Translations under genes and position numbers: made by a program
Notes under the pieces: generated by a model
Database searches by the model: none
The model's input: only the letters and a program-made list of their open reading frames with translations
Told to the model about the DNA's origin: nothing
NCBI GenBank assembly: GCA_009729775.1
Contig: GCA_009729775.1_4081.1
From: Escherichia coli
Lineage (GTDB): Bacteria; Pseudomonadota; Gammaproteobacteria; Enterobacterales; Enterobacteriaceae
Reading direction: 5' to 3' (one strand)
Length of the DNA: 64,000 bases
Shown: one piece after another, positions 1 to 64,000 of the stretch
How the letters are laid out: every line of letters starts with the position of its first letter
Position numbering within the stretch: position 1 is the first letter of the stretch

Positions 1-497
1 TCAATATCAATGTATTTCCTTGCGATATCTGCGTTTATGGACAAATACAAACTACCACCTGTCCTCTGACTCAGGATTCCATCTATCTGCGATATAGGAT
101 GGTTGTTATTGAGGATAAGCATTATTGTACTTATCTTGTGTGCTAATAACTCTATCTCATTCATAATTTACCTTATGGATTCGGGTGCAATAAATGATCT
201 TGATAACTTAAATGCTCTTGTGATATTGCACTTAAATAATAACTAAAATTTTCAATACCACCCTTTAAATGTATATTGTAATACAACTTAATACTTACTA
301 ATAAAGAATCATTTAAATCATTTATTGCTTTTGTATTAACCACTTTCATTAATGTTCTTCTCTTAAAAATCGTTTGATAGCATAATCTAAATAAAATTCA
401 TAACACATGCTATCTCTGTTCTTTATCCATATTTTGTAATCGGATTTTATATTACTTAACAAATAATTTGTATTAATTGTGTAATAATCTAATCGCC

Positions 498-887
498 CTA
501 ATCGTGCCATTTAATAGGATACTCCTTTCCTTGTACTACATAAGATATAATCCATCCGTAATGAATAGGACTATTCTTTTCTCCTTTAGGAATAAAATAT
601 AAAGATGTACTAGGATTATAACTGAATAAATCATTATTGTCAAATGTAAAATGAGATAACGTTATCTTCCTTGTACTTGGACTAATAACATTCTTAACAC
701 CAAACACGGTATCTTGATATTTCTCTGAAAATTCAAACAATGCATCTGTAATTAAATCATTGAATTCTATACATAATGGTTTAAAAGAACCATCATTATC
801 TTTGAATTCCTTATATAAAGAGCTTCTTGTATTCAAAAGAAATATTACTTTTTTAAGATCCTGAACTATTTCTGGATTCATATTCAT
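498..887 (-). CDS. hypothetical protein (129 aa)
   Basis: ORF-track minus ORF at the distal end of the paralog operon; start may be an internal Met. Confidence 0.5.
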   Translation of the reverse strand: MNMNPEIVQDLKKVIFLLNTRSSLYKEFKDNDGSFKPLCIEFNDLITDALFEFSEKYQDTVFGVKNVISPSTRKITLSHFTFDNNDLFSYNPSTSLYFIPKGEKNSPIHYGWIISYVVQGKEYPIKWHD

Positions 888-1119
888 TTATCTCATTCTG
901 TATCTTAAGCATCAAAATTTGCATATTAATTTTTTGTACAAGGTGCTTGATAAATTTCTGTGCCATTTCTTCTTGTTCTTTTGTACCAAGATAAAATAAC
1001 AGATTAAATTCTGATAATCGCAAAGAAAAATCTTCATCACCACCCTTTAAACAAAAATCCCTGTACTTTGTAGCGTACAAATATTGGTTTACCTTTTTAT
1101 AATACCCTGTGTTTTGCAT
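853..1119 (-). CDS. family-A small paralog (88 aa)
   Basis: Contains FYLGTKEQEE variant of the LGTNYQE family motif; packed end-to-end with neighbours. Confidence 0.55.
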   Translation of the reverse strand: MQNTGYYKKVNQYLYATKYRDFCLKGGDEDFSLRLSEFNLLFYLGTKEQEEMAQKFIKHLVQKINMQILMLKIQNEINEYESRNSSGS

Positions 1120-1307
1120 ACTATCTCCGTTCGCAACGAATTTATATAATAATGAACAAATTGTTCTTGTGAACGTGTTCCAAGAAAAATAAACATATCA
1201 AACTCTGTTGTTTTTAAATTCAATGCATCTTTTGTAAAATTCCTGTTGAATTCCCTGTACTTTTGGGTCTTCCATTCTTGATTAATTGTCTTGTATATCG
1301 ATTTCAA
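1089..1307 (-). CDS. family-A small paralog (72 aa)
   Basis: IFLGTRSQEQ motif; overlaps neighbours by a few nt. Confidence 0.55.
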   Translation of the reverse strand: MKSIYKTINQEWKTQKYREFNRNFTKDALNLKTTEFDMFIFLGTRSQEQFVHYYINSLRTEIVCKTQGIIKR

Positions 1308-1608
1308 TGATTCTCCCTGACATACCTTGTATTAGCTTATCATACATATCGAGCATCACTTTTTGAATATTAATTAGTACTGGCATCGTGCAAATATCAA
1401 TGTCGTATACTAAGCTGTACTGGAATAATTCATCTTCCTGCATTTGTACTAAATTAGGTAAAGGATAATTGTCTGCCTCTTCATCCTGATACTTGAAATG
1501 CATAACACCATCCTTTTTGTACAAAAGAATGTCAATATCACCTAACTCTTCTGCATAACCAAAAATACATATACTCGATGTTTTTGCTATATTAAATTTC
1601 ATATACAT
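1282..1608 (-). CDS. family-B protein (108 aa), ELFQYSLVYD motif
   Basis: Shares the acidic-FQYSLVHD motif with 1611, 2230, 2582, 41600, 57592 and 63199. Confidence 0.55.
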   Translation of the reverse strand: MYMKFNIAKTSSICIFGYAEELGDIDILLYKKDGVMHFKYQDEEADNYPLPNLVQMQEDELFQYSLVYDIDICTMPVLINIQKVMLDMYDKLIQGMSGRIIEIDIQDN

Positions 1609-1610
1609 CC

Positions 1611-1925
1611 TTATACATAAATTTGATAGACATTTTGAACAAAATACTTTGGAAGACTACTATATGATATCATCTGCCTTTGTACTTCCTTCATCTCTTC
1701 CAATGTCAATCCCAAAGAATCATCGTGTACTATCATGTACTGAAACTCGTCTTCTTCAGAGATATCAAATAAATTCGGTACTGCAATTATATCAATACCT
1801 ACCATCCAAAAAAAAGAATTATTACTTTTTCTGTACTCAAAAAAATTCAAAGAAGAACCACTCTGTAAATCAGATACCATAATGGAACATTCATCGTTAC
1901 GTACAATACAATTGAATTTACGCAT
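1611..1925 (-). CDS. family-B protein (about 104 aa), DEFQYMIVHD motif
   Basis: Start adjusted to internal Met (MRKFN...) that abuts the stop of the upstream gene (TAATG overlap). Confidence 0.5.
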   Translation of the reverse strand: MRKFNCIVRNDECSIMVSDLQSGSSLNFFEYRKSNNSFFWMVGIDIIAVPNLFDISEEDEFQYMIVHDDSLGLTLEEMKEVQRQMISYSSLPKYFVQNVYQIYV

Positions 1926-2170
1926 TATCTCCACCTCTCTCCGTCTGTACAAGAGTACTGGTACGTTGTCGTTAGGGTAGGGACCATGTTTGTAATGGGC
2001 ATGTTGTTAACAATAACCGTAACAGGCATAAGAATCGTCTCTTCTCTACTCTGTCCTGTCCTTGTGCAATTCATCTTTTGCATTTCATCTGAATCCATGA
2101 AATACAATACAAATGGTGCAATCCCAAGAACAATACACAAGACGATAAGGAAATTTAAAAAATTTAACAT
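1925..2170 (-). CDS. small membrane protein (81 aa)
   Basis: Hydrophobic N-terminal helix MLNFLNFLIVLCIVLGIAPFVLYF. Confidence 0.5.
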   Translation of the reverse strand: MLNFLNFLIVLCIVLGIAPFVLYFMDSDEMQKMNCTRTGQSREETILMPVTVIVNNMPITNMVPTLTTTYQYSCTDGERWR

Positions 2171-2229
2171 AATTTTTACCCTATGATTAACGTTAGTGTA
2201 CTATATCAGTAATGAAAAGTACTATCAAG

Positions 2230-2616
2230 CTAGTATTGCACTGTTCTAATGAAAGTGCCTGAACTCATGGATTTAAGCTTATGAACCTCTTCCTGTATAC
2301 CCTTGATTAACCCTAAAGGTATAGGTACATCATGTACTAAGCTGTACTGAAAGTATTCTTCTTCAGATAAAGTACTAACATCTGGAACTCCAATTTTAGT
2401 TAGATAATCTTGATGTGTTGACCAATAAATTATATCTTCAGTAGAATTGTACTCCCCATATACTGAACAATATTGATGAATATCTTTCCTGTACCCTTGA
2501 GCAATAAAGAACTTATCTACTGCATTACCAGCATTAATAGAATTCACTTCGATTGTCACAGTACTTGAGCTTGTATAACTCTTAATACTCAACTGTGTGT
2601 TCTTCATAATCACCAT
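2230..2616 (-). CDS. family-B protein (128 aa), EEYFQYSLVHD motif
   Basis: ORF-track minus ORF; family motif present. Confidence 0.55.
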   Translation of the reverse strand: MVIMKNTQLSIKSYTSSSTVTIEVNSINAGNAVDKFFIAQGYRKDIHQYCSVYGEYNSTEDIIYWSTHQDYLTKIGVPDVSTLSEEEYFQYSLVHDVPIPLGLIKGIQEEVHKLKSMSSGTFIRTVQY

Positions 2617-2926
2617 TAGGCTCCTGTTTAGATTCTTTCATTAGTACTATCATCTTATGTACTAATGGCATAGGGAACTCTAAATCCCATACTAATGATT
2701 CCTGGAAGTATTCCTCTGGTGATAAAGTACTTAAATCTTTAATATCAACGTGCTTGTATATTTTATTTTCGTAATTAACAAATGATATATATAAATCACT
2801 AACATAAGAATCATAGGTAATTGTGAATGGCTTACCCTTGTAATCCATTACATCTCTACATAGACTACTTTTGATATATGTATGTTCAAATGATTTATAT
2901 ACCTTGAGTTGTATATTAGTTTTCAT
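2582..2926 (-). CDS. family-B protein (114 aa), EEYFQESLVWD motif
   Basis: ORF-track minus ORF; family motif present. Confidence 0.55.
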   Translation of the reverse strand: MKTNIQLKVYKSFEHTYIKSSLCRDVMDYKGKPFTITYDSYVSDLYISFVNYENKIYKHVDIKDLSTLSPEEYFQESLVWDLEFPMPLVHKMIVLMKESKQEPNGDYEEHTVEY

Positions 2927-3191
2927 ATTTCTCTTTATTAGCTTGTTTGGTTTTATAGTGAATTAAATCTATTAATGTAATCAAGTACAACTTCAAAAAG
3001 TACTCTTGATGGTTCGTACCTAATGATACAAAGAATTTATGCTCATAAATTAAAACCTGTTTCACTTCAAAAGGACACTTAATCCTCTGTATAGGTTTAA
3101 GTAAATGGTAGTACTTGTATAATCTATTATGCATTTCTAATTCAGATAGTACTTTCATATTAAACACATACTCCATTAGCTGTAGCATCAC
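2916..3191 (-). CDS. family-A small paralog (91 aa)
   Basis: SLGTNHQEYF motif. Confidence 0.55.
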   Translation of the reverse strand: MMLQLMEYVFNMKVLSELEMHNRLYKYYHLLKPIQRIKCPFEVKQVLIYEHKFFVSLGTNHQEYFLKLYLITLIDLIHYKTKQANKEKYEN

Positions 3192-3381
3192 GTAAAGCTG
3201 TCAAATACTTCTGTACTGCTTGCTCTTGCTTATTTGTACCTAAAAGTATATACATCCATAATTCACTGTAATGTACATCTTGTGTATAAGGGTTGTTGTA
3301 ACTTTTTGATAATATAGCATCAAATTCAGATGCATGAACCCTTGTGAACTTAAGCATATCTTGTTGTGTTATGATTCTCAT
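3160..3381 (-). CDS. family-A small paralog (73 aa)
   Basis: LLGTNKQEQAV motif. Confidence 0.6.
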   Translation of the reverse strand: MRIITQQDMLKFTRVHASEFDAILSKSYNNPYTQDVHYSELWMYILLGTNKQEQAVQKYLTALRDATANGVCV

Positions 3382-3593
3382 ATCTTTTCCTGTATAAGCT
3401 TCTTAAGAATCTCAATATATGAATTAACAGTTCTCTCTTGATGCTGTGTTCCTAAGAGTGTCAGTACTATCATATCTGAACGCAAAAGATTTTTTTCAAG
3501 TTCACTTATATCAGTTCTTGAATCAAGTGCCATATATTTGTGATTATTCTTCCTGAATAGTGCCAAGTACTCTTGATTTGATATTTCCTTCAT
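3378..3593 (-). CDS. family-A small paralog (71 aa)
   Basis: LLGTQHQERTV motif; ATGA-type overlap with neighbour. Confidence 0.6.
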   Translation of the reverse strand: MKEISNQEYLALFRKNNHKYMALDSRTDISELEKNLLRSDMIVLTLLGTQHQERTVNSYIEILKKLIQEKI

Positions 3594-3817
3594 AGTCTAT
3601 CCTTGATGCCATTTAAAAGTGCTCTAATATGCTCATTGACAAAACGCTCTTGGGAATCTGTGTTTAGAGTGAGAAGCATTCTTAAATCTGAACTTTTTAT
3701 ATGATATTCTAAATCATTCTTTGATTCTCGCATAAGTTTCTGAAAGGATGAGAAGTGTAATCCCATGAGTTCAATGTATTCTGCTGTTCCTAGGGGTTTG
3801 TGTATATGTTTGTGCAT
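3590..3817 (-). CDS. family-A small paralog (75 aa)
   Basis: LNTDSQERFV motif. Confidence 0.6.
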   Translation of the reverse strand: MHKHIHKPLGTAEYIELMGLHFSSFQKLMRESKNDLEYHIKSSDLRMLLTLNTDSQERFVNEHIRALLNGIKDRL

Positions 3818-4029
3818 TTTAATTGTATTACCCTTTTGAGTGTATTAATGTAATTATACACATTGGCTTCTTGATAGTTAGTTCCTAGAGTAGCTTGAAC
3901 GTAGATTTCATTTAACTTAATGATTTTATCAGTATCTGGTAGTTTTGATGTGTTAATGGCAAATAACTTCAAAAACAGTCCATTTATGATTGTTAGGTAT
4001 TCTTCTTCTGTAATGATTTTCATTTGCAT
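3790..4029 (-). CDS. family-A small paralog (79 aa)
   Basis: LGTNYQEANV motif. Confidence 0.6.
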   Translation of the reverse strand: MQMKIITEEEYLTIINGLFLKLFAINTSKLPDTDKIIKLNEIYVQATLGTNYQEANVYNYINTLKRVIQLKCTNIYTNP

Positions 4030-4235
4030 TTTCTCAGTACTGATTCTTTAAGTTCATTGATGTAGTCCTCAATGTATTGCTCTTGTAAGTTAGTTCCAAC
4101 ATATAAAAGAACTCTTAAATCGGCTCTAAGTACTTCTTTGTCATCATCATCTATATCAGACAGTGTTATGTTTAAGAATTTACTTGCATTCTCTATAAGT
4201 AATATTACTGAATCACCTTCGCTTAAAATTTTCAT
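4020..4235 (-). CDS. family-A small paralog (71 aa)
   Basis: VGTNLQEQYI motif. Confidence 0.6.
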   Translation of the reverse strand: MKILSEGDSVILLIENASKFLNITLSDIDDDDKEVLRADLRVLLYVGTNLQEQYIEDYINELKESVLRKCK

Positions 4236-4443
4236 AATCTCTTTTTGCTTTCCTCGCCAAAAGGTACATATACGATTCTTCGTATTGTGCTTGATAGTTT
4301 GTGTTTAAGAGTCGAAACAACTTCTGTTCTGCTAGAACGAGTTGCTTATCTTCATAACAACGATAGCGTATCAACTTTTTGTATTCGATGTTGATTACAT
4401 CCATTACTATAAGCCCATGTTCATCATCTGTCAAGTGTTTCAT
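4213..4443 (-). CDS. family-A small paralog (76 aa)
   Basis: LNTNYQAQYE motif. Confidence 0.6.
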   Translation of the reverse strand: MKHLTDDEHGLIVMDVINIEYKKLIRYRCYEDKQLVLAEQKLFRLLNTNYQAQYEESYMYLLARKAKRDYENFKRR

Positions 4444-4669
4444 GTATCTTTTCCTTAATAGTGATTTTAAGAGATTTAATTATACGTTCAACGTGATACT
4501 CCTGTCTATCAGTTCCAAGAAGGTATGGTAGTGCTTGGAATAGAGCTTCCGCATTCTTTTCCTCTGGGGTTTGGTTTGGATCATTAGGAAGTTGATTGGC
4601 ATATCTCTTGGCACTAACTAATCTCTCGACGTATTCATTATATGTTAAGTATATCATTTCATTTTGCAT
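4424..4669 (-). CDS. family-A small paralog (81 aa), near-duplicate of 4659-4895
   Basis: LLGTDRQEYHVERIIKSLKITIKEK; close protein and DNA identity to the next gene. Confidence 0.6.
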   Translation of the reverse strand: MQNEMIYLTYNEYVERLVSAKRYANQLPNDPNQTPEEKNAEALFQALPYLLGTDRQEYHVERIIKSLKITIKEKIHETLDR

Positions 4670-4895
4670 TTACTTTTTCCTTAATAGTAATTTTAAGATA
4701 TTTAATTATACGTTCAATGTGATACTCTTGCCTATCAGTTCCAAGAAGGTATGGTAATCTTTGGAATAAAACTTCTGCACTCCTTTCTGCTGGGGTTTGG
4801 TTTGTGTTGTGAGGAAGTTTATTTGTAAGTCTTTTGGATTTATCTAGTCTTTCTGTTAACTCATCATGTGTTAAGTATATCATTTCCTTTTGCAT
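4659..4895 (-). CDS. family-A small paralog (78 aa), near-duplicate of 4424-4669
   Basis: LLGTDRQEYHIERIIKYLKITIKEK. Confidence 0.6.
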   Translation of the reverse strand: MQKEMIYLTHDELTERLDKSKRLTNKLPHNTNQTPAERSAEVLFQRLPYLLGTDRQEYHIERIIKYLKITIKEKVNAK

Positions 4896-5122
4896 TTAAT
4901 GTTCCTTACGTAAATTGTCTGGATTAAACAATCAATCCACGTTTGAATATATTGGTTTTGATACTGTGTGCCTAAAAGACTCTGCATTTTAAACTCTGCT
5001 TCAAGTTCATATCTCTTTTCTATAGAAAAGCTTAAATGACCATATTCCCTATCGTATCTTCTATGAGCTTCGCCAAGTCTATCAAATCTTTCTGATAATC
5101 TGATGTTATTAATTTTATTCAT
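4880..5122 (-). CDS. family-A small paralog (80 aa)
   Basis: LLGTQYQNQYI motif. Confidence 0.6.
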   Translation of the reverse strand: MNKINNIRLSERFDRLGEAHRRYDREYGHLSFSIEKRYELEAEFKMQSLLGTQYQNQYIQTWIDCLIQTIYVRNIKCKRK

Positions 5123-5409
5123 CGCTCAGTACACCTTAGTGGACGGGTCATTTGATAAAAGTACAGCTTACCTCTGATTTCCATTAGTAATTCATTTAAT
5201 ACGCGTTCTACCTCTTGTTCTTGATAGTTCGTGCCTAACAATGCACCCATCTTTAACTCACGCATCATAATCATCTTCTTACTGTGTTGAATTTCTGGGT
5301 TGTGATAGATTGTATTACGTTTAAGAGTAATTTTTGCCATACGCTCGGTATATTCATCTTTACTTAAATTAATCATTTTCATGTTAATTACCCTTACATT
5401 TATTTTCAA
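5119..5409 (-). CDS. family-A small paralog (ORF 96 aa; likely start at internal Met near 5382)
   Basis: LLGTNYQEQEV motif; internal MKMINLSKDEY matches the family N-terminus. Confidence 0.6.
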   Translation of the reverse strand: MKINVRVINMKMINLSKDEYTERMAKITLKRNTIYHNPEIQHSKKMIMMRELKMGALLGTNYQEQEVERVLNELLMEIRGKLYFYQMTRPLRCTER

Positions 5410-5614
5410 TACTATTCATGAGTTCTATAAGATAGTTTTCTACCTTACCTTCCTGATAGTTAGTCCCTAGGAAGTTGCACAACACGGCTTCTATAATTTT
5501 GATTTTCCTGATATCCGACTTCAATCTTTTGTTATTGAATATTTGAATCCTTATATCTCTGGATGCATTTAAACGTTTTTGATAGTCATGGTAAGTTAAA
5601 TGAATCATTTTCAT
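5384..5614 (-). CDS. family-A small paralog (76 aa)
   Basis: FLGTNYQEGKV motif. Confidence 0.6.
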   Translation of the reverse strand: MKMIHLTYHDYQKRLNASRDIRIQIFNNKRLKSDIRKIKIIEAVLCNFLGTNYQEGKVENYLIELMNSIENKCKGN

Positions 5615-5829
5615 TTACGTTTAACCTCTCGCTGGAGGGCATCAATTAACATTAGTACAGCATTCTCTTGATAGTTTGTTCCTAAGACTGAAAGCATCTT
5701 TATCTCATTTACTAAAATCAACTTCTTTGAGGGTTCAATAATGTGACTATCATAAACGGCCTTACGTGCTGGATAAGTTTTCGCCAGTATAACATAAAAT
5801 TCGTCTTTACTTAAATTAATCATTTGCAT
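5611..5829 (-). CDS. family-A small paralog (72 aa)
   Basis: VLGTNYQENAV motif. Confidence 0.6.
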   Translation of the reverse strand: MQMINLSKDEFYVILAKTYPARKAVYDSHIIEPSKKLILVNEIKMLSVLGTNYQENAVLMLIDALQREVKRK

Positions 5830-6038
5830 TTACTTTTAACCTCTTTCTGTAGAGCGTCAATCCATAGATCTACATACATTTGTTGATAGTTTGTGTCTAT
5901 TAGTGCACCTACATAGAGTTCAGCTACCATTGCGTGCTTTATGTCAATAGGGATGCTCTTATCAGATTGAATCTTTCTCCTTCTGCTTCCACATGTTTTC
6001 AGGAGCCTGATGTATTCAAAACCTTGTAAATTTCTCAT
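5820..6038 (-). CDS. family-A small paralog (72 aa)
   Basis: LIDTNYQQMYV motif. Confidence 0.6.
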   Translation of the reverse strand: MRNLQGFEYIRLLKTCGSRRRKIQSDKSIPIDIKHAMVAELYVGALIDTNYQQMYVDLWIDALQKEVKSKCK

Positions 6039-6250
6039 ATTTTGGATACCACCTTGTTACGTAAGGAACTTAATAATACGTCAGTGTAGATGTTTTGATA
6101 GTTTGTTCCTACGAATGCACCCAACTTCATTTCAGCTATTATAACACATTTGTCCTCTTGTGCAATAGACTTGTCTAAAGAAATACTAACAACTTTCCCT
6201 CTTATAGTTTGTAACCTCCAATGATACTGATACTCATTAAGGATTATCAT
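6035..6250 (-). CDS. family-A small paralog (71 aa)
   Basis: FVGTNYQNIYT motif. Confidence 0.6.
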   Translation of the reverse strand: MIILNEYQYHWRLQTIRGKVVSISLDKSIAQEDKCVIIAEMKLGAFVGTNYQNIYTDVLLSSLRNKVVSKI

Positions 6251-6497
6251 TCTCTCGTCTCCAGATTTCGGTTCTCATGTGTTGGCAGTGTGCATCAATA
6301 TATTGCTCTATCGATCTGGCGATTGCTGTTTTATCAGTGCCTGTCATCAGTACAAGCATCTCTGCCTCACTATGAATTAAACGCATGATATCATAGGGTA
6401 ATATTTCAGATACTGTATCATAGTGTTTGTGTGTCAGTGTCTGCAATAGTTTACAATACATTTTGTGATTTAGTCTTTGTCGCATTGTTTCTTCCAT
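6237..6497 (-). CDS. divergent family-A-like small protein (86 aa)
   Basis: LMTGTDKTAIARSIEQYI in the family motif position. Confidence 0.5.
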   Translation of the reverse strand: MEETMRQRLNHKMYCKLLQTLTHKHYDTVSEILPYDIMRLIHSEAEMLVLMTGTDKTAIARSIEQYIDAHCQHMRTEIWRRENDNP

Positions 6498-6742
6498 TCT
6501 CTTCTGGCTTGACGGGTTTTTTCTGATATTTCGTTTCTCAATGCAGAGATATATCGTAGAGTGAACAGTTCTTGATAGTTAGTCCCTATGAATTTATTAA
6601 GATATACATCAGCGTTGACGATATCAGCTTCACGGGAATTATAAAGTTTATTGTTCGTGCGAAGGGTGTTTAGAAGAGAGAAGAGGGCAGTCTGATACTC
6701 AGTGCTTGATAAAGTTTTCATATTTTTCCACAATTCGTTCAT
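6470..6742 (-). CDS. family-A small paralog (90 aa; start may be internal)
   Basis: FIGTNYQELFT motif. Confidence 0.55.
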   Translation of the reverse strand: MNELWKNMKTLSSTEYQTALFSLLNTLRTNNKLYNSREADIVNADVYLNKFIGTNYQELFTLRYISALRNEISEKTRQARREWKKQCDKD

Positions 6743-6956
6743 TTAGTTTTATCTGTATAAGATCCATTAGTTGTTCAAGATAATCGGTACAATATTTCTC
6801 TTGATATTGGGTTCCCACAAAGTACAGCAACCATAGCTCATGAACTTTAACTTTCATCTCGTTCCATGAAAGTGCATCGTCATCGTAGATTACTCTTGCT
6901 TCTGGGGTGAGCTTTCTAACTCTAATTGAATATTCATCGTCAGTTAAGTGTTTCAT
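6699..6956 (-). CDS. family-A small paralog (85 aa)
   Basis: FVGTQYQEKYC motif. Confidence 0.6.
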   Translation of the reverse strand: MKHLTDDEYSIRVRKLTPEARVIYDDDALSWNEMKVKVHELWLLYFVGTQYQEKYCTDYLEQLMDLIQIKLNERIVEKYENFIKH

Positions 6957-7171
6957 TTACATTTATCCCTTATTAGATTTGTGAGGGCAACTATGTGTGC
7001 AACAACATACTCTTCCTGAAAGTTCGTCCCCAGTACAGCCATCATGCGTATATCGGTGGTGTTTATCCTGTGTTCCCTTACACATAAACCTTCTTTGTGA
7101 GGAAGTGTAAAATATTTGTTTATTGCAGCAATGACAATTTTATTCTTCTCGGTGATACTTAAATGTTTCAT
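6953..7171 (-). CDS. family-A small paralog (72 aa)
   Basis: VLGTNFQEEYV motif. Confidence 0.6.
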   Translation of the reverse strand: MKHLSITEKNKIVIAAINKYFTLPHKEGLCVREHRINTTDIRMMAVLGTNFQEEYVVAHIVALTNLIRDKCK

Positions 7172-7380
7172 AGTTTACTCCTGATATAATTCTGAAGTGC
7201 AATTAAGTATTCCCCTACATAATACACCTGAAAGTCTGTATCAAGGAATGCACCCATAAGTAAATCTTTTTCTAATACCCTTGATAAGTTAAGGTCTGCA
7301 TTTGAAAGGTATATAAGTAAGATTTCACCCTGTGCGGAATTGAAACGTTTCTTATATTCTTCTGGTGTTAAAAAAATCAT
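7168..7380 (-). CDS. family-A small paralog (70 aa)
   Basis: FLDTDFQVYYV motif; close paralog of 7377-7592. Confidence 0.6.
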   Translation of the reverse strand: MIFLTPEEYKKRFNSAQGEILLIYLSNADLNLSRVLEKDLLMGAFLDTDFQVYYVGEYLIALQNYIRSKL

Positions 7381-7592
7381 AATTTGCTCCTGATATATTT
7401 CTCAAGAGATGACAAATACTTTTCCTCATAATACTTCTGATAGTCTGTTCCTAAGAATGCACCCAATAGTATATCATTTTCCAATACCTCGGCTAAGTTT
7501 AAATCAGAAGTCTCTTCGTATATTATGAGGATTTCAAGTTGTCTGGCAGCGATGCGTTCAGTATATTGATATGAGTTTTCTATAATAATCAT
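7377..7592 (-). CDS. family-A small paralog (71 aa)
   Basis: FLGTDYQKYYE motif. Confidence 0.6.
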   Translation of the reverse strand: MIIIENSYQYTERIAARQLEILIIYEETSDLNLAEVLENDILLGAFLGTDYQKYYEEKYLSSLEKYIRSKL

Positions 7593-7798
7593 AATTTACT
7601 CTTTATATCTTCTATTAAAAATCGAATCCATTCTTCAACATAATCTTCCTGATGGTTTGTGTTCAGTACAGCCAACATGCGGATCTCTGCTCTTGCAACT
7701 TCAATTTCAGTTTTAGGAAGGTCTTTGCTGATATCCACCATTAAGTCCATGTATTTCAAGATAAGTCCGAATGATTGGGTTCGTGTTATAGTTTTCAT
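7589..7798 (-). CDS. family-A small paralog (69 aa)
   Basis: VLNTNHQEDYV motif. Confidence 0.6.
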   Translation of the reverse strand: MKTITRTQSFGLILKYMDLMVDISKDLPKTEIEVARAEIRMLAVLNTNHQEDYVEEWIRFLIEDIKSKL

Positions 7799-7995
7799 TG
7801 TTTCCTCGTGGACAATGTTTTATTTTTCAATGTATCCACATATTTCGTTACCCATGCATCCTGATAGTTAGTTCCCAATGTAATCAAAAGGTATAACTCC
7901 ATTCGTTCTACGTGTGAGTCTGTATTATAAATCTTTGTGAAGTTTTTACGTAACAGTGCTTGATATTCTTTTTCGGTTAATTTACGCATTTTCAT
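7795..7995 (-). CDS. family-A small paralog (66 aa)
   Basis: TLGTNYQDAWV motif. Confidence 0.6.
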   Translation of the reverse strand: MKMRKLTEKEYQALLRKNFTKIYNTDSHVERMELYLLITLGTNYQDAWVTKYVDTLKNKTLSTRKQ

Positions 7996-8189
7996 AGTTT
8001 ACTCGTTACATCTTCAATTAAATACCAAATCCAATCGTTGACATACCTTTCCTGAAAGTTAGTTCCAATGAATAGTGCCATAATTAATTCACGCTTATAG
8101 GCAATACCACGGTCATGGGACTTATACATTATCATAGCCATGTTATTGATAAGTCTTTCGTGGTGTTCTGCTTGAGTTAAAATACGCAT
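7992..8189 (-). CDS. family-A small paralog, first gene of the array (about 65 aa)
   Basis: IGTNFQERYV motif; start adjusted to MRILTQ... preceded by AAGGGAG RBS. Confidence 0.6.
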   Translation of the reverse strand: MRILTQAEHHERLINNMAMIMYKSHDRGIAYKRELIMALFIGTNFQERYVNDWIWYLIEDVTSKL

Positions 8190-8438
8190 AGGGACTCCCT
8201 TAAAATTAATATCAATCATATTTTATACGATTTGTATAAAAAGTCAATAACATTTTATTCGTAATACCCCTTTATCGAAGTCGCTAAGGTTACCCGCCCT
8301 TTAGCCCCCTACGCATTTTGCCATAGTCCAATCCCTTTTATTTCAAAAAAGTCAAGGGATTACCTATGCATTTTTTTAACGCATAATTTTAAAAACGCCT
8401 TGACTTTTTTCTGAATCAGTACTAGATCCCTTTACGCA
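8190..8438 (-). promoter_or_regulatory. non-coding leader upstream of the family-A operon with hairpins
   Basis: No ORF; inverted repeat AATCCCTT...AAGGGATT and several TTGAC-like boxes on the minus strand. Confidence 0.3.
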
Positions 8439-8648
8439 TTAATCCTTCGTTACGCTAACGATTATCTGTGTATCCCCGTAGTCCTGCCATACTTCCACGC
8501 CATCCGTCGCCCTGGTTAGTCGTGCTGTCATCTGCTTAACAGTCTTAGGCTTTAGTGGAACCTGTTGCAGTACTGTACGCATAGCATCACTGACGTTATC
8601 ATGTACGCCAGCAATAGTACCTAGAACGCTGTATACTGTATAGAACAT
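8439..8648 (-). CDS. hypothetical protein (69 aa)
   Basis: ATG preceded by AGGAGGG RBS on minus strand. Confidence 0.6.
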   Translation of the reverse strand: MFYTVYSVLGTIAGVHDNVSDAMRTVLQQVPLKPKTVKQMTARLTRATDGVEVWQDYGDTQIIVSVTKD

Positions 8649-8716
8649 ATGTATGCCCTCCTGATATAGTTAAGGCCGCTAGAGAGCGGCCTATGATGTT
8701 TGGTGATGTGTAATGC

Positions 8717-9118
8717 TTATAGTCCTAAGATAGTGCGTGCTTCGTTACGTTCCGTCCATAGCTGCATGATGTGAGCAAGTAAGTCCTTACTAATGTATCC
8801 GGTGTTCATAGCTTCACGGATAGATACATCATAAGCACCGAACCCCGTGCGAACGATACGCACATCATTTAGGTTAGTGTTATAGATACCGCCAAGATCA
8901 ACGGCTTCGAATACTGCATCAACTGAATACTCATTGTTACCATCGTTGAAGTTTTCTAGTGCAATAGTATTGGATACCGCCCAACGTTTGCAGTTTCCAA
9001 TGATGCGGCATTGTTCCGGTTGGAGAGTGCCATTACTTACAGCGTACTCCAGTGCATCTTTACCAAAAGTCCGAGCCAGTACTAAAACGTCAGCGAAGGA
9101 AGTGATTGAGAAGGTCAT
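8717..9118 (-). CDS. hypothetical early protein (133 aa)
   Basis: Start adjusted to MTFSITSF... with AAGGAG RBS; upstream part of the track ORF is the hairpin leader. Confidence 0.65.
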   Translation of the reverse strand: MTFSITSFADVLVLARTFGKDALEYAVSNGTLQPEQCRIIGNCKRWAVSNTIALENFNDGNNEYSVDAVFEAVDLGGIYNTNLNDVRIVRTGFGAYDVSIREAMNTGYISKDLLAHIMQLWTERNEARTILGL

Positions 9119-9172
9119 GATAAAACTCCTTAATTTAGGAGGGAGAACCATTTCCCCCTCTCTATGTAAAAC

Positions 9173-9200
9173 ATTATACTTGATTCTAAGTACTATGCAA
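9173..9200 (-). promoter_or_regulatory. sigma70-type early promoter (minus strand)
   Basis: Minus strand reads TTGCAT-N16-TATAAT, followed by leader hairpin and the gene at 9118. Confidence 0.55.
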
Positions 9201-9207
9201 GTACTTT

Positions 9208-9534
9208 TTACATTTTAATACCTGGATTCAGGTAGCGGTGAGATCCGTATTCTGGATCTGTTTCGGTCCAGTACTGTAAATCTATAGTACCCTTTGCGTT
9301 AATCTTGTCTACTAGCTTATTCATCTTAGTGTAGACTACTTCGCTAGGGATGTAGTGTAATCCTTTATTATAGAAGTAGTGGTTAGCTTCACTATCGTTT
9401 AAGATATAGCGTGCACCGTTTGCGGTTTGTGCAACAATGAAAGAGTATTCTACTTCCCGATCATTACCATCAACAGTAATGCGGTCGAAATTGGTACGGA
9501 TGAAAGCTTTAACGATAGCGATTGAAGTACTCAT
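9208..9534 (-). CDS. hypothetical early protein (108 aa)
   Basis: TAGGAGA RBS upstream of ATG. Confidence 0.65.
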   Translation of the reverse strand: MSTSIAIVKAFIRTNFDRITVDGNDREVEYSFIVAQTANGARYILNDSEANHYFYNKGLHYIPSEVVYTKMNKLVDKINAKGTIDLQYWTETDPEYGSHRYLNPGIKM

Positions 9535-9684
9535 GGTGAATCTCCTAACTTTGTGGGCCGTCGCACCATTGCCGCCCTACGAGATACATTATTGCAGTAC
9601 TGATATACTTTGTCAATACTTTTTTTGAAATAGTTTTGAGTACTGGAATTACATCCACCAGCAGATAGTTACTCACCGTTATGA

Positions 9685-9712
9685 ACTATCTTACAGATAC
9701 TTCTCTGCACCC
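9685..9712 (+). repeat. conserved 28-bp intergenic motif AGATAC...TGCACCCTGTGGGCTAG (copy 1)
   Basis: Read directly; same core in at least 8 intergenic sites. Confidence 0.7.
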
Positions 9713-9739
9713 TGTGGGCTAGTTTTTGTCTATGCGTAT

Positions 9740-9779
9740 ATAATAGCAAAGGGACTGACCGGAGTCAATCCCTTTTTTT
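9740..9779. terminator. stem-loop cassette GGGACTGACCGGAGTCAATCCC with flanking T-run; TTGACT box inside the stem
   Basis: Hairpin 9751-9772, T7 run on plus side; on minus strand TTGACT-N17-TATTAT promoter geometry. Confidence 0.55.
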
Positions 9780-9790
9780 ATTCTTTTTTG

Positions 9791-9991
9791 TTAGATGATT
9801 CTCCAATCTTCTACCAGGATTTTAATATACCGTACCAGTGATTCGAGTGATTCCACTTCCCGATAATCGGTAGCCGTTTGCACGGAACAAGTACAGCCGA
9901 TCAAGCCATTGCCAAGCTCTTTGATCTGTACATCGATGCAGTTGGCTTTTGCTTCATTCAGTACTGCAACCAATTCGTTAGCGATTGACAT
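9791..9991 (-). CDS. hypothetical early protein (66 aa)
   Basis: AGGAG RBS; ORF track. Confidence 0.6.
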   Translation of the reverse strand: MSIANELVAVLNEAKANCIDVQIKELGNGLIGCTCSVQTATDYREVESLESLVRYIKILVEDWRII

Positions 9992-10079
9992 AATGTTTTA
10001 CTCCTAAAGGTGCGGGAGAACTATTCCCCCGCTCTATGTAAAACATTATACATTATCTTGTAGTACTGTCAAATAGTTT

Positions 10080-10337
10080 TTATGAGATATCTTCGATATA
10101 GTCGGCCCATGTCATTTGTTCAGTACTATCGAGTGCACCAGGATTATTTGGATCAAACCATTCGCCATCCCCTAAGTACATTGCAGCGGATACCGCTTTA
10201 TAGCCATTATAGGCGTTATTCCACTGCATAGCACGATAGATATGGCCTTTAATTGGTGTTAGTACTGGTAACGTTTTATGGTCTTCTACGTAGGCTGTAG
10301 CGATTGGATTTACCCGATACGTTTTGAACTGTTCCAT
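10080..10337 (-). CDS. hypothetical early protein (85 aa)
   Basis: AAGGGGA RBS; ORF track. Confidence 0.6.
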   Translation of the reverse strand: MEQFKTYRVNPIATAYVEDHKTLPVLTPIKGHIYRAMQWNNAYNGYKAVSAAMYLGDGEWFDPNNPGALDSTEQMTWADYIEDIS

Positions 10338-10411
10338 GATGTTTCCCCTTTAGTTAGTAAAGTTAATACAACAGTACTATCACGCATTGTCAATAGTACT
10401 GAAATAAAACT

Positions 10412-10636
10412 TTAGATTAGATTATTGATGCCGTTGATGGTAGACTCGCTTTCTTCTTTCTCCCATTGGCGGTAATACTTCCATGCTTCATGATAGGTGG
10501 CGATCAGTTCATCTTTTTGATCCTGAGTACATGCCAGTACTGAATCACTGTAAGCGGTGTTATAGATAGAATCAAATGATTTCTTCTCTTCTGCCAGGGT
10601 AGCTACTTCCCGCATCAGTTCATCAAAGTTAGCCAT
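10412..10636 (-). CDS. hypothetical early protein (74 aa)
   Basis: Start adjusted to MANFDELM...; track ORF N-terminus is leader. Confidence 0.6.
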   Translation of the reverse strand: MANFDELMREVATLAEEKKSFDSIYNTAYSDSVLACTQDQKDELIATYHEAWKYYRQWEKEESESTINGINNLI

Positions 10637-10719
10637 TTTAGTACTCCTTATTAGTGGGGGAGGATATCTCCCCCTATGCAAAACATTATACTTTGTTTTA
10701 CTTACAATGCAAGTACTTT

Positions 10720-10911
10720 TTAAATTTTATTTCCGATATAGTCCGGCCTGTTCTTTTCGGTCATACGCTTAAGCATTTTTTGCATATGGCTTATTGCTTG
10801 TAGTGTATCCTCTTCCAGCGATGAATCAAGATAATCAGGATCATTCTTCACCTTACAATGATTATGATAGCGTAGTACTGCCAGTACTTTTTTAACTTCT
10901 TCAACTGTCAT
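10720..10911 (-). CDS. hypothetical early protein (63 aa)
   Basis: ATGA start-stop overlap with upstream gene (translational coupling). Confidence 0.55.
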   Translation of the reverse strand: MTVEEVKKVLAVLRYHNHCKVKNDPDYLDSSLEEDTLQAISHMQKMLKRMTEKNRPDYIGNKI

Positions 10912-11180
10912 AATAAGTATTCCACTTCGTTTGCTTTCAGGTTAGTATCAATCATCAGTGGCTTTTTGTAGTCCACAAAACGATTAGTTTTTTCGATAGC
11001 GAAGCCCATATAATCCAGCTTGCTTACCGTGCATTCATTCTTAAAAACTTCTTTCGCTGCATTGATGGCTGATTGCAATGTTAACCGACCATCTAAGTTA
11101 ATGTTTCCAAATGATCCACCAGCAGAAGTAGGATTACCGTTCATATCTTTAATGATCATAGTTGCGGAGTAGCTAGACAT
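10908..11180 (-). CDS. hypothetical early protein (90 aa)
   Basis: AAAGGA RBS; ORF track. Confidence 0.6.
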   Translation of the reverse strand: MSSYSATMIIKDMNGNPTSAGGSFGNINLDGRLTLQSAINAAKEVFKNECTVSKLDYMGFAIEKTNRFVDYKKPLMIDTNLKANEVEYLL

Positions 11181-11233
11181 AATTTTGTTTCCTTTTAGTA
11201 TCGGGGAGAACTATTCTCCCCTTGATGTAAACT

Positions 11234-11261
11234 ATTATACAGTACTGATATACTTTGTCAA
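11234..11261 (-). promoter_or_regulatory. sigma70-type early promoter (minus strand)
   Basis: Minus strand reads TTGACA-N16-TATAAT with CAGTACTG abutting the -10. Confidence 0.6.
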
Positions 11262-11264
11262 TAC

Positions 11265-11486
11265 TTAATTACGTTTAAAATGATATGTACCTTTATCATC
11301 CTGTACGCCCCATACTGATTTACCATCAACGCCAGTGAAGCCGGATTGCAATTCAATATGGAAACCATTATTATCAACTACAAAAACTTTTTTATTTTCA
11401 TCCCGATAACATTGATATTCTGAATCAACATTAAAGGCCGCATCATTCAGAAGATTGGAAGCGTAAATGCAAGTCATTGTAGTCAT
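11265..11486 (-). CDS. hypothetical early protein (73 aa)
   Basis: Start adjusted to MTTMTCIY... Confidence 0.6.
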   Translation of the reverse strand: MTTMTCIYASNLLNDAAFNVDSEYQCYRDENKKVFVVDNNGFHIELQSGFTGVDGKSVWGVQDDKGTYHFKRN

Positions 11487-11612
11487 GATTTTATTCCTTA
11501 TTCTTTGAGGGAGAACCATTTCCCCCTCTCGATATAAAACATTATACTTGATTCTAAGTACAATGCAAGTACTTTTTTAAAAATAGTTTTCAGTACTGAA
11601 TACTTATATAAT

Positions 11613-11640
11613 AGATACACTTCCGCACCCTATGGGTCAG
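11613..11640 (+). repeat. conserved 28-bp intergenic motif (copy 2)
   Basis: AGATACACTTCCGCACCCTATGGGTCAG. Confidence 0.7.
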
Positions 11641-11673
11641 TGAGTTATCTCTCAATGAATATATAATAGCAAA

Positions 11674-11701
11674 GGGACTGACTGGAGTCAATCCCTTTTT
11701 T
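11674..11701. terminator. stem-loop cassette GGGACTGACTGGAGTCAATCCC plus T-run
   Basis: Same cassette as 9740-9779. Confidence 0.55.
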
Positions 11702-11709
11702 AATCTTTT

Positions 11710-12294
11710 TTATCGTGTTATAGTTATCGCGTTAACATCACGTTTTTTATAGTACTGATTCCAGATATTGCGGGTTAAACCGTAATCAAGTACTTTAATC
11801 AAGCCGTTGCGATCCTGGCCGATATTCTGTTTTCTGATATCTCTTATCGTTAGTGTGGATAATGTATCATCAACGTGATTGAGAGCATCAGCGAAATGGT
11901 GATGGCGTTCAATAGTGTTACGTTTAATATTGTACTTTAACTCATTACATGCGGTTACGTGCTTTACACTGCCTTTGCTTGCAGTACTCAAACGATCCAT
12001 AACAATAAACAGATTATCAGGATCGCATAAATGCATATGCACCTTGGCAAAGAACTGTTTAAGGTGCGGACGGTCATAATCTAAAAAATTCCATACCTTA
12101 CATTCAGTTTCATTTTGTTCTACACCCGCATCACAATTCGCGACCTTAATCACTAACCGATCATTTAAAGCGAATACAATACGGGAAGAACCCGCACCGA
12201 CGATCTCCAGTCCAGCTAACCGACAAGCTGAAAGGATCTCTTTGTTGGTTTCCATTGCATGAAGTGAACGGATGAATTTAGTATAGTTACGCAT
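11710..12294 (-). CDS. putative protein-kinase-like protein (about 194 aa)
   Basis: Start adjusted to MRNYTKF... with AAGGAG RBS; GAGSSRIVF glycine-loop-like, VIKV lysine, DIRKQNIG catalytic-loop-like and LDYG (DFG-like) motifs. Confidence 0.4.
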   Translation of the reverse strand: MRNYTKFIRSLHAMETNKEILSACRLAGLEIVGAGSSRIVFALNDRLVIKVANCDAGVEQNETECKVWNFLDYDRPHLKQFFAKVHMHLCDPDNLFIVMDRLSTASKGSVKHVTACNELKYNIKRNTIERHHHFADALNHVDDTLSTLTIRDIRKQNIGQDRNGLIKVLDYGLTRNIWNQYYKKRDVNAITITR

Positions 12295-12325
12295 TGTGTT
12301 GACTCCTTGAGTTAATGAAACTATA

Positions 12326-12568
12326 TTACAGTACTTTACTATCAATGGCAACTACTTTTTTTACTTGAACTGCGTGGAATACTTCACGCGTATTTTTAGT
12401 ACTGAATACTTTTGCCGTACCTTGTTCGACCGCAATACGATAGCGACCGTTAACGTCCACCATGTTGATAAAGTCCGGTGTACTGAATGGAGTTACCCGG
12501 CATTTAAGAACGGTTAACAGTTCCACCAGCGTGGTAGTCTCTTTGATACGTTTTTCTAAAGTAATCAT
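12326..12568 (-). CDS. hypothetical early protein (80 aa)
   Basis: Start adjusted to MITLEKR...; TTGACA-N17-TACTAT promoter just upstream. Confidence 0.55.
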   Translation of the reverse strand: MITLEKRIKETTTLVELLTVLKCRVTPFSTPDFINMVDVNGRYRIAVEQGTAKVFSTKNTREVFHAVQVKKVVAIDSKVL

Positions 12569-12625
12569 TTTGTTTTCCCCGTGTTGGTATGCATTCATAG
12601 TACTAAAACATTTGAGTACTGTCAA

Positions 12626-12844
12626 TTAGATAATAGAATATTTCTTTAGTGATAATGCGTCTTCTGTCGGTTGATATTCTACACCGTTCCCGTTATCAAC
12701 CTTAGTGAGTAAACCTTTATCAATGAGTTTTTTGATGGTACGGTTTCCCTGTTGAAAACTAGTGAAGTGTGAATCATTACGAAAGGTATAACCGTGCTTC
12801 ACTGCTTCATCAATAGTTTTCTTTTCGATTTTAGATAATTTCAT
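12626..12844 (-). CDS. hypothetical early protein (72 aa)
   Basis: ORF track; purine-rich RBS. Confidence 0.55.
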   Translation of the reverse strand: MKLSKIEKKTIDEAVKHGYTFRNDSHFTSFQQGNRTIKKLIDKGLLTKVDNGNGVEYQPTEDALSLKKYSII

Positions 12845-12902
12845 TTTGTTTCTCTCTCTCTGTGTTGGTATAGATACATAATACTAAAACATTTGAGTAC
12901 TG

Positions 12903-13157
12903 TCAACGTGATATTAGTTTTATTTTTTTATTGTATTGTTGGTGTTCATATAGATTAATTTTTCCAGTACTCTCGATCACTATTCTATTGTTAGTGTCTA
13001 CATCGATAACACGTAGTTTCCCGTTGCTTAACTTCCTAGGCAATAGACTACCATTAATAAACTCATTAGCAAGCTGTACGGCCTTTGTGATGATTCTCTG
13101 TGGTGCTTTATAGTGTACCCGCAAGATATTATCTTTAGATAGTTGTACCTTCATCAT
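12903..13157 (-). CDS. hypothetical early protein (84 aa)
   Basis: AGGATA RBS. Confidence 0.55.
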   Translation of the reverse strand: MMKVQLSKDNILRVHYKAPQRIITKAVQLANEFINGSLLPRKLSNGKLRVIDVDTNNRIVIESTGKINLYEHQQYNKKIKLISR

Positions 13158-13172
13158 TTTAGTTTATCCTAT

Positions 13173-13197
13173 AAAAAAGGCGGGAACTGAACCCGCC
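13173..13197 (-). terminator. rho-independent terminator
   Basis: GGCGGGTTCAGTTCCCGCC hairpin followed by U-run on the minus strand, just after the stop of 13221-13616. Confidence 0.7.
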
Positions 13198-13220
13198 GTG
13201 TTGTTAGTACTGCAAAGTTA

Positions 13221-13616
13221 TTAGATAACCTGGCGGCGTTTACTGTATACTGTTACACGGTTTCCTTTACGGTCATGACGGATCTCTTTCTGGTTACGAA
13301 TCAGTTCACTTGGACGCTTAAGGTTTGCCAGGTGATCCGCGTGAGTCCATGCATTACTATTCACTTGTACTTGAATATCAGAACCTTCCAAGAAGTCATC
13401 TTGAGCGTTCAGTACTTCAGCCAGTTCTTGAGCTTTCTTCAGTTCTGCTTCAGTAAGTACTGGTTCAGGTGAATTCACAATATCAGAGATCTCTTTGAAC
13501 TGTACCGCCCAGCGTTGTCCTTTCGGTGCATCTTTGCCCATGTCTTTAAATGTTTCACCTTCTTCACGGGCAACGATGCGAGCTTGTTCACGGGTAGCGA
13601 AGAATTTAGTAATCAT
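13221..13616 (-). CDS. hypothetical protein (131 aa), paralog of 25412-25678
   Basis: Shared FATRE-AR-G-TFKDMG and IKHDRKGNRVTVYS blocks. Confidence 0.65.
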   Translation of the reverse strand: MITKFFATREQARIVAREEGETFKDMGKDAPKGQRWAVQFKEISDIVNSPEPVLTEAELKKAQELAEVLNAQDDFLEGSDIQVQVNSNAWTHADHLANLKRPSELIRNQKEIRHDRKGNRVTVYSKRRQVI

Positions 13617-13715
13617 GGTGTACATCCTATTAGTTAAGTTAATTAGTACTACAAGTTAGAGTCTATTATAAAGTACTATCTGGGTAATGTCAAATAGTAC
13701 TTTAAATGGATTCTA

Positions 13716-14039
13716 TTACATGTCTTTCTTACGTTTTACATCGTAGTAACGAACTGTAATTTCTTTGTTGATCTCTTCCTCAATTCTGTGTAGTACTTTC
13801 TCTTTCGGGTTGAAACCTATTACAGTTTCTTTAATGATCTCCAAGCCCGTGTATTCGCCTTGTGTACCGTAACCGTAAGTAAAGGTTTCATGTCCCAGGT
13901 CTTCCCAGCGGTCACCAATCAATGCAGACACGTAGCATGAGTGGTAAGTATTGCCGTGGCTATCAGTCCACCGATTAACTTTAATGTCAAAGGAAGTTAC
14001 AATTTTCATTTCTACTTTCTGGGTAAGGATCATAGCCAT
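13716..14039 (-). CDS. hypothetical protein (107 aa), paralog of 20340-20684
   Basis: Shared GNTY, YGYG and C-terminal VKRKKD motifs. Confidence 0.65.
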   Translation of the reverse strand: MAMILTQKVEMKIVTSFDIKVNRWTDSHGNTYHSCYVSALIGDRWEDLGHETFTYGYGTQGEYTGLEIIKETVIGFNPKEKVLHRIEEEINKEITVRYYDVKRKKDM

Positions 14040-14095
14040 TTTAATTTCTCTCTTTTAGTTAGGAGGGGAACCATTCCCCTGCCTTGATGTAAACT

Positions 14096-14123
14096 ATTAT
14101 ACAGTACTAAGATACTTTGTCAA
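14096..14123 (-). promoter_or_regulatory. sigma70-type early promoter (minus strand)
   Basis: TTGACA-N16-TATAAT on minus strand. Confidence 0.6.
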
Positions 14124-14126
14124 TAC

Positions 14127-14261
14127 TTATTTGTTTTCTTTTCGTAATTTCTTTTCAGCTTCAACTACATTCTTATTTGTGCAAACTACTTCATCGGATA
14201 AATCTAACTTCCATCCAGACAGGGGTTTGGTTTGTTTCTTTGCTGCTTTGTTCGCTTTCAT
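14127..14261 (-). CDS. small Lys-rich protein (44 aa), not in ORF track
   Basis: Hand translation MKANKAAKKQTKPLSGWKLDLSDEVVCTNKNVVEAEKKLRKENK; AAAGGA RBS; own promoter at 14292-14319. Confidence 0.5.
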   Translation of the reverse strand: MKANKAAKKQTKPLSGWKLDLSDEVVCTNKNVVEAEKKLRKENK

Positions 14262-14291
14262 GATGTTTCCTTTTTAATTAAGATGTAAACT

Positions 14292-14319
14292 ATTATACAG
14301 TACTAAGATACTTTGTCAA
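14292..14319 (-). promoter_or_regulatory. sigma70-type early promoter (minus strand)
   Basis: TTGACA-N16-TATAAT, identical cassette to 14096-14123. Confidence 0.6.
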
Positions 14320-14328
14320 TCTATTTTA

Positions 14329-14529
14329 TTAGATAGTTTCCCATTTCATGTTACCCGCTTTACGCTGTGAAACAGGAATAAACATGTTATTAATGTTACT
14401 AATATAACCGACCTGTAAGTCACGCTGTGAACCATATGCCCGACTTGCTGCATTTTTAGCACCGCGTTCTGATTTATAAACGCCGCTGGATACTGTAAAG
14501 CCTACTACACCGAAAGTAAAATGTTTCAT
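14329..14529 (-). CDS. hypothetical early protein (66 aa)
   Basis: AGAGGA RBS; ORF track. Confidence 0.6.
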   Translation of the reverse strand: MKHFTFGVVGFTVSSGVYKSERGAKNAASRAYGSQRDLQVGYISNINNMFIPVSQRKAGNMKWETI

Positions 14530-14595
14530 TTTGTATTCCTCTTTGTGGTTGATGTAAGTATTATACTCGTTTACTTTCTATTGTCAATCTTTTTT

Positions 14596-14668
14596 ATCAG
14601 GGGAGTTTTTCGTATGTCTTACTCCTGGACTACTTAACGGGGTTACTTGTTTCGTTCCCCGTCCTGAT
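14596..14668 (-). promoter_or_regulatory. two-hairpin leader element between tandem promoters (copy 1)
   Basis: CAGGGGAG...CTCCTGG and AACGGGG...CCCCGTC stems; near-identical copy at 25181-25256. Confidence 0.5.
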
Positions 14669-14723
14669 GTAAAACATTATACTTGATTCTAAGTACAATG
14701 CAAGTACTTTTTAAAAATAGTTT

Positions 14724-14888
14724 TCACTTACTCATATTAACAGGCTTAAACGGTGGCAATGTAAGATCATGCGGGGTTAAACTGTCATGCTTTGCCCACA
14801 TACCAGAATCCCTACGGAATAATACCTTATTGTTTTTTATACGATAAAAGTTACCATTATCAGTGTTTTTATACCATACCATTTTCAT
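14724..14888 (-). CDS. small protein (54 aa), not in ORF track
   Basis: Hand translation MKMVWYKNTDNGNFYRIKNNKVLFRRDSGMWAKHDSLTPHDLTLPPFKPVNMSK; AGGAG RBS. Confidence 0.45.
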   Translation of the reverse strand: MKMVWYKNTDNGNFYRIKNNKVLFRRDSGMWAKHDSLTPHDLTLPPFKPVNMSK

Positions 14889-14976
14889 TTACTCCTGGTT
14901 ATGTCGTTATTAAACATTATACGGGGTTATAGATAGTTTGCAATTAGTTTTTCAGTACTAGCCACCAGCATATAAT

Positions 14977-15004
14977 AGATACATTTATGCACCCTGTGGG
15001 CTGA
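14977..15004 (+). repeat. conserved 28-bp intergenic motif (copy 3)
   Basis: AGATACATTTATGCACCCTGTGGGCTGA. Confidence 0.7.
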
Positions 15005-15032
15005 TTTGTTTCTATGCGTATATAATAGCAAA

Positions 15033-15061
15033 GGGACTGACCGGAGTCAATCCCTTTTTTA
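15033..15061. terminator. stem-loop cassette GGGACTGACCGGAGTCAATCCC plus T-run
   Basis: Same cassette as 9740-9779. Confidence 0.55.
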
Positions 15062-15068
15062 ATTCTTT

Positions 15069-15218
15069 TTAAACTTGTTTTGGGTTGCGATATGTGATAG
15101 CGTTCGGGTACATTTGTTTAATGTTATTCCATGCCTGGTTAACATTGTAACCACTTGAGCGAATCAGTTGGTTACTACCGACACCTTGAAACACTACTTC
15201 GAATAAGAATTCTTTCAT
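15069..15218 (-). CDS. small protein (49 aa), not in ORF track
   Basis: Hand translation MKEFLFEVVFQGVGSNQLIR...; GAGGTGA RBS; ATGA overlap with upstream ORF. Confidence 0.45.
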   Translation of the reverse strand: MKEFLFEVVFQGVGSNQLIRSSGYNVNQAWNNIKQMYPNAITYRNPKQV

Positions 15219-15388
15219 GCTTTCACCTCGCGATCTGCTTTACCTTTACGCCACGCTGTTGCTAATTGTTCGCGTTGCCATAAGTCGAGTGATACGTAAA
15301 GTTTTGCATTATCACCCTTCGGATACTCGCCAGTAGTACCAATCCGATAAAACAGATCTTTCAGTACTGATAATTCCACCTGGATCAT
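15215..15388 (-). CDS. small protein (57 aa), not in ORF track
   Basis: Hand translation MIQVELSVLKDLFYRIGTTGEYPKG...; AGGAG RBS; coupled to flanking ORFs by ATGA overlaps. Confidence 0.45.
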   Translation of the reverse strand: MIQVELSVLKDLFYRIGTTGEYPKGDNAKLYVSLDLWQREQLATAWRKGKADREVKA

Positions 15389-15477
15389 TGTATTACTCCT
15401 GATTGTGTTAGTACTTCTACGATGGCATGAATGATCATAAGTACAGCTAACACAACAATCATCGGATTCATTTGCAT
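15385..15477 (-). CDS. small hydrophobic peptide (30 aa), not in ORF track
   Basis: MQMNPMIVVLAVLMIIHAIVEVLTQSGVIQ; AAGGAG RBS 7 nt upstream. Confidence 0.35.
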   Translation of the reverse strand: MQMNPMIVVLAVLMIIHAIVEVLTQSGVIQ

Positions 15478-15496
15478 AAGCTGTACTCCTTATATA

Positions 15497-15709
15497 TTAA
15501 TCTTTCAGCCAATGATCTTGAATGAATTTTTCACAGAATCCCTGTTTCATAGATTCTAACAGGCGTTCACGGTGAGCGGCGGCATATTGCTCAGTACTAT
15601 GCGTTACGCCAGGTTGATAACGTGAAACACCGTCTGGTCCGATATATTGAACATCCCACGGTTTTTCGTTAGTATCAGACCATTTACGAACGATTAGTTG
15701 ACCTTGCAT
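15497..15709 (-). CDS. hypothetical early protein (70 aa)
   Basis: AGAGGA RBS; ORF track. Confidence 0.6.
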   Translation of the reverse strand: MQGQLIVRKWSDTNEKPWDVQYIGPDGVSRYQPGVTHSTEQYAAAHRERLLESMKQGFCEKFIQDHWLKD

Positions 15710-15792
15710 GTTTCTTTCCTCTTAGTGGGGAGAATCATTTCTCCCCTTCATGTAACTTATTATACAGTACTAGATTACATTGTCAATAGTTT

Positions 15793-16116
15793 TTATTCAC
15801 CTTGTTTGAATATAGTTTTCTCCATTGATTCCATGATTGCAACCAATACAGCATGGATCTCACTTAACGCGGCATCACTAAAAGCATTAATGAATAGGCA
15901 ATCATTCTCGCGAATATTTTTAATGTACTTATCAGCAGTGGTTGCGAATTCATTCAACGGCAGATCAAATGCTTTATCCCATAATGGATGGCGTAACTGT
16001 AACAGTACTGGATTATCACGGTCACCAGGTGAGAAAGTGCCTGTAATGAAACATACACCAGGGATACTTTCGAATTGACAACGAACTTCTTTTGTGATAG
16101 TAGTATGAATATACAT
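15793..16116 (-). CDS. hypothetical early protein (107 aa)
   Basis: AGAGGA RBS; ORF track. Confidence 0.6.
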   Translation of the reverse strand: MYIHTTITKEVRCQFESIPGVCFITGTFSPGDRDNPVLLQLRHPLWDKAFDLPLNEFATTADKYIKNIRENDCLFINAFSDAALSEIHAVLVAIMESMEKTIFKQGE

Positions 16117-16143
16117 TTATTTTTATCCTCTATTAAATTAATA

Positions 16144-16332
16144 TTACAGTTTATGAATCAATTCTTTATCCAAGCGATAGCGAACATTATTGATTGTAAC
16201 TGCATTGTTTTTAATGCTACGCTGTACAGGTCCACCAGCAATAACAAACGTTGCCTTATTGCCCCGAACGATGATAGCACTTCCAGGATTACCGAAATCA
16301 TCTTGTACTAAAATGCTTGATAAGTTTTGCAT
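16144..16332 (-). CDS. hypothetical early protein (62 aa)
   Basis: AAGGAAAG RBS; ORF track. Confidence 0.55.
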   Translation of the reverse strand: MQNLSSILVQDDFGNPGSAIIVRGNKATFVIAGGPVQRSIKNNAVTINNVRYRLDKELIHKL

Positions 16333-16411
16333 TTGTCTTTCCTTGTAGTGGGGAGAACTATTCTCCCCTTCATGTAAACAATTATACAGTACTGAAAACT
16401 AATTGCAAGTA

Positions 16412-16768
16412 CTATGATAAAATCATTATAGGATATTCACTATCAATCAGTACTTCAAAACCAAAACTTTCATACCATTCTTTAAGATTAAATGAGTTAT
16501 CTTCTCCCGTATCGCATTCTAAGATGATACAATCTGAATCATCGGCCGCATCAATAAAGGCATTCATTAATTCAGTACCTTCACCGTTACCGCGATTATC
16601 GGGATCAACATAAAGAGAATCAATAAACGCTACACGATCATAATCAAGATCTGGTGCAACAATGCCACGTTTAACAAACCAGTACTGCAATTGTGCTACT
16701 TTGCCTTGTACTTGATAGCCAGTGATCTCACCATTGTCTGTAGTACGCGTGATATGTTGTATACCCAT
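16412..16768 (-). CDS. GNAT-family N-acetyltransferase-like protein (118 aa)
   Basis: RGNGEGTELMNAF matches the acetyl-CoA-binding motif A pattern R-x-x-G-x-G of GNAT enzymes. Confidence 0.5.
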   Translation of the reverse strand: MGIQHITRTTDNGEITGYQVQGKVAQLQYWFVKRGIVAPDLDYDRVAFIDSLYVDPDNRGNGEGTELMNAFIDAADDSDCIILECDTGEDNSFNLKEWYESFGFEVLIDSEYPIMILS

Positions 16769-16831
16769 GATTTCAATCCTCAGTTAAGATATAAAATATT
16801 ATACACTAACTAACAGTACTGTCAATACTTT

Positions 16832-17089
16832 TTATCTCATAGATCTATGCCAACAATTACGCGGTTGACGTTTAAAAATACTATCATGATCCTCCTGGCA
16901 AGTTATGCAGTACTTACATCCCTTAACGGCCTGGCGACGTTTCTCAGGGATTATATCACCGCAGTCGAGGCAATGTATCAGTGATTCTATTTGTGCGTTA
17001 ATTTGCGTTCTAGCGTGGTTAACAGCGGCCTGAATCACTGCGTTAATCTCGTCTTGCTCGGCCCCATCTTTCGTGAATCCTACAGCCAT
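16832..17089 (-). CDS. TraR/DksA-type C4 zinc-finger protein (85 aa)
   Basis: C-x2-C ... C-x2-C (CLDCGDIIPEKRRQAVKGCKYCITCQ) with RR, characteristic of the TraR/DksA zinc finger. Confidence 0.55.
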   Translation of the reverse strand: MAVGFTKDGAEQDEINAVIQAAVNHARTQINAQIESLIHCLDCGDIIPEKRRQAVKGCKYCITCQEDHDSIFKRQPRNCWHRSMR

Positions 17090-17334
17090 TATTTTAACCT
17101 CATTATAAAAATACTATAGTACTGTAATGCGACAATAATATTACTTGTTCTTACTTTTTCCAATCCACATGATACAACATATTCATCCCCATATGTTCGA
17201 AACGAAACACCATGAAAATTTTTATACACTTGCACTTCTAATCATAACCTTTTGTCTAACCAACTGCGTAGAATTATACTACTTTACGCAAATTGATCAA
17301 GTATTGATCAGATCATTTTTTGATCAATATTATA

Positions 17335-17363
17335 CAGTTACATTTGTGCACCCTATGGGTTAG
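17335..17363 (+). repeat. conserved 28-bp intergenic motif (copy 4, variant)
   Basis: CAGTTACATTTGTGCACCCTATGGGTTAG. Confidence 0.6.
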
Positions 17364-17420
17364 TGCCTTGTGTCCGGCTTATGTACTTATTATACAGTAC
17401 TTGATGATATTGTCAATAGT

Positions 17421-17618
17421 TTATTTTAATTTTTTTCTGTCATTGATTAATGCTTTCAGTACTATACTAATAACTTGCAATGATTCATCAATGACTATAA
17501 AATTATTTTCTTTCATTAGATGATAGTTACCATTGATTGTATATTCTAATGAGTACTGTTTACGTTTAATTTTTGATAATGTATCAATTTGTTTTTGTAC
17601 TGATTTCATGCTAATCAT
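17421..17618 (-). CDS. hypothetical protein (65 aa)
   Basis: ORF track only; weak RBS. Confidence 0.35.
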   Translation of the reverse strand: MISMKSVQKQIDTLSKIKRKQYSLEYTINGNYHLMKENNFIVIDESLQVISIVLKALINDRKKLK

Positions 17619-17723
17619 TGTTAAACGTCCTGTAATGCATTCTAACGAGATAAACGGTTTAGTACTGGCATTGTATAGGGTAAATGATTAAAGCCCACCA
17701 GCGTTAACCAGTGGGCTATAATC

Positions 17724-17867
17724 TTACATCTTGCGGATAATCTTAACAGTATCTTTCACCGATTTACCGTCTTGCTGACATTGTTCGATCATCGCGTATT
17801 GTTCTGCGGTCAGATCCTCGCCAGTTTTTGCCAGTACTGCGTCGATGAATGAATCCAGTGCGATCAT
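17724..17867 (-). CDS. small protein (47 aa), not in ORF track
   Basis: Hand translation MIALDSFIDAVLAKTGEDLTAEQYAMIEQCQQDGKSVKDTVKIIRKM; AGAGAG RBS. Confidence 0.45.
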   Translation of the reverse strand: MIALDSFIDAVLAKTGEDLTAEQYAMIEQCQQDGKSVKDTVKIIRKM

Positions 17868-17966
17868 TTTATTTCTCTCTTAGGTTAAGTTAACTACTGT
17901 TGATAAAAGTTATTATACAGTACTATCAAACATTGTCAATAGATTTAATAGTACTGGTAATATATT

Positions 17967-18146
17967 TTAGCGGTAATCGTCGTATGCTTTATTAACCTGG
18001 CGAATGTAACTTTCAAAGGCTTCGTCTACCGTTTCATACTCCCGAACATAATCACCATAGGAAACTACATACATCCCTTTTTGATCTTCAAACGTCATGA
18101 TGATAGAATCCAGTCCGATGATTTCAGTTTTTGCGATAATAGCCAT
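17967..18146 (-). CDS. hypothetical early protein (59 aa)
   Basis: Start adjusted to MAIIAKTEII... Confidence 0.55.
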   Translation of the reverse strand: MAIIAKTEIIGLDSIIMTFEDQKGMYVVSYGDYVREYETVDEAFESYIRQVNKAYDDYR

Positions 18147-18237
18147 TTTAGTATTCCTTAAATTAATATGCGTTGTCTTGATAAAAGTTATTATGCCAGT
18201 ACTATCAAACGTTGTCAATAGTACTGTGATAATATTT

Positions 18238-18450
18238 TTAGTTAATGATAGTCAGTGTAAAATTGTAATCCCCTGCCTGGTATAGTACTTTATCGCCGAA
18301 CGTGCCAACACGTTTCATATTGCAATAGATACCCATAACATTTTTTACATCTTTGATATTCCGAACGCCAGTGATATCCTTGTTGAAATTTTCATGATCA
18401 GAAAATAAAACTTGTTTTGCATTTTTCAGTACAGTGCAGATATTAGCCAT
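18238..18450 (-). CDS. hypothetical early protein (70 aa)
   Basis: AGAGAG RBS; ORF track. Confidence 0.6.
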   Translation of the reverse strand: MANICTVLKNAKQVLFSDHENFNKDITGVRNIKDVKNVMGIYCNMKRVGTFGDKVLYQAGDYNFTLTIIN

Positions 18451-18550
18451 TTCGATTTCTCTCTGTTAGTAGGGAAGTACTGTTACTTCCCGTGCCTTGA
18501 TGTAAACTATTATACAGTACTATAATCTATTGTCAAACTATTTTTTAATA

Positions 18551-18892
18551 TTATTCAAAATCTTCTGGACCGGACTGATAATCATCCTCACCGTATGCAC
18601 TTTCTAACTTCTCGCCAGTGTAATCATCAGTTAGTGAGTCATCCTCATAGTTCACGTCTACGCCCGTGATGTAAAACTGGCTATCGTCTGGATCATTGAA
18701 ATTAATTTTCTGAATGTTTACAATAACTGTATTGATACCCAGGACACAGCCATCAGCCGTTACAAAGTACTGATATTTTTCACATCCACCACTATTGAAA
18801 CCGTAATTGATTTCGGCCCGACCATCATTTAAACGCAGTGCCTGAGCGATGATTTCGTTTTCAAAGTTAGATTGAGCAATTGCAATAGTCAT
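18551..18892 (-). CDS. hypothetical acidic protein (113 aa)
   Basis: AAGGAAA RBS; acidic C-terminus. Confidence 0.6.
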   Translation of the reverse strand: MTIAIAQSNFENEIIAQALRLNDGRAEINYGFNSGGCEKYQYFVTADGCVLGINTVIVNIQKINFNDPDDSQFYITGVDVNYEDDSLTDDYTGEKLESAYGEDDYQSGPEDFE

Positions 18893-19025
18893 GATTCGTT
18901 TCCTTATTACCAGGGGAAACCGTTTCCCCTTGCGATGTAAAACATTATACGCCTATTGATATAGTTTGCAAGTACTTTTTATCAAATACTTTAAAATAGT
19001 TTTCAGTACTCAATCATTATACAAT

Positions 19026-19053
19026 AGATACACTTATGCACCCTGTGGGCTAG
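19026..19053 (+). repeat. conserved 28-bp intergenic motif (copy 5)
   Basis: AGATACACTTATGCACCCTGTGGGCTAG. Confidence 0.7.
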
Positions 19054-19087
19054 TGAGCTATCTCTCAATGAATACATAATAGCAAAA

Positions 19088-19115
19088 TGGCTGACCGAAG
19101 TCAACCACTTTTTTT
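19088..19115. terminator. stem-loop cassette GGCTGACCGAAGTCAACC plus T-run
   Basis: Variant of the cassette that recurs at 45-60 kb. Confidence 0.55.
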
Positions 19116-19252
19116 CATTTATTTTTAGCTTTTAGAATCGCCGCCTTTCGCGTCATGCCTTGCTTGATGTACTCCTTTACTTTCGCTTTACGTGCTTTCG
19201 CTTTATCTGCTTTCGTTTTAGGAGTACTGTAAATTAAACCGTTAGGATTCAT
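19115..19252 (-). CDS. small Lys/Ala-rich protein (45 aa), not in ORF track
   Basis: Hand translation MNPNGLIYSTPKTKADKAKARKAKVKEYIKQGMTRKAAILKAKNK. Confidence 0.4.
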   Translation of the reverse strand: MNPNGLIYSTPKTKADKAKARKAKVKEYIKQGMTRKAAILKAKNK

Positions 19253-19342
19253 TTAAATCACCATAAAGAATAGATAGGTTACTAACAATGCCGCCAGTAC
19301 TGCACCGACCAGGGCCGAACTATAGTAAGCTAATGATTTCAT
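19253..19342 (-). CDS. small hydrophobic peptide (29 aa), not in ORF track
   Basis: MKSLAYYSSALVGAVLAALLVTYLFFMVI; start overlaps stop of 19339-19491 (ATGA). Confidence 0.3.
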   Translation of the reverse strand: MKSLAYYSSALVGAVLAALLVTYLFFMVI

Positions 19343-19491
19343 TTTTTAGCCTGAAAGTAATGTTTAATTTGTGCGGCGGTCAGTGCACAATTACGCAGGA
19401 AGTTTTCTGTATAACTTTTACGAGTACTGAAAGAGTACTGACCTTTCCCGTTACCGATAGTAACATCAAACCGAGCGTTATATTGTTTCAT
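19339..19491 (-). CDS. hypothetical early protein (50 aa)
   Basis: Start adjusted to MKQYNARFDV... Confidence 0.5.
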   Translation of the reverse strand: MKQYNARFDVTIGNGKGQYSFSTRKSYTENFLRNCALTAAQIKHYFQAKK

Positions 19492-19559
19492 TTTGTTTCT
19501 CCTAGTATCGGGGAGAACCATTCCCCCCCTCTATGTAAACAATTATACAGTACTGAAAA

Positions 19560-19880
19560 CTAATTGCAAGTACTTTCTAAGTAATGTTTATAAGCTGAAT
19601 CAACCACTCTTTCGATAACATACGCTAACGGCACGTATCCAACTACATGACTACAATAAAAAGGACTACGATTAGAATCATCGTATGCAAATACTTTTTC
19701 AGGATCTGCATCAATCACATACATATTAACCTTTAAGATGTCTATCTTATCCTGTACAGTAAGCATATTACGCCGCCTTATCAGTACTGGCAACCGGACG
19801 GATACGGGCCATTTCATGGGCTTGTTCCACACTGTAACGCTCATAAAGGCGGCATTCTTCCGGTGTAGGAACAGCATCAA
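19560..19880 (-). CDS. hypothetical protein (up to 106 aa; start uncertain)
   Basis: Track ORF begins at a TTG; internal ATG at 19766 has a GGCGG-type RBS. Confidence 0.45.
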   Translation of the reverse strand: MMLFLHRKNAAFMSVTVWNKPMKWPVSVRLPVLIRRRNMLTVQDKIDILKVNMYVIDADPEKVFAYDDSNRSPFYCSHVVGYVPLAYVIERVVDSAYKHYLESTCN

Positions 19881-19989
19881 TACGTTTCATTGGTTTAATG
19901 ATGCTTTCAACTTCATTCAGTACTTGATTAACGTTCATGGTATAATCCCCAATATAAGCGGCCTAAATCGACCGCTAACGATGTTTTGA

Positions 19990-20259
19990 TTAATAGGTGT
20001 ATGGTTGACGCTCAAACAATGATTGCACGTTGTACGCCCCGCTAATGGGCTTTGCTGGCAAATCAATTTTATATTGTTCACGCTTAAAAATAATAAAACG
20101 GCAATTGTTTTTAACATCAAAATTGATTGAACGTTCCAATAGCTTTCCTTCGTGTACAAATACAAGATAACCGCTTGCTACTTGTTTTGTAGTACTGGTT
20201 GCAACCATTGACCGACGAACATGAGTACCTGCATCGATTAAAGTACTGATATTTTTCAT
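19990..20259 (-). CDS. hypothetical protein (89 aa)
   Basis: AGAGGA RBS; ORF track. Confidence 0.6.
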   Translation of the reverse strand: MKNISTLIDAGTHVRRSMVATSTTKQVASGYLVFVHEGKLLERSINFDVKNNCRFIIFKREQYKIDLPAKPISGAYNVQSLFERQPYTY

Positions 20260-20339
20260 TTTACTATCCTCTTAATTTGATTTAATTTCTTTCCCCTATG
20301 CAGACACTATATCAAAGTATCTGCATAAAGTAAAGCTAA

Positions 20340-20684
20340 TTAAAGATCTTTTTTGCGTTTAACATCAGTTACCGAACTGTAAACAGTGATATTATTGTCA
20401 CGGCAAAAACGGGAAAGATAAGAACCGCGTAAAAACTCTTTATCTTCCATATTAATAACCTTGCTAAATTCTTCCATTGCTACAGTGTCAAAGTGATCCC
20501 CGTATCCATATTGGAACGGCACGTTTACTACTTCAATAAAATTACCATCAATTTCTACGTCTACACTTAAAGAGAAATAAGTGTTACCATATGAAGCCTG
20601 GAACCAACGCCGAGCGGCAATATGTACAACTTCAACAGAAGACAGGTTGATATTTTGTGCTGAGATAGTGTTGATGTTAGCCAT
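20340..20684 (-). CDS. hypothetical protein (114 aa), paralog of 13716-14039
   Basis: GNTY, YGYG, VKRKKD motifs. Confidence 0.65.
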   Translation of the reverse strand: MANINTISAQNINLSSVEVVHIAARRWFQASYGNTYFSLSVDVEIDGNFIEVVNVPFQYGYGDHFDTVAMEEFSKVINMEDKEFLRGSYLSRFCRDNNITVYSSVTDVKRKKDL

Positions 20685-20770
20685 TTTAATTTCCTCTTAG
20701 TTGTCTTGATAAAATCTATTATGCCAGTACTATCAAACTATGTCAATAGTACTGTGATAATAATTTTACT
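20685..20770 (-). promoter_or_regulatory. 85-bp promoter/RBS cassette, duplicated at 20980-21065
   Basis: Near-identical sequence including TTGACA-type promoter, RBS AGAGGAAA and ATG. Confidence 0.6.
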
Positions 20771-20978
20771 TACTTTGCTTTGATGCTTTATGTTGTGCAA
20801 CTGCCATCACTACATCAGCACGAACAAAGTTAGCAACCGTATCAGTATAATATTTGATTGCATCGTCAATATCTGCGAACATCCGATACATTCCGCACCA
20901 TGATACTTTATAACCCGCTTTCACTTGTTCCAGTTTAACCAGTGAATTGTTTACTTTGATTTTTGTAATGATAGCCAT
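20766..20978 (-). CDS. hypothetical protein (70 aa)
   Basis: AGAGGAAA RBS. Confidence 0.6.
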   Translation of the reverse strand: MAIITKIKVNNSLVKLEQVKAGYKVSWCGMYRMFADIDDAIKYYTDTVANFVRADVVMAVAQHKASKQSK

Positions 20979-20979
20979 T

Positions 20980-21065
20980 TTTGTTTCCTCTTAGTTGTCT
21001 TGATAAAATCTATTATGCCAGTACTATCAATCTATGTCAATAGTACTGTGATAATAATTTTACTT
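20980..21065 (-). promoter_or_regulatory. 85-bp promoter/RBS cassette, second copy
   Basis: Direct repeat of 20685-20770. Confidence 0.6.
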
Positions 21066-21203
21066 ACTTTTTGCTTTCTTTATTGCTTCCACCTGGTCGG
21101 CCCACTCTTTACCCCATACTTGAGCGTTATAGTGATACTGACAAAGAGCAACGCCCCGTTTCAAACCAGTGATAGATTTTTTACCACATTGACAAGTTTT
21201 CAT
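21060..21203 (-). CDS. small Cys-rich protein (47 aa), not in ORF track
   Basis: Hand translation MKTCQCGKKSITGLKRGVALCQYHYNAQVWGKEWADQVEAIKKAKSK; AAGAGGAAA RBS; possible Zn-binding C-x-C...C-x-Y-H. Confidence 0.45.
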   Translation of the reverse strand: MKTCQCGKKSITGLKRGVALCQYHYNAQVWGKEWADQVEAIKKAKSK

Positions 21204-21288
21204 TTTTAGTTTCCTCTTAGTGGGGAGAATCATTTCTCCCCTTGATGTAATGTATTATACTTTATCCGATTTACTTTGCAAGTACTTT

Positions 21289-21516
21289 TTAGTTTAATTC
21301 ATCCAGGCATAAGATACGATCTACGCCGAGATCCGTTAAGCTAATGGTTGGCACTTGATAGGTTTCAATGTATTCTACACTAGCCCACTGACCGAACTCA
21401 TTCACCGCCCAGGTATTCATTGCAAAATGTAATTCCGCACCTTTCTTATTAGTAATTACAGCAACAGTAGAAGAATTGCCAGTAGTACCAGATACGCGAG
21501 TGATTACGATAGCCAT
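21289..21516 (-). CDS. hypothetical protein (75 aa)
   Basis: AGGAA RBS; ORF track. Confidence 0.6.
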   Translation of the reverse strand: MAIVITRVSGTTGNSSTVAVITNKKGAELHFAMNTWAVNEFGQWASVEYIETYQVPTISLTDLGVDRILCLDELN

Positions 21517-21586
21517 TGTTTTGATTCCTATTCAGTAGTTGATGTATGTATTATGTCAGTACTTAAAACTATTGTCAAACTATTTT

Positions 21587-21739
21587 TTAAAGACTATCTA
21601 CGATAGCTGCCGTTTCAATAATAGACTTACCTTTTTTTGAACATGCAATAACTGCTTTAAATTCCTTTGATGACCATTCTTTTTTACTGCATACTAACAT
21701 TACTTGCATAGTGAAACAATCCAGTTCATAAGTATTCAT
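21587..21739 (-). CDS. small protein (50 aa), not in ORF track
   Basis: Hand translation MNTYELDCFTMQVMLVCSKKEWSSKEFKAVIACSKKGKSIIETAAIVDSL; GAGGA RBS. Confidence 0.4.
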   Translation of the reverse strand: MNTYELDCFTMQVMLVCSKKEWSSKEFKAVIACSKKGKSIIETAAIVDSL

Positions 21740-21960
21740 CTTTAAATCCTCAGTTAGTTAAGGTGTCTTGCCTTGATGTAACTAATTATACGCCTTTCTC
21801 TTAATCGTGCAAGTACTTTTTATTACTTTTTGCAAAATACTTTAAACGCTCTCAATCGCATTCTAACGGCCTTAACTCCACCAGCTAGGGCGATGCATCA
21901 GATAATCAGTTTAATGCGTTAGAATCGATTCTATGAGGTGCTGACGGTCTGGAATGCAAT

Positions 21961-21993
21961 AAAAACAAAAAAGCCCACTGCTTATAGTGGGCT
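21961..21993 (-). terminator. rho-independent terminator
   Basis: AGCCCACT-loop-AGTGGGCT hairpin with long U-run on the minus strand, after the stop of 22015-22497. Confidence 0.7.
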
Positions 21994-22014
21994 AGTGATT
22001 CAGTACTTTAAATG

Positions 22015-22497
22015 TTATGCTTCAATTTTGCGGTGAGATTCGATCCATTCCTCGCGAGTCATACCGCTTTCTTTGATAGCATCCAGTACTACCGCAATGC
22101 AGTTACCGCGTACAGGAATCAAATGTTCTTCCCCGTTATCAAGGACAACCGTAACACGTTCTTGAATCCATTTTTTAGGCTTAGATTCCGGCTTATCTTC
22201 ACCGTACTTAACCGCCAGGGCTTTATGTGCCATTTCAATAACCACTTCCAGATCTAAACCAGACACCGCCGCCTGAATACTTTCTATTGTTGCTTGCAGT
22301 TCTGCTTCACGGGCTTTTTTCTGTTCTTCCAGTTCTGCTACCTTTTTGGCTTGTAGTTCTTTCGCTTCACTGTAAGCAATGTTAAAATTGTTGCGTACTG
22401 CTTTCATGGTATCATTATCCAGGTCAGCCAGCAATTCAGCAGCAATCACAGTATCGTTAGAAATCAGTGCTTTCAGAAATGATTTTACATTAGCCAT
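22015..22497 (-). CDS. putative H-NS-like nucleoid-associated protein (160 aa)
   Basis: Start adjusted to MANVKSF... (GAGGA RBS); N-terminal coiled-coil-like region, C-terminus LDNGEEHLIPVRGNCIAVVLDAIKESGMTREEW parallels the H-NS DNA-binding core [34 protein letters not shown]. Confidence 0.4.
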   Translation of the reverse strand: MANVKSFLKALISNDTVIAAELLADLDNDTMKAVRNNFNIAYSEAKELQAKKVAELEEQKKAREAELQATIESIQAAVSGLDLEVVIEMAHKALAVKYGEDKPESKPKKWIQERVTVVLDNGEEHLIPVRGNCIAVVLDAIKESGMTREEWIESHRKIEA

Positions 22498-22684
22498 TTT
22501 ATAAATCCTCAATTAAAGTTTAAGTTAGTTTATCAAAGTTTGTTTGACGTGTCCAGTTTTTCATTCGACTTACTGGCGGTCTACTTAATGTTCCCCGTCT
22601 TGATGTAATACATTCTACGCTTTTCCCTGGTAATGTCAACTACTTTTTTAAAACTATTTTCAAAGTATACCAGTACTACGATAA

Positions 22685-22720
22685 TACAAAAACAAAAAAG
22701 CCCACTGTTTAAGGTGGGCT
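22685..22720 (-). terminator. rho-independent terminator
   Basis: AGCCCAC-loop-GTGGGCT hairpin plus U-run on minus strand after 22738-23037. Confidence 0.7.
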
Positions 22721-22737
22721 AGTGATTCAGTACTAGA

Positions 22738-23037
22738 TTATAAACAGTTAATTACTCCGGTGTGCGTTACTTTCTCAGTATCCATCACAGTGACCGAACC
22801 GCGTTTAGTACTGGCATCATAATAAATTGTTGTGCTACCGTTTTTGTCTTCTTCATGGAACGGGCCGTTTTTAAATGCTTCCGGCTGGATCTCTAAATCC
22901 TTTAATACAATCTCGCCAGTTCTTTCATCGGTCATTGCAACAGTGCACTGAATGAATTTTTCACTACTTACATCTAATGACGCATTAACAGCGAAAGAGG
23001 AAACAGATAAAGCCAGGGCGATGATTGCAATTTTCAT
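22738..23037 (-). CDS. secreted small protein with signal peptide (99 aa)
   Basis: N-terminus MKIAIIALALSVSSFAVNAS; AAGGATA RBS. Confidence 0.6.
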   Translation of the reverse strand: MKIAIIALALSVSSFAVNASLDVSSEKFIQCTVAMTDERTGEIVLKDLEIQPEAFKNGPFHEEDKNGSTTIYYDASTKRGSVTVMDTEKVTHTGVINCL

Positions 23038-23121
23038 TTGATTATCCTTAGTTACCAGGGGGAACCGCTCCCCCTTGCTATGTAAAATATTATACAGTAC
23101 TAAAAACTAATTGCAAGTACT

Positions 23122-23358
23122 TTATGATTTTTTATAAAACATTTCGGCAGTGATATTTTTACCCGTTGGCTGTACTTTATCCAGAATTTTTTGATGCCCT
23201 GGCCGTCCAAATGAATATGATCCGTAAACCGTAAACCAGTAGTTACCCTCAGTGTTTACATGTACAGCACAATAGGGAACGCCCCGCGATTCATCACTAG
23301 TAAAGTGTGCTACCGTTCCCGTTACATTCGAAGTCGTTGATTTGATTTGTTCAAGCAT
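23122..23358 (-). CDS. hypothetical protein (78 aa)
   Basis: AAGGAATA RBS; ORF track. Confidence 0.6.
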   Translation of the reverse strand: MLEQIKSTTSNVTGTVAHFTSDESRGVPYCAVHVNTEGNYWFTVYGSYSFGRPGHQKILDKVQPTGKNITAEMFYKKS

Positions 23359-23466
23359 TTTCTTATTCCTTAGTTACCAGGGGAACCGCTCCCCTATGCA
23401 AAACATTATACGCGTTTAAAAACTATTGTCTAGTATTTTAATAAAAAGTATTTGAAAAATAGTTGT

Positions 23467-23495
23467 TGACAAGTGCATCCAGTACTGGCATAATA
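23467..23495 (+). promoter_or_regulatory. plus-strand sigma70-type promoter driving a short non-coding transcript
   Basis: TTGACA-N17-CATAAT on the plus strand; no plus-strand ORF follows. Confidence 0.45.
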
Positions 23496-23519
23496 CTTAC
23501 ATAAAGACGAGATAGTCAC

Positions 23520-23548
23520 TAACCCACAGGGTGCATAGATCCGTCTAT
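23520..23548 (-). repeat. conserved 28-bp intergenic motif (copy 6, inverted orientation)
   Basis: Plus strand reads CTAACCCACAGGGTGCATAGATCCGTCTA, reverse complement of the core. Confidence 0.65.
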
Positions 23549-23565
23549 TAAATGATTCAGTACTG

Positions 23566-23593
23566 CAAAATAAAGGGGATCAATTGATCCCCT
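23566..23593 (-). terminator. rho-independent terminator
   Basis: Perfect palindrome GGGGATCAATTGATCCCC followed by U-run on minus strand after 23599-23820. Confidence 0.7.
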
Positions 23594-23598
23594 CTGTA

Positions 23599-23820
23599 TT
23601 ACTTAGTAAGGTATAAACAGAAGTCACCTTTATTTGCTACGCCGCCAGTGTAACGCGATGAATAGTTAGAAACGTCCTGGACTTCTGCTATTACCAGTGT
23701 ATCATCATTCAATTCGTCGCAGAAGCAAACGGCTGGATCTTTTACGCCGATATTGTCGGCATGTTCCCGCATAGATTTAACCAGTGCTTCAAGTTGGGAA
23801 AGAGTAGTGATATTAGCCAT
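23599..23820 (-). CDS. hypothetical protein (73 aa)
   Basis: Start adjusted to MANITTLSQ...; GAGGAAAA RBS. Confidence 0.6.
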   Translation of the reverse strand: MANITTLSQLEALVKSMREHADNIGVKDPAVCFCDELNDDTLVIAEVQDVSNYSSRYTGGVANKGDFCLYLTK

Positions 23821-23907
23821 TTTATTTTCCTCATTACCAGGGAGAACCATTTTCTCCCCTCTATGTAAACCATTATACAGTACTAAAAACTAATTGCAAG
23901 TACTTTT

Positions 23908-24111
23908 TTAATTTAATTGCTTTAAAACATACTCAAAGACACCACGCACATCATTGATCATCGCCTGGCGGTTAGCAGGTAACGCATCAGGATCGCCACT
24001 ATCCCAGGCATTGATAAAACTCCCCAAATCATGATAGATTTTATTCTGTAAGCCGATCAACTGCAATTCTTTTTCTTCAAGCTCTTTGATACGTTCAATT
24101 AAATCACTCAT
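23908..24111 (-). CDS. hypothetical protein (67 aa)
   Basis: Start adjusted to MSDLIERIKELEEK...; AAGGA RBS. Confidence 0.55.
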   Translation of the reverse strand: MSDLIERIKELEEKELQLIGLQNKIYHDLGSFINAWDSGDPDALPANRQAMINDVRGVFEYVLKQLN

Positions 24112-24128
24112 TATATAATCCTTAGTAC

Positions 24129-24410
24129 TTAATTGTAAGATCCGCAACGGTCGCAGTAGTGCCCCTCGTCATCGTCAACGAATTGACCAACGAAATTATC
24201 TACTTTCGCTTTCAGGTTATTATAATCGTTTTCTACTTCCTTTAAACGCTTCTGGTAGTATTCCAGTGCTTTAAGATATGCCGCATCAGTAGTTTTCTCC
24301 TGCATAGCTAAATTCATGCCACGCGTTTCATCATAAAGCCAATAACCATCAGTACATTGGCTAATAGACAATGACTTGCTTAACACTGTATAGTTAATTA
24401 CTTTGCTCAT
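24129..24410 (-). CDS. hypothetical protein (93 aa)
   Basis: Start adjusted to MSKVINYTVL... Confidence 0.55.
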   Translation of the reverse strand: MSKVINYTVLSKSLSISQCTDGYWLYDETRGMNLAMQEKTTDAAYLKALEYYQKRLKEVENDYNNLKAKVDNFVGQFVDDDEGHYCDRCGSYN

Positions 24411-24500
24411 TAGATAACCCTCAGTAAAGGCGGGAACCACTCCCCGCCTCGATATAAAGTATTATACGCTTTTAAACTTAGTATGCAAGTACTTTTTAAA

Positions 24501-25112
24501 TTAATATGCGATAGATTCTACTACATCGTCGATAACGTTAAATTGATATTCGTTACCCTCAATCAGTCCTACAATGTTTTCAGTAGTAAACTGGTCTTCA
24601 TAAGCATTTTCTAAATCACGGTACAGCTTACAAGATAATTCTCGGATAGTATCAGTCAGTAAGTTTTCCAGATCCTCAGCTAATGCAGCCTGTTTTACAG
24701 TTAAATCAGTGTAGCGAGTATCAACGCAACCGCCTACCGTGTTTTCGTGAGCGTAGCGTGATTGGGAACGTTCTACACTCATTTCCAAATCATCTTCGTT
24801 CAACAGGTGACGGATGGAACGATATTTCGTTAACGCCTTAACCTTGCGTAAAAACTTCTCAGCGTCAACGTGGTCAGTACTGATTGATGCACCGTCACCT
24901 TGCGACCAAAAACCACTGTATTGCAATTCAGCTTCATCTATGCCGTATTCTGGCAGTACTGTTTCTTTATAGTATTCCAGTACTGATTCAGCAAAGAAAT
25001 TATCCTCACTTGCACGTTCCCGATCCCGAACCAGTTCGATAGCCGCCGCTTGTTGTTCTGCGTTCAGTTCAGAAAAATCCATAACGAAAGTAGTAGTAGT
25101 GATAGTTTTCAT
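24501..25112 (-). CDS. hypothetical acidic protein (203 aa)
   Basis: GAGGG RBS; ORF track. Confidence 0.65.
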   Translation of the reverse strand: MKTITTTTFVMDFSELNAEQQAAAIELVRDRERASEDNFFAESVLEYYKETVLPEYGIDEAELQYSGFWSQGDGASISTDHVDAEKFLRKVKALTKYRSIRHLLNEDDLEMSVERSQSRYAHENTVGGCVDTRYTDLTVKQAALAEDLENLLTDTIRELSCKLYRDLENAYEDQFTTENIVGLIEGNEYQFNVIDDVVESIAY

Positions 25113-25180
25113 TTTGTAACCCTCATTCAGTAGTTGATGTAAGTATTATACGCTTTTAAAAACAATTGTCAAACTATTTT

Positions 25181-25256
25181 ATCAGGGGAGTTTTTCGTGT
25201 GCCTTACTCCTGGGCTACTTAACGGGAAGTTACTTATTTCGTTCCCCGTCCTGATG
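25181..25256 (-). promoter_or_regulatory. two-hairpin leader element between tandem promoters (copy 2)
   Basis: Near-identical to 14596-14668. Confidence 0.5.
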
Positions 25257-25325
25257 TAAAACATTATACGCCTTTAAACATAGTTTGCAAGTACTTTTTG
25301 AAAATAGTTTTTATCTCTTTCATAT

Positions 25326-25353
25326 AGATACATTCCCGCACCCTATGGGCTAT
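25326..25353 (+). repeat. conserved 28-bp intergenic motif (copy 7)
   Basis: AGATACATTCCCGCACCCTATGGGCTAT. Confidence 0.65.
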
Positions 25354-25411
25354 CGCCTTGTGTCCGGCTTGTAAGTATTATCTCACTAAGCCGGATAACG
25401 GTCAAGTACTT

Positions 25412-25678
25412 TTATTCAAGTACTGCAATCTTTTTAGTACTGTATACAGTAACGCGGTTGCCCTTTCGGTCGTGCTTTATTTCTACCACTCGACGCGATA
25501 CACTATCAGGACTTTTTAAAACCGATCTCCAGTACTGAATTGATCGGGCTGTACTTTGCTTTACTACGGCCCAACGTTTACCACGTTCAGAATGTACGCC
25601 CATATCTTTAAACGTCGCCCCGTCCTGGCGTGCGGCAATCCGAGCAAGTTCACGCGTTGCAAAGTATATAATATTCAT
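25412..25678 (-). CDS. hypothetical protein (88 aa), paralog of 13221-13616
   Basis: Start adjusted to MNIIYFATRELARI...; shared IKHDRKGNRVTVYS block. Confidence 0.6.
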   Translation of the reverse strand: MNIIYFATRELARIAARQDGATFKDMGVHSERGKRWAVVKQSTARSIQYWRSVLKSPDSVSRRVVEIKHDRKGNRVTVYSTKKIAVLE

Positions 25679-25760
25679 GCTGTTACCCCTATCGTTGTTG
25701 TATAAAAGAAATCTATTATAAAGTACTATCACCGTGCAATAGTACTTTTAATCTATTCTC

Positions 25761-26000
25761 TTACATTCCAACCATCGCCGCACGGATCGCAGTAGTGCTA
25801 TACTTAAAGCCGTCCGGTGTTTTATCTTGTCCAGTCTGTTCTAAAAATAGCATCATATGACGGGCCGCATCATTACGATTAGTGTTAGCGGCAATAAAGT
25901 CCTGGGCCAACCGGTATAATGATTCGTCGTTATTAATCCAAAGGCTTACATTCCATTGAGTTTTGTTTTTGTGACCTAAGAACATTTTTGATTTAGCCAT
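25761..26000 (-). CDS. hypothetical protein (79 aa)
   Basis: Start adjusted to MAKSKMFLGHKN...; AGAGGA RBS. Confidence 0.55.
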   Translation of the reverse strand: MAKSKMFLGHKNKTQWNVSLWINNDESLYRLAQDFIAANTNRNDAARHMMLFLEQTGQDKTPDGFKYSTTAIRAAMVGM

Positions 26001-26093
26001 TTTTTTAATCCTCTTATATAGTGGGGAACTATTCCCCACCTGATGTAAAACATTATACGCTTTTAAACTTAGTTTGCAAGTACTTTATTAAAC

Positions 26094-26456
26094 TTATTCG
26101 TAAATCTTTCCACTATCAGCCCATACCAGGAAACGAGGCATATTATCCCATGCATCTTGTTTTAAATTTAAACCGTGTAATACTTCTGTACTTTCCATTC
26201 CTGGTACTGGTTTACTATACACCGCGAACATTTCGCCCATGTACTGATAAGCCATCGTTAAATCACTGGCGATCATCTTATGAATCATCGCATCAAGCAT
26301 CACGGTAGCGGCGTATTGTTCACGCTTAAGCGGTAACATTGCAATAAGTTCCCGATAAGCTGAAATGTGAATTTTTACCGTTTCAGCCGGAAGATCTTTC
26401 ATCTCTTCACGGAAGTTAACCAGGTTAGCAATAATTTTAGTGATTTGAGTAGCCAT
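26094..26456 (-). CDS. hypothetical protein (120 aa)
   Basis: Start adjusted to MATQITKIIANLV...; AGAGAG RBS. Confidence 0.6.
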   Translation of the reverse strand: MATQITKIIANLVNFREEMKDLPAETVKIHISAYRELIAMLPLKREQYAATVMLDAMIHKMIASDLTMAYQYMGEMFAVYSKPVPGMESTEVLHGLNLKQDAWDNMPRFLVWADSGKIYE

Positions 26457-26762
26457 CGTTTTAATCTCTCTTAAAGTGTAGCGGGAAGTGTTCCCGCTCT
26501 CGATGTAAAACATTATACGCCTATCGGGATAGTATGCAAGTACTTTCTACTAATACTTTTAAAATAGTTTTCTTTCTATATAGGAGTACTATCATTCAGT
26601 ACTGAATCAACCAAATCACTACTATACCCCATAAAACGGCCTCAGCCGCTTTCTAACGCATTAATACACCTAAGCTATACATTTGCACCGCCACCAGCTA
26701 ACCAGGGCTTTATAGGCCGTTTAAGGGCGTTAAATTATTTTCAATTATTTTGTTTTTAGCTA

Positions 26763-26790
26763 TTGACTCAGTACAAAAAAAGCGTATAAT
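26763..26790 (+). promoter_or_regulatory. plus-strand sigma70-type promoter in non-coding hub
   Basis: TTGACT-N16-TATAAT; no ORF downstream. Confidence 0.45.
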
Positions 26791-26977
26791 TACTACATAG
26801 ACGCGAGAAAGCGGATACCCCAGGGGGTGGGAAGATCCGTCCAAAATTCATATAATTTAAAAAGGATACACTCCCGCACCTTAGCAGGTCATAGCACTTT
26901 CTCAGTACTGAATCATAGTACCATAGTACGCCCCTGGATGGCAAGCAAATTAATTAAAACTTTTTACATCCAGGGTA

Positions 26978-27005
26978 TTGCTTTATTTTTCCAGTACTGT
27001 ATAAT
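26978..27005 (+). promoter_or_regulatory. plus-strand promoter-like element in non-coding hub
   Basis: TTGCTT-N16-TATAAT followed by motif copy 8. Confidence 0.35.
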
Positions 27006-27029
27006 AGTTTCATCAAGTCGAGAAAGACT

Positions 27030-27057
27030 CAAGCCCACCGGGTGCATAGTTGTATCT
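27030..27057 (-). repeat. conserved 28-bp intergenic motif (copy 8, inverted orientation)
   Basis: Plus strand reads CAAGCCCACCGGGTGCATAGTTGTATCT. Confidence 0.65.
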
Positions 27058-27102
27058 AAAATTCAGTACTGAATTATTTTTTAAAAATATCCATCCAGGC
27101 GG

Positions 27103-27131
27103 TTGACATATCCATCAAAAAGATAGATAAT
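27103..27131 (+). promoter_or_regulatory. plus-strand sigma70-type promoter reading into the iteron block
   Basis: TTGACA-N17-GATAAT; followed by GGGGAAACCATCCCC hairpin. Confidence 0.45.
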
Positions 27132-27224
27132 GATTCCAGATTCAGAAAAATCTAACTCCAGATACTGCGGGGAAACCATCCCCACGCGGTAGGGGAACTA
27201 TTGGAAAAAACAAAATAAAAATTT

Positions 27225-27400
27225 TGATTTAGCCGTCTGTACTTCCAGACGTGTAACCATCTAGCCGTTTAGCCGTCCAAACGTCTAGCCATCCAGCCGC
27301 CTAGAGGGATAGCCATCTTTACTTCCAGACTTCTGGAGGGCTAGACATATCTACGTCCAAAATCCACCCAGGGTAACTACGCCCAAAATCCGTCAGTACT
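27225..27400. repeat. iteron-like cluster of short direct repeats
   Basis: TAGCCGT/TAGCCAT repeated at least 5 times, ACTTCCAGAC twice, CCAAAATCC twice, within about 180 bp of non-coding DNA. Confidence 0.6.
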
Positions 27401-27942
27401 ATACTATAGATCTATCTTTTGAAAGGGAGTATTCAGTACTGCCACAATAGCCCTCACTGTTACTGTAGGAGGATGAAGACTATCATGTAGTACTGAATAC
27501 TGTTAGAGGGAATCCACCAGCTTGTGCTGGTGGCATAATGCATTAGATTAAAATCAGTACTGACACCATTCTGTTAATATCAGTACTGTTTATATTACGA
27601 AAAAAGAGGTTATAAAAAGATGTACCACCCATAGGAGGAACTATCCTTTCAGTACTGTCTCACGACAGGAGGTAGAGTGAATGAATTGTTTGCGGCAACT
27701 CATCTCTCTATGTAGAACATTATACAGTACTGAATCATAATGTCAATAGCTTTCTTTCATTATTCAGTACTGAAATCGTATAATCTGTATCGCTACAAAA
27801 CTCATTATATCCCACAAATCCTATATGTCCCAACGTAAATTTCAACTTTCGAAGATCCAACTTTTATTTCATAGGTACTCCAAATTTTTTACGATCCAGA
27901 TTTAGGATGGAGTACTAACCAACTTTTTGCTGGAGCCTCAAG

Positions 27943-27990
27943 GGGTAATTGAATTTTACCCCGAATGGTAAAGGGGTAATTGAAATTAAG
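27943..27990. repeat. GGGGTAATTGAA direct repeat with embedded hairpin
   Basis: GGGGTAATTGAATTTTACCCC inverted repeat followed by a second GGGGTAATTGAA. Confidence 0.5.
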
Positions 27991-28009
27991 GTGAAAGTAA
28001 TAATTCAGT

Positions 28010-28260
28010 ACTAATCATTGCGTGATTACTTTTGATTACATTTGATGTAATTTGCAAAATGGAAAAGGAGCTTGGAAACTACAAAGTACGGCAGACTTCC
28101 TCTGCCTACTTAGTGGCATATCAGTACTGCTACGTTCTTGATTAAACGTGAACATTCCTGTACTCTAGTACTCACTACTGATCACTACAGTGATTATAAA
28201 TGATTACTTAAATGTTTATATATGATTACTTATGACTACCTATGATTACGGGGTTTAGCC
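28010..28260. repeat. cluster of TGATTAC heptamer repeats
   Basis: At least 7 copies of TGATTAC (or TGACTAC) in about 250 bp of non-coding DNA. Confidence 0.55.
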
Positions 28261-28363
28261 TGGGGAGAATCCTAGTGATCGCATTTGTCCAGGCTGAATT
28301 TTAACAATTCGCCTGTACATAAAGGTTGTTCACTAGGAGCTTCCCCTGTCTACTTGTGTTTAA

Positions 28364-28555
28364 TTACTTCCTATATATAAGCATTAAGATATAGTAGTAC
28401 TGATTATACTGTACATTCTCTTTAATATTATAAGGGTCTATCGCAATCTCGGTACATCTGTTAAATGCATATCTATTAAATGCCAGTGGAATTATAGATC
28501 TAATCCATACTTGTTCATTTTCTTTTAGTTTACTTATATAGAAGTTTTTATACAT
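28364..28555 (-). CDS. family-C small paralog (63 aa)
   Basis: One of about 10 tandem about 65-aa ORFs; MYKNFY start, C-terminal LIYRK. Confidence 0.5.
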   Translation of the reverse strand: MYKNFYISKLKENEQVWIRSIIPLAFNRYAFNRCTEIAIDPYNIKENVQYNQYYYILMLIYRK

Positions 28556-28570
28556 AGTATTCTCTATTAA

Positions 28571-28753
28571 TTAATATGATAGTACTAGTGTTAGTACTGA
28601 GCACAATTGTTCTTTATAGTTCTTAGGGTATATAGAATCTTTTATGCACTCATTGAAGTGCCATAGGTATAATCTTGGGTCGCATTCTTTATATATTCTT
28701 ACGGGGACGAATGTTAGTTTTCGTATATAGAATTCTTTATGTTCTTTATTCAT
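28571..28753 (-). CDS. family-C small paralog (about 60 aa)
   Basis: Start adjusted to MNKEHKEFY... Confidence 0.5.
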   Translation of the reverse strand: MNKEHKEFYIRKLTFVPVRIYKECDPRLYLWHFNECIKDSIYPKNYKEQLCSVLTLVLSY

Positions 28754-28754
28754 A

Positions 28755-28943
28755 TTAGTACCTGAATATAAGTAGGATAGTGTTATATAGCTGGTCATAT
28801 GTACTACTATTTTCTATACTTCGTTCTATGCAGTTATTGAATCCCAGTACTGCCAAATCGTTATCCAGGGGGACTTTGTATCTGGCGTAGTGTTCAAAAA
28901 TGCTGGGGAGAAATTGTTTGTAGTATTCTTTGTGGTTATTCAT
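28755..28943 (-). CDS. family-C small paralog (62 aa)
   Basis: MNNHKEYY start. Confidence 0.55.
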   Translation of the reverse strand: MNNHKEYYKQFLPSIFEHYARYKVPLDNDLAVLGFNNCIERSIENSSTYDQLYNTILLIFRY

Positions 28944-28944
28944 A

Positions 28945-29127
28945 TTAGTACCTGAATGTTAGCATTACTACGTAGTACAGCATATATGGATTATCATCGT
29001 ATATGAGCGTGTACTTAGTACATTGTTGGAACATTATCTTTGCGTGATCTTTTATTCCTATTGGTTCTGTTGGTATATGGTGCTGGAGATGCATAGGGAT
29101 TTTATCCCTGTAGTATTCTTTATGCAT
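28945..29127 (-). CDS. family-C small paralog (about 60 aa)
   Basis: Start adjusted to MHKEYYRDK... Confidence 0.5.
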   Translation of the reverse strand: MHKEYYRDKIPMHLQHHIPTEPIGIKDHAKIMFQQCTKYTLIYDDNPYMLYYVVMLTFRY

Positions 29128-29779
29128 AGTTTGTAATATACGTAATGAGGTGATGCATTTTCTTATTAGTACTGATAAGTTCCTGTACATGTTTTGTTAG
29201 TTTGTACGCGTTTTTATAGAGTCCTGGATTATCGATTACAGTACTGTACATGAATTCTTCTTCTGGTGTTAATTCTTTGTTTTGTAGTTCTTTTAGGAAT
29301 TGCAGTACTGTATCAGTTTCGTTAGTACGTTGCTTTTGGAAGAAGTGCATGTTATCGTGTATTTTTTCTGAACCCATGCAGTACATATCGCCGATTTGGA
29401 ATTGTGCAGTACTGATATCATGGGTGCTATTACAATTCCCGAAGAAGTATACATTCCCGAAAGATAGAATTATAGTGCACGGGATATTATCCATGTGTAT
29501 ATAGATAGATGCATTCTTTAGTGCTTTTGTGCTGGTATTAGTACTCAATACTTTTAAATCAGTATTATAGATATTAATAAAAGCAAGAGCTATATTATTT
29601 TTCTTCAAGTACGATTTGAGGTTCTTAGATACGAGAACATTTCTGGATTTTTTCTTTTTATTTCGTTTCTTTAGTACATTTGGGTGATACATATATGCAG
29701 ATGTAATAGATTCTGCTTGAATACTGTTGAGGTACTTAAAGTGCTTAAGGTATTGTTTGCTGTGTGCATTAAGTTTCAT
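29120..29779 (-). CDS. hypothetical protein (219 aa) embedded in family-C array
   Basis: ORF track; no recognisable motif. Confidence 0.55.
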   Translation of the reverse strand: MKLNAHSKQYLKHFKYLNSIQAESITSAYMYHPNVLKKRNKKKKSRNVLVSKNLKSYLKKNNIALAFINIYNTDLKVLSTNTSTKALKNASIYIHMDNIPCTIILSFGNVYFFGNCNSTHDISTAQFQIGDMYCMGSEKIHDNMHFFQKQRTNETDTVLQFLKELQNKELTPEEEFMYSTVIDNPGLYKNAYKLTKHVQELISTNKKMHHLITYITNYA

Positions 29780-29977
29780 TTGGTTTCCTTTATACAGATG
29801 CCAGGGCGAGGATTTCCCTGTAGGGATTATCTTGTGTTAGTACAGCATAAATGCAGCTATTGAGATTAATATTTTTAGTACTTTTTGTTCCTAGGTTGTA
29901 GTACTTCACGAAGGTGTCGTACATGAAACGGTCGTTAATGCTTATTCTTTCTATATAGTATTCTTGCATAGTGTACC

Positions 29978-30160
29978 TTAAATAGCGATTAGTTTCATTA
30001 CTTCTCTGTATGTATACTTTTCGTTTTGTGCATCTCTTGTGACGACATATAGGAAGGTGTGTTTATCTTTTTTGTTCCCGCAATTGTAGAAAATATTGAA
30101 CTTATTGAAGTTGAATCTTTCGGCGTGTTGTAGTTTAGTTAAATAGAATTCTATGTTCAT
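29978..30160 (-). CDS. family-C small paralog (60 aa)
   Basis: MNIEFY start; KYTYREVMKLIAI C-terminus like 30169-30354. Confidence 0.5.
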   Translation of the reverse strand: MNIEFYLTKLQHAERFNFNKFNIFYNCGNKKDKHTFLYVVTRDAQNEKYTYREVMKLIAI

Positions 30161-30168
30161 TTTATTCC

Positions 30169-30354
30169 TTACATTTCAATAAGTTTCAGTACTGCTCGGT
30201 ACGTGTACTTAGTTGTCAGTGCTTCTTTAATAGAAATACAGAAGTAATGTTGTTTGTCTCTTATACTGCCGCGTTTGTAGTACCACACATGGGAGTTGTG
30301 ACTGTACTTGTCTCTGTCGGATAGTTGTTGGTAGTAGTAGCTTATATGATTCAT
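30169..30354 (-). CDS. family-C small paralog (61 aa)
   Basis: KYTYRAVLKLIEM C-terminus. Confidence 0.5.
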   Translation of the reverse strand: MNHISYYYQQLSDRDKYSHNSHVWYYKRGSIRDKQHYFCISIKEALTTKYTYRAVLKLIEM

Positions 30355-30406
30355 TGTAATGCAATTATCCTTACTATATTAAAGTACTCGATCCTTGGTG
30401 TACTTT

Positions 30407-30601
30407 TTAGAACTTAAAGATGAGGTTCAGGATAGAGCGGTACTTAGTTGCAGGGAACGTATGTTCTATTGCATCACGTGTCTCCATCCTGAAATCGTAA
30501 TTGTAATATAGATTATTCTTTCTCATAGGTCGTGCTAAAGAGAATGATAGCTGTTCTTGCTTGTGTAGTTTACTACAATAGAAATCTTTATGATTATTCA
30601 T
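30407..30601 (-). CDS. family-C small paralog (64 aa)
   Basis: MNNHKDFY start. Confidence 0.55.
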   Translation of the reverse strand: MNNHKDFYCSKLHKQEQLSFSLARPMRKNNLYYNYDFRMETRDAIEHTFPATKYRSILNLIFKF

Positions 30602-30803
30602 AGAAGTAGATTAGTCCTATTAAACCTGAGTACATAATATTTTTGTTATTGCATTCGATTGCTTCTAGAGTACTACGTATACAATTATTAAAGCAATCTC
30701 TACCGAAGTGAGTATTGGTACTTACAGGTGATACACTCCTTAGAAACAATTGTTCTTCGTTGCTAAGGTATTTGGTGTAGAATTCTTTATGTTCAGTATT
30801 CAT
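30594..30803 (-). CDS. family-C small paralog (69 aa)
   Basis: MNTEHKEFY start. Confidence 0.55.
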   Translation of the reverse strand: MNTEHKEFYTKYLSNEEQLFLRSVSPVSTNTHFGRDCFNNCIRSTLEAIECNNKNIMYSGLIGLIYFYE

Positions 30804-30804
30804 A

Positions 30805-31008
30805 TTAGTGCTCGATTAATAGGGTCAGGATATAATAGTATTGCATACTTTCTGCCCCTTGTAAAGCATTTCTTATTTTATTATTCCTGTACGAGTTCAG
30901 GAGTTTAGGACAACGTTTGTAGTCTATAAAAGTATTTTGTGTATACAGTAGGCTTTCTCGTAGACCTTTTGTTGGTAGTGCATCGATGTAGTACTGTTCA
31001 ATGTTCAT
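30805..31008 (-). CDS. family-C small paralog (67 aa)
   Basis: MNIEQYY start. Confidence 0.5.
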   Translation of the reverse strand: MNIEQYYIDALPTKGLRESLLYTQNTFIDYKRCPKLLNSYRNNKIRNALQGAESMQYYYILTLLIEH

Positions 31009-31232
31009 ATAGATAGCAGTACTAAGATTTTTGATAATTGTTTATTGCTATCCCCGCAGATGTTGCTGTGTAAAATACTCACAATGAGGGTATCAATTGC
31101 ATTGTTCATCATAAGGGTGCATCCTGGACTATTATAATTTTTTAGCTCAATTAGCCACGAACTATCCGCGAGAAATTCCCCGTACTCTAGTTCATTTAGA
31201 GTATTGAGGTAGTACTTAAGAGTATTTGTCAT
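31005..31232 (-). CDS. family-C-like small protein (75 aa)
   Basis: ORF track; first gene of the minus-strand array, divergent from the RCC1 block. Confidence 0.5.
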   Translation of the reverse strand: MTNTLKYYLNTLNELEYGEFLADSSWLIELKNYNSPGCTLMMNNAIDTLIVSILHSNICGDSNKQLSKILVLLSI

Positions 31233-31334
31233 GTGTAGTTCTCCTTATATTCCTTCTATAGTACACCAGTACTGAAAGGATGTCAAGGGTTTTCTTTATG
31301 GGGTAAATATGATATAATGAATAAGGAGGGATTT

Positions 31335-32483
31335 ATGTTACCTTTTGCAAGAATGATGAATTACGGGAATATTGCCCCTGGTGATGATGGACGTTTTAAA
31401 ATATATTCCAGTGATTCCATGTATCTTCATGATACTTATACTGATAAGTTGTATGCATCTTCTGCGACGAATTGGGGTACTGGAACAGGTGTAGCATCGA
31501 GTAAATTTATTCTTTGTGCGGAGAATGTTAAACGAGTTCTATTGGAAGATAACAGTAGTGATTGTCAATTGTACGAAGAGAAAGGTACGGGAAAAGTTTT
31601 TATCACTGGCAACACGAAGGCATTCACTGGTGTAACTGATAGAAAAACTTTGTGGACGGAATGTACTACGTGGATAACATCAGGTGGTATTAATGTTTCT
31701 GATATAAAATACATGAGTAGTTTTAATGATATGAAGGTAAATTTGATAACAAACGATGGTACATTGTATTGTTGTGGAGCTAACAATAACTCTAACCTAT
31801 CATCATTTGGTGATGGTACAAACATTAATTCTTTTAACACATTCAAAAGGGTAGATACTATAACTTCGGTTAAAAAGGCAGTTGGTAACATATACCTAAA
31901 AGAAGATAATACTTTATGGGGTTGTGGTTTTAACTATTACTATCAGTTAGGTACAGGCAATCAAACTTCTATTACTGGGGTGACGATGATTGCTTCGGAT
32001 GTTATAGATTTTGATGTAAGTTATCAGAGTACATTTTTTATTAAATCAGATAATAATTTGTACGCATGTGGTAAACAGTTCGGTGCACAATACGGGAACG
32101 AATTTGGCACAGGTGGTACTTCTTCATCTACAGATATACAATACAAAACTCCAACATTATTGAGTTCAGGAGTTTATACTTTATATACTTGTGTTAGTAA
32201 CATGGCATCTCATATTGTCAAAAAAGATGAAGTTATGTATGCATCTGGTTCGAATGGGTTTGGTCAATTAGGTGTTGGTAATAATATTAATCAGTACTCC
32301 TATACTCCTTCGTATACTTCTTTTAATAGTTCGTGTGATTTGGTACGCAGTCCATCTGGATCACTTATACTTACGGATACTGGAAAATTATATTATTGTG
32401 GCCCTGCAATATTAGTAATGGGGGGAATTGCTGGACAAAACATTCTTAGTTATACAGAAGTAGATATGTCATTTATACAATGA
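31335..32483 (+). CDS. RCC1-like beta-propeller repeat protein, paralog 1 (382 aa)
   Basis: Start at MLPFARM with AAGGAGGG RBS; repeated G-x-N-x-x-GQLG-x-G type motifs. Confidence 0.75.
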   Translation: MLPFARMMNYGNIAPGDDGRFKIYSSDSMYLHDTYTDKLYASSATNWGTGTGVASSKFILCAENVKRVLLEDNSSDCQLYEEKGTGKVFITGNTKAFTGVTDRKTLWTECTTWITSGGINVSDIKYMSSFNDMKVNLITNDGTLYCCGANNNSNLSSFGDGTNINSFNTFKRVDTITSVKKAVGNIYLKEDNTLWGCGFNYYYQLGTGNQTSITGVTMIASDVIDFDVSYQSTFFIKSDNNLYACGKQFGAQYGNEFGTGGTSSSTDIQYKTPTLLSSGVYTLYTCVSNMASHIVKKDEVMYASGSNGFGQLGVGNNINQYSYTPSYTSFNSSCDLVRSPSGSLILTDTGKLYYCGPAILVMGGIAGQNILSYTEVDMSFIQ

Positions 32484-32491
32484 ATTAATAT

Positions 32492-32520
32492 GCCAGTACT
32501 TGATACTGGCTTTTCTTATT
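32492..32520 (+). terminator. rho-independent terminator of RCC1 cassette
   Basis: GCCAGTActtgaTACTGGC hairpin followed by T-run; repeated after every paralog. Confidence 0.7.
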
Positions 32521-32533
32521 GTATTAAATATAG

Positions 32534-32556
32534 TATAATGAATAAAGGAGGGAATT
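32534..32556 (+). promoter_or_regulatory. conserved cassette promoter/RBS (TATTAAATATAGTATAATGAATAAAGGAGG)
   Basis: TATAAT box and AAGGAGG RBS conserved upstream of each RCC1-like gene; promoter class not resolved. Confidence 0.5.
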
Positions 32557-33666
32557 ATGTTACCTTTTGCAAGGATGGTTAAGTACGGAAATATTGTACC
32601 TGGTCCTAAAAATATAATTAAAGTTGGTGCTTCTACACAAGGACAATTCTTATTGACTGATTCACATGATTTATATTACATAGGTAGAAATCAAGGTGGT
32701 GAATCTGGAAATGGTAATACCAACACGGTATCTTCATGGATATTAGTAAGTGCAGATGTTTCTAATTTTTTCGTGGGTGATCGTACACTTGTTATTATTA
32801 AAAATGATAATACGATATGGACATCAGGTCAAACGTACTGGTTCTCATCTTCTACAACTACTTCTTACAGTACTGTATTAGTTGAAAGAACTAATTGGTT
32901 TACCAATGCTATACCAGTAAGTGAAATTGCTAATATTGTATGTACAAATGGTTTAATATTTGTACTTAGCACTAATTCAGTACTCTATGGTGCAGGAGAT
33001 AATGGATATCGTGGTTCTTTGGGTATTGGTTCCTCATCAATTTACACATTAACTCAATGTGCTACGAACGTTCGTAAAGTAATGACCAATGCGAATGATA
33101 GTATGTATCTTACATTAGATAATAAGCTATATAGTTCTGGATGGAATAGTAGTGGGCAGCATGGTACGGGGAACCAAACACAAATTAACACTTGGGGATT
33201 GCGTAGTTCTGGTGTAATCGATGCAGCCATTGGTGGTAATGCATTAAATTACTATAATGGTACATCATATTTCGTATGTGGTCAAACTCCAAACTTTCTT
33301 AGTTCAGGTACGACTACATTCCGTGCAGTTCCTGTAAGTACCTTGCCTAATAGTTCTCCATTGTTTATGACGAATTCACCTGCCTTAAATACTGCTACAC
33401 AAATGGTAATTACTAGTACATATCAGAAGGGTGTTGGGGCGAACCGTGGTTTGGGATTAAACAATTCCCAAACTGGTGCTATATATAGTGCTACCAATTT
33501 ACAATTACCCGTTGAAGTTAGTGAGATTAGGGATGTTCTTTTTAGTGATGGTTTGACATCGTTATTAACCAAAAATGGAGATGTGTATAGTACTGGATCG
33601 TATTACGCCATTCCAGGTGCAATCGAGGATGTTGCAGTCTTTACTAAAATTGATTTACCAAAATAA
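32557..33666 (+). CDS. RCC1-like beta-propeller repeat protein, paralog 2 (369 aa)
   Basis: MLPFARMVKYGNIVP start; SGWNSSGQHGTGN and similar repeats. Confidence 0.75.
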   Translation: MLPFARMVKYGNIVPGPKNIIKVGASTQGQFLLTDSHDLYYIGRNQGGESGNGNTNTVSSWILVSADVSNFFVGDRTLVIIKNDNTIWTSGQTYWFSSSTTTSYSTVLVERTNWFTNAIPVSEIANIVCTNGLIFVLSTNSVLYGAGDNGYRGSLGIGSSSIYTLTQCATNVRKVMTNANDSMYLTLDNKLYSSGWNSSGQHGTGNQTQINTWGLRSSGVIDAAIGGNALNYYNGTSYFVCGQTPNFLSSGTTTFRAVPVSTLPNSSPLFMTNSPALNTATQMVITSTYQKGVGANRGLGLNNSQTGAIYSATNLQLPVEVSEIRDVLFSDGLTSLLTKNGDVYSTGSYYAIPGAIEDVAVFTKIDLPK

Positions 33667-33673
33667 CATAATG

Positions 33674-33704
33674 CCAGTACTTGATACTGGCTTTTATTTT
33701 TTGA
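33674..33704 (+). terminator. rho-independent terminator of RCC1 cassette
   Basis: GCCAGTACTTGATACTGGC plus T-run. Confidence 0.7.
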
Positions 33705-33736
33705 TTAAATATAGTATAATGAATAAAGGAGGAATT

Positions 33737-43723: not shown

Positions 43724-44061
43724 TAGTACCTCGCATCAGGAACTTTAGCACGTAACTTATGAACGACTGGGAACAACAACAAACTTACATATGCAATAGT
43801 TGAACCCCAATAGAATACTAATACAATTGGTTCACCATTAGAACGGAAACCTCTACTAATCATTGAGTAGTGAATAATAGGCATAATCATCGCCATACCA
43901 AACCATGCGTGTAATTTTAATTGCAGCATGTTATCAGCGATGAATACTGAAATTGGTCGTTTGAAGAACCACATCAGAAAGTAGAATCCAGCACTAATAA
44001 TATAGTACATGGTACTAACTTTCATATACCACGGCAGTAAGTGTAAAAAATATTCCATCAT
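43723..44061 (-). CDS. small membrane protein paralog (112 aa)
   Basis: WFFKRP motif after first helix. Confidence 0.6.
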   Translation of the reverse strand: MMEYFLHLLPWYMKVSTMYYIISAGFYFLMWFFKRPISVFIADNMLQLKLHAWFGMAMIMPIIHYSMISRGFRSNGEPIVLVFYWGSTIAYVSLLLFPVVHKLRAKVPDARY

Positions 44062-44405
44062 TCCTCCGGTATCTTGTTTCGAAGGTCAATCATAACACAA
44101 CAAAGTTTAATGATCAAGTGAAAAACTACACATATCATACCAATTGTTCCATAAACGACTGAAAAAGCAGGTAGTGCTTTTCCGGCTAGAACAGCCACAA
44201 TACATGCAATCAATGTTGATGCAAACAACGATTGATTAATGAAAGAATTCATAAAATCTTCACCATTACGCTTATAGAATTGTCGTTTAAAATACCATCC
44301 TAGAAACATAACTACCCAAAATGTTACATAACCTGTTAGAATAATCCCTGCAATTGAATGTGCAACTGGACTACTCCTTAAAAACTCAAGATAAGCTTCA
44401 AACAT
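44058..44405 (-). CDS. small membrane protein paralog (115 aa)
   Basis: WYFKRQFYKRNGEDF motif. Confidence 0.6.
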   Translation of the reverse strand: MFEAYLEFLRSSPVAHSIAGIILTGYVTFWVVMFLGWYFKRQFYKRNGEDFMNSFINQSLFASTLIACIVAVLAGKALPAFSVVYGTIGMICVVFHLIIKLCCVMIDLRNKIPEE

Positions 44406-44743
44406 TAGAAGTCTCCGCGAATTTTATCTCTACCATGAATAATGAGATGGATTAAGTATACAACTAACCAAATGAACAACCCAAAGAATACAATATATTG
44501 TGAGATTGAGTTCAAGTGAGGATTGGCACAATAAATTAAGTGTGCCATAAGACCAACAATTGCAAACAAACCTTGAACAAGTGTGTAAAGAACTAGTGAT
44601 GAATTCCTCACTGGATACAGTTTAAAAACAATTTTCTTTTTAAAATACCACAGTACTACAACCAGTGCATGATAAAAGAAAAAACCAAAAAGATAAATCA
44701 AAGTAATACTAAGCATTGTATCTGACTTAAAGAATGTTAACAT
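44405..44743 (-). CDS. small membrane protein paralog (112 aa)
   Basis: Close paralog of 44743-45084 (WYFKKKIVFKLY, C-terminal RDKIRGDF). Confidence 0.65.
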   Translation of the reverse strand: MLTFFKSDTMLSITLIYLFGFFFYHALVVVLWYFKKKIVFKLYPVRNSSLVLYTLVQGLFAIVGLMAHLIYCANPHLNSISQYIVFFGLFIWLVVYLIHLIIHGRDKIRGDF

Positions 44744-45084
44744 TAGAAATCCCCTTTAATTCTATCACGAGCTTTAATAATAAAGTATATGCTACATACC
44801 AACAACCACACCATTAGACCTGAAAACACAAGATATTGTGTAATGTGTGGTGTATTATCAATTTGTAACATGTAAATCGCATATGTCATCACACCAAATA
44901 AAATAAACCCACCTTGGATAATACTATATAAAACTAAGACTACATTATCATCCGAATACAATTTAAAAACAATTTTCCTTTTAAAATACCACAGACTAAT
45001 TACAATTGAATGATAACACAAAAATACAAACATGTAAATTAGCGTGATACCAAGCATTGTATCTGAATTAAAAAACTCAAGCAT
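44743..45084 (-). CDS. small membrane protein paralog (113 aa)
   Basis: WYFKRKIVFKLY, C-terminal RDRIKGDF. Confidence 0.65.
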   Translation of the reverse strand: MLEFFNSDTMLGITLIYMFVFLCYHSIVISLWYFKRKIVFKLYSDDNVVLVLYSIIQGGFILFGVMTYAIYMLQIDNTPHITQYLVFSGLMVWLLVCSIYFIIKARDRIKGDF

Positions 45085-45151
45085 ATCGTATCTCCGGTGG
45101 TGAATATTAAGTTATAGTACTACACGTTGTTAGTACTGTCAATACATGTAA

Positions 45152-45925
45152 TTAAATTTTCTCAAGGAACATATTATCTGCCATTGACTCCCAATCGTAT
45201 GGGAATTTATTATACAGACCAGCGATAAGTACTGGCATACGCAGAGAAGGTGAACGCAGCTTTTCTTCGTTGTTCAGCATCCAGTTTAAGATAGCTTTAC
45301 AACCATTTTTATTAACCCCATTGTTCTCAAGAATATTAGTCTTGTTCATGATGTTCTCAATGTGAATCATAACTTCTTCGTTAGTGAACAGTTGAAGATC
45401 AACAAAGATACTACGAGTAATCAGTGCATCAATGTGTGGTGCTAAACTGCTTTTACCTTTAGCAATCTGTGACAGGTTTTTGTTCGTCAGGAAGATTACC
45501 TTCCCACGGAATTCAAACTGCTTAGGAATACCCTGCTGTTCCAGGTACTTCCCAGAAGTTGCATAAGATACAACCCGCTTCTCTGAAGTATCCAGTACTG
45601 CTTTGAGCAAGTCAATGTTGGTTTCATCGCTGAAGATATCAACGTCATCAAGTAACAGTACTGATGCGGCATGACGTGAACGATACAGTGCTTCGTACAG
45701 ACCCATAGTGGTTACTTTACCGCTGATCTTTTTATAGTCGATTTCAAAGTTATCATCAGCTTTCTGTAAACGCTGGTCAACGTTATAAGTTTTACCAACG
45801 CCACCTTTACCAGATACAATCAGGGAATTGATTGAATTAGCTTGGGTATCAAGTAAACATTCCAAAGCTGCCATCATACTGTTGAAGTTCTTTTCGATTT
45901 GGATTGCTTTCTCTGTACGGGTCAT
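45152..45925 (-). CDS. P-loop NTPase (257 aa), deviant Walker A KGGVGKT
   Basis: SGKGGVGKTY Walker A, LLLDDVD Walker B-like, FLTN sensor-like; ParA/MinD-like or AAA-like, exact family not resolved. Confidence 0.55.
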   Translation of the reverse strand: MTRTEKAIQIEKNFNSMMAALECLLDTQANSINSLIVSGKGGVGKTYNVDQRLQKADDNFEIDYKKISGKVTTMGLYEALYRSRHAASVLLLDDVDIFSDETNIDLLKAVLDTSEKRVVSYATSGKYLEQQGIPKQFEFRGKVIFLTNKNLSQIAKGKSSLAPHIDALITRSIFVDLQLFTNEEVMIHIENIMNKTNILENNGVNKNGCKAILNWMLNNEEKLRSPSLRMPVLIAGLYNKFPYDWESMADNMFLEKI

Positions 45926-45953
45926 GTCTTTATCCTCTTGAGTTGATGAAATG

Positions 45954-45990
45954 ATTATAGCAAAAAAGGCCGACTAGTGTCAACCCTTTT
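45954..45990 (-). terminator. dual terminator/promoter stem-loop cassette
   Basis: On minus strand: hairpin GGGTTGACactaGTCGGCC plus U-run; TTGACA inside the stem and TATAAT 18 nt downstream. Confidence 0.6.
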
Positions 45991-46131
45991 GTTTAGCTAT
46001 TTGGTCACCAACTCACCAGTACATTGATACTCATATGTGACTTGTGTTTGTACACATCCTAATGGTCGTTGATCTGAACACGTAGTCGTTGAGCCGCCGA
46101 AAATCTCGGCTCCTTCATATCCCCATTTCTG

Positions 46132-46326
46132 TCAACGTTTAACTGCACTATTCAATCCTTGATTTAAATCAATTACTGGAATTTCGGAACGTTGGTCAAA
46201 TGCGTATCCTAATCTGATTACACCATCAGCTTTACTCCCACCAACTGGATATAAATCTTTTTTTACTGTACATCCAGACATAATTGTCACACCTACTAAT
46301 ACTAAAATGGATAACATCTTTTTCAT
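46132..46326 (-). CDS. small lipoprotein (64 aa)
   Basis: Signal peptide with lipobox-like VTIMSGC. Confidence 0.55.
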   Translation of the reverse strand: MKKMLSILVLVGVTIMSGCTVKKDLYPVGGSKADGVIRLGYAFDQRSEIPVIDLNQGLNSAVKR

Positions 46327-46341
46327 TATGATTCCTCATTT

Positions 46342-47481
46342 TTATAAAATGACTTCACCAAAAATACCATTGATATCACGTTCAATGATGTATTCACCTT
46401 CATGTTCAGCTAAGAACTTTTTAATGGCTTCGTTAACTTTAGGACGATGAATGTTGTTGAATGTTTCAGTGCAACCATCTCCCTTTTCATAATAACCTTT
46501 ATTATATAGTTTACCACATAACGCAATTGTATGTATTATTATTTCCAATTCTCTAGCAAGTTTCCCACCCACATTCTTATGAAATAAAATGGAAATTTCA
46601 TTACTCCAAAAATTATCTACTTTATATATTTTTTTATAAGATAAGTTTTGTGGACTTAATCTTGCTTTAATAGTTTTGTTTGTAATACCAGCTTTATCCG
46701 AATTTTTTGCATAATCATTGTGAATATAAAATCTTCCAGGCTTGGAAGTTTTAAATCCTTTTACTGCACACGTGGGACAACCAGAACCAGACAGATGTGA
46801 ATTTGGTGTTTGTTGAAATTCACCATGTTCTTTGCATATTATAATAGAGGTTACTTGGTTGTTAATGTAGTCATATAAAGAATAATCATACTTATTTCCG
46901 TGTATAAGATGTGATTTTTTTATAAATTCACCTAAAGTTTGTTTTAAAGTTTGTTTCGTGCATTCTTGACAACCAATTTTACCAGTAGCTAAGTCAGTAA
47001 TTGTGGGTTTTTTTATATCACCACAATCATTACATACTACTTCAATTTTAGTTCTACTAGGAAGTCTAGAGTTAAACGAAGTTATTCCACTATAAGTAAA
47101 TTTATCATAACCATATTTTTTGTTGATGACACTAATATGATTAATGGTGTAATATGGAATATTAATAATATTGTAAAAAATCTTACCATTAAATCCCTGC
47201 CTAATAAAATTCGTGCAGGTGGCTCCAATAACTAACATACCATCGTTATTCACTACAAGTTTGGTTTTTGATTTAGATATATAATCTTGTGATCTATTGA
47301 TATAGAATCCAAGAACTCTTGGATCATTTATTTCACCCATAATACTAATAGGATCTTGAGCAATGTTGGATTTTTTTACAAAATTTATATCTTCGGCTTT
47401 CATCCACTCAAAAAGCATTCCATGCTCTTCATAAAAATAAACTTTTTCACCATCTTCATTAAAATAGTACTGTTCAAACAT
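46342..47481 (-). CDS. Zn-ribbon protein with GIY-YIG-like segment, possible nuclease / homing-endonuclease-like (379 aa)
   Basis: Duplicated KYxYD...C-x2-C / GCPTC cysteine motifs and GRFYI-x10-AGIT-x6-R resembling GIY-YIG; function tentative. Confidence 0.35.
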   Translation of the reverse strand: MFEQYYFNEDGEKVYFYEEHGMLFEWMKAEDINFVKKSNIAQDPISIMGEINDPRVLGFYINRSQDYISKSKTKLVVNNDGMLVIGATCTNFIRQGFNGKIFYNIINIPYYTINHISVINKKYGYDKFTYSGITSFNSRLPSRTKIEVVCNDCGDIKKPTITDLATGKIGCQECTKQTLKQTLGEFIKKSHLIHGNKYDYSLYDYINNQVTSIIICKEHGEFQQTPNSHLSGSGCPTCAVKGFKTSKPGRFYIHNDYAKNSDKAGITNKTIKARLSPQNLSYKKIYKVDNFWSNEISILFHKNVGGKLARELEIIIHTIALCGKLYNKGYYEKGDGCTETFNNIHRPKVNEAIKKFLAEHEGEYIIERDINGIFGEVIL

Positions 47482-47710
47482 TACTTAAAACTCCTTTCCA
47501 GTACTGAACCCGTCCAGCACCATTAATCTTAGCCTGAATCTTATCTTTTTCGACAAGACCTTCTTTGTAATCGATGGAAGTATTATCGCACTTAATTACA
47601 TCCAAGTCAAGTACTTCTTGGGTAGTTAATGATGTATTATCTGCGATTTGTTGTAGAGTAATTACATCAGTACCGAAGTATTCTGCTAAACGTATAAAAG
47701 ATAGTTTCAT
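47474..47710 (-). CDS. small HTH-like protein (78 aa)
   Basis: ITLQQIADNTSLTTQEVLDL resembles a helix-turn-helix; overlaps start of the 379-aa ORF. Confidence 0.4.
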   Translation of the reverse strand: MKLSFIRLAEYFGTDVITLQQIADNTSLTTQEVLDLDVIKCDNTSIDYKEGLVEKDKIQAKINGAGRVQYWKGVLSNV

Positions 47711-47734
47711 GTATTACCTCTCGTTTCGATAAAA

Positions 47735-47767
47735 TAATTATAGCAAAAAGGGCTGACCGAAGTCAAC
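47735..47767 (-). terminator. dual terminator/promoter stem-loop cassette
   Basis: GGGTTGACttcgGTCAGCCC with UUCG loop, U-run, TTGACT in stem and TATAAT 18 nt downstream (minus strand). Confidence 0.6.
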
Positions 47768-47775
47768 CCTTTATG

Positions 47776-48135
47776 TTATTCTAAGTCACTCATAGTACTA
47801 ATAGTTAATCCCATTTCTTCTGCAATGTTGCATAGCAAACCAACAGCATTACGAAGAATATCAGTGTTGTCCACCGAGAATGATGAGTTTTCATTTACAG
47901 TTGAAGACTCAATGTAGTACTCAAAATAACGAGAAGTTGAACGCACAACTTTAACACCTTCATACTTCTGTAGTTCAGAGTTGACACGTTCGATGAGTAA
48001 ATCTTCCAGTGCTCGATAGTCACCATTCATTCCACGTTTCCACCCATCAGCAGGACGGAAATAAAAAGTTTTTGTACGTTGAATTGTTGAGATTGTTAGT
48101 GGGTTGTATTCCGCGATTTCACTTAAAGATGTCAT
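47776..48135 (-). CDS. hypothetical protein (119 aa)
   Basis: ORF track. Confidence 0.6.
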   Translation of the reverse strand: MTSLSEIAEYNPLTISTIQRTKTFYFRPADGWKRGMNGDYRALEDLLIERVNSELQKYEGVKVVRSTSRYFEYYIESSTVNENSSFSVDNTDILRNAVGLLCNIAEEMGLTISTMSDLE

Positions 48136-48241
48136 GTTGTATTCCTCATTTGGTGATGTACATAATACAGAAATATAGAACAGGTGTCAATGTTTATACC
48201 TCAAATATCCAAATACTTTGGTGTAGCACATACTACATCAA

Positions 48242-48436
48242 CTAATCCTCGCTGAAGACAACAATAAGGAATGACACGAACAATGCCGCATAACAAGGAG
48301 CTATCTTCATGTACCACGGGACTTCATAATACCATGTACCCAATTCATCCCACGAAAAGAGTATACTCAAACCGAAGCCGATTAGCGATAGTACAATAAA
48401 AGAAATCCAGAAACGCTTTGAATATACTAATAACAT
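48242..48436 (-). CDS. small membrane protein (64 aa)
   Basis: Two hydrophobic helices. Confidence 0.5.
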   Translation of the reverse strand: MLLVYSKRFWISFIVLSLIGFGLSILFSWDELGTWYYEVPWYMKIAPCYAALFVSFLIVVFSED

Positions 48437-48474
48437 ATTATGTTCCTTTGTGTGACCGAAGTCAATCCTTTCCT

Positions 48475-48990
48475 TTAATAATTATTCATTTCATCTTTGA
48501 TTTGTTCTTCAATTTCGTCAAACATATCAGTACTAGATTCTATATTACTACTTACGTTCTGCATATCTTTAACGTACTGTGGACATTCAACATCAGTAAA
48601 CTTATACCACGTAGGCTTCATCTGGAGCTTCTCAATCAAACGATCACGAGACATTTTAATCTCTGACTCCGTTGGTACGTAGTCATTACAAAACTCAGCA
48701 GGGAAGCCGCTAATGTCGTTTACTTCAGTGTTTTGAATCTTCATACCACGACGCAGACATTCGTTGACAATATCAATATGACGCTTCTGTAAGTACAGTA
48801 ACTTGTCGTAGAAAAATGTTACATGACCTGAACCTAACAGATAAGTACTGTTAATTTTGAAATCACGTACACGCTTACGTGCTTGAACGTGTTTTTGTAC
48901 AGCACCAAATACACGTGGGAGTTCACGATATTCAGCCATCAGATGTTGGTCAGCAAGTTCTTTAACGTGTACTAAGTTAATGCGTGTCAT
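48475..48990 (-). CDS. denV: endonuclease V (pyrimidine-dimer DNA glycosylase/AP lyase), T4 DenV homolog (171 aa)
   Basis: N-terminus [31 protein letters not shown]...KRVRDFKI...[10 protein letters not shown]...PTWYK is near-identical in pattern to T4 endonuclease V. Confidence 0.9.
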
Positions 48991-49018
48991 GTATTCATCC
49001 TCTCGTTTCGATGAAATG

Positions 49019-49051
49019 ATTATAGCAAAAAGGGCCGACTGAAGTCAACCC
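49019..49051 (-). terminator. dual terminator/promoter stem-loop cassette
   Basis: Hairpin GGGTTGACttcaGTCGGCCC, U-run, TTGACT-N18-TATAAT on minus strand, upstream of denV. Confidence 0.6.
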
Positions 49052-49144
49052 TTTTTTTCTTTCAATCAAACATAGTCTACCAGAATGTACCATGCGATGG
49101 TGATTAGAACAAAGAATCATACACTTCTTCATTGTTTAATCCAT

Positions 49145-49414
49145 TTATTCAACAATCCCCAACTTCACAATCTCATACCCGTCCAGATAGCCGTAGGAAC
49201 ACTCAGGTGTTTCATAAGATGAACCATCATGGATGCCTTGGCATTGACTTTTGGAATTCTCAAGCAATCGTTGCAGTACTGATACGTCATCAAGAACGTA
49301 ATACAAGTTAGCATATAGGTCCGTTACAATACAGTACTCCAACATATCAAATGTATCAATCGAAATTTCAACCTTAGCAAATCGTTTCTTTTCTTTATTA
49401 TACAGTGCGTACAT
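49145..49414 (-). CDS. hypothetical protein (about 89 aa)
   Basis: Start adjusted to MYALYNKEKKRF... abutting the stop of the upstream gene. Confidence 0.5.
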   Translation of the reverse strand: MYALYNKEKKRFAKVEISIDTFDMLEYCIVTDLYANLYYVLDDVSVLQRLLENSKSQCQGIHDGSSYETPECSYGYLDGYEIVKLGIVE

Positions 49415-49415
49415 A

Positions 49416-49787
49416 TTAATCTCCATAATCAAGTTTAACTAACTTACCACCCAGATACCCAAAGTTTTCTGGCTTCGCATCTGAATAGAAGAAGTCAGTA
49501 CTTAACTCTGAATTCAATGCTAAAGCACACAACTCCACCCAAAATAAACCCCTATGTTGTACTGGCTTACAACGTTTCTGTACAGTTACTAGTCCAGTAC
49601 ATGATGACCACAACGTAGGGCAGATACTACTATCACTACGATTGGAGTACTGCATCCACGAACGTTCATTGAGGTTAGCTATCATCCCTGTTAAGAATAG
49701 CTTCCAACTTTTAAAGGTTGGAATCTTGATAGCATATTCCCCAATGAGGATAACAGTTCGGGTTGCACCTTTCAAATCTATATTCAT
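49416..49787 (-). CDS. putative kinase-like protein, truncated form (123 aa)
   Basis: EYAIKIP lysine motif, SDAKPEN catalytic-loop-like and KLDYG DFG-like motif at the very C-terminus. Confidence 0.35.
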   Translation of the reverse strand: MNIDLKGATRTVILIGEYAIKIPTFKSWKLFLTGMIANLNERSWMQYSNRSDSSICPTLWSSCTGLVTVQKRCKPVQHRGLFWVELCALALNSELSTDFFYSDAKPENFGYLGGKLVKLDYGD

Positions 49788-49791
49788 AATG

Positions 49792-49968
49792 TTAGTACGA
49801 ATCAGATTCCCAGTACTCGATTGCTTCTTTCAGCAATTCTTTAGCACGTTGTTTTGCAATGCGAGCGGGGAACTGATATGTGTACATTAACTGACGCTTC
49901 ACTTCATTCAGTGAAAGCTGTTCATGGTACAGTGCATCCATCAGTCGATTACGAGTACGTAGTTTCAT
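49792..49968 (-). CDS. small basic protein (58 aa), not in ORF track
   Basis: Hand translation MKLRTRNRLMDALYHEQLSLNEVKRQLMYTYQFPARIAKQRAKELLKEAIEYWESDSY; AAGGATA RBS. Confidence 0.45.
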   Translation of the reverse strand: MKLRTRNRLMDALYHEQLSLNEVKRQLMYTYQFPARIAKQRAKELLKEAIEYWESDSY

Positions 49969-49979
49969 ATAAGTTATCC

Positions 49980-50534
49980 TTATTTCAAAGAATCATAGTA
50001 AGCAGTGTCAAAGATTGGAGTCATAATAACATAGTCAATACGGTCAATGTAAGTTGAACTCCACATTTCTGGTTTGTCATATAACTGACGCTCGCGTTCA
50101 TTCATACGAGTCAGTACTTCTTCCAATTTACTACGTGAATCCATCAATGTATTACTCGAACCATAAGTGAAGTACTCAGTCCAATGATATTCATATTCAG
50201 TACTGATAGATTGAATAGTACCATCTTTGAAATGAGCTAAGGCATAACCTTTCTCTACAAAGTTATCAGGTGGAAGAACACCATCTGGATTAGTTTTCAA
50301 TGCTTGTGCTAACTTTTCTTTAATTTCAGTTAACGTGCATACTGAACGAATGTTCTTCAGGTTTGATACTTGAAAATCACTGTACTTTCCAAAGAAAAAG
50401 ACACGCCAATCTTTAGGTTCATTATCAGATACGTTAGCATCAGGGTGATAGGCGAGTAAACGAAGAAGGCCAGCTTTGTGACCGTTAATGTAGATTTCAT
50501 GGATGTGGTTAGCAGTTTTCTTAAAAGTAATCAT
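49980..50534 (-). CDS. hypothetical protein (184 aa)
   Basis: ORF track. Confidence 0.65.
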   Translation of the reverse strand: MITFKKTANHIHEIYINGHKAGLLRLLAYHPDANVSDNEPKDWRVFFFGKYSDFQVSNLKNIRSVCTLTEIKEKLAQALKTNPDGVLPPDNFVEKGYALAHFKDGTIQSISTEYEYHWTEYFTYGSSNTLMDSRSKLEEVLTRMNERERQLYDKPEMWSSTYIDRIDYVIMTPIFDTAYYDSLK

Positions 50535-50610
50535 GGTAGTTCCTCGATTGTAGGGATGAGAAGTTCATCCCCTTGATAAGCATTATACAGTACTGAATGT
50601 GTTTGTCAAC

Positions 50611-51006
50611 TCAAAATAAATTCATTTCATGTGCGTATTGTGGTTCAAGATAAGATAAGTTTTTGAAACTGTCTTTCAATTCTGCATCATCTACGTACAC
50701 AGTACCAGGTACATTCCCCATAGTGAAGCCAACCCAAACAGTCATGTTTCCAGTTCCTAAGCGGGGCATTGATAGCGTCCCGTCAGGTGAAACATCAAAC
50801 GCTACACTAAAGTCATTCGTTACAACTTCCGACCCATTTTCCAGAATAATACAACCACGTTCTTTAAGCTTCTGAATGTGGATAGCAGCCTCTACAGCAC
50901 GTTTAAAGTTATAATAAGACTCTTTATCCTCGAACATTGATTGTTTAACCAGACGCTTGTTTAGCTCGGTTACTTTGTGCATTTGACGCATTACTTCAAC
51001 TCCCAC
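50611..51006 (-). CDS. hypothetical protein (131 aa)
   Basis: ORF track. Confidence 0.6.
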   Translation of the reverse strand: MGVEVMRQMHKVTELNKRLVKQSMFEDKESYYNFKRAVEAAIHIQKLKERGCIILENGSEVVTNDFSVAFDVSPDGTLSMPRLGTGNMTVWVGFTMGNVPGTVYVDDAELKDSFKNLSYLEPQYAHEMNLF

Positions 51007-51245
51007 AGTTGTAGAATTTCATAAGAGCCTGGTGGTGCTGGATTGATAATCTCAGGGTATTCAGTACTGTTAGGATTACCACCAGCATTGAACTCAGCAA
51101 GTAATAATTCGAGTTCATTCCTATCATGTACAACAAACACGCAATATCCAGTTCCTTCTTCAAGAACTGTAGTTGACCCCGCACAATCCCATACGGTATC
51201 AATACATAATAATTCTTTAGTGTTTTTATTACGCAACGCAAACAT
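50991..51245 (-). CDS. hypothetical protein (84 aa)
   Basis: Preferred over the overlapping 50996-51298 frame because of protein-like composition. Confidence 0.45.
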   Translation of the reverse strand: MFALRNKNTKELLCIDTVWDCAGSTTVLEEGTGYCVFVVHDRNELELLLAEFNAGGNPNSTEYPEIINPAPPGSYEILQLWELK

Positions 51246-51254
51246 ATATGTCTC

Positions 51255-51599
51255 CTATCGATTCGGCATATTCTTTCGTAGTCGCAAGAGAAATTCAACC
51301 ACTGACCATGTTGTAATGAAGGCTATATAAGTTGCAAGGAATCCAGTAAGAATAAATGCAACCAGCGTACTACCATTTGGGGAATCAGTTTTAATGCCGA
51401 TGACACCATCGGCTACAGTGAAACATGTAGCCATTAATGTGTAACCTACGTACAACACAAAGAAAAACTCATTCTCCATTGAAGGATAGAAACGGTTAAA
51501 CACTTTATAAAATTTAAAGTACAGTAGGATTATACCAACAAAGGCATAGAATGTAAACAGTGTTGTTATAATATATGAGATTAGGTTCAAATTATACAT
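51255..51599 (-). CDS. small membrane protein paralog (about 114 aa)
   Basis: LYFKFYKVFNRFYP motif; C-terminal LRLRKNMPNR. Confidence 0.6.
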   Translation of the reverse strand: MYNLNLISYIITTLFTFYAFVGIILLYFKFYKVFNRFYPSMENEFFFVLYVGYTLMATCFTVADGVIGIKTDSPNGSTLVAFILTGFLATYIAFITTWSVVEFLLRLRKNMPNR

Positions 51600-51600
51600 A

Positions 51601-51948
51601 TCAACGCTCCGGTAGATTATCACGTAATGTTTTAATTCGATGATACATTTTCATACCAATATTACCAAAGATACCATATCCAAGTACTAAAATGTATGCA
51701 ATAAGCATAGTAATAATTACTATAGTGCCAAAACTATAATGTACACTACTGATACCCATTGTAGTTTCAACGATTATTTGAGAAACTGAAAGAATCAAAA
51801 GTACAACTACAATTGGATGATTTGGGTACATTCGGTTGAACAACGTTTTGTACTTAAAGAAGCACAGTACTCCACCGAATAAGAAGTACACAATGTAAAT
51901 GCAAGCAACAGCATAGGCAAACATGTTAGTGTAATAAATCATTACCAA
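51601..51948 (-). CDS. small membrane protein paralog (115 aa)
   Basis: CFFKYKTLFNRMYP; C-terminal LRDNLPER. Confidence 0.6.
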   Translation of the reverse strand: MVMIYYTNMFAYAVACIYIVYFLFGGVLCFFKYKTLFNRMYPNHPIVVVLLILSVSQIIVETTMGISSVHYSFGTIVIITMLIAYILVLGYGIFGNIGMKMYHRIKTLRDNLPER

Positions 51949-51951
51949 TCC

Positions 51952-52290
51952 TTACTTTTCAGGGATATTAGAACGCCATATATCAATGCGATGAACTAGT
52001 CCAAAGAACAACCATACTGGAACGGCAGCTATCATAACAAAAAATGAAAACCCAGTCAACACCGATACCAGATTTAATTCATCAGTACTATACCCACATA
52101 TCAGTACTTCTAATATTCCCCACGTACATGCACAAAACATCAAGAATGAAATTGGGGCATCATAGTAGATACGTTCATATAAAGTAGTGTATCGGAAGAA
52201 TGCAATAATGTAGCAAAACATATAATACACCCAAACCAAAGATACTACATAAAATGATACTTTGTTTATTAATTCAAAATATTGTTCCAT
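51952..52290 (-). CDS. small membrane protein paralog (112 aa)
   Basis: AFFRYTTLYERIYY; C-terminal WRSNIPEK. Confidence 0.6.
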   Translation of the reverse strand: MEQYFELINKVSFYVVSLVWVYYMFCYIIAFFRYTTLYERIYYDAPISFLMFCACTWGILEVLICGYSTDELNLVSVLTGFSFFVMIAAVPVWLFFGLVHRIDIWRSNIPEK

Positions 52291-52292
52291 TT

Positions 52293-52574
52293 TTACCCCA
52301 ATATATATTCAGAGAGTAATGTATTAGCTTCATCTTTGTTCTTAAGGTAATACATGTAATATAGATTCGGTTCACCATCTTTAGAACTCAAATCGAAGTA
52401 CTTTAAACTATGTACTTTCATAGTAAAAACAAATAATGACTTAAAACCAATCTCACCGTACTTAATAAACAGTTCATCCAAATGAATGTAACTTTTTGAT
52501 TGTGATAGTTCTTTCACATCGGCTTCAATTTCATCTAAACGAATCTTGCCAATTAAGTTTTTAAATGAACGCAT
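52293..52574 (-). CDS. hypothetical protein (93 aa)
   Basis: ORF track. Confidence 0.55.
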   Translation of the reverse strand: MRSFKNLIGKIRLDEIEADVKELSQSKSYIHLDELFIKYGEIGFKSLFVFTMKVHSLKYFDLSSKDGEPNLYYMYYLKNKDEANTLLSEYILG

Positions 52575-52578
52575 TATT

Positions 52579-52992
52579 TTATCCTTTTACACAATTTGTC
52601 ATAATGTAAACACGTTTAATAAAAGAACTTTCATACACGTACTTCAACTTGCCATTCTCACGTAAGCGGTGGAAAACATCACCTTTGTTAGTACTCCATG
52701 TGGAACCAGTACTAGCATCGACATTAGCCATCGACCCACTGGTTACATTAATACCGTACTTAAAACTAAAAGTATCCCCGTCTTCAACTAATGTCACAGG
52801 TGCACTACGTTCATGTTCAAATACAAGTTTAGAACCAATCATCTCATATGATTTCAATTTACACTTCATTACACCCATTTCATCTTGAGTGGGGAGATTT
52901 CTTTCAAATATATCAGACACTTCGTTTGCAGAAGCAAATGAACTCATTGTCATTAATACAATACTAGTTACAATTAAAATAATATTTTTCAT
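52579..52992 (-). CDS. secreted protein with signal peptide (137 aa), paralog of 53761-54180
   Basis: Signal peptide MKNIILIVTSIVLMTMSSFASA; shared GD-FSF-Y ... VF-R-RE-G-LKYVYES block. Confidence 0.65.
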   Translation of the reverse strand: MKNIILIVTSIVLMTMSSFASANEVSDIFERNLPTQDEMGVMKCKLKSYEMIGSKLVFEHERSAPVTLVEDGDTFSFKYGINVTSGSMANVDASTGSTWSTNKGDVFHRLRENGKLKYVYESSFIKRVYIMTNCVKG

Positions 52993-53049
52993 AGTGTATT
53001 TGTCTCTTTGTTTATGGTTTATTAAGAATACACCAGAACATCAGTTCTG

Positions 53050-53691
53050 TCAATAAAAAACTGGATCTTCTTCAGTAATTGGTATTTCTCTACGCACATC
53101 ACACGAAAGAGGATCAGTAATGAATACATTCCCATCTTTATCCATCATCACATTACTTGAATGAATGTCTGGTACAAAACGCCCGTGAAATTCTTTCATG
53201 ATGTTAGCAGCGACCGTTGCAATAGCAATCTCTTCAGAATTTCCACGCATATCATTCACTGAAGTTGCGTACTGACCAGCATGTGCATACGAATACAAAT
53301 CACCAATTTTAGTACTAACAAAGTCATCATAATTATTTTTTTGTTTAATTATAGGATAGTACTTGTCCATCTCATACCATCCAAAGTTTCCTTGTTCGTT
53401 TGCACTGTAGATCACTGGAAGAAACTTGGTTCCTGCGTTTTCAATGCAGTACTTTGCATAAGCACGAAAACCATCCCAGCGTGAAGTGGTTACTTTAAAT
53501 GCACGCCCAGGATAGTTTTTATGTTCAACTACTACAGAGTACATCCCCATTCCAAGCAAAGTAAGTTCAGCAGCTTTAACTTGTGGAAAGATTACGCGTT
53601 CAGCATAAGGAATATCAAACTCCATCGCACAACGAGTTTTTGATGGACGCAAAATGTCAATTAAAGTTTTGAATATTTCTTGCTTAGTCAT
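53050..53691 (-). CDS. putative kinase-like protein (about 213 aa)
   Basis: Start adjusted to MTKQEIFK...; FVPDIHSSNVMMDKDGNVFITDP resembles the catalytic loop and metal-binding D of small-molecule/atypical kinases. Confidence 0.35.
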   Translation of the reverse strand: MTKQEIFKTLIDILRPSKTRCAMEFDIPYAERVIFPQVKAAELTLLGMGMYSVVVEHKNYPGRAFKVTTSRWDGFRAYAKYCIENAGTKFLPVIYSANEQGNFGWYEMDKYYPIIKQKNNYDDFVSTKIGDLYSYAHAGQYATSVNDMRGNSEEIAIATVAANIMKEFHGRFVPDIHSSNVMMDKDGNVFITDPLSCDVRREIPITEEDPVFY

Positions 53692-53719
53692 TACTTTATC
53701 CTCTGTAGTTAATATCAAC

Positions 53720-53753
53720 ATCATAACAAAAAAGGCTGACCGAAGTCAACCCT
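53720..53753 (-). terminator. dual terminator/promoter stem-loop cassette
   Basis: GGTTGACttcgGTCAGCC hairpin, U-run, TTGACT-N18-TATGAT on minus strand. Confidence 0.55.
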
Positions 53754-53760
53754 TTTATTA

Positions 53761-54180
53761 TCATTTACAGTTTTCTATAACTATTGCACGTTTTAGTATT
53801 TTACTTTCATAAACATACTTAAGATGACCTTCTTCACGAATACGATTGAACACATATCCTAGTTTATCTTTTAGTACTGAAGCGGTATCAATGTCAAGAT
53901 TAACTTCAACCCCTCCTGTTAATTTAACTTTATATGTAAAGCTAAAAGCATCACCAGATTCAACCAATGGGACTACTTGTTCATACGTATTCAACATAAC
54001 TCGTTCATCATCAACTAAATTATATATTACTATATCACAAGTTTTTACCCCAATTTCCTCTAAGGTAGGAGCATTGTCTACTATAACATCTTTTACTGTA
54101 TTTGCAACCTGTTTAGCATCTGCTGCATATACATTAAAACTAAAAAGTACTAAAATAATACTTAAAAAAATCTTTTTCAT
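53761..54180 (-). CDS. secreted protein with signal peptide (139 aa), paralog of 52579-52992
   Basis: Signal peptide MKKIFLSIILVLFSFNVYA. Confidence 0.65.
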   Translation of the reverse strand: MKKIFLSIILVLFSFNVYAADAKQVANTVKDVIVDNAPTLEEIGVKTCDIVIYNLVDDERVMLNTYEQVVPLVESGDAFSFTYKVKLTGGVEVNLDIDTASVLKDKLGYVFNRIREEGHLKYVYESKILKRAIVIENCK

Positions 54181-54189
54181 TATATATCC

Positions 54190-54519
54190 TTATTTTATTT
54201 TACACGTCATATCGGGTTGTGCTGGTTTATTATTTTTAAACGGATTAGGTTTTTTATCTTTCTTTTTATCTTTTAAAGGTTTTTTGTCTTCTTTTTTATC
54301 TTTATCTTTGTCTTTTTTATTGTTATCAGGTTCGGTTGGAGTATTACATTGTGCTGGTGATGGGTTCGTCGGGTTACAGCTATTGTCGGGTGGGAGTTTT
54401 ACTTCTTTACAATTGTAAAATAGTAAACTTTTATTTGTGGTTAAATTATGAAAACGATAGTTACGTTCATTATTATAATAAATTTTTTTAGTACTTTCAA
54501 TGTCATTACACATTGCCAC
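54190..54519 (-). CDS. Lys/Asp-rich low-complexity protein (109 aa)
   Basis: KKDKDKDKKEDKKPLKDKKKDKKP run. Confidence 0.45.
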   Translation of the reverse strand: MAMCNDIESTKKIYYNNERNYRFHNLTTNKSLLFYNCKEVKLPPDNSCNPTNPSPAQCNTPTEPDNNKKDKDKDKKEDKKPLKDKKKDKKPNPFKNNKPAQPDMTCKIK

Positions 54520-54523
54520 GGAA

Positions 54524-54775
54524 TCACCGAAACTCTTTTTCTATTCCGAGTACATCCGTCTTACGCTCAGATAGTATACCTGAAGTATATGAATCTTTGT
54601 TGTCAAACGCATTAAATCCAATAGTTCTGTCGGTGTCGTGTATTATTCCTTTTGTGTATGAGGTAGTATAGAACTCCCCATTTCTGAAATCCTGCCTTGC
54701 TACGGAGCAATGATAATCTGCACCATAAGCAGTACTGGAAAATAATACAATTCCAAATATAATATATTTTTTCAT
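54524..54775 (-). CDS. secreted small protein with signal peptide (83 aa)
   Basis: MKKYIIFGIVLFSSTAYGA. Confidence 0.6.
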   Translation of the reverse strand: MKKYIIFGIVLFSSTAYGADYHCSVARQDFRNGEFYTTSYTKGIIHDTDRTIGFNAFDNKDSYTSGILSERKTDVLGIEKEFR

Positions 54776-54802
54776 TGTAATCCTCTTCTTAATTCCTCTT
54801 TT

Positions 54803-54834
54803 GTATTTACAAAAAAAGGCTGACCGAAGTCAAC
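54803..54834 (-). terminator. dual terminator/promoter stem-loop cassette
   Basis: GGTTGACttcgGTCAGCC hairpin plus U-run; TTGACT in stem. Confidence 0.55.
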
Positions 54835-54845
54835 CTTTAGTTTTA

Positions 54846-56390
54846 TCATTTACCGTATTTGCTCATGATGTCCTTTTCCCAATGAGTTACGTTACCGTTA
54901 TCGTAATCTTTAAAGGAATTATCAAGAGTAGTTAATGCATATTCGTATGCTTCAGGTGATTCAATGTCAACATCATCAGCACCATTTACTAAATCAGTCC
55001 ATGCTTTTTGTAGTTTACGAGCATTTTTACCAACATTACTTTTAATCCAACTAATGTTTTTGTTGATACTCTTATTATCAGCACCAGCTTTTTTACCAAT
55101 ATCGGATATCCACATCATTAGCTTTTGGAGTTCATGAATGGAGTTGTCGTTCATTTCACGATCTTTAGCCAATTCTGCTTCCATGCCATCAGTATCAGTA
55201 CCATCTTTAGAACCTACATCAATTCCATGTTTAGCTAATAGTTTACCAAGTTCAAAGAATGCTGCCTCAGCAGGGAAGTCATAACCTTTGTCTTTGTAGT
55301 TGTTCCATGCACTATCAAACTCATCTACAAATCGGTTGGCATAATCTGGATTGTCCACGAGAGCTTTGTACACTGCCATTGCATGTTCAAATCCTTCTTT
55401 GTCAGAACCAAACTCTCCCATTTCTGGACGATGAATGTAACCATCCATATCAACAGTATCAGGTAAATCATCATGAGATGTTTCAGCATCTTTCTGGTCA
55501 ACTGCACCTTCTTCATCTGCACGAACTAAGTAACCATCTTTTGATACTTTCTCACCATGTTCAGCTTCATACTTTTTCATAGTATTGAATGCAGAATTCA
55601 TAACAGTGATGAATCGAGACTTCTCACCTGGTGAGTAAGAATCTAATGCTGCTTTAATAGCATCATGTACTAATTGAATCTTATCATCTTTGCCTTCAAG
55701 ACGATTTTCTAACTTAGCAAGAACATTCTTAACTTGCTGGGCGTTAGCACGGTCTTCTTTACCTATACGGTTAACAGTATGGAGGATGCTTTCAAGACTT
55801 GCTTCTTCAGCAGTCGCTTCTTCTTGACCTTCAAGTGCACGCATGATAGTACTGAATACTTCAGTTGGTTCAGTACTGGTATTTCCACTCATTGCATCAA
55901 GTACAGCTTGTGCTTTGACTTTTAATTCTTCTTTAGGTACAGATTGCAATTCTTTCACAATACCTTGGATAAGTTGTGGTTTATTAGCAAAAATCTTACC
56001 TAACTTATCAGACAATTCTTTGACAGGGTTAACCGCCTTTGGTGCTTCTTGTTTTGGTTCTTCTTTCGCAGGAGCAGACTTTTCTTTTTCTTCACGTTCC
56101 ATATCAGCTAGGCGTTGTTTTTGTGTAGCATTAAGAAGTCCCAATGAATTAACATAACGTAGCTTTTCTAGCTCAGTCATGTTCTCAGTACTCTTAACTT
56201 CACCTGCTTCTGCGTTTGCTTTACCAGCTAGACCAGTTCCTTGGTTACGTGATCCACGTGAACCTTGACCTGCTTGATAACTATTTGGTCGGCGGTTGCG
56301 TTCACTCCATTTATCAGAGTGACCAGCCATGTTACCACCATTTTTATCAGTAAAATTACTTGGCATTTGATTTCTCTCCATAGATTTCAT
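54846..56390 (-). CDS. large charged protein (514 aa), function unknown
   Basis: ORF track; N-terminal LEKLRYVNSLGLLNATQKQRL block shared with 56636-57019. Confidence 0.7.
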   Translation of the reverse strand: MKSMERNQMPSNFTDKNGGNMAGHSDKWSERNRRPNSYQAGQGSRGSRNQGTGLAGKANAEAGEVKSTENMTELEKLRYVNSLGLLNATQKQRLADMEREEKEKSAPAKEEPKQEAPKAVNPVKELSDKLGKIFANKPQLIQGIVKELQSVPKEELKVKAQAVLDAMSGNTSTEPTEVFSTIMRALEGQEEATAEEASLESILHTVNRIGKEDRANAQQVKNVLAKLENRLEGKDDKIQLVHDAIKAALDSYSPGEKSRFITVMNSAFNTMKKYEAEHGEKVSKDGYLVRADEEGAVDQKDAETSHDDLPDTVDMDGYIHRPEMGEFGSDKEGFEHAMAVYKALVDNPDYANRFVDEFDSAWNNYKDKGYDFPAEAAFFELGKLLAKHGIDVGSKDGTDTDGMEAELAKDREMNDNSIHELQKLMMWISDIGKKAGADNKSINKNISWIKSNVGKNARKLQKAWTDLVNGADDVDIESPEAYEYALTTLDNSFKDYDNGNVTHWEKDIMSKYGK

Positions 56391-56413
56391 TTTTTCTCTA
56401 TGTCTATATTTAT

Positions 56414-56444
56414 AGTATAAAGAAAAGGCTGACCGAAGTCAACC
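56414..56444 (-). terminator. dual terminator/promoter stem-loop cassette
   Basis: GGTTGACttcgGTCAGCC hairpin; TTGACT-N17-TATACT on minus strand. Confidence 0.55.
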
Positions 56445-56452
56445 TTATTTTG

Positions 56453-56566
56453 TTACTTAGATTGTTCTTGTGCAGGTGGATTTACTTTTTGATCCACTAC
56501 ATAGAATACACCACCAACCAGAACTGCGGCGATGAGTGCAGCAACTACAAATTTCAAACCTTGCAT
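56453..56566 (-). CDS. small membrane peptide (37 aa), not in ORF track
   Basis: Hand translation MQGLKFVVAALIAAVLVGGVFYVVDQKVNPPAQEQSK; GAGGT RBS; sits between two cassettes. Confidence 0.5.
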   Translation of the reverse strand: MQGLKFVVAALIAAVLVGGVFYVVDQKVNPPAQEQSK

Positions 56567-56595
56567 ATATGATACCTCAGTTATATTGAGAAGTT

Positions 56596-56629
56596 ATGAT
56601 ACAACAAAGGGCTGACCTTAGTCAACCCC
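56596..56629 (-). terminator. dual terminator/promoter stem-loop cassette (variant loop)
   Basis: GGGGTTGACtaagGTCAGCCC hairpin; T-run on plus side, TTGACT-N18-TATCAT on minus. Confidence 0.5.
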
Positions 56630-56635
56630 TTTTTA

Positions 56636-57019
56636 TTACTTCTTGAACTTATGTTTTTCACTTTCGATTGCATTCACGATTTCATCATGAATTTTACGAA
56701 GATTGTGAGTTTTCTTGAGAGAATCATGCAATGCACGGAATGCAGAGTGTACAGTTGCTTTAAAGTGCTCTTTAGGAGTTACTTTAAGTTTCTCGATAAT
56801 ATCACGTACATAGATTGGGTGATCCTCAAACACACGATTAAGCTCATGACCTAGTGATTCTAGGCTAAATGCTTTTTCACGGGATGGACGATCATGTGCA
56901 AGACTTTGGTCTGGTTTTAGAAGACCTAGTGAATCTAGATACTTGTGCTTATGTGCATTGTCTAGACCAGAAATATCAACATCATGTGATGGATCTTTCT
57001 TATTCCATTTATCAACCAT
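56636..57019 (-). CDS. hypothetical protein (127 aa)
   Basis: HKHKYLDSLGLLKPDQ block similar to N-terminus of the 514-aa protein. Confidence 0.6.
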   Translation of the reverse strand: MVDKWNKKDPSHDVDISGLDNAHKHKYLDSLGLLKPDQSLAHDRPSREKAFSLESLGHELNRVFEDHPIYVRDIIEKLKVTPKEHFKATVHSAFRALHDSLKKTHNLRKIHDEIVNAIESEKHKFKK

Positions 57020-57134
57020 TTTTATAACTCCTATAAGAGATAAATTTTACTATAATATTTATAGTTCCGTTGTCATTTATATCGAATGACATAAAACATT
57101 ATATCATAATAAGAATGGTTGTCCCAAAGTTAAA

Positions 57135-57578
57135 TTAGTACTGATCAAGTTCAGATGTAAAAATGAATGCATCCATGTCTTCCAACGTAAGTTTTAAGTC
57201 TGGTACATACTTAAGAATAACGCACTCTGGCTTCTTAATAGCAGCTTGATAAGCAGCAATGGCAAGGGATTCCAACTGCTGTGCTGTATAATTTTTACGT
57301 TCTGCATTAAAAACTTTGTTTTTGATATCACCACCTGGGAGTTTTTCAAACTCACGCATAACTGCGGTAAGAACATCGTCAGCAGTGTTACTATATACCC
57401 ATTGGGGTAATTGCATTACATTATAAATCACACCACTATCATCCATCAAAGAGATCCATTTGTACCCATCACTAGCACTGAACAAACGCCCTTTTAGTAC
57501 TGTGTTATTAGTTAAATTTACAAATGCAAAAATATCTTGTTCGTTAAGTTCAATACTATTAACATTTACCCAACTCAT
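57135..57578 (-). CDS. hypothetical protein (about 147 aa)
   Basis: Start adjusted to MSWVNVNSIEL... Confidence 0.55.
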   Translation of the reverse strand: MSWVNVNSIELNEQDIFAFVNLTNNTVLKGRLFSASDGYKWISLMDDSGVIYNVMQLPQWVYSNTADDVLTAVMREFEKLPGGDIKNKVFNAERKNYTAQQLESLAIAAYQAAIKKPECVILKYVPDLKLTLEDMDAFIFTSELDQY

Positions 57579-57591
57579 TACGATTCCCCAT

Positions 57592-58188
57592 TCATAAATC
57601 ACGAACAATATTCATTAAACACAATTTAGGTTTTATAGCATTCAACACCCATATGCATTCTTTGTAAGTAGCTATTATATCATCTAAATGCTCAGTTACA
57701 ATGCTTTCTTGAAAATATTCTTCATCATTGAGCTTTGCTAATTTAGTAACATCACACGTAGGCACTATAGGTCTGGATTGTACACCCATTCCATTATTGA
57801 TATTAGTGAAATGTACAAAATGGTACTTCACAACACCTTTATCTAGATTTATTATACATGACAAATTTTCCAACTCAGTTAGCTTTTTATTACAAGTAAC
57901 ATTAATGAAACCAGCATTATAGGCTCTATAATCATCTACTGATATCTCAAGATCATTACGCTCAAATATAAGTGAGATGAGTTGGTCGAGTGGTTTGACA
58001 TTCATATATTTTAATGAATTTACGTATGATACTTCAATCTTAGATGAAATTATCTTTTTACTAAGTGCAGTTAAATCTTTGTTAGATTTAACTGTTAAAA
58101 CAATAGGTTTAAACCTAGAACTTTTGTTCTTTTTTGATACTTTAAAACGACCTTTACGATTCATAATTTCCTCAATTAATAATTTCAC
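57592..58188 (-). CDS. family-B-like protein (198 aa), EEYFQESIV motif
   Basis: ORF track; family motif. Confidence 0.6.
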   Translation of the reverse strand: MKLLIEEIMNRKGRFKVSKKNKSSRFKPIVLTVKSNKDLTALSKKIISSKIEVSYVNSLKYMNVKPLDQLISLIFERNDLEISVDDYRAYNAGFINVTCNKKLTELENLSCIINLDKGVVKYHFVHFTNINNGMGVQSRPIVPTCDVTKLAKLNDEEYFQESIVTEHLDDIIATYKECIWVLNAIKPKLCLMNIVRDL

Positions 58189-58393
58189 ATTTAACGTGTG
58201 GTTTATATAGCATAATTAACCCATTTTTAAGTACAATGATTGTTGCTCTGTTAGTAATCGAAACGTTTTTAATTATACTTTTTTTATATGTTTCAACATA
58301 TTTCTCTTCATAATTTATACATTTAACATATTCTTTTTGTTTAGCACTTACAACAGTACTGAATAATATCAGTACAAGTACTATATATTTCAT
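58172..58393 (-). CDS. secreted small protein with signal peptide (73 aa)
   Basis: MKYIVLVLILFSTVVSA. Confidence 0.55.
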   Translation of the reverse strand: MKYIVLVLILFSTVVSAKQKEYVKCINYEEKYVETYKKSIIKNVSITNRATIIVLKNGLIMLYKPHVKCEIIN

Positions 58394-58445
58394 TACTATA
58401 CCTTATAAACAAAAAGGAATTCATTTAAGAATTCCTATTTTACAA

Positions 58446-58739
58446 TCATTTATCTAACATACCATTGTGCAAACGTTCATATACTTCAGTTCGACGCAAA
58501 TTAACAATATCTTCTGCGTATTTTAATGTAAATGCCCATGCTTTTGGATGTACGTTAAGCTTCATACGAATTCGATTTTTCATCAACTCTCCACTTAAAC
58601 GAATAAATTCGTGTACACCACGACTACCGTATTCAGTAATTAAATCATTAATGTACATATCACGAAGAGTTTCATCTGCACATTCTTTAACCATTTCTAC
58701 GTCAGCGACGATGCTTTCATTAACTGAAGTACTGATCAT
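58446..58739 (-). CDS. hypothetical protein (97 aa)
   Basis: ORF track. Confidence 0.55.
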   Translation of the reverse strand: MISTSVNESIVADVEMVKECADETLRDMYINDLITEYGSRGVHEFIRLSGELMKNRIRMKLNVHPKAWAFTLKYAEDIVNLRRTEVYERLHNGMLDK

Positions 58740-58751
58740 TTTTAATTTACC

Positions 58752-59018
58752 TTATTTAAATTCGACTGTAATTTTATCACCTTCAACTACGAACTTACAG
58801 TTGTAGCGACGTGCCATATCCATGTACATATGCTCAGAGTACCAAGGAACATCAATAATCGGATGCTCTGCATATTGTAGAACTTCACGGTCGCCCACTG
58901 TAGTAATGATGAAAGGAATGTTCATCTCTCGTAAAAACAGTTCAGCACCAGGAGAACGATTAATAAATTCAGTATCATTACGTAAAGTAAATCCATTATA
59001 TTGTAATTTAAGCTTCAT
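58752..59018 (-). CDS. hypothetical protein (88 aa)
   Basis: ORF track. Confidence 0.55.
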   Translation of the reverse strand: MKLKLQYNGFTLRNDTEFINRSPGAELFLREMNIPFIITTVGDREVLQYAEHPIIDVPWYSEHMYMDMARRYNCKFVVEGDKITVEFK

Positions 59019-59032
59019 ATGTTATCCTCTAT

Positions 59033-59377
59033 TCAATACCATTCTTTAAAACCATTAAGTTCGGCTACGTGAGTGATTATAACACATATAACATTCAGGT
59101 CAAGTATAATTTGATCATAATTTAATTTTATACGATCATCATTATATGCTCTAAAAACTACATCGTAATCAAAGAAATTTGCGTTTTCATCATTCATTGA
59201 AACGATTCGGTATCTACGTCTTCCATCTGTATTGAATATAGTTAAACACTGTTGAAACTTTCTCATTAACTGTTTAGATAGGATATTATAATATTCAATA
59301 TCTTTTTGTGAATTACGTGGGTCATCAGGAAGATAGAATGAAACAAATTTCTTTAATTCTATTTGAGTTTTATCCAT
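59033..59377 (-). CDS. hypothetical protein (114 aa)
   Basis: ORF track. Confidence 0.55.
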   Translation of the reverse strand: MDKTQIELKKFVSFYLPDDPRNSQKDIEYYNILSKQLMRKFQQCLTIFNTDGRRRYRIVSMNDENANFFDYDVVFRAYNDDRIKLNYDQIILDLNVICVIITHVAELNGFKEWY

Positions 59378-59810
59378 ATATTACCTCATTTGTTTCTCTT
59401 TTACTTTGTCGGAACTCATCCTTTGCTTCCTTAACTGACATGATACGAACTAATTTAGCACTACCGCAATAGTACTGAACCTGATTACGACCAATGTCTA
59501 CATGGTGGTCTGGAACTTCATATACAGATATAGCAAACCCAGCACGATGCAATTTACCCAAGTCCATAGTGAAGAATCTGAACAAATCTTTCAAACTTTG
59601 ACAGCCAAATACCCATCCACTTTTGATTGAATAGATCCCATCCTCAGTTGGTTCAGGTTGGAATTGAGAAGGTGTAGTCATAAGCAAACGGTCAAATCCA
59701 TTTTTAGTACTGTATCTGGTTGAATACCGTGCAAACGGACCTACAGTTCGTGCAGGATCTAAGTTAGGTTCAATGTAACTAAATTTAAGTTCAAAACGAT
59801 ATACATACAT
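59370..59810 (-). CDS. hypothetical protein (146 aa)
   Basis: ORF track. Confidence 0.6.
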   Translation of the reverse strand: MYVYRFELKFSYIEPNLDPARTVGPFARYSTRYSTKNGFDRLLMTTPSQFQPEPTEDGIYSIKSGWVFGCQSLKDLFRFFTMDLGKLHRAGFAISVYEVPDHHVDIGRNQVQYYCGSAKLVRIMSVKEAKDEFRQSKRETNEVIYG

Positions 59811-59838
59811 AATTAAAATCCTCTAATTTATTAAGAGA

Positions 59839-59870
59839 ATTATAACAAAAAAGGCTGACCGAAGTCAACC
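59839..59870 (-). terminator. dual terminator/promoter stem-loop cassette
   Basis: GGTTGACttcgGTCAGCC hairpin; TTGACT-N18-TATAAT on minus; stop codon of upstream gene lies in the stem. Confidence 0.55.
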
Positions 59871-60056
59871 TTTGTTTTGAAGTTCTTGAACTAATTGTCG
59901 TACTTCGTTAATATTTTTACACTGCTTTACAGTGAAGTAATCATACTTACGACCATAGGTTCTTGGGTCATCACCTTCCATATACTGCTGCACATCAAAG
60001 ATTTGTAAGTAGGGATGCTGCATAACACGAATATTACCACCTTGATAAATCAACAT
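59865..60056 (-). CDS. hypothetical protein (about 63 aa)
   Basis: Start adjusted to MLIYQGGNIRV... Confidence 0.45.
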   Translation of the reverse strand: MLIYQGGNIRVMQHPYLQIFDVQQYMEGDDPRTYGRKYDYFTVKQCKNINEVRQLVQELQNKG

Positions 60057-60060
60057 AATA

Positions 60061-60411
60061 TCAATCCTTATATTTACACAAGCCACCAAAACTAGTTTCT
60101 TTAGCACCACGACGCATCATAACTAATTTAGCATATTGTGTACCATTACTATCTTCATATACATCTACTTCAATAAACGCTAAGAAGTTAGGATCTGTGT
60201 CGTTAGAAAACTCAGTGAAGCTAATGTCGCCCACTGTATGCTCTTTAACAAACGTATATGATTGTCCATCAATATATACAATATCTCGATCGTCACTATC
60301 ACCTTGATAGATATGTTTAATATTACCATCTGTACAAACTAAACCTTCCAATGGTTCAGCATATGACAATCCACACATTAACATACATACAAAAAATAAA
60401 ATAATTTTCAT
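60061..60411 (-). CDS. secreted protein with signal peptide (116 aa), paralog of 60802-61161
   Basis: MKIILFFVCMLMCGLSYA signal; shared central block. Confidence 0.6.
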   Translation of the reverse strand: MKIILFFVCMLMCGLSYAEPLEGLVCTDGNIKHIYQGDSDDRDIVYIDGQSYTFVKEHTVGDISFTEFSNDTDPNFLAFIEVDVYEDSNGTQYAKLVMMRRGAKETSFGGLCKYKD

Positions 60412-60413
60412 GA

Positions 60414-60791
60414 TTATTTTCCTCCAACGTTAAGTGATTTCTTGTACTGATATTCTTTATAAGTACTATACCATATATCACCAACGTAAATCAAGTACCA
60501 CGTAGCAGGATAAAGAGCCAATCCAGTACTGATGTATACGAACTTTTGGTCAAGGACATCAAATACATACAGAAGGAAAGTTACTCCCATAATGCAAGAA
60601 CAAATTAACCACAAGTTATAAGCAATCGAATCGCAAGCAAAAATAGAATCAAGCTTAGAAATTAGGACATATTTGTTTGTTAACATGAAATGAATTACTG
60701 CAACTAAACAATATCCTGCCATAAAAATAGAAATTAAAAAAGACAGAATAATTGGAATATTCAACAACAAAAGTAAAATAGTGTTTACCAT
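60414..60791 (-). CDS. multi-pass membrane protein (125 aa)
   Basis: Hydrophobic helices. Confidence 0.6.
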   Translation of the reverse strand: MVNTILLLLLNIPIILSFLISIFMAGYCLVAVIHFMLTNKYVLISKLDSIFACDSIAYNLWLICSCIMGVTFLLYVFDVLDQKFVYISTGLALYPATWYLIYVGDIWYSTYKEYQYKKSLNVGGK

Positions 60792-60801
60792 TTTTTAAGT
60801 C

Positions 60802-61161
60802 CTATATTTCACAGTGTAAGTTCAATTTATCTATATCTAGGTCACGGCGTACCGATGAGTCCAAGTAAATTACTATATAGATATCACCATTACCAGTTCT
60901 TGGGTCTACAATTAATATTACGTTTGCTAATGTACCAGAATCATCTCTATAAGTCGAGATTTTTTTATTACCGATAATACTTTCTACTTTAAAACGATAA
61001 ATCACACCATCAACAACTATATTTTTACCATTTCTAGGGTCGTTAGTCAATACATGCCACGTTCCCTTAGTACTACGACAATATGTTTCTGCTGGTGCAC
61101 CATAACTAAAACATGAAAATAATGCACACACAAGTGCTATTAATTTTATATAACTCTTCAT
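60802..61161 (-). CDS. secreted protein with signal peptide (119 aa)
   Basis: MKSYIKLIALVCALFSCFSYGA signal. Confidence 0.6.
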   Translation of the reverse strand: MKSYIKLIALVCALFSCFSYGAPAETYCRSTKGTWHVLTNDPRNGKNIVVDGVIYRFKVESIIGNKKISTYRDDSGTLANVILIVDPRTGNGDIYIVIYLDSSVRRDLDIDKLNLHCEI

Positions 61162-61239
61162 AACAAACCTCTAACGAGAAATACTTCTGTACTATATATA
61201 TGTACAGAAGTATTTAATACTATAGAGATATTTTCACTG

Positions 61240-61566
61240 TTACATCTTATTCGTGAACTTGAATTTGATAATATCAATCCAAATTTTAACATTTCCTGCA
61301 AATAGTGCTTTGATTAGCCACATAATTGCAACAAAGTTCTCAACTAAATCCAAAGTTTTAACTACTGCACCGAGTGGGAAGATAAAACTCAAAACCCATA
61401 CAATTACTGAAACCACAACGACTGTATAGAAAATACGCACAATCGGTGAATCAAGCATAAACAACTCAGAGAACTCTTTTTTATCATTATCATCAGTAAT
61501 AAAGCATTCGTAAACCAGAAGCCAAATCAGAATTAAAGACGGAATTGAAATTAGTACTGATAGCAT
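61240..61566 (-). CDS. membrane protein (108 aa)
   Basis: Hydrophobic helices. Confidence 0.55.
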   Translation of the reverse strand: MLSVLISIPSLILIWLLVYECFITDDNDKKEFSELFMLDSPIVRIFYTVVVVSVIVWVLSFIFPLGAVVKTLDLVENFVAIMWLIKALFAGNVKIWIDIIKFKFTNKM

Positions 61567-61623
61567 ATTTTTTACCTCAAGTTTAAGTGTTAAGTTTCAG
61601 ACTACAGGAACCATTATACAGTA

Positions 61624-61866
61624 CTACGAACGTTTGTCAACATTTGTTTCTTCAATAAGCATAAGATAACTTAACACGAAGAGTAATACCGAAATAATAT
61701 CAATAACTGTAAAGCTCACTGGAATGATAATAGACACCAGTACTAATGCCACGTTTAGCAAGAATACAGTAGTGAGATCTACCATCGTTCGTCTAGTGGC
61801 TAATGCCACTAGTGTAGGATAGAACATAAACAATAGTGCGACAACAAAACTTAGTACTAGATACAT
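61624..61866 (-). CDS. small membrane protein (80 aa)
   Basis: Two to three hydrophobic helices. Confidence 0.55.
   Translation of the reverse strand: MYLVLSFVVALLFMFYPTLVALATRRTMVDLTTVFLLNVALVLVSIIIPVSFTVIDIISVLLFVLSYLMLIEETNVDKRS

Positions 61867-64000: not shown

Follow-up and report, generated by a model that had tools for sequence, protein, structure and literature searches.

The closest described counterparts of the elements analysed here are the promoter-early stem-loops (PeSLs) of T4-type phages, which fall into five subclasses, one of them with a stem-loop overlapping the -35 box (Arbiol et al. 2010, PMC2839356). Experiments on the PeSLs of coliphages RB49 and phi1 demonstrated that they act as promoters and as terminators, and also revealed minicircles (PMC2839356); they flank ORFans, and a two-PeSL versus a one-PeSL topology separates close relatives. 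In the Vibrio phages nt-1 and KVP40, PeSLs are placed in hyperplastic regions, where they separate small ORFs (Comeau, Arbiol and Krisch 2014, PMC4122927). [quoted passage not shown] In the literature searched, PeSLs were met only in papers on T4-like phages, apart from passing mentions in one cyanophage and one haloarchaeal-virus paper. The C(UUCG)G hairpins found in intercistronic regions of T4, reportedly the subject of a PNAS article by Tuerk and colleagues in 1988, are said to be RNA stability/termination elements; as in the DNA described below, the extra-stable CUUCGG tetraloop is reused between phage genes, but the T4 hairpins are not described as carrying the -35 box of the next promoter.

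Our window, a stretch of 64,000 nucleotides from an Escherichia coli assembly (GCA_009729775.1), belongs to an Asteriusvirus jumbo coliphage with 96-98% identity to 121Q, G17 and SHEFM2K, that is, to a phage of ~350 kb from the Rak2-like group, outside the Straboviridae. It contains 12 cassettes, exclusively on the minus strand and in the same orientation as the genes (~0.2 expected by chance), in the order A-run, GG(G)TTGAC-UUCG-GUCAGCC(C), U-run, and then (TGn)TATAAT 17-18 bp past TTGAC. A cassette measures ~35-45 bp, or ~90 bp with the conserved leader included; mean identity between copies is 0.72 (maximum 0.94), versus 0.57 for the flanks. Searching for TTGACTTCGGTCA with at most 2 mismatches tolerated returned 13 matches, all on the minus strand, compared with 1.2 expected; none of 100 shuffles reached 13. 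The stricter composite search, which asked for a -35 with at least 5/6 matches located in the 5' arm of a hairpin (6 bp or more) and for a -10 16-19 nt further on, yielded 14 minus-strand and 0 plus-strand sites, against 0.17 per strand in first-order Markov simulations. Thus, the repeated minus-strand pattern described in the earlier note is real. Seven of its eight late sites are full composites, with -35 boxes starting at 45983, 47766, 49048, 53749, 56442, 56625 and 59868 and -10 boxes ending at 45954, 47737, 49019, 53720, 56414, 56596 and 59839, whereas the site at 54803 (-35 at 54833) lacks a -10; the early-region variants that it had assigned to the same hairpin were recovered at 9768, 11691, 15050 and 19104. 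Two copies are partial, namely 54833 (hairpin without -10) and 48465 (degenerate). The genes served by the cassettes encode small hypothetical proteins and early-type functions (gp0.7-like kinase, endonuclease V). The late-region features are the following:

45954..45990, minus strand: full cassette, AAAAGGGTTGAC-ACUA-GUCGGCCUUUUUU, TGc, TATAAT; -13.7 kcal/mol; predicted from the layout to drive a 257-aa gene (ATG 45925).
47737..47772, minus strand: full cassette, UUCG loop, spacer 18, TGcTATAAT; -18.3 kcal/mol; stem 3 nt past the preceding stop, 78-aa gene downstream (ATG 47710); hairpin marked as an ARNold terminator in the G17 record.
48437..48468, minus strand: degenerate copy, TTGACTTCGGTCA retained, outer stem and U-run gone (4-bp stem, -3.2 kcal/mol, z = 0.3), CATAAT 17 bp downstream; followed by a 64-aa membrane ORF (48242-48436).
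49019..49056, minus strand: full cassette, loop UUCA, two G.U pairs, TGcTATAAT; -17.3 kcal/mol; predicted from the layout to drive the endonuclease V gene (ATG 48990).
53720..53756, minus strand: full cassette, TGtTATGAT (motif, composite and folding analyses); predicted from the layout to drive the gp0.7-like protein kinase gene (ATG 53691).
54815..54838, minus strand: hairpin with a 7-U run and no usable -10, GTAAAT/TAAATA in its place; -13.3 kcal/mol; after the gene for a 514-aa virion protein.
56414..56446, minus strand: full cassette, spacer 17, TATACT; -12.4 kcal/mol; separates the 37-aa gene from the 514-aa gene.
56596..56631, minus strand: full cassette, loop UAAG, TATCAT; -18.3 kcal/mol.
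59839..59873, minus strand: full cassette, TGtTATAAT (motif, composite and folding analyses); the TGA stop of the upstream 63-aa ORF (59865-60056) is the TGA within TTGAC of the -35, and the matching annotated terminator in G17 overlaps the CDS end.

The earlier note's comparison with the PeSLs of T4-type phages proved correct, in that the -35-overlap subclass is described in PMC2839356 and the same layout is found in intergenic regions of nt-1. As in the window, PeSLs of nt-1 and KVP40 consist of A3-4 G3, a stem bearing the -35, a loop and C3 T3-4, with the -10 ~17 bp past the -35 and a leader of the ACATCGAAACGAGA kind (including CATCGAAACGAGA) followed by SD and ATG; they are likewise placed between small ORFs. 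The nt-1 intergenic sequence that we inspected (50.5-56.5 kb) contains AAAAGGGTTGCTTCGGCAGCCCTTTTTTGTTATTCT and GAAAAGGGTTGCACTATGCAGCCCTTTTTAGTATTAT...CATCGAAACGAGA, and the KVP40-like phage VH7D has the exact 18-mer of the window, followed by a -10. The window differs from these PeSLs in its full consensus -35, TTGAC(T/A) instead of TTGYVH, in its nearly invariable UUCG loop and in its host, an Asteriusvirus rather than a member of the Straboviridae. Unlike the window cassettes, RB49/phi1 PeSLs have polyG/polyC stems, in most cases located between -35 and -10 or over the -10, and their activities were shown by experiment, whereas those of the cassettes described here are predicted from sequence. 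With the -35-in-hairpin design already known from T4-type phages, the window carries an existing idea over to a further group of phages.

We read the cassettes, with a probability of about 0.8, as PeSL-type composites in which the upstream gene's factor-independent terminator is overlaid on the downstream gene's early promoter, one for host sigma-70: between its early genes, a giant E. coli phage would repeatedly use a short cassette with a hairpin that probably ends one transcript and at the same time bears the start signal of the next gene. An RNA polymerase arriving from upstream would transcribe the A-run, the 5' arm GG(G)UUGAC, the C(UUCG)G tetraloop, the 3' arm GUCAGCC(C) and the U-run; the hairpin would fold and the transcript would be freed within DNA that is promoter spacer. 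As duplex DNA, the same bases would constitute a promoter, with the A-run as an UP-like element, TTGACW as the -35, a 17-18 bp spacer containing the 3' arm and the T-run, and then TGnTATAAT, transcription starting ~7 nt past the -10 into a short leader, CATCGAAACGAGAGGA, which is conserved and bears SD and ATG. With hairpin termination and a promoter on the same bases, each small early gene would therefore be an insulated, portable unit, the next promoter not being occluded by read-through. The sequence features bearing on this dual reading, which the earlier note had put forward, all agree with it (sense-strand hairpins, stops, U-run, -35/-10, SD and ATG). The anatomy, statistics, strand specificity and positional conservation of the cassettes, the identity of their layout with that of published PeSLs and one cassette-to-cassette indel are direct observations; actual termination, actual initiation and the efficiencies of both are what we infer. 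Dual function does not extend to every copy, since 54833 has no -10 and 48465 no real hairpin; with only GTAAAT/TAAATA at the -10 place, the former looks terminator-only and probably is (its 121Q orthologue reads GTCAACC, an A-U pair replacing G.U).

It is very unlikely that the cassettes are nothing more than early promoters, with an inverted repeat at the -35 that acts as a DNA-level operator for a phage or host regulator shutting early promoters off, or as a cruciform, without any RNA terminator. The palindrome TGAC-N4-GTCA does overlap the -35, a common repressor site, other early promoter families in the window have palindromic AGTACT motifs around the -35 and no U-run, a hint of a theme at the DNA level, and the U-runs of the early variants are very short. 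However, the loops belong to the extra-stable tetraloops specific to RNA, C(UUCG)G and GNRA (in relatives, UUCG or GNRA types, among them GAAA, GAGA, GCAA and GUAA), and in 103/104 copies (12/12 in the window and 91/92 distinct copies in relatives) the sense fold is better than the antisense fold by ~6 kcal/mol, owing to G.U pairs and UUCG loops, whereas a DNA/protein site would be strand-symmetric. The sense-strand RNA hairpins fold with -12 to -19.5 kcal/mol (z -4 to -7), and their A-run/U-run flanks, with 5-7 U after the stem in late-region copies, and their start 3-7 nt past stop codons are hallmarks of terminators; across the 13.8 kb of G17 homologous to this region, 7/8 ARNold terminators fall exactly at these hairpins. 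Pointing to selection at the RNA level, as do the loops and the sense-fold advantage, the outer stem varies on both arms (GGG/CCC, GGGA/UCCC, GUGG/CCAU), and the 3' arm, although inside the promoter spacer and unread by sigma-70, keeps its complementarity to the -35. The 18-mer design is moreover the same in RaK2, GAP32, Aeromonas phage 65, Vibrio VH7D and Brochothrix phage A9, the last three being phages without common regulators.

On the promoter side, an A-tract precedes the TTGACW -35, and the -10 lies at a fixed 17-18 bp in 12/13 copies (at least 4/6 matches; 10-12/12 consensus matches), preceded by TGn as an extended -10 in 9/12, with the conserved leader, SD and ATG at a fixed distance (25-35 nt past the -10). 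All this would have to be incidental if the elements were terminators, or 3'-end stabilising or processing hairpins, and nothing else, the downstream genes being reached by read-through. Such an assignment, which we consider very unlikely, has on its side that GenBank annotators recorded terminators alone, that promoter-like hexamer pairs occur at chance level in the AT-rich 44.5-64 kb (96 vs 92.5 expected) and that copy 54833 works without a -10; yet it leaves 14 composites against ~0.17 expected per strand, and TTGAC is invariant while stem positions outside it vary. Layout-identical RB49/phi1 PeSLs, in addition, are active promoters, so strong that clones gained -35 or -10 mutations (PMC2839356). 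In the related phage CBB, RpoD-like promoters with UP-like elements are reported to be concentrated in the early region (PMC5259590). A point against the composite reading is that an 18-bp spacer is one above the optimum.

The composite reading also describes a small gene in the late region:

56453..56566, minus strand: 37-aa single-helix peptide gene, MQGLKFVVAALIAAVLVGGVFYVVDQKVNPPAQEQSK, one hydrophobic helix.

This gene is annotated in 121Q (gene 200) and in G17. Rather than one cassette bracketing it by itself, as first described, two flank it, 56625 and 56442, and gene plus cassettes are, judged by their layout, a self-contained promoter-gene-terminator unit. It resembles the lambdoid morons, from which the window differs in that one repeat provides both signals for adjacent units.

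A cassette-to-cassette rearrangement is seen in phage SP27, where one hybrid cassette stands in place of the two that flank a segment of the window:

45991..47736, minus strand: ~1.7-kb segment between cassettes 47766 and 45983, with a 78-aa ORF, a 379-aa homing-endonuclease-like ORF and a 64-aa ORF.

Two BLAST alignments with SP27 share a 50-bp overlap, and the overlap is the cassette; with both end points inside the repeated cassette and 50 bp of common homology, the event bears the signature of direct-repeat recombination, not of chance insertion between genes, and has the same two-versus-one topology as in RB49/phi1. Being direct repeats 45-90 bp long that share up to 94% identity, the cassettes probably also act, at least occasionally, as substrates for homologous recombination by which intervening genes are deleted or inserted. 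It is nonetheless quite possible, if not the reading we favour, that the dual-function signals have no special role in rearrangement and that the indel edges reflect intergenic tolerance and homing endonuclease insertion. The slot next to cassette 45983 is occupied by different homing endonuclease genes in different relatives, genes were gained or lost at cassette-free junctions (indels at 49790 and 52597-53011, no cassette at the edges), and no cassettes were found in the tandem paralogue arrays searched (41.4-45.1 kb and 49.1-52.6 kb). Speaking against it are the SP27 end points and the PeSL-to-PeSL excision and minicircles demonstrated in RB49/phi1 (PMC2839356). The proposal that the cassettes are a vehicle for gene shuffling, and the comparison of flanks between relatives that bears on it, thus held up in part: three of six intergenic indels touch a full cassette (the SP27 event and two abutting ones), while the other three do not and the arrays contribute none. 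With ~9/58 gene junctions carrying a cassette, a rough binomial estimate gives P ~0.05-0.2, according to the way in which edges are counted, so that the association over these six indels is not statistically compelling. At individual sites, homology to SHEFM2K, 121Q and phAPEC6 begins exactly where the A-run of cassette 45983 does; relative to G17 and 121Q, the window has an 87-bp HNH-like remnant inserted directly 5' of the A-run of cassette 49048; block 48195-48587, around the degenerate copy, is missing entirely from SHEFM2K and phAPEC6; and contig L050 has a cassette at the same position upstream of a 63%-identical kinase, with none there in contig L049.

The early-region variants have a UCCG or UUCG loop, one additional base pair, a 17-bp spacer, a TATTAT -10 and just 3-4 U past the stem, with which they may terminate poorly. 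They and other promoter families in the window are:

9740..9775, minus strand: early variant, GGGAUUGAC-UCCG-GUCAGUCCC, UUU, TGcTATTAT, spacer 17; -19.5 kcal/mol; first promoter in a ~230-nt tandem-promoter module.
11663..11698, minus strand: early variant, loop UCCA.
15022..15057, minus strand: early variant (motif, composite and folding analyses).
19076..19111, minus strand: early variant, GUGGUUGAC-UUCG-GUCAGCCAU; outer stem altered on both sides versus GGG/CCC.
18190..18226, minus strand: second hairpin/-35 family, CAGTACTATTGACAnnnnnTGATAGTACTG, then gCATAAT; 12-bp stem, no U-run.
20718-20754 and 21012-21048: more copies of the second hairpin/-35 family (composite search).
50582..50609, minus strand: consensus promoter without -35 hairpin, TTGACA-16-TATAAT, AGTACTGTATAATG type; hairpin in the leader.
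61613-61640: second copy of a consensus promoter of the AGTACTGTATAATG type.

A motif match at 21389 was rejected as a cassette and is regarded as a chance match. Of the AGTACTGTATAATG-type promoter family, 20 or more copies lie at 9-28 kb, and since its members do without a -35 hairpin, this hairpin is optional for promoter design.

The window between 45 and 60 kb is 96–98% identical to Asteriusvirus coliphages of ~350 kb (SHEFM2K, 121Q, G17, phAPEC6, SP27). Genes in the cassette regions run on the minus strand and encode mostly small hypothetical proteins, besides a gp0.7-like protein kinase, endonuclease V and homing endonucleases. The cassette, a ~35-bp element with a putative terminator hairpin that carries the -35 box of the next predicted promoter, is present in 13 copies at 9.7–19.1 kb and 45.9–59.9 kb, among hypothetical genes of 40–250 aa; copies are named here by the start of their -35 box. 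Searching for TTGACTTCGGTCA with up to two mismatches gave 13 matches, all on the minus strand, versus 1.2 expected by shuffling; a match at 21389 (ATGAGTTCGGTCA), which has neither an A-run nor a -35 box, was discarded as chance. A composite search, which called for a hairpin with a stem of 6 bp or more, a -35 box (at least 5/6) in its 5' arm and a -10 box 16–19 nt further on, yielded 14 minus-strand sites and no plus-strand site, compared with 0.17 per strand in Markov simulations. Eleven of these 14 are the element described here, and 45983, with the loop ACUA, is named as the twelfth. Late copies share one order: stop codon, A-run, GG(G)TTGAC, TTCG, GTCAGCC(C), 5–7 T, TGn and a TATAAT-like hexamer, followed by a leader of about 25 nt, a GAGG-type SD sequence and ATG, with SD/ATG 25–35 nt past the -10 box. 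The hairpin sets in 3–7 nt past the stop codon, the A-run lying between stop and stem. Two late copies deviate:

48465, minus strand: degenerate ninth late copy, which falls short of an intrinsic terminator
54833, minus strand: copy with GTAAAT/TAAATA in place of the -10 box

The earlier note had listed eight late sites, seven of which are complete, the exception being 54833 with its missing -10 box. Its four early variants were all recovered; their stem is longer by one A-U pair, the loop is UCCG, the spacer measures 17 bp and the -10 region reads TGcTATTAT, with just 3–4 U after the stem. The 37-aa gene that it took to be bracketed by a single cassette (56453–56566; the product is a single hydrophobic helix) is indeed cassette-flanked, but by two cassettes. 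Past hairpin 54833, at 54803–54815 (minus), we noted TTTTTTTGTAAATAC, which is like the ATAAATA late-promoter motif predicted for CBB/GAP32 (PMC5259590); this stretch could be a candidate for a late rather than an early promoter.

As to the predicted promoter half, 12 of the 13 hairpin copies combine TTGACW, a 17–18-bp spacer and a -10 box of at least 4/6, all on the coding (minus) strand. Their hexamers score 10–12 of 12 relative to the consensus, TGn precedes the -10 box in 9 of the 12, and in all copies an A-run of 3–8 nt adjoins the stem at the position of an UP element. Promoter-like hexamer pairs overall occur at chance level in this AT-rich DNA (96 versus 92.5 expected), so that the case for promoters rests on the fixed geometry of hairpin, leader and start codon together with the composite-search statistics.

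As RNA, the elements form stems of 9–13 bp (-12 to -19.5 kcal/mol) with the -35 box inside the 5' arm, and folding of the copies gave z-scores of -4 to -7 relative to shuffles. The sense fold is better than the antisense fold by ~6 kcal/mol in every one of the 12 window copies, as in 91 of the 92 distinct ones from relatives, owing to G·U pairs, which turn into A·C mismatches on the other strand, and to UUCG loops. A bidirectional terminator was rejected as a reading because of the much weaker antisense fold. Across relatives, loops are UUCG or of the GNRA type (GAAA, GAGA, GCAA, GUAA, GCGA), the wobble position alternates between G·U and A-U, and the outer stem is changed on both sides (GGG/CCC, GGGA/UCCC, GUGG/CCAU, AUGG/CCAU). 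Since the 3' arm lies in the spacer, which is unread by sigma-70, its conserved complementarity to the -35 box is taken as a sign that the hairpin as such is under selection. At copy 59868, the upstream 63-aa ORF ends on the TGA within TTGAC. The eight late hairpins are followed by 5–7 U with at most one interruption, as in intrinsic terminators; the four early variants, with 3–4 U, are weak in this respect. Eight terminators are annotated (ARNold) in the homologous 13.8 kb of the G17 GenBank record, and seven of them are these hairpins. The reading of one element as both terminator and promoter, put forward in the earlier note, is thus well supported at the level of sequence and comparison, and such a dual function is probable.

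This architecture has a precedent in the promoter-early stem-loops (PeSLs) of T4-type phages. Arbiol et al. 2010 (PMC2839356) described PeSLs as strong sigma-70-like promoters combined with effective terminator stem-loops, demonstrated both activities and reported that an ORFan lying between two PeSLs is cut out as a minicircle when these recombine; the cassettes of the window correspond to their subclass with the stem-loop over the -35 box. Comeau et al. 2014 (PMC4122927) extended PeSLs to PST/T4 and nt-1/KVP40, with the nt-1 consensus A3-4 G3-loop-C3 T3-4, TTGYVH-N17-TAWWAT. Intergenic sequences of nt-1 from the region highlighted by these authors (TTTAAAAGGGTTGCTTCGGCAGCCCTTTTTTGTTATTCT... 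and GAAAAGGGTTGCACTATGCAGCCCTTTTTAGTATTATATCTACATCGAAACGAGA...) share with the window the order A-run, G3, -35 in stem, C3, T-run and -10, with the -35 box inside the 5' arm, and the nt-1 leader is the same as at window cassettes 47766 and 49048. By virtue of the -35 box in the 5' arm and the common leader, the window elements are nt-1/KVP40-style PeSLs in all testable respects, and the proposed analogy was correct. The host genome is not T4-type, unlike the PeSL range described so far, which is a matter of taxonomy rather than of element anatomy. In the literature searched, no PeSL description was found for the Asteriusvirus group, and a search for transcript maps or promoter/terminator descriptions in the literature on 121Q, PBECO4, RaK2, GAP32 and phAPEC6 gave only separate lists of predicted promoters and of predicted terminators (CBB, PA5oct); neither CBB nor PA5oct lists note the overlap between promoters and terminators. 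The cassettes themselves are confirmed; the kind of element (PeSL) was already known, and the phage group is, according to this literature, new for it.

The cassettes had also been suspected of being the vehicle for the gene shuffling seen in the arrays, a notion that holds up in part. Cassettes occupy orthologous positions in seven close relatives, from which the window differs at 41–64 kb by seven indel events. In SP27, a single cassette stands in place of the 1.7-kb stretch that separates cassettes 47766 and 45983 in the window; it coincides with a 50-bp overlap of the two alignments, its left flank matching the 47766 copy and its leader the 45983 copy. This cassette-to-cassette indel bears the PeSL signature. 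Beside cassette 45983, homing endonuclease genes differ among phages, and homology resumes exactly at the A-run. The slot 45995–47481 is a hot spot of homing-endonuclease turnover that adjoins a cassette, with the following occupants:

45995–47481, window: a 379-aa ORF
45995–47481, SHEFM2K and ELP22: a different homing endonuclease
45995–47481, SP27: nothing
45995–47481, phAPEC6: a GIY-YIG-type 'exonuclease ABC C subunit' gene
45995–47481, 121Q: two other ORFs

An 87-bp insert in the window and SHEFM2K (49066–49144, minus) separates a stop codon from cassette 49048, immediately 5' of the latter; its product, MKKCMILCSNHHRMVHSGRLCLIE, resembles what is left of the C-terminus of an HNH endonuclease. 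Two relatives lack a block that holds a 64-aa membrane ORF along with copy 48465, the degenerate one. Gene gains or losses at 49790 and 52597–53011 involve no cassette, and one of the seven indel differences lies inside a 514-aa gene. The tally thus comprises one clean cassette-to-cassette event (SP27), two events abutting cassettes and three intergenic ones without a full cassette at the edge, a count too small to show enrichment at cassettes; a role in recombination is illustrated by example, not statistically. Within the genome, mean identity is 0.72 among cassettes (maximum 0.94) versus 0.57 among their flanks. What did not stand is the link to the arrays: the tandem paralogue arrays at 41.4–45.1 kb and 49.1–52.6 kb consist of abutting genes with zero cassettes, so that cassettes do not explain them.

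The exact 18-mer GGTTGACTTCGGTCAGCC was found in 39 IMG/VR stretches, with U-run and -10 box downstream of it in nearly all. It is carried by 121Q (7 copies), by RaK2 and GAP32, and by other contigs of 345–378 kb. Beyond this group it is present in the Straboviridae Aeromonas phage 65 and Vibrio phage VH7D, in a relative of Pectobacterium phage POP17 (a ~155-kb contig), in an unclassified metagenomic phage with four copies, and in Brochothrix phage A9 (Herelleviridae, Gram-positive host), where it is flanked by the DNA polymerase gene and gp142 and sits on the coding strand. The identical 18-mer with U-run and -10 box downstream occurs in at least five lineages, in several with the same leader after it. 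Of the Rak2-like relatives, one contig has a cassette ahead of its kinase gene (a 63%-identical orthologue), whereas in another it is absent; a locus with four cassettes (L027/L035) has no relative in the phage collection. We tentatively propose, giving it about one chance in four, that the cassette is a plug-and-play unit boundary common to phage families, beyond the T4 family. Either convergence or travel could account for such a distribution: the sequence may be the best solution, reached by convergence, for joining a terminator and a sigma-70/sigma-A promoter, or cassettes may pass from family to family along with ORFans and act as seeds of recombination in the genomes of jumbo phages. Separately, a 63-aa ORFan at 59865–60056 (minus), upstream of cassette 59868, has homologues in unrelated phage families, namely RB49-like T4-type, T7-like (beside DNA ligase) and rV5-like phages, some records of the latter bearing the label Campylobacter phage; this small gene is exchanged widely. 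In RB49 the genes at this place are tightly packed and no PeSL adjoins the ORFan, which gives no evidence that gene and cassette travel together.

Asteriusvirus records give these sites as terminators or omit them, and recognizing the cassettes leads to an early transcription unit map for a ~350-kb phage group with >80% unknown genes. The reach of the PeSL concept now extends beyond T4-type phages, and for jumbo-phage plasticity the cassettes are a concrete candidate for a recombination substrate. If they do mark a boundary common to phage families, they are not just a T4-family feature. For synthetic biology, the cassette may offer a natural insulator of compact size (~40 bp), with terminator and strong promoter fused in one part.

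The phage uses several cassette designs, which parallels the several PeSL subclasses of RB49/phi1, whose stem-loops precede the promoter boxes, overlap them, sit between them or follow the -10 box (PMC2839356). The other designs in the window are:

50609 and 61640 (50520–50630, 61560–61670): consensus promoters without a -35 hairpin, AGTACTGTATAATG type, hairpin in the leader
23800–23930, 19489–19576 and 16351–16413, minus strand: examples of a second family
18190–18226, 20718–20754 and 21012–21048, minus strand: 12-bp inverted repeat CAGTACTATTGACA...TGATAGTACTG enclosing the -35 box, then gCATAAT
9480–9800, 11400–11723, 14760–15082 and 18815–19136, minus strand: repeated intergenic modules of ~230 nt, from alignment

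The second family, a more numerous one of early promoter cassettes that includes the 50609/61640 promoters, has a unit length of ~90 bp and counts at least 20 copies between 9 and 28 kb (window 9000–28000, minus). Its layout is AAAAAGTACTTGCAA...AGTACTGTATAATGG, a leader hairpin GGGGAGAA...TTCTCCC, SD and ATG, and two palindromic AGTACT motifs flank the -35 box. Three composite-search sites (18218, 20746, 21040) belong to the inverted-repeat design and have no U-run; instead of terminating transcription, the repeat may be the target of a regulator. Each ~230-nt module runs from an early hairpin cassette through a conserved box, an AGTACT-type promoter and a leader hairpin to the gene, placing two promoters in tandem. 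Window 7000–23000 is highly mosaic, the best relative covering 74% at ~90% identity in 14 pieces, and the corresponding stretch of vB_Ec-M-J bears the annotation 'Direct Terminal Repeats'.

The conserved box, CTA(A/G)CCCAYAGGGTGC, recurs as follows:

9718, 11636, 15000, 17359, 19049 and 25349, minus strand: conserved box
23523, plus strand: conserved box
L007, L046, L056, L086, L098, L099 and L112, further loci: conserved box

A tRNA scan of the window gave no tRNA genes and Rfam at gathering thresholds gave zero family matches across it, the box included, so that neither the hairpins nor the box downstream of them belong to a known RNA family. For the box that follows the early variants, RNAalifold returned an invariant 4-bp stem only, with no covariation. 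The box is invariant and always lies ~25–40 nt past a strong sigma-70-like promoter start, including all four early cassettes. On its 5' side stands a short hairpin of variable sequence, in which the changes are apparently compensatory, and on its 3' side AnnAnTCCGTCTAT and often a GC-rich hairpin, which results in ORF-free units of ~100 nt; in some copies the box serves as a gene's 5'UTR. Multiple copies are confined to Rak2-like jumbo phages, and the box could represent a family of small RNAs or a signal close to the promoter of the nut/put kind.

Follow-up and report, generated by a model that had tools for sequence, protein, structure and literature searches.

An Asteriusvirus jumbo-phage homologue of T4 endonuclease V with an acidic C-terminal tail

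T4 endonuclease V (DenV), whose glycosylase/AP lyase mechanism is established, is a textbook minimal DNA glycosylase; it is also the classic system for studying electrostatic sliding as a means of target search, and topical DNA-repair applications of it have been developed. Among other DNA-binding proteins, acidic C-terminal tails carried on flexible linkers are familiar from E. coli SSB, T7 gp2.5, T4 gp32 and HMGB1. A T4-type endonuclease V has been noted in a subset of jumbo phages (PMC7824862), and the literature mentions DenV for the subgroup 2.2 jumbo phages, CBB and Sharanji. Here we describe a DenV, encoded in a 64,000-nucleotide stretch of DNA (hereafter the window), in which a T4-like catalytic core is followed by an acidic tail, and we compare its gene and surroundings with those of T4 and of related jumbo phages (Table 1).

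The window ORF had been recognized as a DenV homologue in a preliminary description of this DNA, and family profile, sequence, catalytic residues and fold all bear this out. The protein scores 54.8 bits (E=1.2e-14; cut-off 23) with Pfam family PF03013 (pyrimidine dimer DNA glycosylase, Pyr_excise), and the sequence of T4 endonuclease V (2END) aligns with it without gaps over residues 1-131 of each (E=2.5e-54); a tblastn comparison with the complete T4 genome puts its identity to the T4 gene at 64.9%. Over this core the two enzymes (PDB 2END and 1VAS for T4) are 65% identical and share Thr2, Glu23, Arg3, Arg22, Arg26, Arg117, Lys121 and the W-Y-K aromatic segment, with Trp128 and Tyr129; the window protein begins MTRINL, with a threonine directly after the initiator methionine, and alignment with T4 DenV finds the catalytic Thr2 and Glu23 both kept. 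In an alignment of 66 homologues Thr2, Glu23, Arg3, Arg22, Arg26, Arg117 and Tyr129 are invariant; Lys121 is nearly invariant both there and in a second alignment of 28 sequences, as is Trp128 in the latter. The aromatic C-terminal segment differs, reading WYKFT in the window DenV against WYKYY in T4, so that Tyr132 of the T4 segment is a threonine here and the fifth position is non-aromatic.

Structural prediction agrees with these alignments. An AF2 model computed from the 66-homologue alignment has a mean pLDDT of 91, and Foldseek superposes its core on 2END with E=1.4e-16, a target-normalised TM of 0.94 and an rmsd of 1.2 Å over 133 columns, the same predicted fold as that of the T4 enzyme. 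Sequence and model together identify the ORF as a bona fide DenV, a member of the T4 endonuclease V family with a predicted compact, all-alpha fold. Because the catalytic residues are conserved and the fold matches, the protein very probably has CPD glycosylase/AP lyase activity and acts as T4 endonuclease V does. Once the initiator methionine had been removed, the alpha-amino group of Thr2 would attack C1' of the 5' pyrimidine of a cyclobutane dimer with the help of Glu23, forming a Schiff base that would be resolved by beta-elimination, with the kinked DNA gripped by Arg3, Arg22, Arg26, Arg117 and Lys121.

The same gene had been taken to anchor the window to the T4-like phages, an attribution that fails when the rest of the window is considered. 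Just three of its 253 ORFs of at least 50 aa match the complete T4 genome (tblastn, E up to 1e-3)—DenV itself (65%), an nrdC.10-like ORF (40%) and a weak motB.2-like match—and the nearest records are all Asteriusvirus, which rules out a T4-like (Straboviridae) window. Escherichia phages 121Q (gene 217, YP_009101804.1) and SP27 encode an endonuclease V with 98.8% identity along the entire protein, the DenVs of some twenty further E. coli jumbo phages (347-384 kb) are 95-98% identical, and a 10-kb stretch around denV is 96-98% identical at the DNA level, in a mosaic pattern, to Asteriusvirus genomes (121Q, PBECO4, SHEFM2K and others); the 121Q record is itself classified as Asteriusvirus. By these sequence comparisons the window derives from an Asteriusvirus jumbo phage of the 121Q/PBECO4 group, whose genomes measure ~350 kb; its DenV is thus housed in a 350-kb Rak2-like jumbo phage, that of T4 in a member of the Straboviridae. 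Rak2-like phages are distant T4 relatives, with core proteins about 31-38% identical to those of T4 (PMC5259590). Sequence comparison makes DenV the most T4-like single gene in the window, and since almost all other ORFs there have no T4 match, it is a poor anchor for the identity of the whole. The gene is an ordinary one for its group and is already present, with its annotation, in database records such as that of 121Q (gene 217): the endonucleases V of 121Q and other Asteriusvirus share its length of 171 aa, its genomic neighbours and its promoter cassette, and are practically the same gene. The nrdC.10-like match is a 257-aa ORF (45152..45925, minus strand), 40% identical to T4 nrdC.10, with an AAA_16 signal that is weak and below the Pfam cut-off.

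Table 1. Features of the denV locus and their positions in the window
Feature	Position	Strand	Basis
HNH homing-endonuclease gene scar, 87 nt	49057..49143	-	Comparison with relatives
Full upstream terminator/promoter cassette (predicted)	49019..49056	-	Consensus scan, folding, conservation in relatives
Shine-Dalgarno GAGAGGA, 7 nt upstream of denV ATG	48998..49004	-	Sequence reading; conserved in all aligned relatives
denV CDS	48475..48990	-	171 codons, ATG start, TAA stop at 48475-48477
Catalytic core, residues 1-131, T4 endonuclease V fold	48598..48990	-	2END alignment, homologue columns, AF2, Foldseek
Proximal segment, residues 132-144, jumbo-phage-clade-specific, in place of T4 YGKAIYA	48559..48597	-	Present in 144-147 aa Rak2-like DenVs
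Ser/Thr/Asn-rich variable-length linker, residues 145-157	48520..48558	-	Homologue alignment
Acidic amphipathic terminal motif, residues 158-171	48478..48519	-	Conservation and AF2 helix, pLDDT about 84
Degenerate downstream cassette copy	48437..48471	-	Consensus scan, folding
64-aa hydrophobic small ORF (orf64)	48242..48436	-	Found only together with tail-bearing denV allele
Next full terminator/promoter cassette	47737..47775	-	-18.9 kcal/mol, z=-6.3

The repeat AAAGG(G/A)TTGACTTC(A/G)GTC is present on both sides of denV, and the preliminary description had reported two bracketing stem-loops; of these the upstream one stands and the downstream one does not. Upstream, two arms (49027-49040 and 49043-49056) form a hairpin with the centre GGGTTGAC-TTCA-GTCGGCCC (in RNA, GGGUUGAC-UUCA-GUCGGCCC), followed by a T-run, UUUUU; it folds at -17.4 kcal/mol (z=-4.8). 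Its 5' arm contains a -35 box, TTGACT (49048-49043), separated by an 18-nt spacer from a TATAAT preceded by TG, the extended -10 element TGCTATAAT ending at 49019. Consensus scans and folding, on which all our promoter and terminator calls are based, predict an intrinsic terminator overlapping a near-consensus sigma-70 promoter. The downstream copy keeps AAAGGATTGACTTCGGTC, corresponding to the 5' arm and -35 box, and has lost the 3' arm and the T-run; it reads TTGACT-17-CATAAT, with an AAGGA Shine-Dalgarno sequence in the spacer and CATAAT abutting the ATG of the next ORF. It forms no hairpin (-3.2 kcal/mol, z=-0.6), 56 of 200 shuffled versions folding at least as well.

Neither copy is particular to denV. 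The window contains 11 matches to the motif AAAGGGTTGACTTC(A/G)GTC where chance would give 0.05, ten of them on the minus (coding) strand, and at least 11 full cassettes are found on the minus strand when listed with their flanks, all of them intergenic and each with its parts in the order stop codon, hairpin, T-run, -10 box, Shine-Dalgarno sequence and ATG. The upstream cassette occupies the same place before denV in all relatives examined, among them Xanthomonas phage XbC2 (genus Mimasvirus), whose hairpin has a GAGA loop. Because the XbC2 denV has this same architecture, the design appears to be conserved across genera of Rak2-like phages, and the sequences mark the cassette as a generic punctuation of the early region that combines terminator and early promoter and is standard in this phage. 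In the XbC2 locus (L010), the hairpin-plus-promoter arrangement associated with denV is seen at positions 1130-1175 and 1735-1775, with GAGA instead of a TTCG loop, and the denV stop codon overlaps a TTGACA -35 box. Elsewhere in the window, four leaders of 200-250 nt (9520-9800, 11440-11720, 14800-15080 and 18855-19135, minus strand) each combine a hairpin/promoter cassette with the conserved box AGCCCACAGGGTGCA, another promoter-like site (TTGCAA..TATAAT), a Shine-Dalgarno sequence and an ATG; three of the four also have a G-rich hairpin, GGGGGAAATGGTTCCCCC. None of these leaders matches Rfam at the gathering threshold, and a search of the window for known RNA families and tRNAs returned none.

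Beyond the upstream cassette, between it and the upstream gene, lies the remnant of an HNH homing-endonuclease gene in which the first 4 codons are fused to the last 20 or so (MKKC + ..ILCSNHHRMVHSGRLCLIERKK), the interior having been deleted; a called ORF of 45 aa (48995..49132, minus strand) starts inside it. At the same site phage UB has a long version, slurp01 and Turkey3 share the scar, and 121Q, PBECO4 and UE-S1 have nothing. It is plausible that homing-endonuclease activity beside denV drives gene-conversion tracts.

With this scar adjoining the gene, with the repeat on either flank, and with a DenV 65% identical to that of T4 where Rak2-like core proteins reach about 31-38% (PMC5259590), denV might be taken for a module that came recently from T4 and travelled as a cassette between two stem-loops; we judge this improbable, and the suggestion of module acquisition made from the bracketing cassettes is not sustained. 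The element recurs at least 11 times in the window, in intergenic positions, and also stands before denV in XbC2, and the downstream copy has no hairpin; since the cassette is generic and one of the two copies is not a stem-loop, the bracketing is no evidence of a mobile module, and we rejected the cassettes as module boundaries. When the locus is compared among relatives, denV occupies the same place in all Asteriusvirus genomes examined, which argues against acquisition as a module. Recent transfer from T4-like phages is likewise unsupported: in a tree built by neighbour-joining from an identity matrix with midpoint rooting, in itself weak evidence, jumbo-phage DenVs form a sister clade to those of the Straboviridae and are not nested among them, and T4 DenV is as far from that of the T4-like phage Muldoon (63%) as from that of the window (65%).

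The cassettes also suggest how denV may be expressed. Host sigma-70 RNA polymerase would read the gene early, from the promoter embedded in the terminator hairpin. Because the downstream cassette is unfolded and has no T-run, denV probably shares a transcript with the two ORFs that follow, of 64 and 119 aa, up to the next full cassette near 47.75 kb, which on sequence grounds is probably the end of a denV-orf64-orf119 transcription unit. The first of these ORFs, orf64, reads as a likely membrane protein with two helices; because its ATG lies immediately against what remains of the -10 box in the degenerate cassette, translation from the denV mRNA is probable. None of nine neighbouring ORFs, orf64 included, matches a Pfam family above cut-off. 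Two genes downstream of denV, a 379-aa ORF (46342..47481, minus strand) gives a weak treble-clef zinc-finger (DUF4379) signal and has counterparts annotated as endonucleases in relatives; it is possibly another homing-type nuclease.

The window DenV departs from that of T4 at its C terminus. T4 endonuclease V, at 138 aa, ends in the seven residues YGKAIYA; the window ORF is 33 aa longer, and in their place it has 40 residues past the T4 alignment, with 11 Asp/Glu, 2 Lys and a net charge of -9. Added to a core of +6, this stretch gives the whole protein a net charge of -3, making it acidic where the T4 enzyme is basic (+5). The acidic extension of the preliminary description (171 versus 138 aa) is therefore real, although part of what was counted as extra is not: residues 132-144 follow a pattern, ..TDVE.P.YY..M.., common to all DenVs of the jumbo-phage clade, in which 144-147 aa is the baseline length. 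Judged by these alignments, residues 132-144 are no addition, and the true addition comprises residues 145-171.

Among the best 120 full-length database matches, the scope within which we observed tail-bearing DenVs, the two parts of this addition behave differently. The linker is nearly absent from 158-aa forms (P0003 and P0004) and longer in 176- and 179-aa forms, so that over all forms it ranges from almost nothing to some 21 residues more, and it is poorly conserved (2-4 of 9 positions). The terminal motif, with the consensus [DE][IV]ExQIK[DE]EMNNY, is present in the 171-, 158-, 176- and 179-aa forms and in two genera, the bearer in Mimasvirus being XbC2; in the 158-aa forms it is identical, a 13-codon in-frame deletion having taken out the linker. 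Over the last 13 residues there are nine matches in P0008 and ten in P0009/XbC2, a motif identity of 69-77% that is close to the 79-80% by which the cores of these proteins match that of the window. F158, I161, I165 and M169, which line one face of the predicted helix, are either kept or exchanged only for similar residues (F to Y, I to V). The terminus of another long-tailed form, P0023, matches poorly, at 3 of 16 positions. AF2 predicts a helix over residues 138-169, with pLDDT values of 74-77 for the linker and 84 for the motif, a moderate level of confidence. The extension has three parts, a clade-conserved segment (132-144), a variable linker (145-157) and a conserved acidic amphipathic motif, predicted to be helical, at the terminus (158-171), and we read it as a tethered module.

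That the long ORF is an artefact, with a sequencing frameshift or read-through fusing denV to downstream sequence, seems extremely improbable: one other record (P0005) does show a gene fusion at the same junction, but the identical 171-codon frame is found in at least 19 independently sequenced phage genomes and in a cluster of 134 member sequences, and the tail motif is again in frame in phages of divergent genera. A six-frame regular-expression scan allowing up to 5 substitutions found the motif on no other window protein, and a tblastn search with the 25-aa tail against 50,697 phage records (E up to 10) returned only the DenVs of 19 Asteriusvirus, with a sensitivity low enough to miss XbC2. 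A search of the literature accessible to us turned up no account of the tail; in architecture the extension is a small, so far undescribed variation on the DenV family.

Tail-bearing and tail-less alleles are found in closely related phages, and their boundaries point to exchange. PBECO4, slurp01 and Turkey3 have alleles of 144-145 aa that, in a DNA alignment of the 3' ends, stay close to the window up to codon 135 and then diverge abruptly. In PBECO4 and slurp01, DenV ends ELPEYYRSMI-stop at 144 aa, orf64 is missing, and similarity to the window resumes at the promoter in front of the next conserved gene (47776..48135); in Turkey3 no such return is seen within the aligned stretch, and the genes downstream are different ones. 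The segment of the 121Q type, present in the window, adds the tail, the degenerate cassette and the 64-aa hydrophobic ORF (48242..48436). Like the other 144-aa DenVs (those of CBB and Rak2-group phages), those of PBECO4 and slurp01 belong to the same clade as the window DenV and share its core and proximal segment, but have neither the linker nor the terminal acidic motif. Because the proximal stretch is homologous between the two allele types as protein yet strongly diverged as DNA, the sequences indicate that the 3' end was replaced by a foreign allele rather than simply deleted.

The window denV itself joins both types. Over the 405 nt compared, it is exactly identical to slurp01 at nt 1-312 and to 121Q at nt 194-405; since identity to slurp01 ends at 312 and identity to 121Q starts at 194, the alignment identifies the gene as a recombinant of two allele types with a crossover within nt 194-312. 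Set against 121Q, the 5' two-thirds of the window gene and the upstream HNH scar are of slurp01 type, whereas the 3' end, tail and orf64 are of 121Q type. In Salmonella phage SD-2_S15 (P0005), an annotated endonuclease of 242 aa consists of denV residues 1-135 fused to a homologue of ORF 47776..48135, a deletion having removed the tail, orf64 and the intergenic region; as this fusion joins denV codons 1-135 to the next gene, the junction at the denV 3' end is unstable. The HNH scar upstream, the allelic replacement at the 3' end and the crossover inside denV make the locus, by its sequence, a recombinationally active one.

On the neighbour-joining tree, tail-bearing forms fall in four subclades, each beside sisters of 144-146 aa. 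Because the divergence of the motif (69-77% identity) is near that of the core (79-80%), we lean slightly towards a tail that was ancestral and has repeatedly been lost or replaced, with lateral transfer of 3' ends as a somewhat less likely alternative. Many close relatives have lost the tail, which is therefore not needed for phage viability, and the on/off polymorphism is maintained by recombination. Recombination between co-circulating jumbo phages would swap tail-bearing and tail-less alleles, and we take this exchange as a sign that the tail is dispensable.

Whether the tail does anything in the phages that carry it is harder to judge. It could be a functionless, tolerated by-product of recombination at the denV 3' end, a hotspot for the replacement, deletion or fusion of ends, persisting by hitch-hiking, and the scatter of lengths in the jumbo clade (144, 147, 153, 158, 164, 171, 173, 176, 179 and 181 aa), the unrelated tails of P0013 and P0018, the SD-2_S15 fusion of denV residues 1-135 to the next gene and the tail-less alleles in otherwise very similar Asteriusvirus genomes would all fit such a history. 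Yet over the terminal 13 residues the DenVs of the E. coli Asteriusvirus phages are 69-77% identical to P0008 or P0009/XbC2, next to a linker that is scrambled and variable in length, and the 158-aa forms lose 13 linker codons in frame and keep the motif exactly; a motif retained while its linker scrambles or is deleted is hard to obtain without selection on that motif, and we hold the functionless reading to be rather unlikely. The closeness of motif divergence to core divergence points to constraint on the motif, and a scrambled, variable linker ending in a conserved peptide looks like a tethered functional motif and not like random read-through. From sequence and model we lean, by a little, towards a selected accessory module.

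The reading that we prefer as a whole, and consider reasonably probable, is of a DenV with a dispensable, tethered three-part tail and an accessory terminal helix. That helix may serve as a docking or regulatory peptide: it could bind a partner protein, or it could fold back on the basic DNA-binding face and weaken non-specific DNA binding, two options that we rate about equal. The absence of the motif from other window proteins and phage records lends no support to a docking peptide shared between proteins. By analogy, the E. coli SSB tip, T7 gp2.5, the T4 gp32 C-domain and HMGB1 have a like architecture, a basic DNA-binding core followed by a poorly conserved linker of varying length and a short, conserved acidic end with hydrophobic anchors; there is no sequence relationship, and the window motif is a predicted amphipathic helix of 13-16 residues, not a DDDIPF-type tip. 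A more specific proposal, which we offer tentatively and hold at less than even, is that the terminal helix is a regulatory add-on—an intramolecular DNA mimic tuning the electrostatic sliding (processivity) of the enzyme along so large a genome, or a peptide whose docking couples dimer incision to a phage or host replication or repair factor—that recombination switches on and off across the population.

The main practical result is a corrected attribution, of the window to an Asteriusvirus jumbo phage and of the stem-loops to generic regulatory punctuation. For the enzyme family, a natural DenV subfamily with a conserved acidic tail, both alleles of which occur in otherwise very similar phages, provides a ready-made comparison: setting tail-bearing against tail-less forms could test whether charge tunes the target search of a viral base-excision enzyme, or whether the tail recruits a partner to it.

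Follow-up and report, generated by a model that had tools for sequence, protein, structure and literature searches.

What does a phage do at the host envelope with a large set of small proteins that appear to be exported? The question is raised by the window, the whole 64,000-nucleotide stretch of DNA analyzed here, which from its sequence is an Asteriusvirus-type jumbo coliphage (98% to SHEFM2K). An earlier note on this DNA had pointed to an unusually large number of exported products, and the predictions agree: the 142 ORFs of the window include seven signal-peptide proteins and one candidate lipoprotein, as well as 13 multi-pass membrane proteins.

Prediction of the Exported Proteins

The eight ORFs singled out in the earlier note were all found where it had placed them, on the minus strand:

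22738..23037, minus strand: S7, isolated predicted exported protein, 99 aa; predicted cleavage VNA/SL; score 5.99; Cys pair near the N and C termini; PHROG 31669 (function unknown)
46132..46326, minus strand: candidate lipoprotein, 64 aa; lipobox IMSG/C
52579..52992, minus strand: A1, predicted exported protein, 137 aa; predicted cleavage ASA/NE; score 6.13
53761..54180, minus strand: A2, predicted exported protein, 139 aa; predicted cleavage VYA/AD
54524..54775, minus strand: S3, predicted exported protein, 83 aa; predicted cleavage AYG/AD; score 5.34; one conserved Cys; PHROG 28901 (function unknown)
58172..58393, minus strand: S4, predicted exported protein, 73 aa; predicted cleavage VSA/KQ; score 6.95; Cys pair near the N and C termini
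60061..60411, minus strand: B1, predicted exported protein, 116 aa; predicted cleavage SYA/EP; modeled as an eight-stranded antiparallel β-barrel
60802..61161, minus strand: B2, predicted exported protein, 119 aa; distant paralogue of B1

Export was predicted with a heuristic of our own that evaluates the n-, h-, and c-regions and an AXA site, applied in six frames to the full set of 291 ORF/start variants with 50 aa or more. Exactly seven ORFs score 5.3 or higher (22738, 52579, 53761, 54524, 58172, 60061, and 60802; range of 5.3–7.0), and no ORF in the non-coding frames reaches this value in the same scan. Signal-peptide prediction, which the earlier note had proposed as a check, thereby selects the very seven it had listed, and the orthologues are concordant. 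By this heuristic, all seven display the features of Sec (signal peptidase I) substrates: a positive n-region, an uncharged hydrophobic h-region, a polar c-region, and small residues at positions −3 and −1, without an additional membrane segment. Their h-regions comprise 8–11 residues, and about 7–15 residues are usual in signal peptides. A lipobox, defined as [LVI][ASTVI][GAS]C closing the h-region, is absent from all seven.

A clear Shine-Dalgarno sequence lies 6–10 nucleotides 5′ of the ATG in seven of the eight ORFs; A1 has a weaker one, GAGA, located about 12 nucleotides 5′ of its ATG. In orthologues of 31–80% identity, the sequence of the signal peptide differs and its architecture is retained. 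Five ORFs were tested against fEgEco12 and appear to be under purifying selection, with pN values of 0.13–0.33 versus pS values of 0.54–0.79 (0.22 versus 0.65 for A1). In addition, a Cys near the mature N terminus and a Cys at the C terminus are retained in five of the seven signal-peptide ORFs, representing four families. The eight ORFs are almost certainly real genes, and the signal-peptide proteins are, as predicted, very probably exported to the periplasm. They form at least five families among which no sequence relationship was detected (A1/A2, B1/B2, S3, S4, and S7), in addition to the one candidate lipoprotein. Genes of this kind are already known; the protein families themselves are new.

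The region from 42 to 62 kb holds all but one of the envelope-directed products, whether signal-peptide, lipoprotein, or multi-pass membrane proteins. Six of the seven signal-peptide genes fall within 18 of the 142 coding-strand ORFs (hypergeometric P of about 1e-5, for a region chosen post hoc). The same envelope-targeted block as A1 includes a set of membrane genes directly downstream of A1 and g93:

51255..52290, minus strand: three tandem paralogous 3-pass membrane proteins, from hydropathy; PHROG 19285 in the SHEFM2K annotation

The B1/B2 Module

The earlier note had described B1 and B2 as a second secreted pair, and the two are indeed related, as old and distant paralogues on sequence comparison. 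The BLASTP match is weak (23% over 69 aa, E of 2e-7), and profile-profile alignment with hhalign gives a probability of 96.3% (E of 1.9e-9). A membrane protein gene separates the two, and two further membrane protein genes are found upstream:

60414..60791, minus strand: TM125, 3–4-pass membrane protein, from hydropathy; PHROG 31707 (function unknown)
61240..61566, minus strand: TM108, multi-pass membrane protein, from hydropathy; first gene of the B transcription unit
61624..61866, minus strand: TM80, 3-pass membrane protein, from hydropathy; just upstream of the module promoter

The B family occurs in RaK2-like jumbo phages only. Klebsiella phage K64-1 already has both copies and keeps the five-gene order TM80, TM108, B2, TM125, B1, with TM125 in the identical position. 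The K64-1 counterparts of B2, TM108, and TM80 are 31%, 30%, and 46% identical, respectively.

The model of B1 (pLDDT of 83.8) is an all-β barrel with the small, eight-stranded antiparallel architecture that is a trait of MliC and PliC. In a full-length alignment of 18 B-family sequences, both Cys residues, one in strand 1 and one in strand 8, are invariant. The closest folds to the predicted B1/B2 barrel are those of periplasmic inhibitors of peptidoglycan hydrolases (PliC, MliC, and PhiA); other top matches are Tp0751, the linker domains of hemoglobin, a T6SS immunity protein, avidins, and lipocalins. Small eight-stranded barrels are a common fold. B1 and B2 probably form a PliC-like barrel.

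Comparison with Known Envelope-Protection Proteins

Along the sequence, B1 and B2 have one N-proximal and one C-proximal Cys, and E. coli MliC likewise has one Cys near its mature N terminus and one near its C terminus. A stabilizing disulfide within an eight-stranded barrel has been described for MliC (PMC2267010). Inhibitors with a fold related to that of MliC/PliC also include Brucella PhiA and Neisseria ACP. Unlike MliC and PliC, the B proteins are phage-encoded and found only in RaK2-like jumbo phages, and membership in the MliC/PliC sequence family was rejected by both profile search and hhalign. B1 and B2 have no match to PF09864 (COG3895 family) at E up to 1, none of the 18 B-family members has one at E up to 10, and hhalign of the B family against E. 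coli MliC gives a probability of 2.7% with only the signal peptide aligned. The motifs SASGARY and FWSKGDEA of MliC (SxSGAxY and xWxKGxEA in the family), which we take to be those that contact lysozyme, are absent from all B-family sequences. The target of B1/B2 is probably not a c-type lysozyme.

A second point of comparison is phage T4, in which Spackle and Imm exclude superinfecting phages and make the cell resistant to lysis from without. Spackle (gp61.3), an early protein with a disulfide bond, inhibits the gp5 tail lysozyme in the periplasm and works together with the membrane protein Imm; it is an α-helical bundle with an allosteric mechanism (PMC7677548). Like Spackle, B1 and B2 are small and phage-encoded, carry a predicted signal peptide, and would have membrane-protein partners, and their target class, a muralytic enzyme, is suggested by the fold. 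Unlike Spackle, B1 is modeled as an all-β barrel (the A2 model is β-rich as well), and the B module comprises two paralogues and three membrane proteins. Llp of T5 and the Cor family, the lytic-conversion lipoproteins, act by blocking the receptor of the phage; the proteins of the window resemble them in being small, predicted exported phage proteins, one of which, encoded at 46132, has a lipobox. No family of the window matches Spackle, Imm, Llp, or Cor in Pfam, PHROGs, PADLOC, NCBIfam, or PDB sequences. Thus, the exclusion role proposed in the earlier note stands in part: the predicted lysozyme-inhibitor-like fold fits it, and no known exclusion family of these four types was recognized.

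Promoter-Like Sites and Hairpin Elements

The transcription unit TM108-B2-TM125-B1-g63 is preceded by a promoter-like site and closed by a composite hairpin, copies of which recur in the region:

61613..61640, minus strand: σ70 consensus promoter-like site, TTGACA-16-TATAAT, with 12/12 consensus matches
59851..59872, minus strand: composite terminator/promoter hairpin closing the B unit, GGTTGAC-TTCG-GTCAGCC, followed by a T-run and TATAAT
56425-56446, 54816-54837 (upstream of S3), and 53732-53753 (gap between A2 and the kinase gene): identical or near-identical copies of the same hairpin

Six copies of the hairpin are observed in the window, versus none expected. A −35 element, TTGACT, lies within the stem, with the −10 box 17–18 nucleotides downstream, and the hairpins are located at the borders of cassettes that differ between relatives. 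Composite promoter-early/stem-loop cassettes, termed PeSLs, flank and shuffle accessory genes in T4-type phages (PMC2839356, PMC4122927). The similarity extends to a hairpin followed by a T-run, a σ70 −35 element in the stem, a −10 element just after it, and repetition at the borders of variable cassettes. The differences are that the phage carrying these elements is a RaK2-like jumbo phage rather than a T4-like phage and that the motif sequence is clade-specific. As read from the sequence, the hairpins fit the description of PeSL composite promoter-terminators and are candidate promoters. Since two virion structural genes are also preceded by the same σ70-type hairpin promoters, these elements point to transcription by the host polymerase and not to timing. 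The related jumbo phage PA5oct depends on host RNA polymerase (PMC7318152).

Gene Turnover and the A1/A2 Pair

Compared with fEgEco12, the exported and membrane proteins are 43–87% identical (49–78% for five exported orthologues), and most cytoplasmic neighbors are 79–95% identical, with g107 (50%) as an exception. Gene presence and absence differ between close relatives: S4, for example, is missing from ph0011 and JNE01, and its fEgEco12 orthologue retains both Cys residues at an identity of only 49%. S7 is 96% identical in SHEFM2K. By these comparisons the exported and membrane genes are accessory and fast-evolving, as expected for genes at the interface with a host or competitor.

A1 and A2 are clear paralogues by sequence (39% identity over 131 aa, E of 1e-32), and they flank a kinase gene, just as the earlier note had described:

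53050..53724, minus strand: T7 gp0.7-like protein kinase, cytoplasmic; PHROG 15752, E of 6e-97; start annotated at 53691 in relatives

A1 itself is present only in the window and SHEFM2K; the group of Ecwhy_1, fEgEco12, and JNE01 has a version of A1 at 65–68% identity, and an 18-nucleotide remnant of the A1 3′ end persists in G17. The kinase and the flanking A genes were considered as a functional unit, and this was rejected because relatives have the kinase without A copies, as in ph0011, or one copy without the kinase, which is missing from Ecwhy_1 and fEgEco12. The kinase is outside the exported set. The A2 model, of only moderate confidence, has an N-terminal helix followed by a β-barrel and no specific structural match.

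Possible Function of the Exported Proteins

Taken as a whole, the explanation that we favor is periplasmic protection of the envelope by exported barrels, a proposal that seems to us plausible though somewhat short of an even chance. Host RNA polymerase would transcribe the genes from σ70-type promoters within terminator hairpins. The Sec pathway would export the proteins, with signal peptidase I cutting at the AXA-type sites, as predicted from the sequences and their conservation among orthologues. A periplasmic disulfide between the first-strand Cys and the C-terminal Cys, suggested by the invariant Cys pairs, would yield compact β-barrels, and the PliC-like barrels of B1 and B2 would work with the three small inner-membrane proteins encoded in the interleaved genes. 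The exported barrels would be periplasmic binders or inhibitors that shield the envelope of the infected cell, and the B module may act like Spackle plus Imm of T4, counteracting superinfecting phages at the stage of wall degradation or penetration, or else preventing lysis from without. A1/A2, S3, S4, and S7 may be accessory, exchangeable binders of this general type. The specific role, exclusion or inhibition of a muralytic enzyme, is our best guess and is doubtful. More speculative still is the proposal that TM108-B2-TM125-B1, perhaps with TM80, constitutes an unrecognized module of RaK2-like jumbo phages that confers either superinfection exclusion or resistance to lysis from without. B1 and B2 would each neutralize a different wall-degrading or penetration protein of incoming phages, the small membrane proteins would keep B1 and B2 at the inner membrane, and the A, S3, S4, and S7 proteins would be further, rapidly shuffled inhibitors. 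If true, a lysozyme-inhibitor fold of bacterial type, acquired by this clade, does what the unrelated, helical Spackle does in T4.

In a different reading, the barrels are ligand-binding or carrier proteins (lipocalin- or LolA-like). Their ligands would be lipids, acyl chains of lipoproteins, LPS precursors, or small molecules; alternatively, the barrels would coat an outer-membrane receptor. The outcome would be the envelope remodeling or receptor masking suggested in the earlier note, with the surface of the infected cell altered instead of an enzyme inhibited; we judge this unlikely. Control of lysis timing, with the membrane proteins as holin- or antiholin-like components and B1/B2 as periplasmic regulators or restraints on an endolysin, would account for the interleaving of 3–4-pass membrane genes with genes for periplasmic proteins and for a predicted fold that resembles muramidase inhibitors, and it has a parallel in T4, in which the periplasmic domain of RI regulates the holin T. 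However, no endolysin or spanin gene was found in the neighborhood, there are no holin matches in Pfam or PHROG, and the perfect σ70 promoter-like site suggests the unmodified host polymerase rather than a late lysis cassette, which leaves this reading distinctly unlikely. Holin and phage lysozyme genes have been reported for fEgEco12, with their location unstated (PMC13070987). Less likely again is immunity-like protection from toxins that act in the periplasm (T6SS amidase or muramidase effectors, colicins, or host proteases) during the long jumbo-phage cycle, or counter-defense, an idea that derives from the fold alone, lacks precedent in this phage clade, and finds no support in PADLOC or Pfam.

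That the N-terminal hydrophobic stretches are chance or uncleaved anchors, or that some ORFs are not genes, such that no exported repertoire exists, is highly improbable. In favor of this reading, the signal peptides were called only by a home-made heuristic, and several database entries start B1, B2, and A2 downstream and so lose the signal peptide: residue 10–11 is the first one covered by the PHROG profiles, and the PBECO4 entry for A2 has just 78 aa. Against it, the full-length starts carry the Shine-Dalgarno sequences described above, the n/h/c architecture and AXA site persist in orthologues as the sequence changes, the h-regions are short, purifying selection is strong, and invariant Cys pairs are meaningful only if the compartment is oxidizing.

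S3, S7, and the Candidate Lipoprotein

In the fEgEco12 record, the S3 orthologue and two nearby genes are labeled "lytic conversion lipoprotein"; S3 was rejected as an Llp-type protein, as it has no lipobox and no PHROG or PDB sequence match. S7 was likewise rejected as a Spackle (PHROG 1586), the sole match having an E of 0.21 and being limited to the signal peptide. The lipoprotein that the earlier note had reported at 46132 is retained as a candidate, its lipobox I-M-S-G-C having an atypical M at position −3. It has no similarity to Llp; its sole weak match is YecR-like (Pfam, E of 4.5e-4, below the cutoff), and no orthologue was found in any Asteriusvirus of the phage collection. The ORF is a rare accessory gene that occurs on only four contigs, always after a 379-aa DUF723 ORF, which it also neighbors in the window.

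Phage Context and Predicted Signal Peptides

Between 52 and 62 kb, the window shares 98.1% identity with Escherichia phage SHEFM2K and 96–98.5% with G17, slurp01, PBECO4, and 121Q. All are members of Asteriusvirus, RaK2-like jumbo myoviruses with genomes of ~350 kb. An IMG/VR scan with a structural protein as the anchor returned 121Q itself and nothing else. The genes of the exported set all lie on the minus strand and are “hypothetical proteins” in every public record.

22738–23037, minus strand, S7, small protein with a predicted signal peptide
46132–46326, minus strand, predicted lipoprotein
52579–52992, minus strand, A1, first member of the A pair
53050–53724, minus strand, T7 gp0.7-like kinase
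53761–54180, minus strand, A2, second member of the A pair
54524–54775, minus strand, S3, small protein with a predicted signal peptide
58172–58393, minus strand, S4, small protein with a predicted signal peptide
60061–60411, minus strand, B1, first member of the B pair
60414–60791, TM125, membrane protein of three to four passes
60802–61161, minus strand, B2, second member of the B pair
61240–61566, TM108, membrane protein
61624–61866, TM80, membrane protein

The earlier note had assigned signal peptides to the A and B pairs and to the ORFs at 22738, 54524, and 58172, and a six-frame scan of every ORF ≥50 aa long (291 ORF/start variants) recovers exactly this set. The heuristic rewards an n-region that carries charge and an h-region that is hydrophobic and uncharged, with small residues at –3 and –1 and without any other membrane segment. 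A score of ≥5.3 is reached only by the seven ORFs at 22738, 52579, 53761, 54524, 58172, 60061, and 60802, and by no ORF in a noncoding frame. The predicted lipoprotein at 46132 has a lipobox, IMSG↓C, with an atypical M at –3. A clear Shine–Dalgarno sequence precedes seven of the eight ATGs, that of 52579 being weaker. For five ORFs compared with their 49–78% identical orthologues in phage fEgEco12, pN is 0.13–0.33 versus a pS of 0.54–0.79, indicating that these are real genes under purifying selection.

In the orthologues from fEgEco12, ph0011, JNE01, and Klebsiella phage K64-1, the signal-peptide sequence differs widely, and the architecture and AXA-type site are kept. This comparative conservation is the strongest argument for export, which is predicted for all of the small proteins. 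The mature forms of A1, A2, B1, B2, S4, and S7 each have one Cys near the N terminus and another a few residues from the C terminus, both invariant wherever orthologues exist; S3 has a single conserved Cys. Such pairs, predicted to form disulfides, suit the oxidizing periplasm and thus lend independent support to export.

Public annotations disagree on the start codons of B1, B2, and A2. For B1 and B2, the profiles of PHROG 27330 and 25709 open at residue 10–11, and the A2 entry in PBECO4 is only 78 aa long; several database entries lack a signal peptide because the annotated starts are too far downstream. No publication on Asteriusvirus signal peptides turned up in a literature search.

Of the seven signal-peptide genes, six fall within a region of 18 ORFs, out of 142 on the coding strand (P ~1e-5, with the region picked post hoc). 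All 13 predicted multipass membrane proteins are encoded at 42–62 kb, in the same third of the window. They comprise TM125, TM108, TM80, and two tandem arrays of paralogous three-pass proteins of ~105–140 aa (42304–45084 and 51255–52290).

Paralogue Pairs and Family Limits

Both paralogue pairs proposed in the earlier note are confirmed. A1 and A2, which flank the T7 gp0.7-like kinase, share 39% identity over 131 residues (E 1e-32). For B1 and B2, BLASTP finds just 23% identity over 69 aa; their relationship is established by alignment of profiles built from five orthologues each (96% probability, E 2e-9), and both cysteines are invariant in a full-length alignment of 18 B1/B2 sequences. Klebsiella phage K64-1, of a different genus (Alcyoneusvirus), already carries both B copies in the same order, so the duplication is old.

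Comparisons by hhalign of A with B, S7 with B, and S4 with B gave nothing shared beyond the signal peptide, and A, B, S4, and S7 are therefore treated as separate families. Scans of all candidates and their neighbors against Pfam, PHROGs, NCBIfam, and PADLOC returned unknown-function PHROGs and subthreshold noise only, and no PDB sequence matched the profiles of the A, B, and S3 families below E 0.07. The B profile, run exhaustively with HMMER, yielded only ~10 small clusters, all of one architecture, with no tie to any bacterial family; weak matches to large choline-binding/amidase proteins were judged to be spurious repeat matches. All of the exported families are confined to RaK2-like jumbo phages, and none falls into a family described to date.

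Predicted Fold of the B Proteins and Architecture of the B Module

The model of mature B1, built from the 18-sequence alignment (pLDDT 83.8, pTM 0.73), is a predicted meander barrel of eight antiparallel strands, in which Cys8 of strand 1 and Cys94 of strand 8 lie on the strands that close the barrel. The slurp01 orthologue of B1, modeled independently in BFVD, superposes with a TM score of 0.91. A fold search of BFVD returned uncharacterized phage proteins only. The 93-aa 121Q protein A0A097EXD3 resembles B1 in predicted fold (BFVD, TM 0.64, 19% identity), and the barrel family may thus be larger in these genomes than sequence searches reveal.

MliC/PliC proteins are periplasmic or lipoprotein eight-stranded barrels with a stabilizing conserved disulfide (PMC2267010). 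Similar to the B family, Escherichia coli MliC has one Cys near the mature start and one near the end. At the sequence level, the two differ: PF09864 matches none of the 18 B members at E values up to 10, hhalign aligns the signal peptides and nothing else, and neither SASGARY nor FWSKGDEA of MliC has an equivalent in the B family. The absence of this signature and these motifs rules out B1 and B2 as members of the MliC family.

Within the B module, TM125 separates B2 from B1, and TM108 and TM80 precede them. K64-1 keeps the order TM80–TM108–B2–TM125–B1 with one inserted zinc-finger gene, at identities of 24–46%. A perfect σ70 promoter-like match, TTGACA-16-TATAAT, is found upstream of TM108, and what closes the unit is a hairpin, (A)AGGTTGACTTCGGTCAGCCTT (GGTTGAC-TTCG-GTCAGCC), with a T-run after it.

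Hairpin Elements and Cassette Turnover

Six copies of this hairpin are present in the window, versus zero expected, together with one variant.

19087–19108, minus strand, hairpin copy
47749–47770, minus strand, hairpin copy
53732–53753, minus strand, hairpin copy between A2 and the kinase
54816–54837, minus strand, hairpin copy before S3
56425–56446, minus strand, hairpin copy
~56600–56640, hairpin variant
59851–59872, minus strand, hairpin copy closing the B unit

Every copy has a –35 box, TTGACT, inside the stem and a –10 box 17–18 nt downstream, which makes it a putative composite terminator/promoter of the PeSL (promoter-early/stem-loop) type. In T4-type phages, PeSL elements border accessory genes and shuffle them (PMC2839356, PMC4122927), and the hairpins here share the same composite terminator/σ70 promoter plan at the borders of variable cassettes. 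Short matches to the element occur in CBB, GAP32, and Erwinia jumbo phages. PA5oct, a jumbo phage related to these, relies on the RNA polymerase of its host (PMC7318152). Two virion structural genes are also preceded by these elements, and early expression of the exported genes is therefore plausible at most.

The stretch between the gene for a 514-aa structural protein and the gene g93 has at least five arrangements among relatives.

Gene order between the 514-aa structural gene and g93
Window, SHEFM2K: S3 – g107 – A2 – kinase – A1
G17, 121Q, PBECO4: S3 – g107 – A2 – kinase
Ecwhy_1, fEgEco12: S3 – g107' – A1-like
JNE01: A1-like only
ph0011: kinase only

A2, the kinase, and A1 each occur independently in relatives, and a functional triad is accordingly rejected. 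In G17-type phages, an 18-nt relic of the A1 3′ end (AATTGCGGTAAAGGATAA) remains between the kinase and g93 (~2076–2136 of the G17 locus versus window 52575–53049), indicating that A1 was lost by clean deletion in the G17 lineage and ruling out A1 as a recent insertion in the window. S4 is absent in ph0011 and JNE01. Compared with fEgEco12, the exported proteins (n = 5) are 49–78% identical and the membrane proteins (n = 6) 43–87% identical; most cytoplasmic neighbors are 79–95% identical, with the exception of g107 at 50%. Turnover beside PeSL-like elements offers a tractable case of accessory envelope-gene shuffling in giant phages.

The g107 protein (54190–54513) is rich in Cys over its N-terminal half and ends in a low-complexity tail rich in Lys and Asp (KKDKDKDKKEDKK...); it lacks a signal peptide and is missing from JNE01 and ph0011. 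In this same neighborhood, relatives encode further predicted exported families that the window lacks (fEgEco12 locus 5037–5333 and 13810–14085; several ORFs in EJP2 and JNE01), and EJP2 has diverged B-like proteins. A family of 98–101 aa with the signal peptide and Cys-pair design lies between two structural genes in relatives and is not in the window. Just past the equivalent of the window end, relatives encode canonical LTA↓C lipoproteins labeled “lytic conversion lipoprotein”, a label on which a literature search found no work. S3 was rejected as an Llp-like lipoprotein, having neither a lipobox nor sequence support.

Possible Functions

The best-supported function that we infer for the exported proteins is that of periplasmic binders or inhibitors, which would be made after infection. 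T4 Spackle is an early periplasmic protein with a disulfide bond that inhibits the gp5 tail lysozyme and acts alongside a membrane protein (PMC7677548). The B module could work like Spackle plus Imm, although a PliC-like β-barrel is predicted here and Spackle is a helical bundle; this specific role is proposed tentatively. Less probable for the same predicted barrels is a ligand-carrier or receptor-masking role. The latter had been raised in the earlier note together with envelope remodeling and exclusion, an interpretation that is reasonable and only partly supported. Control of lysis is unlikely, and immunity against non-phage attack slightly more so. That the proteins are not exported at all is very improbable in light of the conserved signal-peptide architecture and Cys pairs.

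Jumbo phages are under development for therapy, and function is still lacking for most of their genes. Here, eight “hypothetical proteins” become a testable set of predicted disulfide-held small periplasmic barrels and partner membrane proteins. Phage-encoded exported accessory proteins as such are already known; a conserved pair that has a predicted PliC-type fold and is encoded amid membrane proteins would be a new form of them, and a literature search found no paper describing phage-encoded PliC-like proteins. Inhibition of muralytic or penetration enzymes by the B module would make it a second, structurally independent answer to the problem solved by Spackle in T4, would extend the PliC/MliC-type fold to phages, and would explain cross-exclusion among cocktail phages. 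If the proteins are ordinary accessory ORFans, the value would lie only in improved annotation.

The Predicted Lipoprotein ORF and Other Arrays

The 64-aa lipoprotein ORF at 46132 is directly behind a 379-aa DUF723 ORF (window 46132–47481). Its gene was not found in any Asteriusvirus of the phage collection, where the only matches are two Synechococcus phages (33% identity), and it occurs in only four contigs of a large collection, with the DUF723 ORF ahead in all four. PBECO4 shares the DUF723 gene and not the lipoprotein, and SHEFM2K has a larger annotated homing endonuclease at this site. Pfam gives a weak, subthreshold YecR-like match (E 4.5e-4).

On the opposite (plus) strand, at window ~27600–41900, lies a long array of tandem paralogues with RCC1 repeats (“regulator of chromosome condensation”), which a GC-skew switch marks; SHEFM2K has 15 such genes. 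In SHEFM2K, ~20 tandem 60-aa ORFs, many of PHROG 11711, are arrayed at 21684–26487 of the compared locus (equivalent to window ~29–34 kb), and a second tandem small-ORF array, of PHROG 4148, is found at the equivalent of window 600–2100.

Follow-up and report, generated by a model that had tools for sequence, protein, structure and literature searches.

Two predicted virion-associated paralogues of RaK2-like jumbo phages share a conserved N-terminal domain

Two nearby genes in a 64,000-nucleotide stretch of DNA from an Escherichia coli assembly (the window, analysed over its whole length) encode proteins of very different size that carry the same short block of residues near their N-termini. 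The question raised by this locus is what the block stands for. A preliminary description of the DNA considered it a shared module on otherwise different proteins, possibly serving in targeting or interaction, and proposed relatives of T4 internal or injected proteins as one possibility. The internal proteins of T4 carry a tag of ~10 residues at their extreme N-terminus, which is cleaved by gp21, on divergent mature parts (PMC9026906).

The window is 98.9% identical in nucleotide sequence to the phages G17 and Sharanji (Asteriusvirus). By this identity, it is an already sequenced giant E. coli phage, i.e., an Asteriusvirus (RaK2-like) jumbo myovirus. The counterparts of both proteins in G17 and Sharanji are 99–100% identical and those in 121Q 82–99%, and the gene order around both genes is the same in the relatives. 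With 99–100% identity to deposited, annotated phage genes, the genes themselves are thus already known. Three genes make up the locus:

54846–56366, minus strand: large paralogue, 506 aa, pI 5.1, 32% charged residues, PHROG 20398
56453–56566, minus strand: gene for a 37-aa single-pass membrane peptide, equal to 121Q gp200, PHROG 35037
56636–57019, minus strand: small paralogue, 127 aa, pI 9.05, equal to 121Q gp199, phAPEC6 gp037c and JP4_541, PHROG 16530

The equivalents of the large paralogue are 121Q gp201, phAPEC6 gp035c, JP4_543 and G17_00112, and its orthologue in RaK2 is gp275. The 37-aa gene, an ORF with a single transmembrane segment, separates the two paralogues as was described before; it is homologous to neither of them and has no late-promoter motif. 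The open reading frame of the large gene extends up to 56390 and encodes 514 aa when counted from the first ATG, which is the length given earlier. The true start is most likely ATG 56366, yielding a protein of 506 aa (MPSNF...), because this codon is preceded by a GGAGAG ribosome-binding site, the PHROG profile and all homologues begin at the equivalent position and the annotation of G17 does likewise.

Several comparisons bear on the relationship between the two proteins. BLASTP aligns them with 24% identity over 119 columns (E 5e-8), and their Smith–Waterman score of 82 stands against 36 ± 5.5 for shuffled sequences (n = 1000; z = 8.3), with none of the 1000 shuffles scoring as high. Profile–profile alignment with hhalign gives a probability of 99.5% (E 3.4e-23, 135 columns), matching the small protein over its entire length to residues 1–182 of the large one. 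When sub-domains are compared, the motif helix of the large protein matches the small family with 97% probability (E 9e-11), and the four-helix bundles are homologous as well (region 53–123 of the small protein to residues 117–182 of the large one, 95.5%, E 1.4e-8). By these alignments, the two proteins are true paralogues, homologous over ~125 residues, and the shared block is a portion of a whole conserved lineage-specific domain instead of a short T4-style tag. The earlier idea of a shared module on otherwise different proteins is therefore upheld, the module being longer than was thought and comprising the whole small protein; the alternative that similarity would end with the short block is contradicted by the ~125 residues that hhalign aligns. 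A candidate repeat of the bundle within the large protein, suggested by a BLASTP match of its residues 198–251 to residues 52–100 of the small protein (E 0.003), was rejected with an hhalign probability of 1.4%. Among the sub-domains of the large protein, a weak 41% was found for D3 versus D5, the sole pair to reach that level.

Three parts make up the shared unit: a conserved leader with predicted disorder, an amphipathic helix with the pattern K-x-x-Y-x-x-x-L-G-L-L and, after a variable linker, a four-helix bundle. Both copies of the block lie within the first 80 residues of their protein, as first noticed. The parts map as follows:

56193–56366, minus strand: basic leader of the large paralogue, residues 1–58 (MPSNFTDKNGG...GQGSRGSRNQGTGLAGKAN), pI 10.2, predicted disordered
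56133–56165, minus strand: motif helix of the large paralogue, KLRYVNSLGLL, residues 68–78 (AF2 helix 65–74, pLDDT ~80)
55821–56033, minus strand: four-helix bundle of the large paralogue, residues 112–182, column identity 0.72–0.86
54849–55820, minus strand: acidic all-alpha C-terminal extension, residues 183–506, pI 4.8, present in the large form only
56918–56950, minus strand: motif helix of the small paralogue, KHKYLDSLGLL, residues 24–34 (AF2 helix 21–30)
56651–56863, minus strand: four-helix bundle of the small paralogue, residues 53–123, AF2 pLDDT ~80

The leader of the large paralogue is basic and rich in Gly, Ser, Arg, Asn and Gln. It has an AF2 pLDDT below 50 and a mean column identity of 0.67–0.73 among 29 homologues. 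Four positions of the motif helix are invariant in both families (K68, Y71, L75 and G76 in the large paralogue; K24, Y27, L31 and G32 in the small one), and L77 and L78 of the large paralogue are nearly so. The helices of the small bundle are modelled at residues 53–63, 68–79, 83–103 and 107–123; in the large protein, the bundle is the best conserved part. The 506-aa protein is thus the shared unit fused with a mosaic, acidic, all-helical C-terminal extension. In this extension, residues ~300–385 are missing from 50–70% of the homologues and the last ~100 residues are conserved, and the large forms range from 412 to 606 aa. The C-terminal domain of the large form is also found alone, as P0092. 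Overall, AF2 models both proteins as all-alpha with long stretches of disorder, at moderate confidence (pLDDT 68 and 72, pTM 0.50 and 0.29). Foldseek searches of the PDB (entries to April 2026) and BFVD returned only generic helical bundles or members of the family itself, and nothing above noise that would point to a function was found with Pfam, NCBIfam and a sequence-profile search of the PDB. The label 'chromosome segregation' (SMC/SbcC) of phAPEC6 gp035c was rejected, as it rests on an E-value of 0.039 that neither Pfam nor NCBIfam reproduced.

The family appears to be restricted to one lineage of phages. With tblastn, it was confined to RaK2-like jumbo phages, and a search of 1.84 billion proteins matched 32 representatives and no more. 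Family members include 121Q gp199 and gp201, phAPEC6 gp037c and gp035c, RaK2 gp275, CBB_38, Serratia BF gp027 and GAP32_032. The 127-aa protein matches PHROG 16530 with 6.2e-56; the 506-aa protein matches PHROG 20398 with 9.3e-210 and PHROG 16530, the family of the small protein, with 7.5e-38. Judged by these profile matches, both are direct members of 'virion structural protein' families of RaK2-like jumbo phages, from which they do not differ in substance. A standalone form of the shared unit, ~155–180 aa long, occurs in Eneladusvirus, Mimasvirus and related phages and aligns in tblastn with residues 1–180 of the large protein. The alignments indicate that the leader is kept in standalone forms and mostly deleted from the small paralogue. 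Three architectures can hence be told apart: standalone with the leader, standalone without it, and fused to a long C-terminus. In RaK2, ORF276, which adjoins gp275, was considered as the small paralogue and rejected because it is unrelated. Further carriers of the module were sought with an HMM of the shared domain and a regular expression of the motif, both in all ORFs of the window and in all ORFs of the 352.6-kb phAPEC6 genome; only the two known genes were found in each. Since phAPEC6 has only these two carrier genes, the module is not a general address label.

The expression signals around the genes are given below, each terminator lying 3′ of the stop codon of its gene:

57056–57063, minus strand: TATAAATA, T4-type late-promoter motif of the small gene, 36 nt upstream of its ATG
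56407–56414, minus strand: TATAAATA, T4-type late-promoter motif of the large gene, 40 nt upstream of ATG 56366
56610–56627, minus strand: hairpin terminator of the small gene, variant GGTTGACTAAGGTCAGCC; a terminator is annotated here in G17
56427–56444, minus strand: hairpin terminator of the 37-aa gene, GGTTGACTTCGGTCAGCC
54818–54835, minus strand: hairpin terminator of the large gene, GGTTGACTTCGGTCAGCC; a terminator is annotated here in G17

The preliminary description had placed each protein directly downstream of a stem-loop. This is correct in plus-strand coordinates only; the genes are on the minus strand, and the stem-loops are predicted terminators of the preceding reading frames. 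In addition, the TTGACT of the small-gene terminator forms, together with a downstream TATCAT, a sigma70-like promoter facing the 37-aa gene. A second sigma70-like promoter (TTGACT, a 17-nt spacer and TATACT), at the terminator of the 37-aa gene, overlaps the late-promoter motif. In the 64-kb window, TATAAATA occurs twice, less often than the 14.3 ± 3.3 copies expected, and each copy precedes one of the paralogue genes. The same arrangement is seen in phAPEC6, where the motif lies 36 nt upstream of gp037c and 40 nt upstream of gp035c, equal to the spacings in the window. Its whole genome contains 15 copies against ~68 expected, 8 of which sit 34–47 nt upstream of virion genes verified by MS; these include the genes for the major capsid protein (gp225c) and the scaffold (gp226c), at 45 and 47 nt. 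A late sigma factor is annotated in this phage as gp237c. For CBB, the authors described an ATAAATA late motif before structural genes (PMC5259590). Each paralogue gene is accordingly predicted to be a transcription unit of its own, with a T4-type late promoter and its own hairpin terminator, and both proteins are probably made late, as judged by the TATAAATA promoters.

In the literature on these families, the entries are structural or hypothetical, and the paralogy, the three architectures and the dedicated late promoters are not described there. What this analysis adds is a tidier description (the paralogy, the domain map, the corrected start codon and the proteins' own late promoters) and not a new kind of system.

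According to published mass spectrometry, four virion proteomes, obtained independently from phages of three genera, contain these proteins or homologues of them. MS/MS of purified phAPEC6 virions identified gp035c with 8 peptides (28.8% coverage) and gp037c with 5 peptides (48%) (PMC7247149). In those of JP4, JP4_543 and JP4_541 were detected (PMC12648861). Their abundance was modest, with 4 and 2 peptides and 5e6 and 1.6e6 units versus 1.4e8 for a major component, these being protein-level values of the supplementary MS table (PMC12648861). The small proteins of phAPEC6 and JP4 are 99% identical to the one in the window, differing in one residue. RaK2 gp275, a large form, was represented by 20 unique peptides (34.3%), a number exceeded only by the 21 of the tail sheath (PMC3622015), and CBB_38, a standalone form, was found in virions with 9 peptides and 56.6% coverage (PMC5259590). 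From the gene numbering and the label 'structural protein', CBB_38 would be FDG95_gp038. The virion association that had been predicted thus agrees with the presence of homologues of both proteins in phAPEC6 and JP4 particles, of the large form in RaK2 and of the standalone form in CBB. Detection in virions alone does not prove a structural role, because the same lists also contain SSB, a RecA-like protein and a topoisomerase, besides thymidylate synthase (PMC7247149). The coverage of CBB_38 is informative on processing too: 56.6% exceeds 43.6%, the highest coverage attainable after loss of all residues before residue 79, which suggests that the N-terminal part is at least partly kept.

The explanation that we favor, at a probability slightly short of even, is that these are late-expressed paralogous virion proteins that dock in the particle through their shared domain, probably in the head interior. 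While particles assemble, the domain would attach both proteins to a single shared partner, and it would remain on the mature protein. The basic leader may contact DNA, and the variable extension of the large form may serve as a spacer or an effector. The site would most likely be the head interior, in association with the core or the inner body. This location is favored for three reasons: the relatives 121Q and phAPEC6 have a phiKZ-like inner body to which no proteins have been assigned; the two proteins are helical and disordered and show none of the beta-rich folds that tail, baseplate, fibre or decoration proteins usually have; and both genes are found away from the block of structural genes. 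Some observations speak against this explanation. A C-terminus that is mosaic and changes quickly would be no less fitting for a protein exposed to the host, the two proteins are of modest abundance in JP4, a conserved T4-type [L/I]-x-E site is absent and there is no similarity to internal proteins of T4 or phiKZ.

If the extension did face the environment, both proteins could be external accessory proteins, anchored by the shared domain to the outside of the particle, e.g., at the base of hair-like fibres on capsid or tail or as a neck or whisker adaptor. Indeed, phAPEC6 and CBB bear unusual hairy fibres on capsid and tail to which no proteins have been assigned (PMC7247149, PMC5259590), and, like many fibre and adaptor proteins, the large protein combines a conserved N-terminus with a mosaic, indel-prone remainder; detection in virions and late promoters fit such proteins equally well. 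However, the models are wholly helical or disordered and show no beta-rich, Ig-like or trimeric fibre-like fold, the genes lie outside not only the structural but also the fibre clusters, the extreme C-terminus is conserved, unlike receptor-binding tips, and the extension is lacking altogether from the standalone 155-aa form. We therefore consider an external position unlikely.

A third explanation is that the proteins are late DNA- or nucleoid-associated non-structural proteins that co-purify with virions or are passively packaged with the genome. DNA binding would agree with the basic character of the leader (pI 10.2) and of the small paralogue (pI 9.05), replication and recombination proteins occur in the same MS lists, and phAPEC6 gp035c is loosely annotated as a chromosome segregation protein. 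This annotation is the SMC/SbcC label that could not be reproduced, and repeated detection in the four proteomes of three genera, together with a TATAAATA promoter geometry exactly like that of the capsid and scaffold genes, makes passive carry-over quite improbable.

The comparison with T4 reveals similarities as well as differences. As with the T4 internal proteins and Alt, these are late-made virion proteins, encoded apart from the main head gene block, with an N-terminal element common to otherwise differing proteins, in a phage that has a T4-like prohead protease and T4-type late promoters. Whereas the T4 tag is short and cleaved, the element here is a domain of ~125–180 residues that is apparently retained, carried by only two proteins, without a conserved cleavage site and without sequence similarity to internal proteins or Alt. 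Across the family, no [LIV]-x-E cleavage site is conserved after the motif; such sites are abundant in the phage scaffold and sparse in the two paralogues. The sequence NPVKE|L is invariant in the large form, and the small and standalone forms have no conserved equivalent. Similarity to T4 IPI, IPII, IPIII or Alt was absent from searches of Pfam (E <= 1), PHROGs (E <= 0.1), NCBIfam and PDB sequences, so that the proposed kinship with these proteins has no match behind it. A T4-like system, in which the block would serve as a short capsid-targeting tag for bringing in unrelated cargo, to be cleaved off afterwards by the prohead protease, could draw on the gp21-like protease, the many [LIV]-x-E sites of the scaffold, the LTE|S at residue 43 of the capsid protein, the tagged divergent proteins of T4 itself and the denV and other T4-like genes nearby, but is very improbable given that the block begins only at residue 24 or 68 behind differing N-termini (MVDKW versus MPSNF), that the homology includes a folded bundle, that phAPEC6 has only two carriers, that neither a conserved cleavage motif nor a profile match to IPI, Alt or similar families was found and that the coverage of CBB_38 suggests a retained N-terminal part.

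Docking in the head, the preferred reading, leads to a comparison with phiKZ. A phiKZ-like inner body was seen by bubblegram imaging in 121Q (PMC5646251) and in phAPEC6, among whose proteins the authors found no homologue of a phiKZ inner-body protein (PMC7247149). In phiKZ, the inner-body proteins are gp89, gp90, gp93, gp95, gp97 and gp162; five of the six are encoded in one gene cluster, and some are injected with the DNA (PMC13282480). Proteins of this type would be expected in 100–200 copies per head, with processing by the head protease; the peptide counts of the present family are high in RaK2 (20) and modest in JP4. The two paralogues resemble the phiKZ proteins in being adjacent virion-protein genes of a phage whose relatives 121Q and phAPEC6 have an inner body. 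They differ in number (two members versus six) and in having no sequence or fold relationship: no cross-family PHROG match to phiKZ inner-body proteins was found, nor a fold match in Foldseek searches of PDB and BFVD. The text of the phiKp24 cryo-EM paper mentions neither internal or inner-body proteins nor mass spectrometry (PMC9700779).

Being late, virion-associated and non-beta, and having a lineage-restricted domain of a docking type, the paralogues are reasonable candidates for the contents of the RaK2-like inner body. A bolder and doubtful proposal is that the paralogues and the standalone 155-aa form are the first identifiable inner-body or ejected components of RaK2-like phages, unrelated to those of phiKZ. 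In this view, the N-terminal domain would remain on the proteins as a docking module, bringing them to the prohead core, and the large form would carry a swappable effector or spacer into the host. If this were true, the module could be a handle for loading foreign cargo into these very large capsids.

The small protein (127 aa) and the large protein (506 aa) encoded at this locus are paralogues, as alignments and profile comparisons show. The two N-terminal blocks pointed out in the preliminary description are present in the translations (KLRYVNSLGLL at 56133-56165 and KHKYLDSLGLL at 56918-56950), and the similarity does not end there, as it extends over the entire small protein. BLASTP aligns both sequences with 24% identity over 119 columns (E 5e-8), and the Smith-Waterman score lies 8.3 standard deviations over shuffles, with 0 of 1000 shuffles reaching the real score. 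Profile-profile comparison, based on 14 small-family and 29 large-family sequences, gives a probability of 99.5% (E 3.4e-23) over 135 columns, which match all of the small protein to the first 182 residues of its larger counterpart. Between the two families, the helix carrying the motif K-x-x-Y-x-x-x-L-G-L-L (E 9e-11) and the four-helix bundle behind it (E 1.4e-8) are each significant alone. Residues K68, Y71, L75, G76, L122, F126, P130, I136, L140 and A177 are invariant in both families, and L77, L78, P144, K145, E146 and K149 nearly so.

The domain architecture of both proteins follows from their AlphaFold models, which are all-alpha. In the small protein, a short helix covers the motif, and a disordered stretch connects it to a bundle of four helices (residues 53-123, pLDDT ~80). 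In the large protein (pLDDT 72, pTM 0.29 for the model), residues 1-57 form a disordered leader, the motif helix covers 65-74, and a charged linker leads to the homologous bundle (114-179), behind which helical bundles follow in series with disordered linkers between them. The leader, in which Gly, Ser, Arg, Asn and Gln are abundant, has a basic pI (10.2) and the C-terminal 321 residues an acidic one (4.8); the pI of the small paralogue is basic (9.05). Among 29 homologues, conservation is highest in the first 180 residues (column identity 0.67-0.86), residues ~300-385 are absent from 50-70% and the last ~100 residues are moderately conserved. Homologue lengths range between 412 and 606 aa.

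Homologues of both proteins are restricted to RaK2-like jumbo phages; among 1.84 billion representative proteins searched by profile, 32 matched. Three architectures occur. The first, leader, motif and bundle (~155-180 aa), is found in Serratia BF gp027, GAP32, CBB, Yersinia fHe-Yen9-03/04, Erwinia Eneladusvirus and Xanthomonas XbC2. The second, motif and bundle without leader (~125 aa), comprises the small protein and Salmonella Munch-like phages. The third adds a long C-terminus to leader, motif and bundle, as in the large protein, RaK2 gp275 and the K64-1 homologue. RaK2-type phages have the large form only, Asteriusvirus both. No further module copies were detected in the 64-kb window, nor, with a domain HMM and a motif regex, in the whole phAPEC6 genome besides gp035c and gp037c.

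The three ORFs of the locus lie on the - strand at the coordinates first assigned to them. The stem-loops, which had been placed upstream of the genes, are instead intrinsic terminators 3' of each stop codon, annotated as terminators in phage G17.

Features of the locus
57063-57056, - strand: TATAAATA late-promoter motif of the small gene (motif search)
57019-56636, - strand: 127-aa gene (ORF)
56627-56610, - strand: hairpin 3' of the 127-aa gene (intrinsic terminator)
56566-56453, - strand: 37-aa membrane peptide gene (ORF)
56444-56427, - strand: hairpin 3' of the 37-aa gene, followed at once by TATAAATA (intrinsic terminator)
56414-56407, - strand: TATAAATA late-promoter motif of the large gene (motif search)
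56366-54846, - strand: 506-aa gene (ORF, corrected start)
54835-54818, - strand: hairpin 3' of the 506-aa gene (intrinsic terminator)

The most probable start codon of the large gene is ATG 56366, giving 506 aa, since a GGAGAG ribosome-binding site precedes this codon, the PHROG profile begins there and every homologue starts with MP-x-x-F. The ORF stays open for 8 codons further upstream (56367-56390, - strand), which is why a first-ATG rule yields 514 aa.

Each gene has its own late-promoter motif and terminator. The T4 late-promoter consensus TATAAATA occurs twice in the 64-kb window, both strands counted, against 14.3 +/- 3.3 copies expected. Both copies are on the coding strand, 36 (small) and 40 nt (large) upstream of the start codons. 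The assembled phAPEC6 genome contains 15 copies against ~68 expected, 8 of which lie 34-47 nt upstream of genes with virion-detected products. Among these products are the major head protein (motif at 45 nt) and the scaffold (at 47 nt), as well as gp158c, gp238, gp323c and the homologues gp035c and gp037c, at the identical 40 and 36 nt. For a random site, the chance of such a position is ~0.002, taking 62 genes and a window of 21 nt. Copies also precede gp232, gp234 (endonuclease VII) and gp242. The depletion suggests that the motif is counter-selected away from late genes. From the dedicated motifs, their capsid- and scaffold-like spacing, the annotation of phAPEC6 gp237c as late sigma factor and the ATAAATA motif reported before structural genes of CBB (PMC5259590), we infer that each gene is an independent late transcription unit within a run of small, mostly uncharacterised same-strand genes.

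Other repeated signals occur in the window. The hairpin GGTTGACTTCGGTCAGCC is present in 11 copies (up to 3 mismatches), all on the - strand, at 9753, 15035, 19089, 47751, 48450, 49033, 53734, 54818, 56427, 56610 and 59853. At most copies, a stop codon, A-run, hairpin, T-run, TATAAT-like box (~17 nt after the TTGAC of the stem), ribosome-binding site and the next ATG follow each other, which looks like a terminator combined with a sigma70-type early promoter. The layout recalls the PeSL cassettes known from T4-type phages. The 15-mer AGCCCACAGGGTGCA has 7 copies (up to 2 mismatches; 0.03 expected), at 9706, 14988, 17347, 19037 and 25337 (- strand) and at 23521 and 27032 (+ strand), 3 of them ~30-35 nt downstream of GGTTGACTTCGGTCAGCC cassettes. 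Between ~28000 and 41000, the GC skew flips from negative to positive and back, consistent with a + strand gene block in an otherwise - strand region. No tRNA genes were found in the 64-kb window.

Near the locus, three small - strand ORFs (53761-54180, 54524-54775 and 58172-58393) have signal-peptide-like N-termini (MKKIFLSIILVLFSFNVYA, MKKYIIFGIVLFSSTAYG and MKYIVLVLILFSTVVSA) and may encode secreted or periplasmic phage proteins. A 109-aa ORF (54190-54519, - strand), hypothetical in relatives (121Q gp203), has a low-complexity C-terminal half rich in Lys, Asp and Pro. Just downstream of the locus, on the same strand, lies a T7 gp0.7-like protein kinase gene (53050-53724), annotated as protein kinase in 121Q (gp205), G17 and phAPEC6 (gp031c).

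The 3.2 kb around the locus share 98.9% identity with Escherichia phages vB_EcoM_G17 and Sharanji, and 91-97% with further jumbo myoviruses of Asteriusvirus, among them slurp01, PBECO4, 121Q and phAPEC6; gene order is conserved in 121Q, G17 and phAPEC6. The equivalents are gp199 and gp201 in 121Q, each labelled 'virion structural protein' in RefSeq, and gp037c (small) and gp035c (large) in phAPEC6. Both genes match deposited phage genes at 99-100% identity, and their homologues already carry this label, with proteomic support. In the literature consulted, we did not find descriptions of the paralogy over the whole length, of the three architectures, of the start codon as corrected or of the two sole TATAAATA copies of the 64 kb serving these genes; this amounts to a refinement rather than a discovery.

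The association with virions that had been proposed is supported by published proteomes, in which homologues are present in purified particles. ESI-MS/MS of phAPEC6 detected gp035c (8 unique peptides, 28.8% coverage) and gp037c (5 peptides, 48%) (PMC7247149). LC-MS/MS of JP4 detected JP4_541 (127 aa; 4 peptides, 29%) and JP4_543 (417 aa; 2 peptides, 5%) (PMC12648861). RaK2 gp275, with 20 unique peptides (34.3%), is exceeded only by the tail sheath with 21 (PMC3622015 Table S3). CBB_38, equated with RefSeq gp038 by gene number and the label 'structural protein', yielded 9 peptides and 56.6% coverage (PMC5259590). Since an in-silico digest allows at most 43.6% if everything N-terminal of residue 79 is absent, at least part of the conserved N-terminal half is probably present in particles.

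A kinship with T4 internal proteins was not supported: searches of Pfam, NCBIfam, PDB and PHROGs gave no link to IPI, IPII, IPIII or Alt. The Pfam, NCBIfam and PDB sequence searches returned only noise, and in PHROGs both proteins match their own two families only. Nor did anything connect the two proteins with the phiKZ inner-body proteins. The GenBank name of phAPEC6 gp035c (record 27482-28735), 'chromosome segregation protein', is probably misleading, as it has only a match of E 0.039 and no support from Pfam or NCBIfam.

As to mechanism, the conserved N-terminal domain is proposed to bind a partner common to both proteins during assembly, and both would then be incorporated through it. That the leader is strongly conserved despite its predicted disorder points to recognition by, or folding upon, a partner or DNA. 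Incorporation of both proteins through this domain, at a location inside the head, is the reading we tentatively favour, at slightly less than an even chance. An interior location is favoured because both proteins are helical and disordered rather than beta-rich, their genes lie outside the structural gene block and gp275 stands out in the RaK2 proteome. An external role, as adaptor for the 'hairs' of capsid and tail, seems unlikely. That they are late DNA-associated proteins merely co-purifying with virions is less probable still. A cleavable tag is very improbable: in T4, the capsid-targeting sequence is an N-terminal propeptide of 10 residues that gp21 cuts off (PMC9026906), whereas the shared unit of the present proteins is a long, folded and internal one, occurs on two paralogues only and appears retained, and T4-type [LIV]-x-E sites, which the phAPEC6 scaffold carries at high density (25 listed) and its capsid protein also contains (LTE|S, residue 43), are sparse in gp035c and gp037c, with none conserved across the family sequences compared. 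Incorporation into the head interior is further favoured by the phiKZ-like inner body seen in bubblegrams of 121Q (PMC5646251) and phAPEC6 (PMC7247149), to which no proteins have been assigned. That both proteins are inner-body components of RaK2-like phages is a possibility we regard as real, if rather doubtful.
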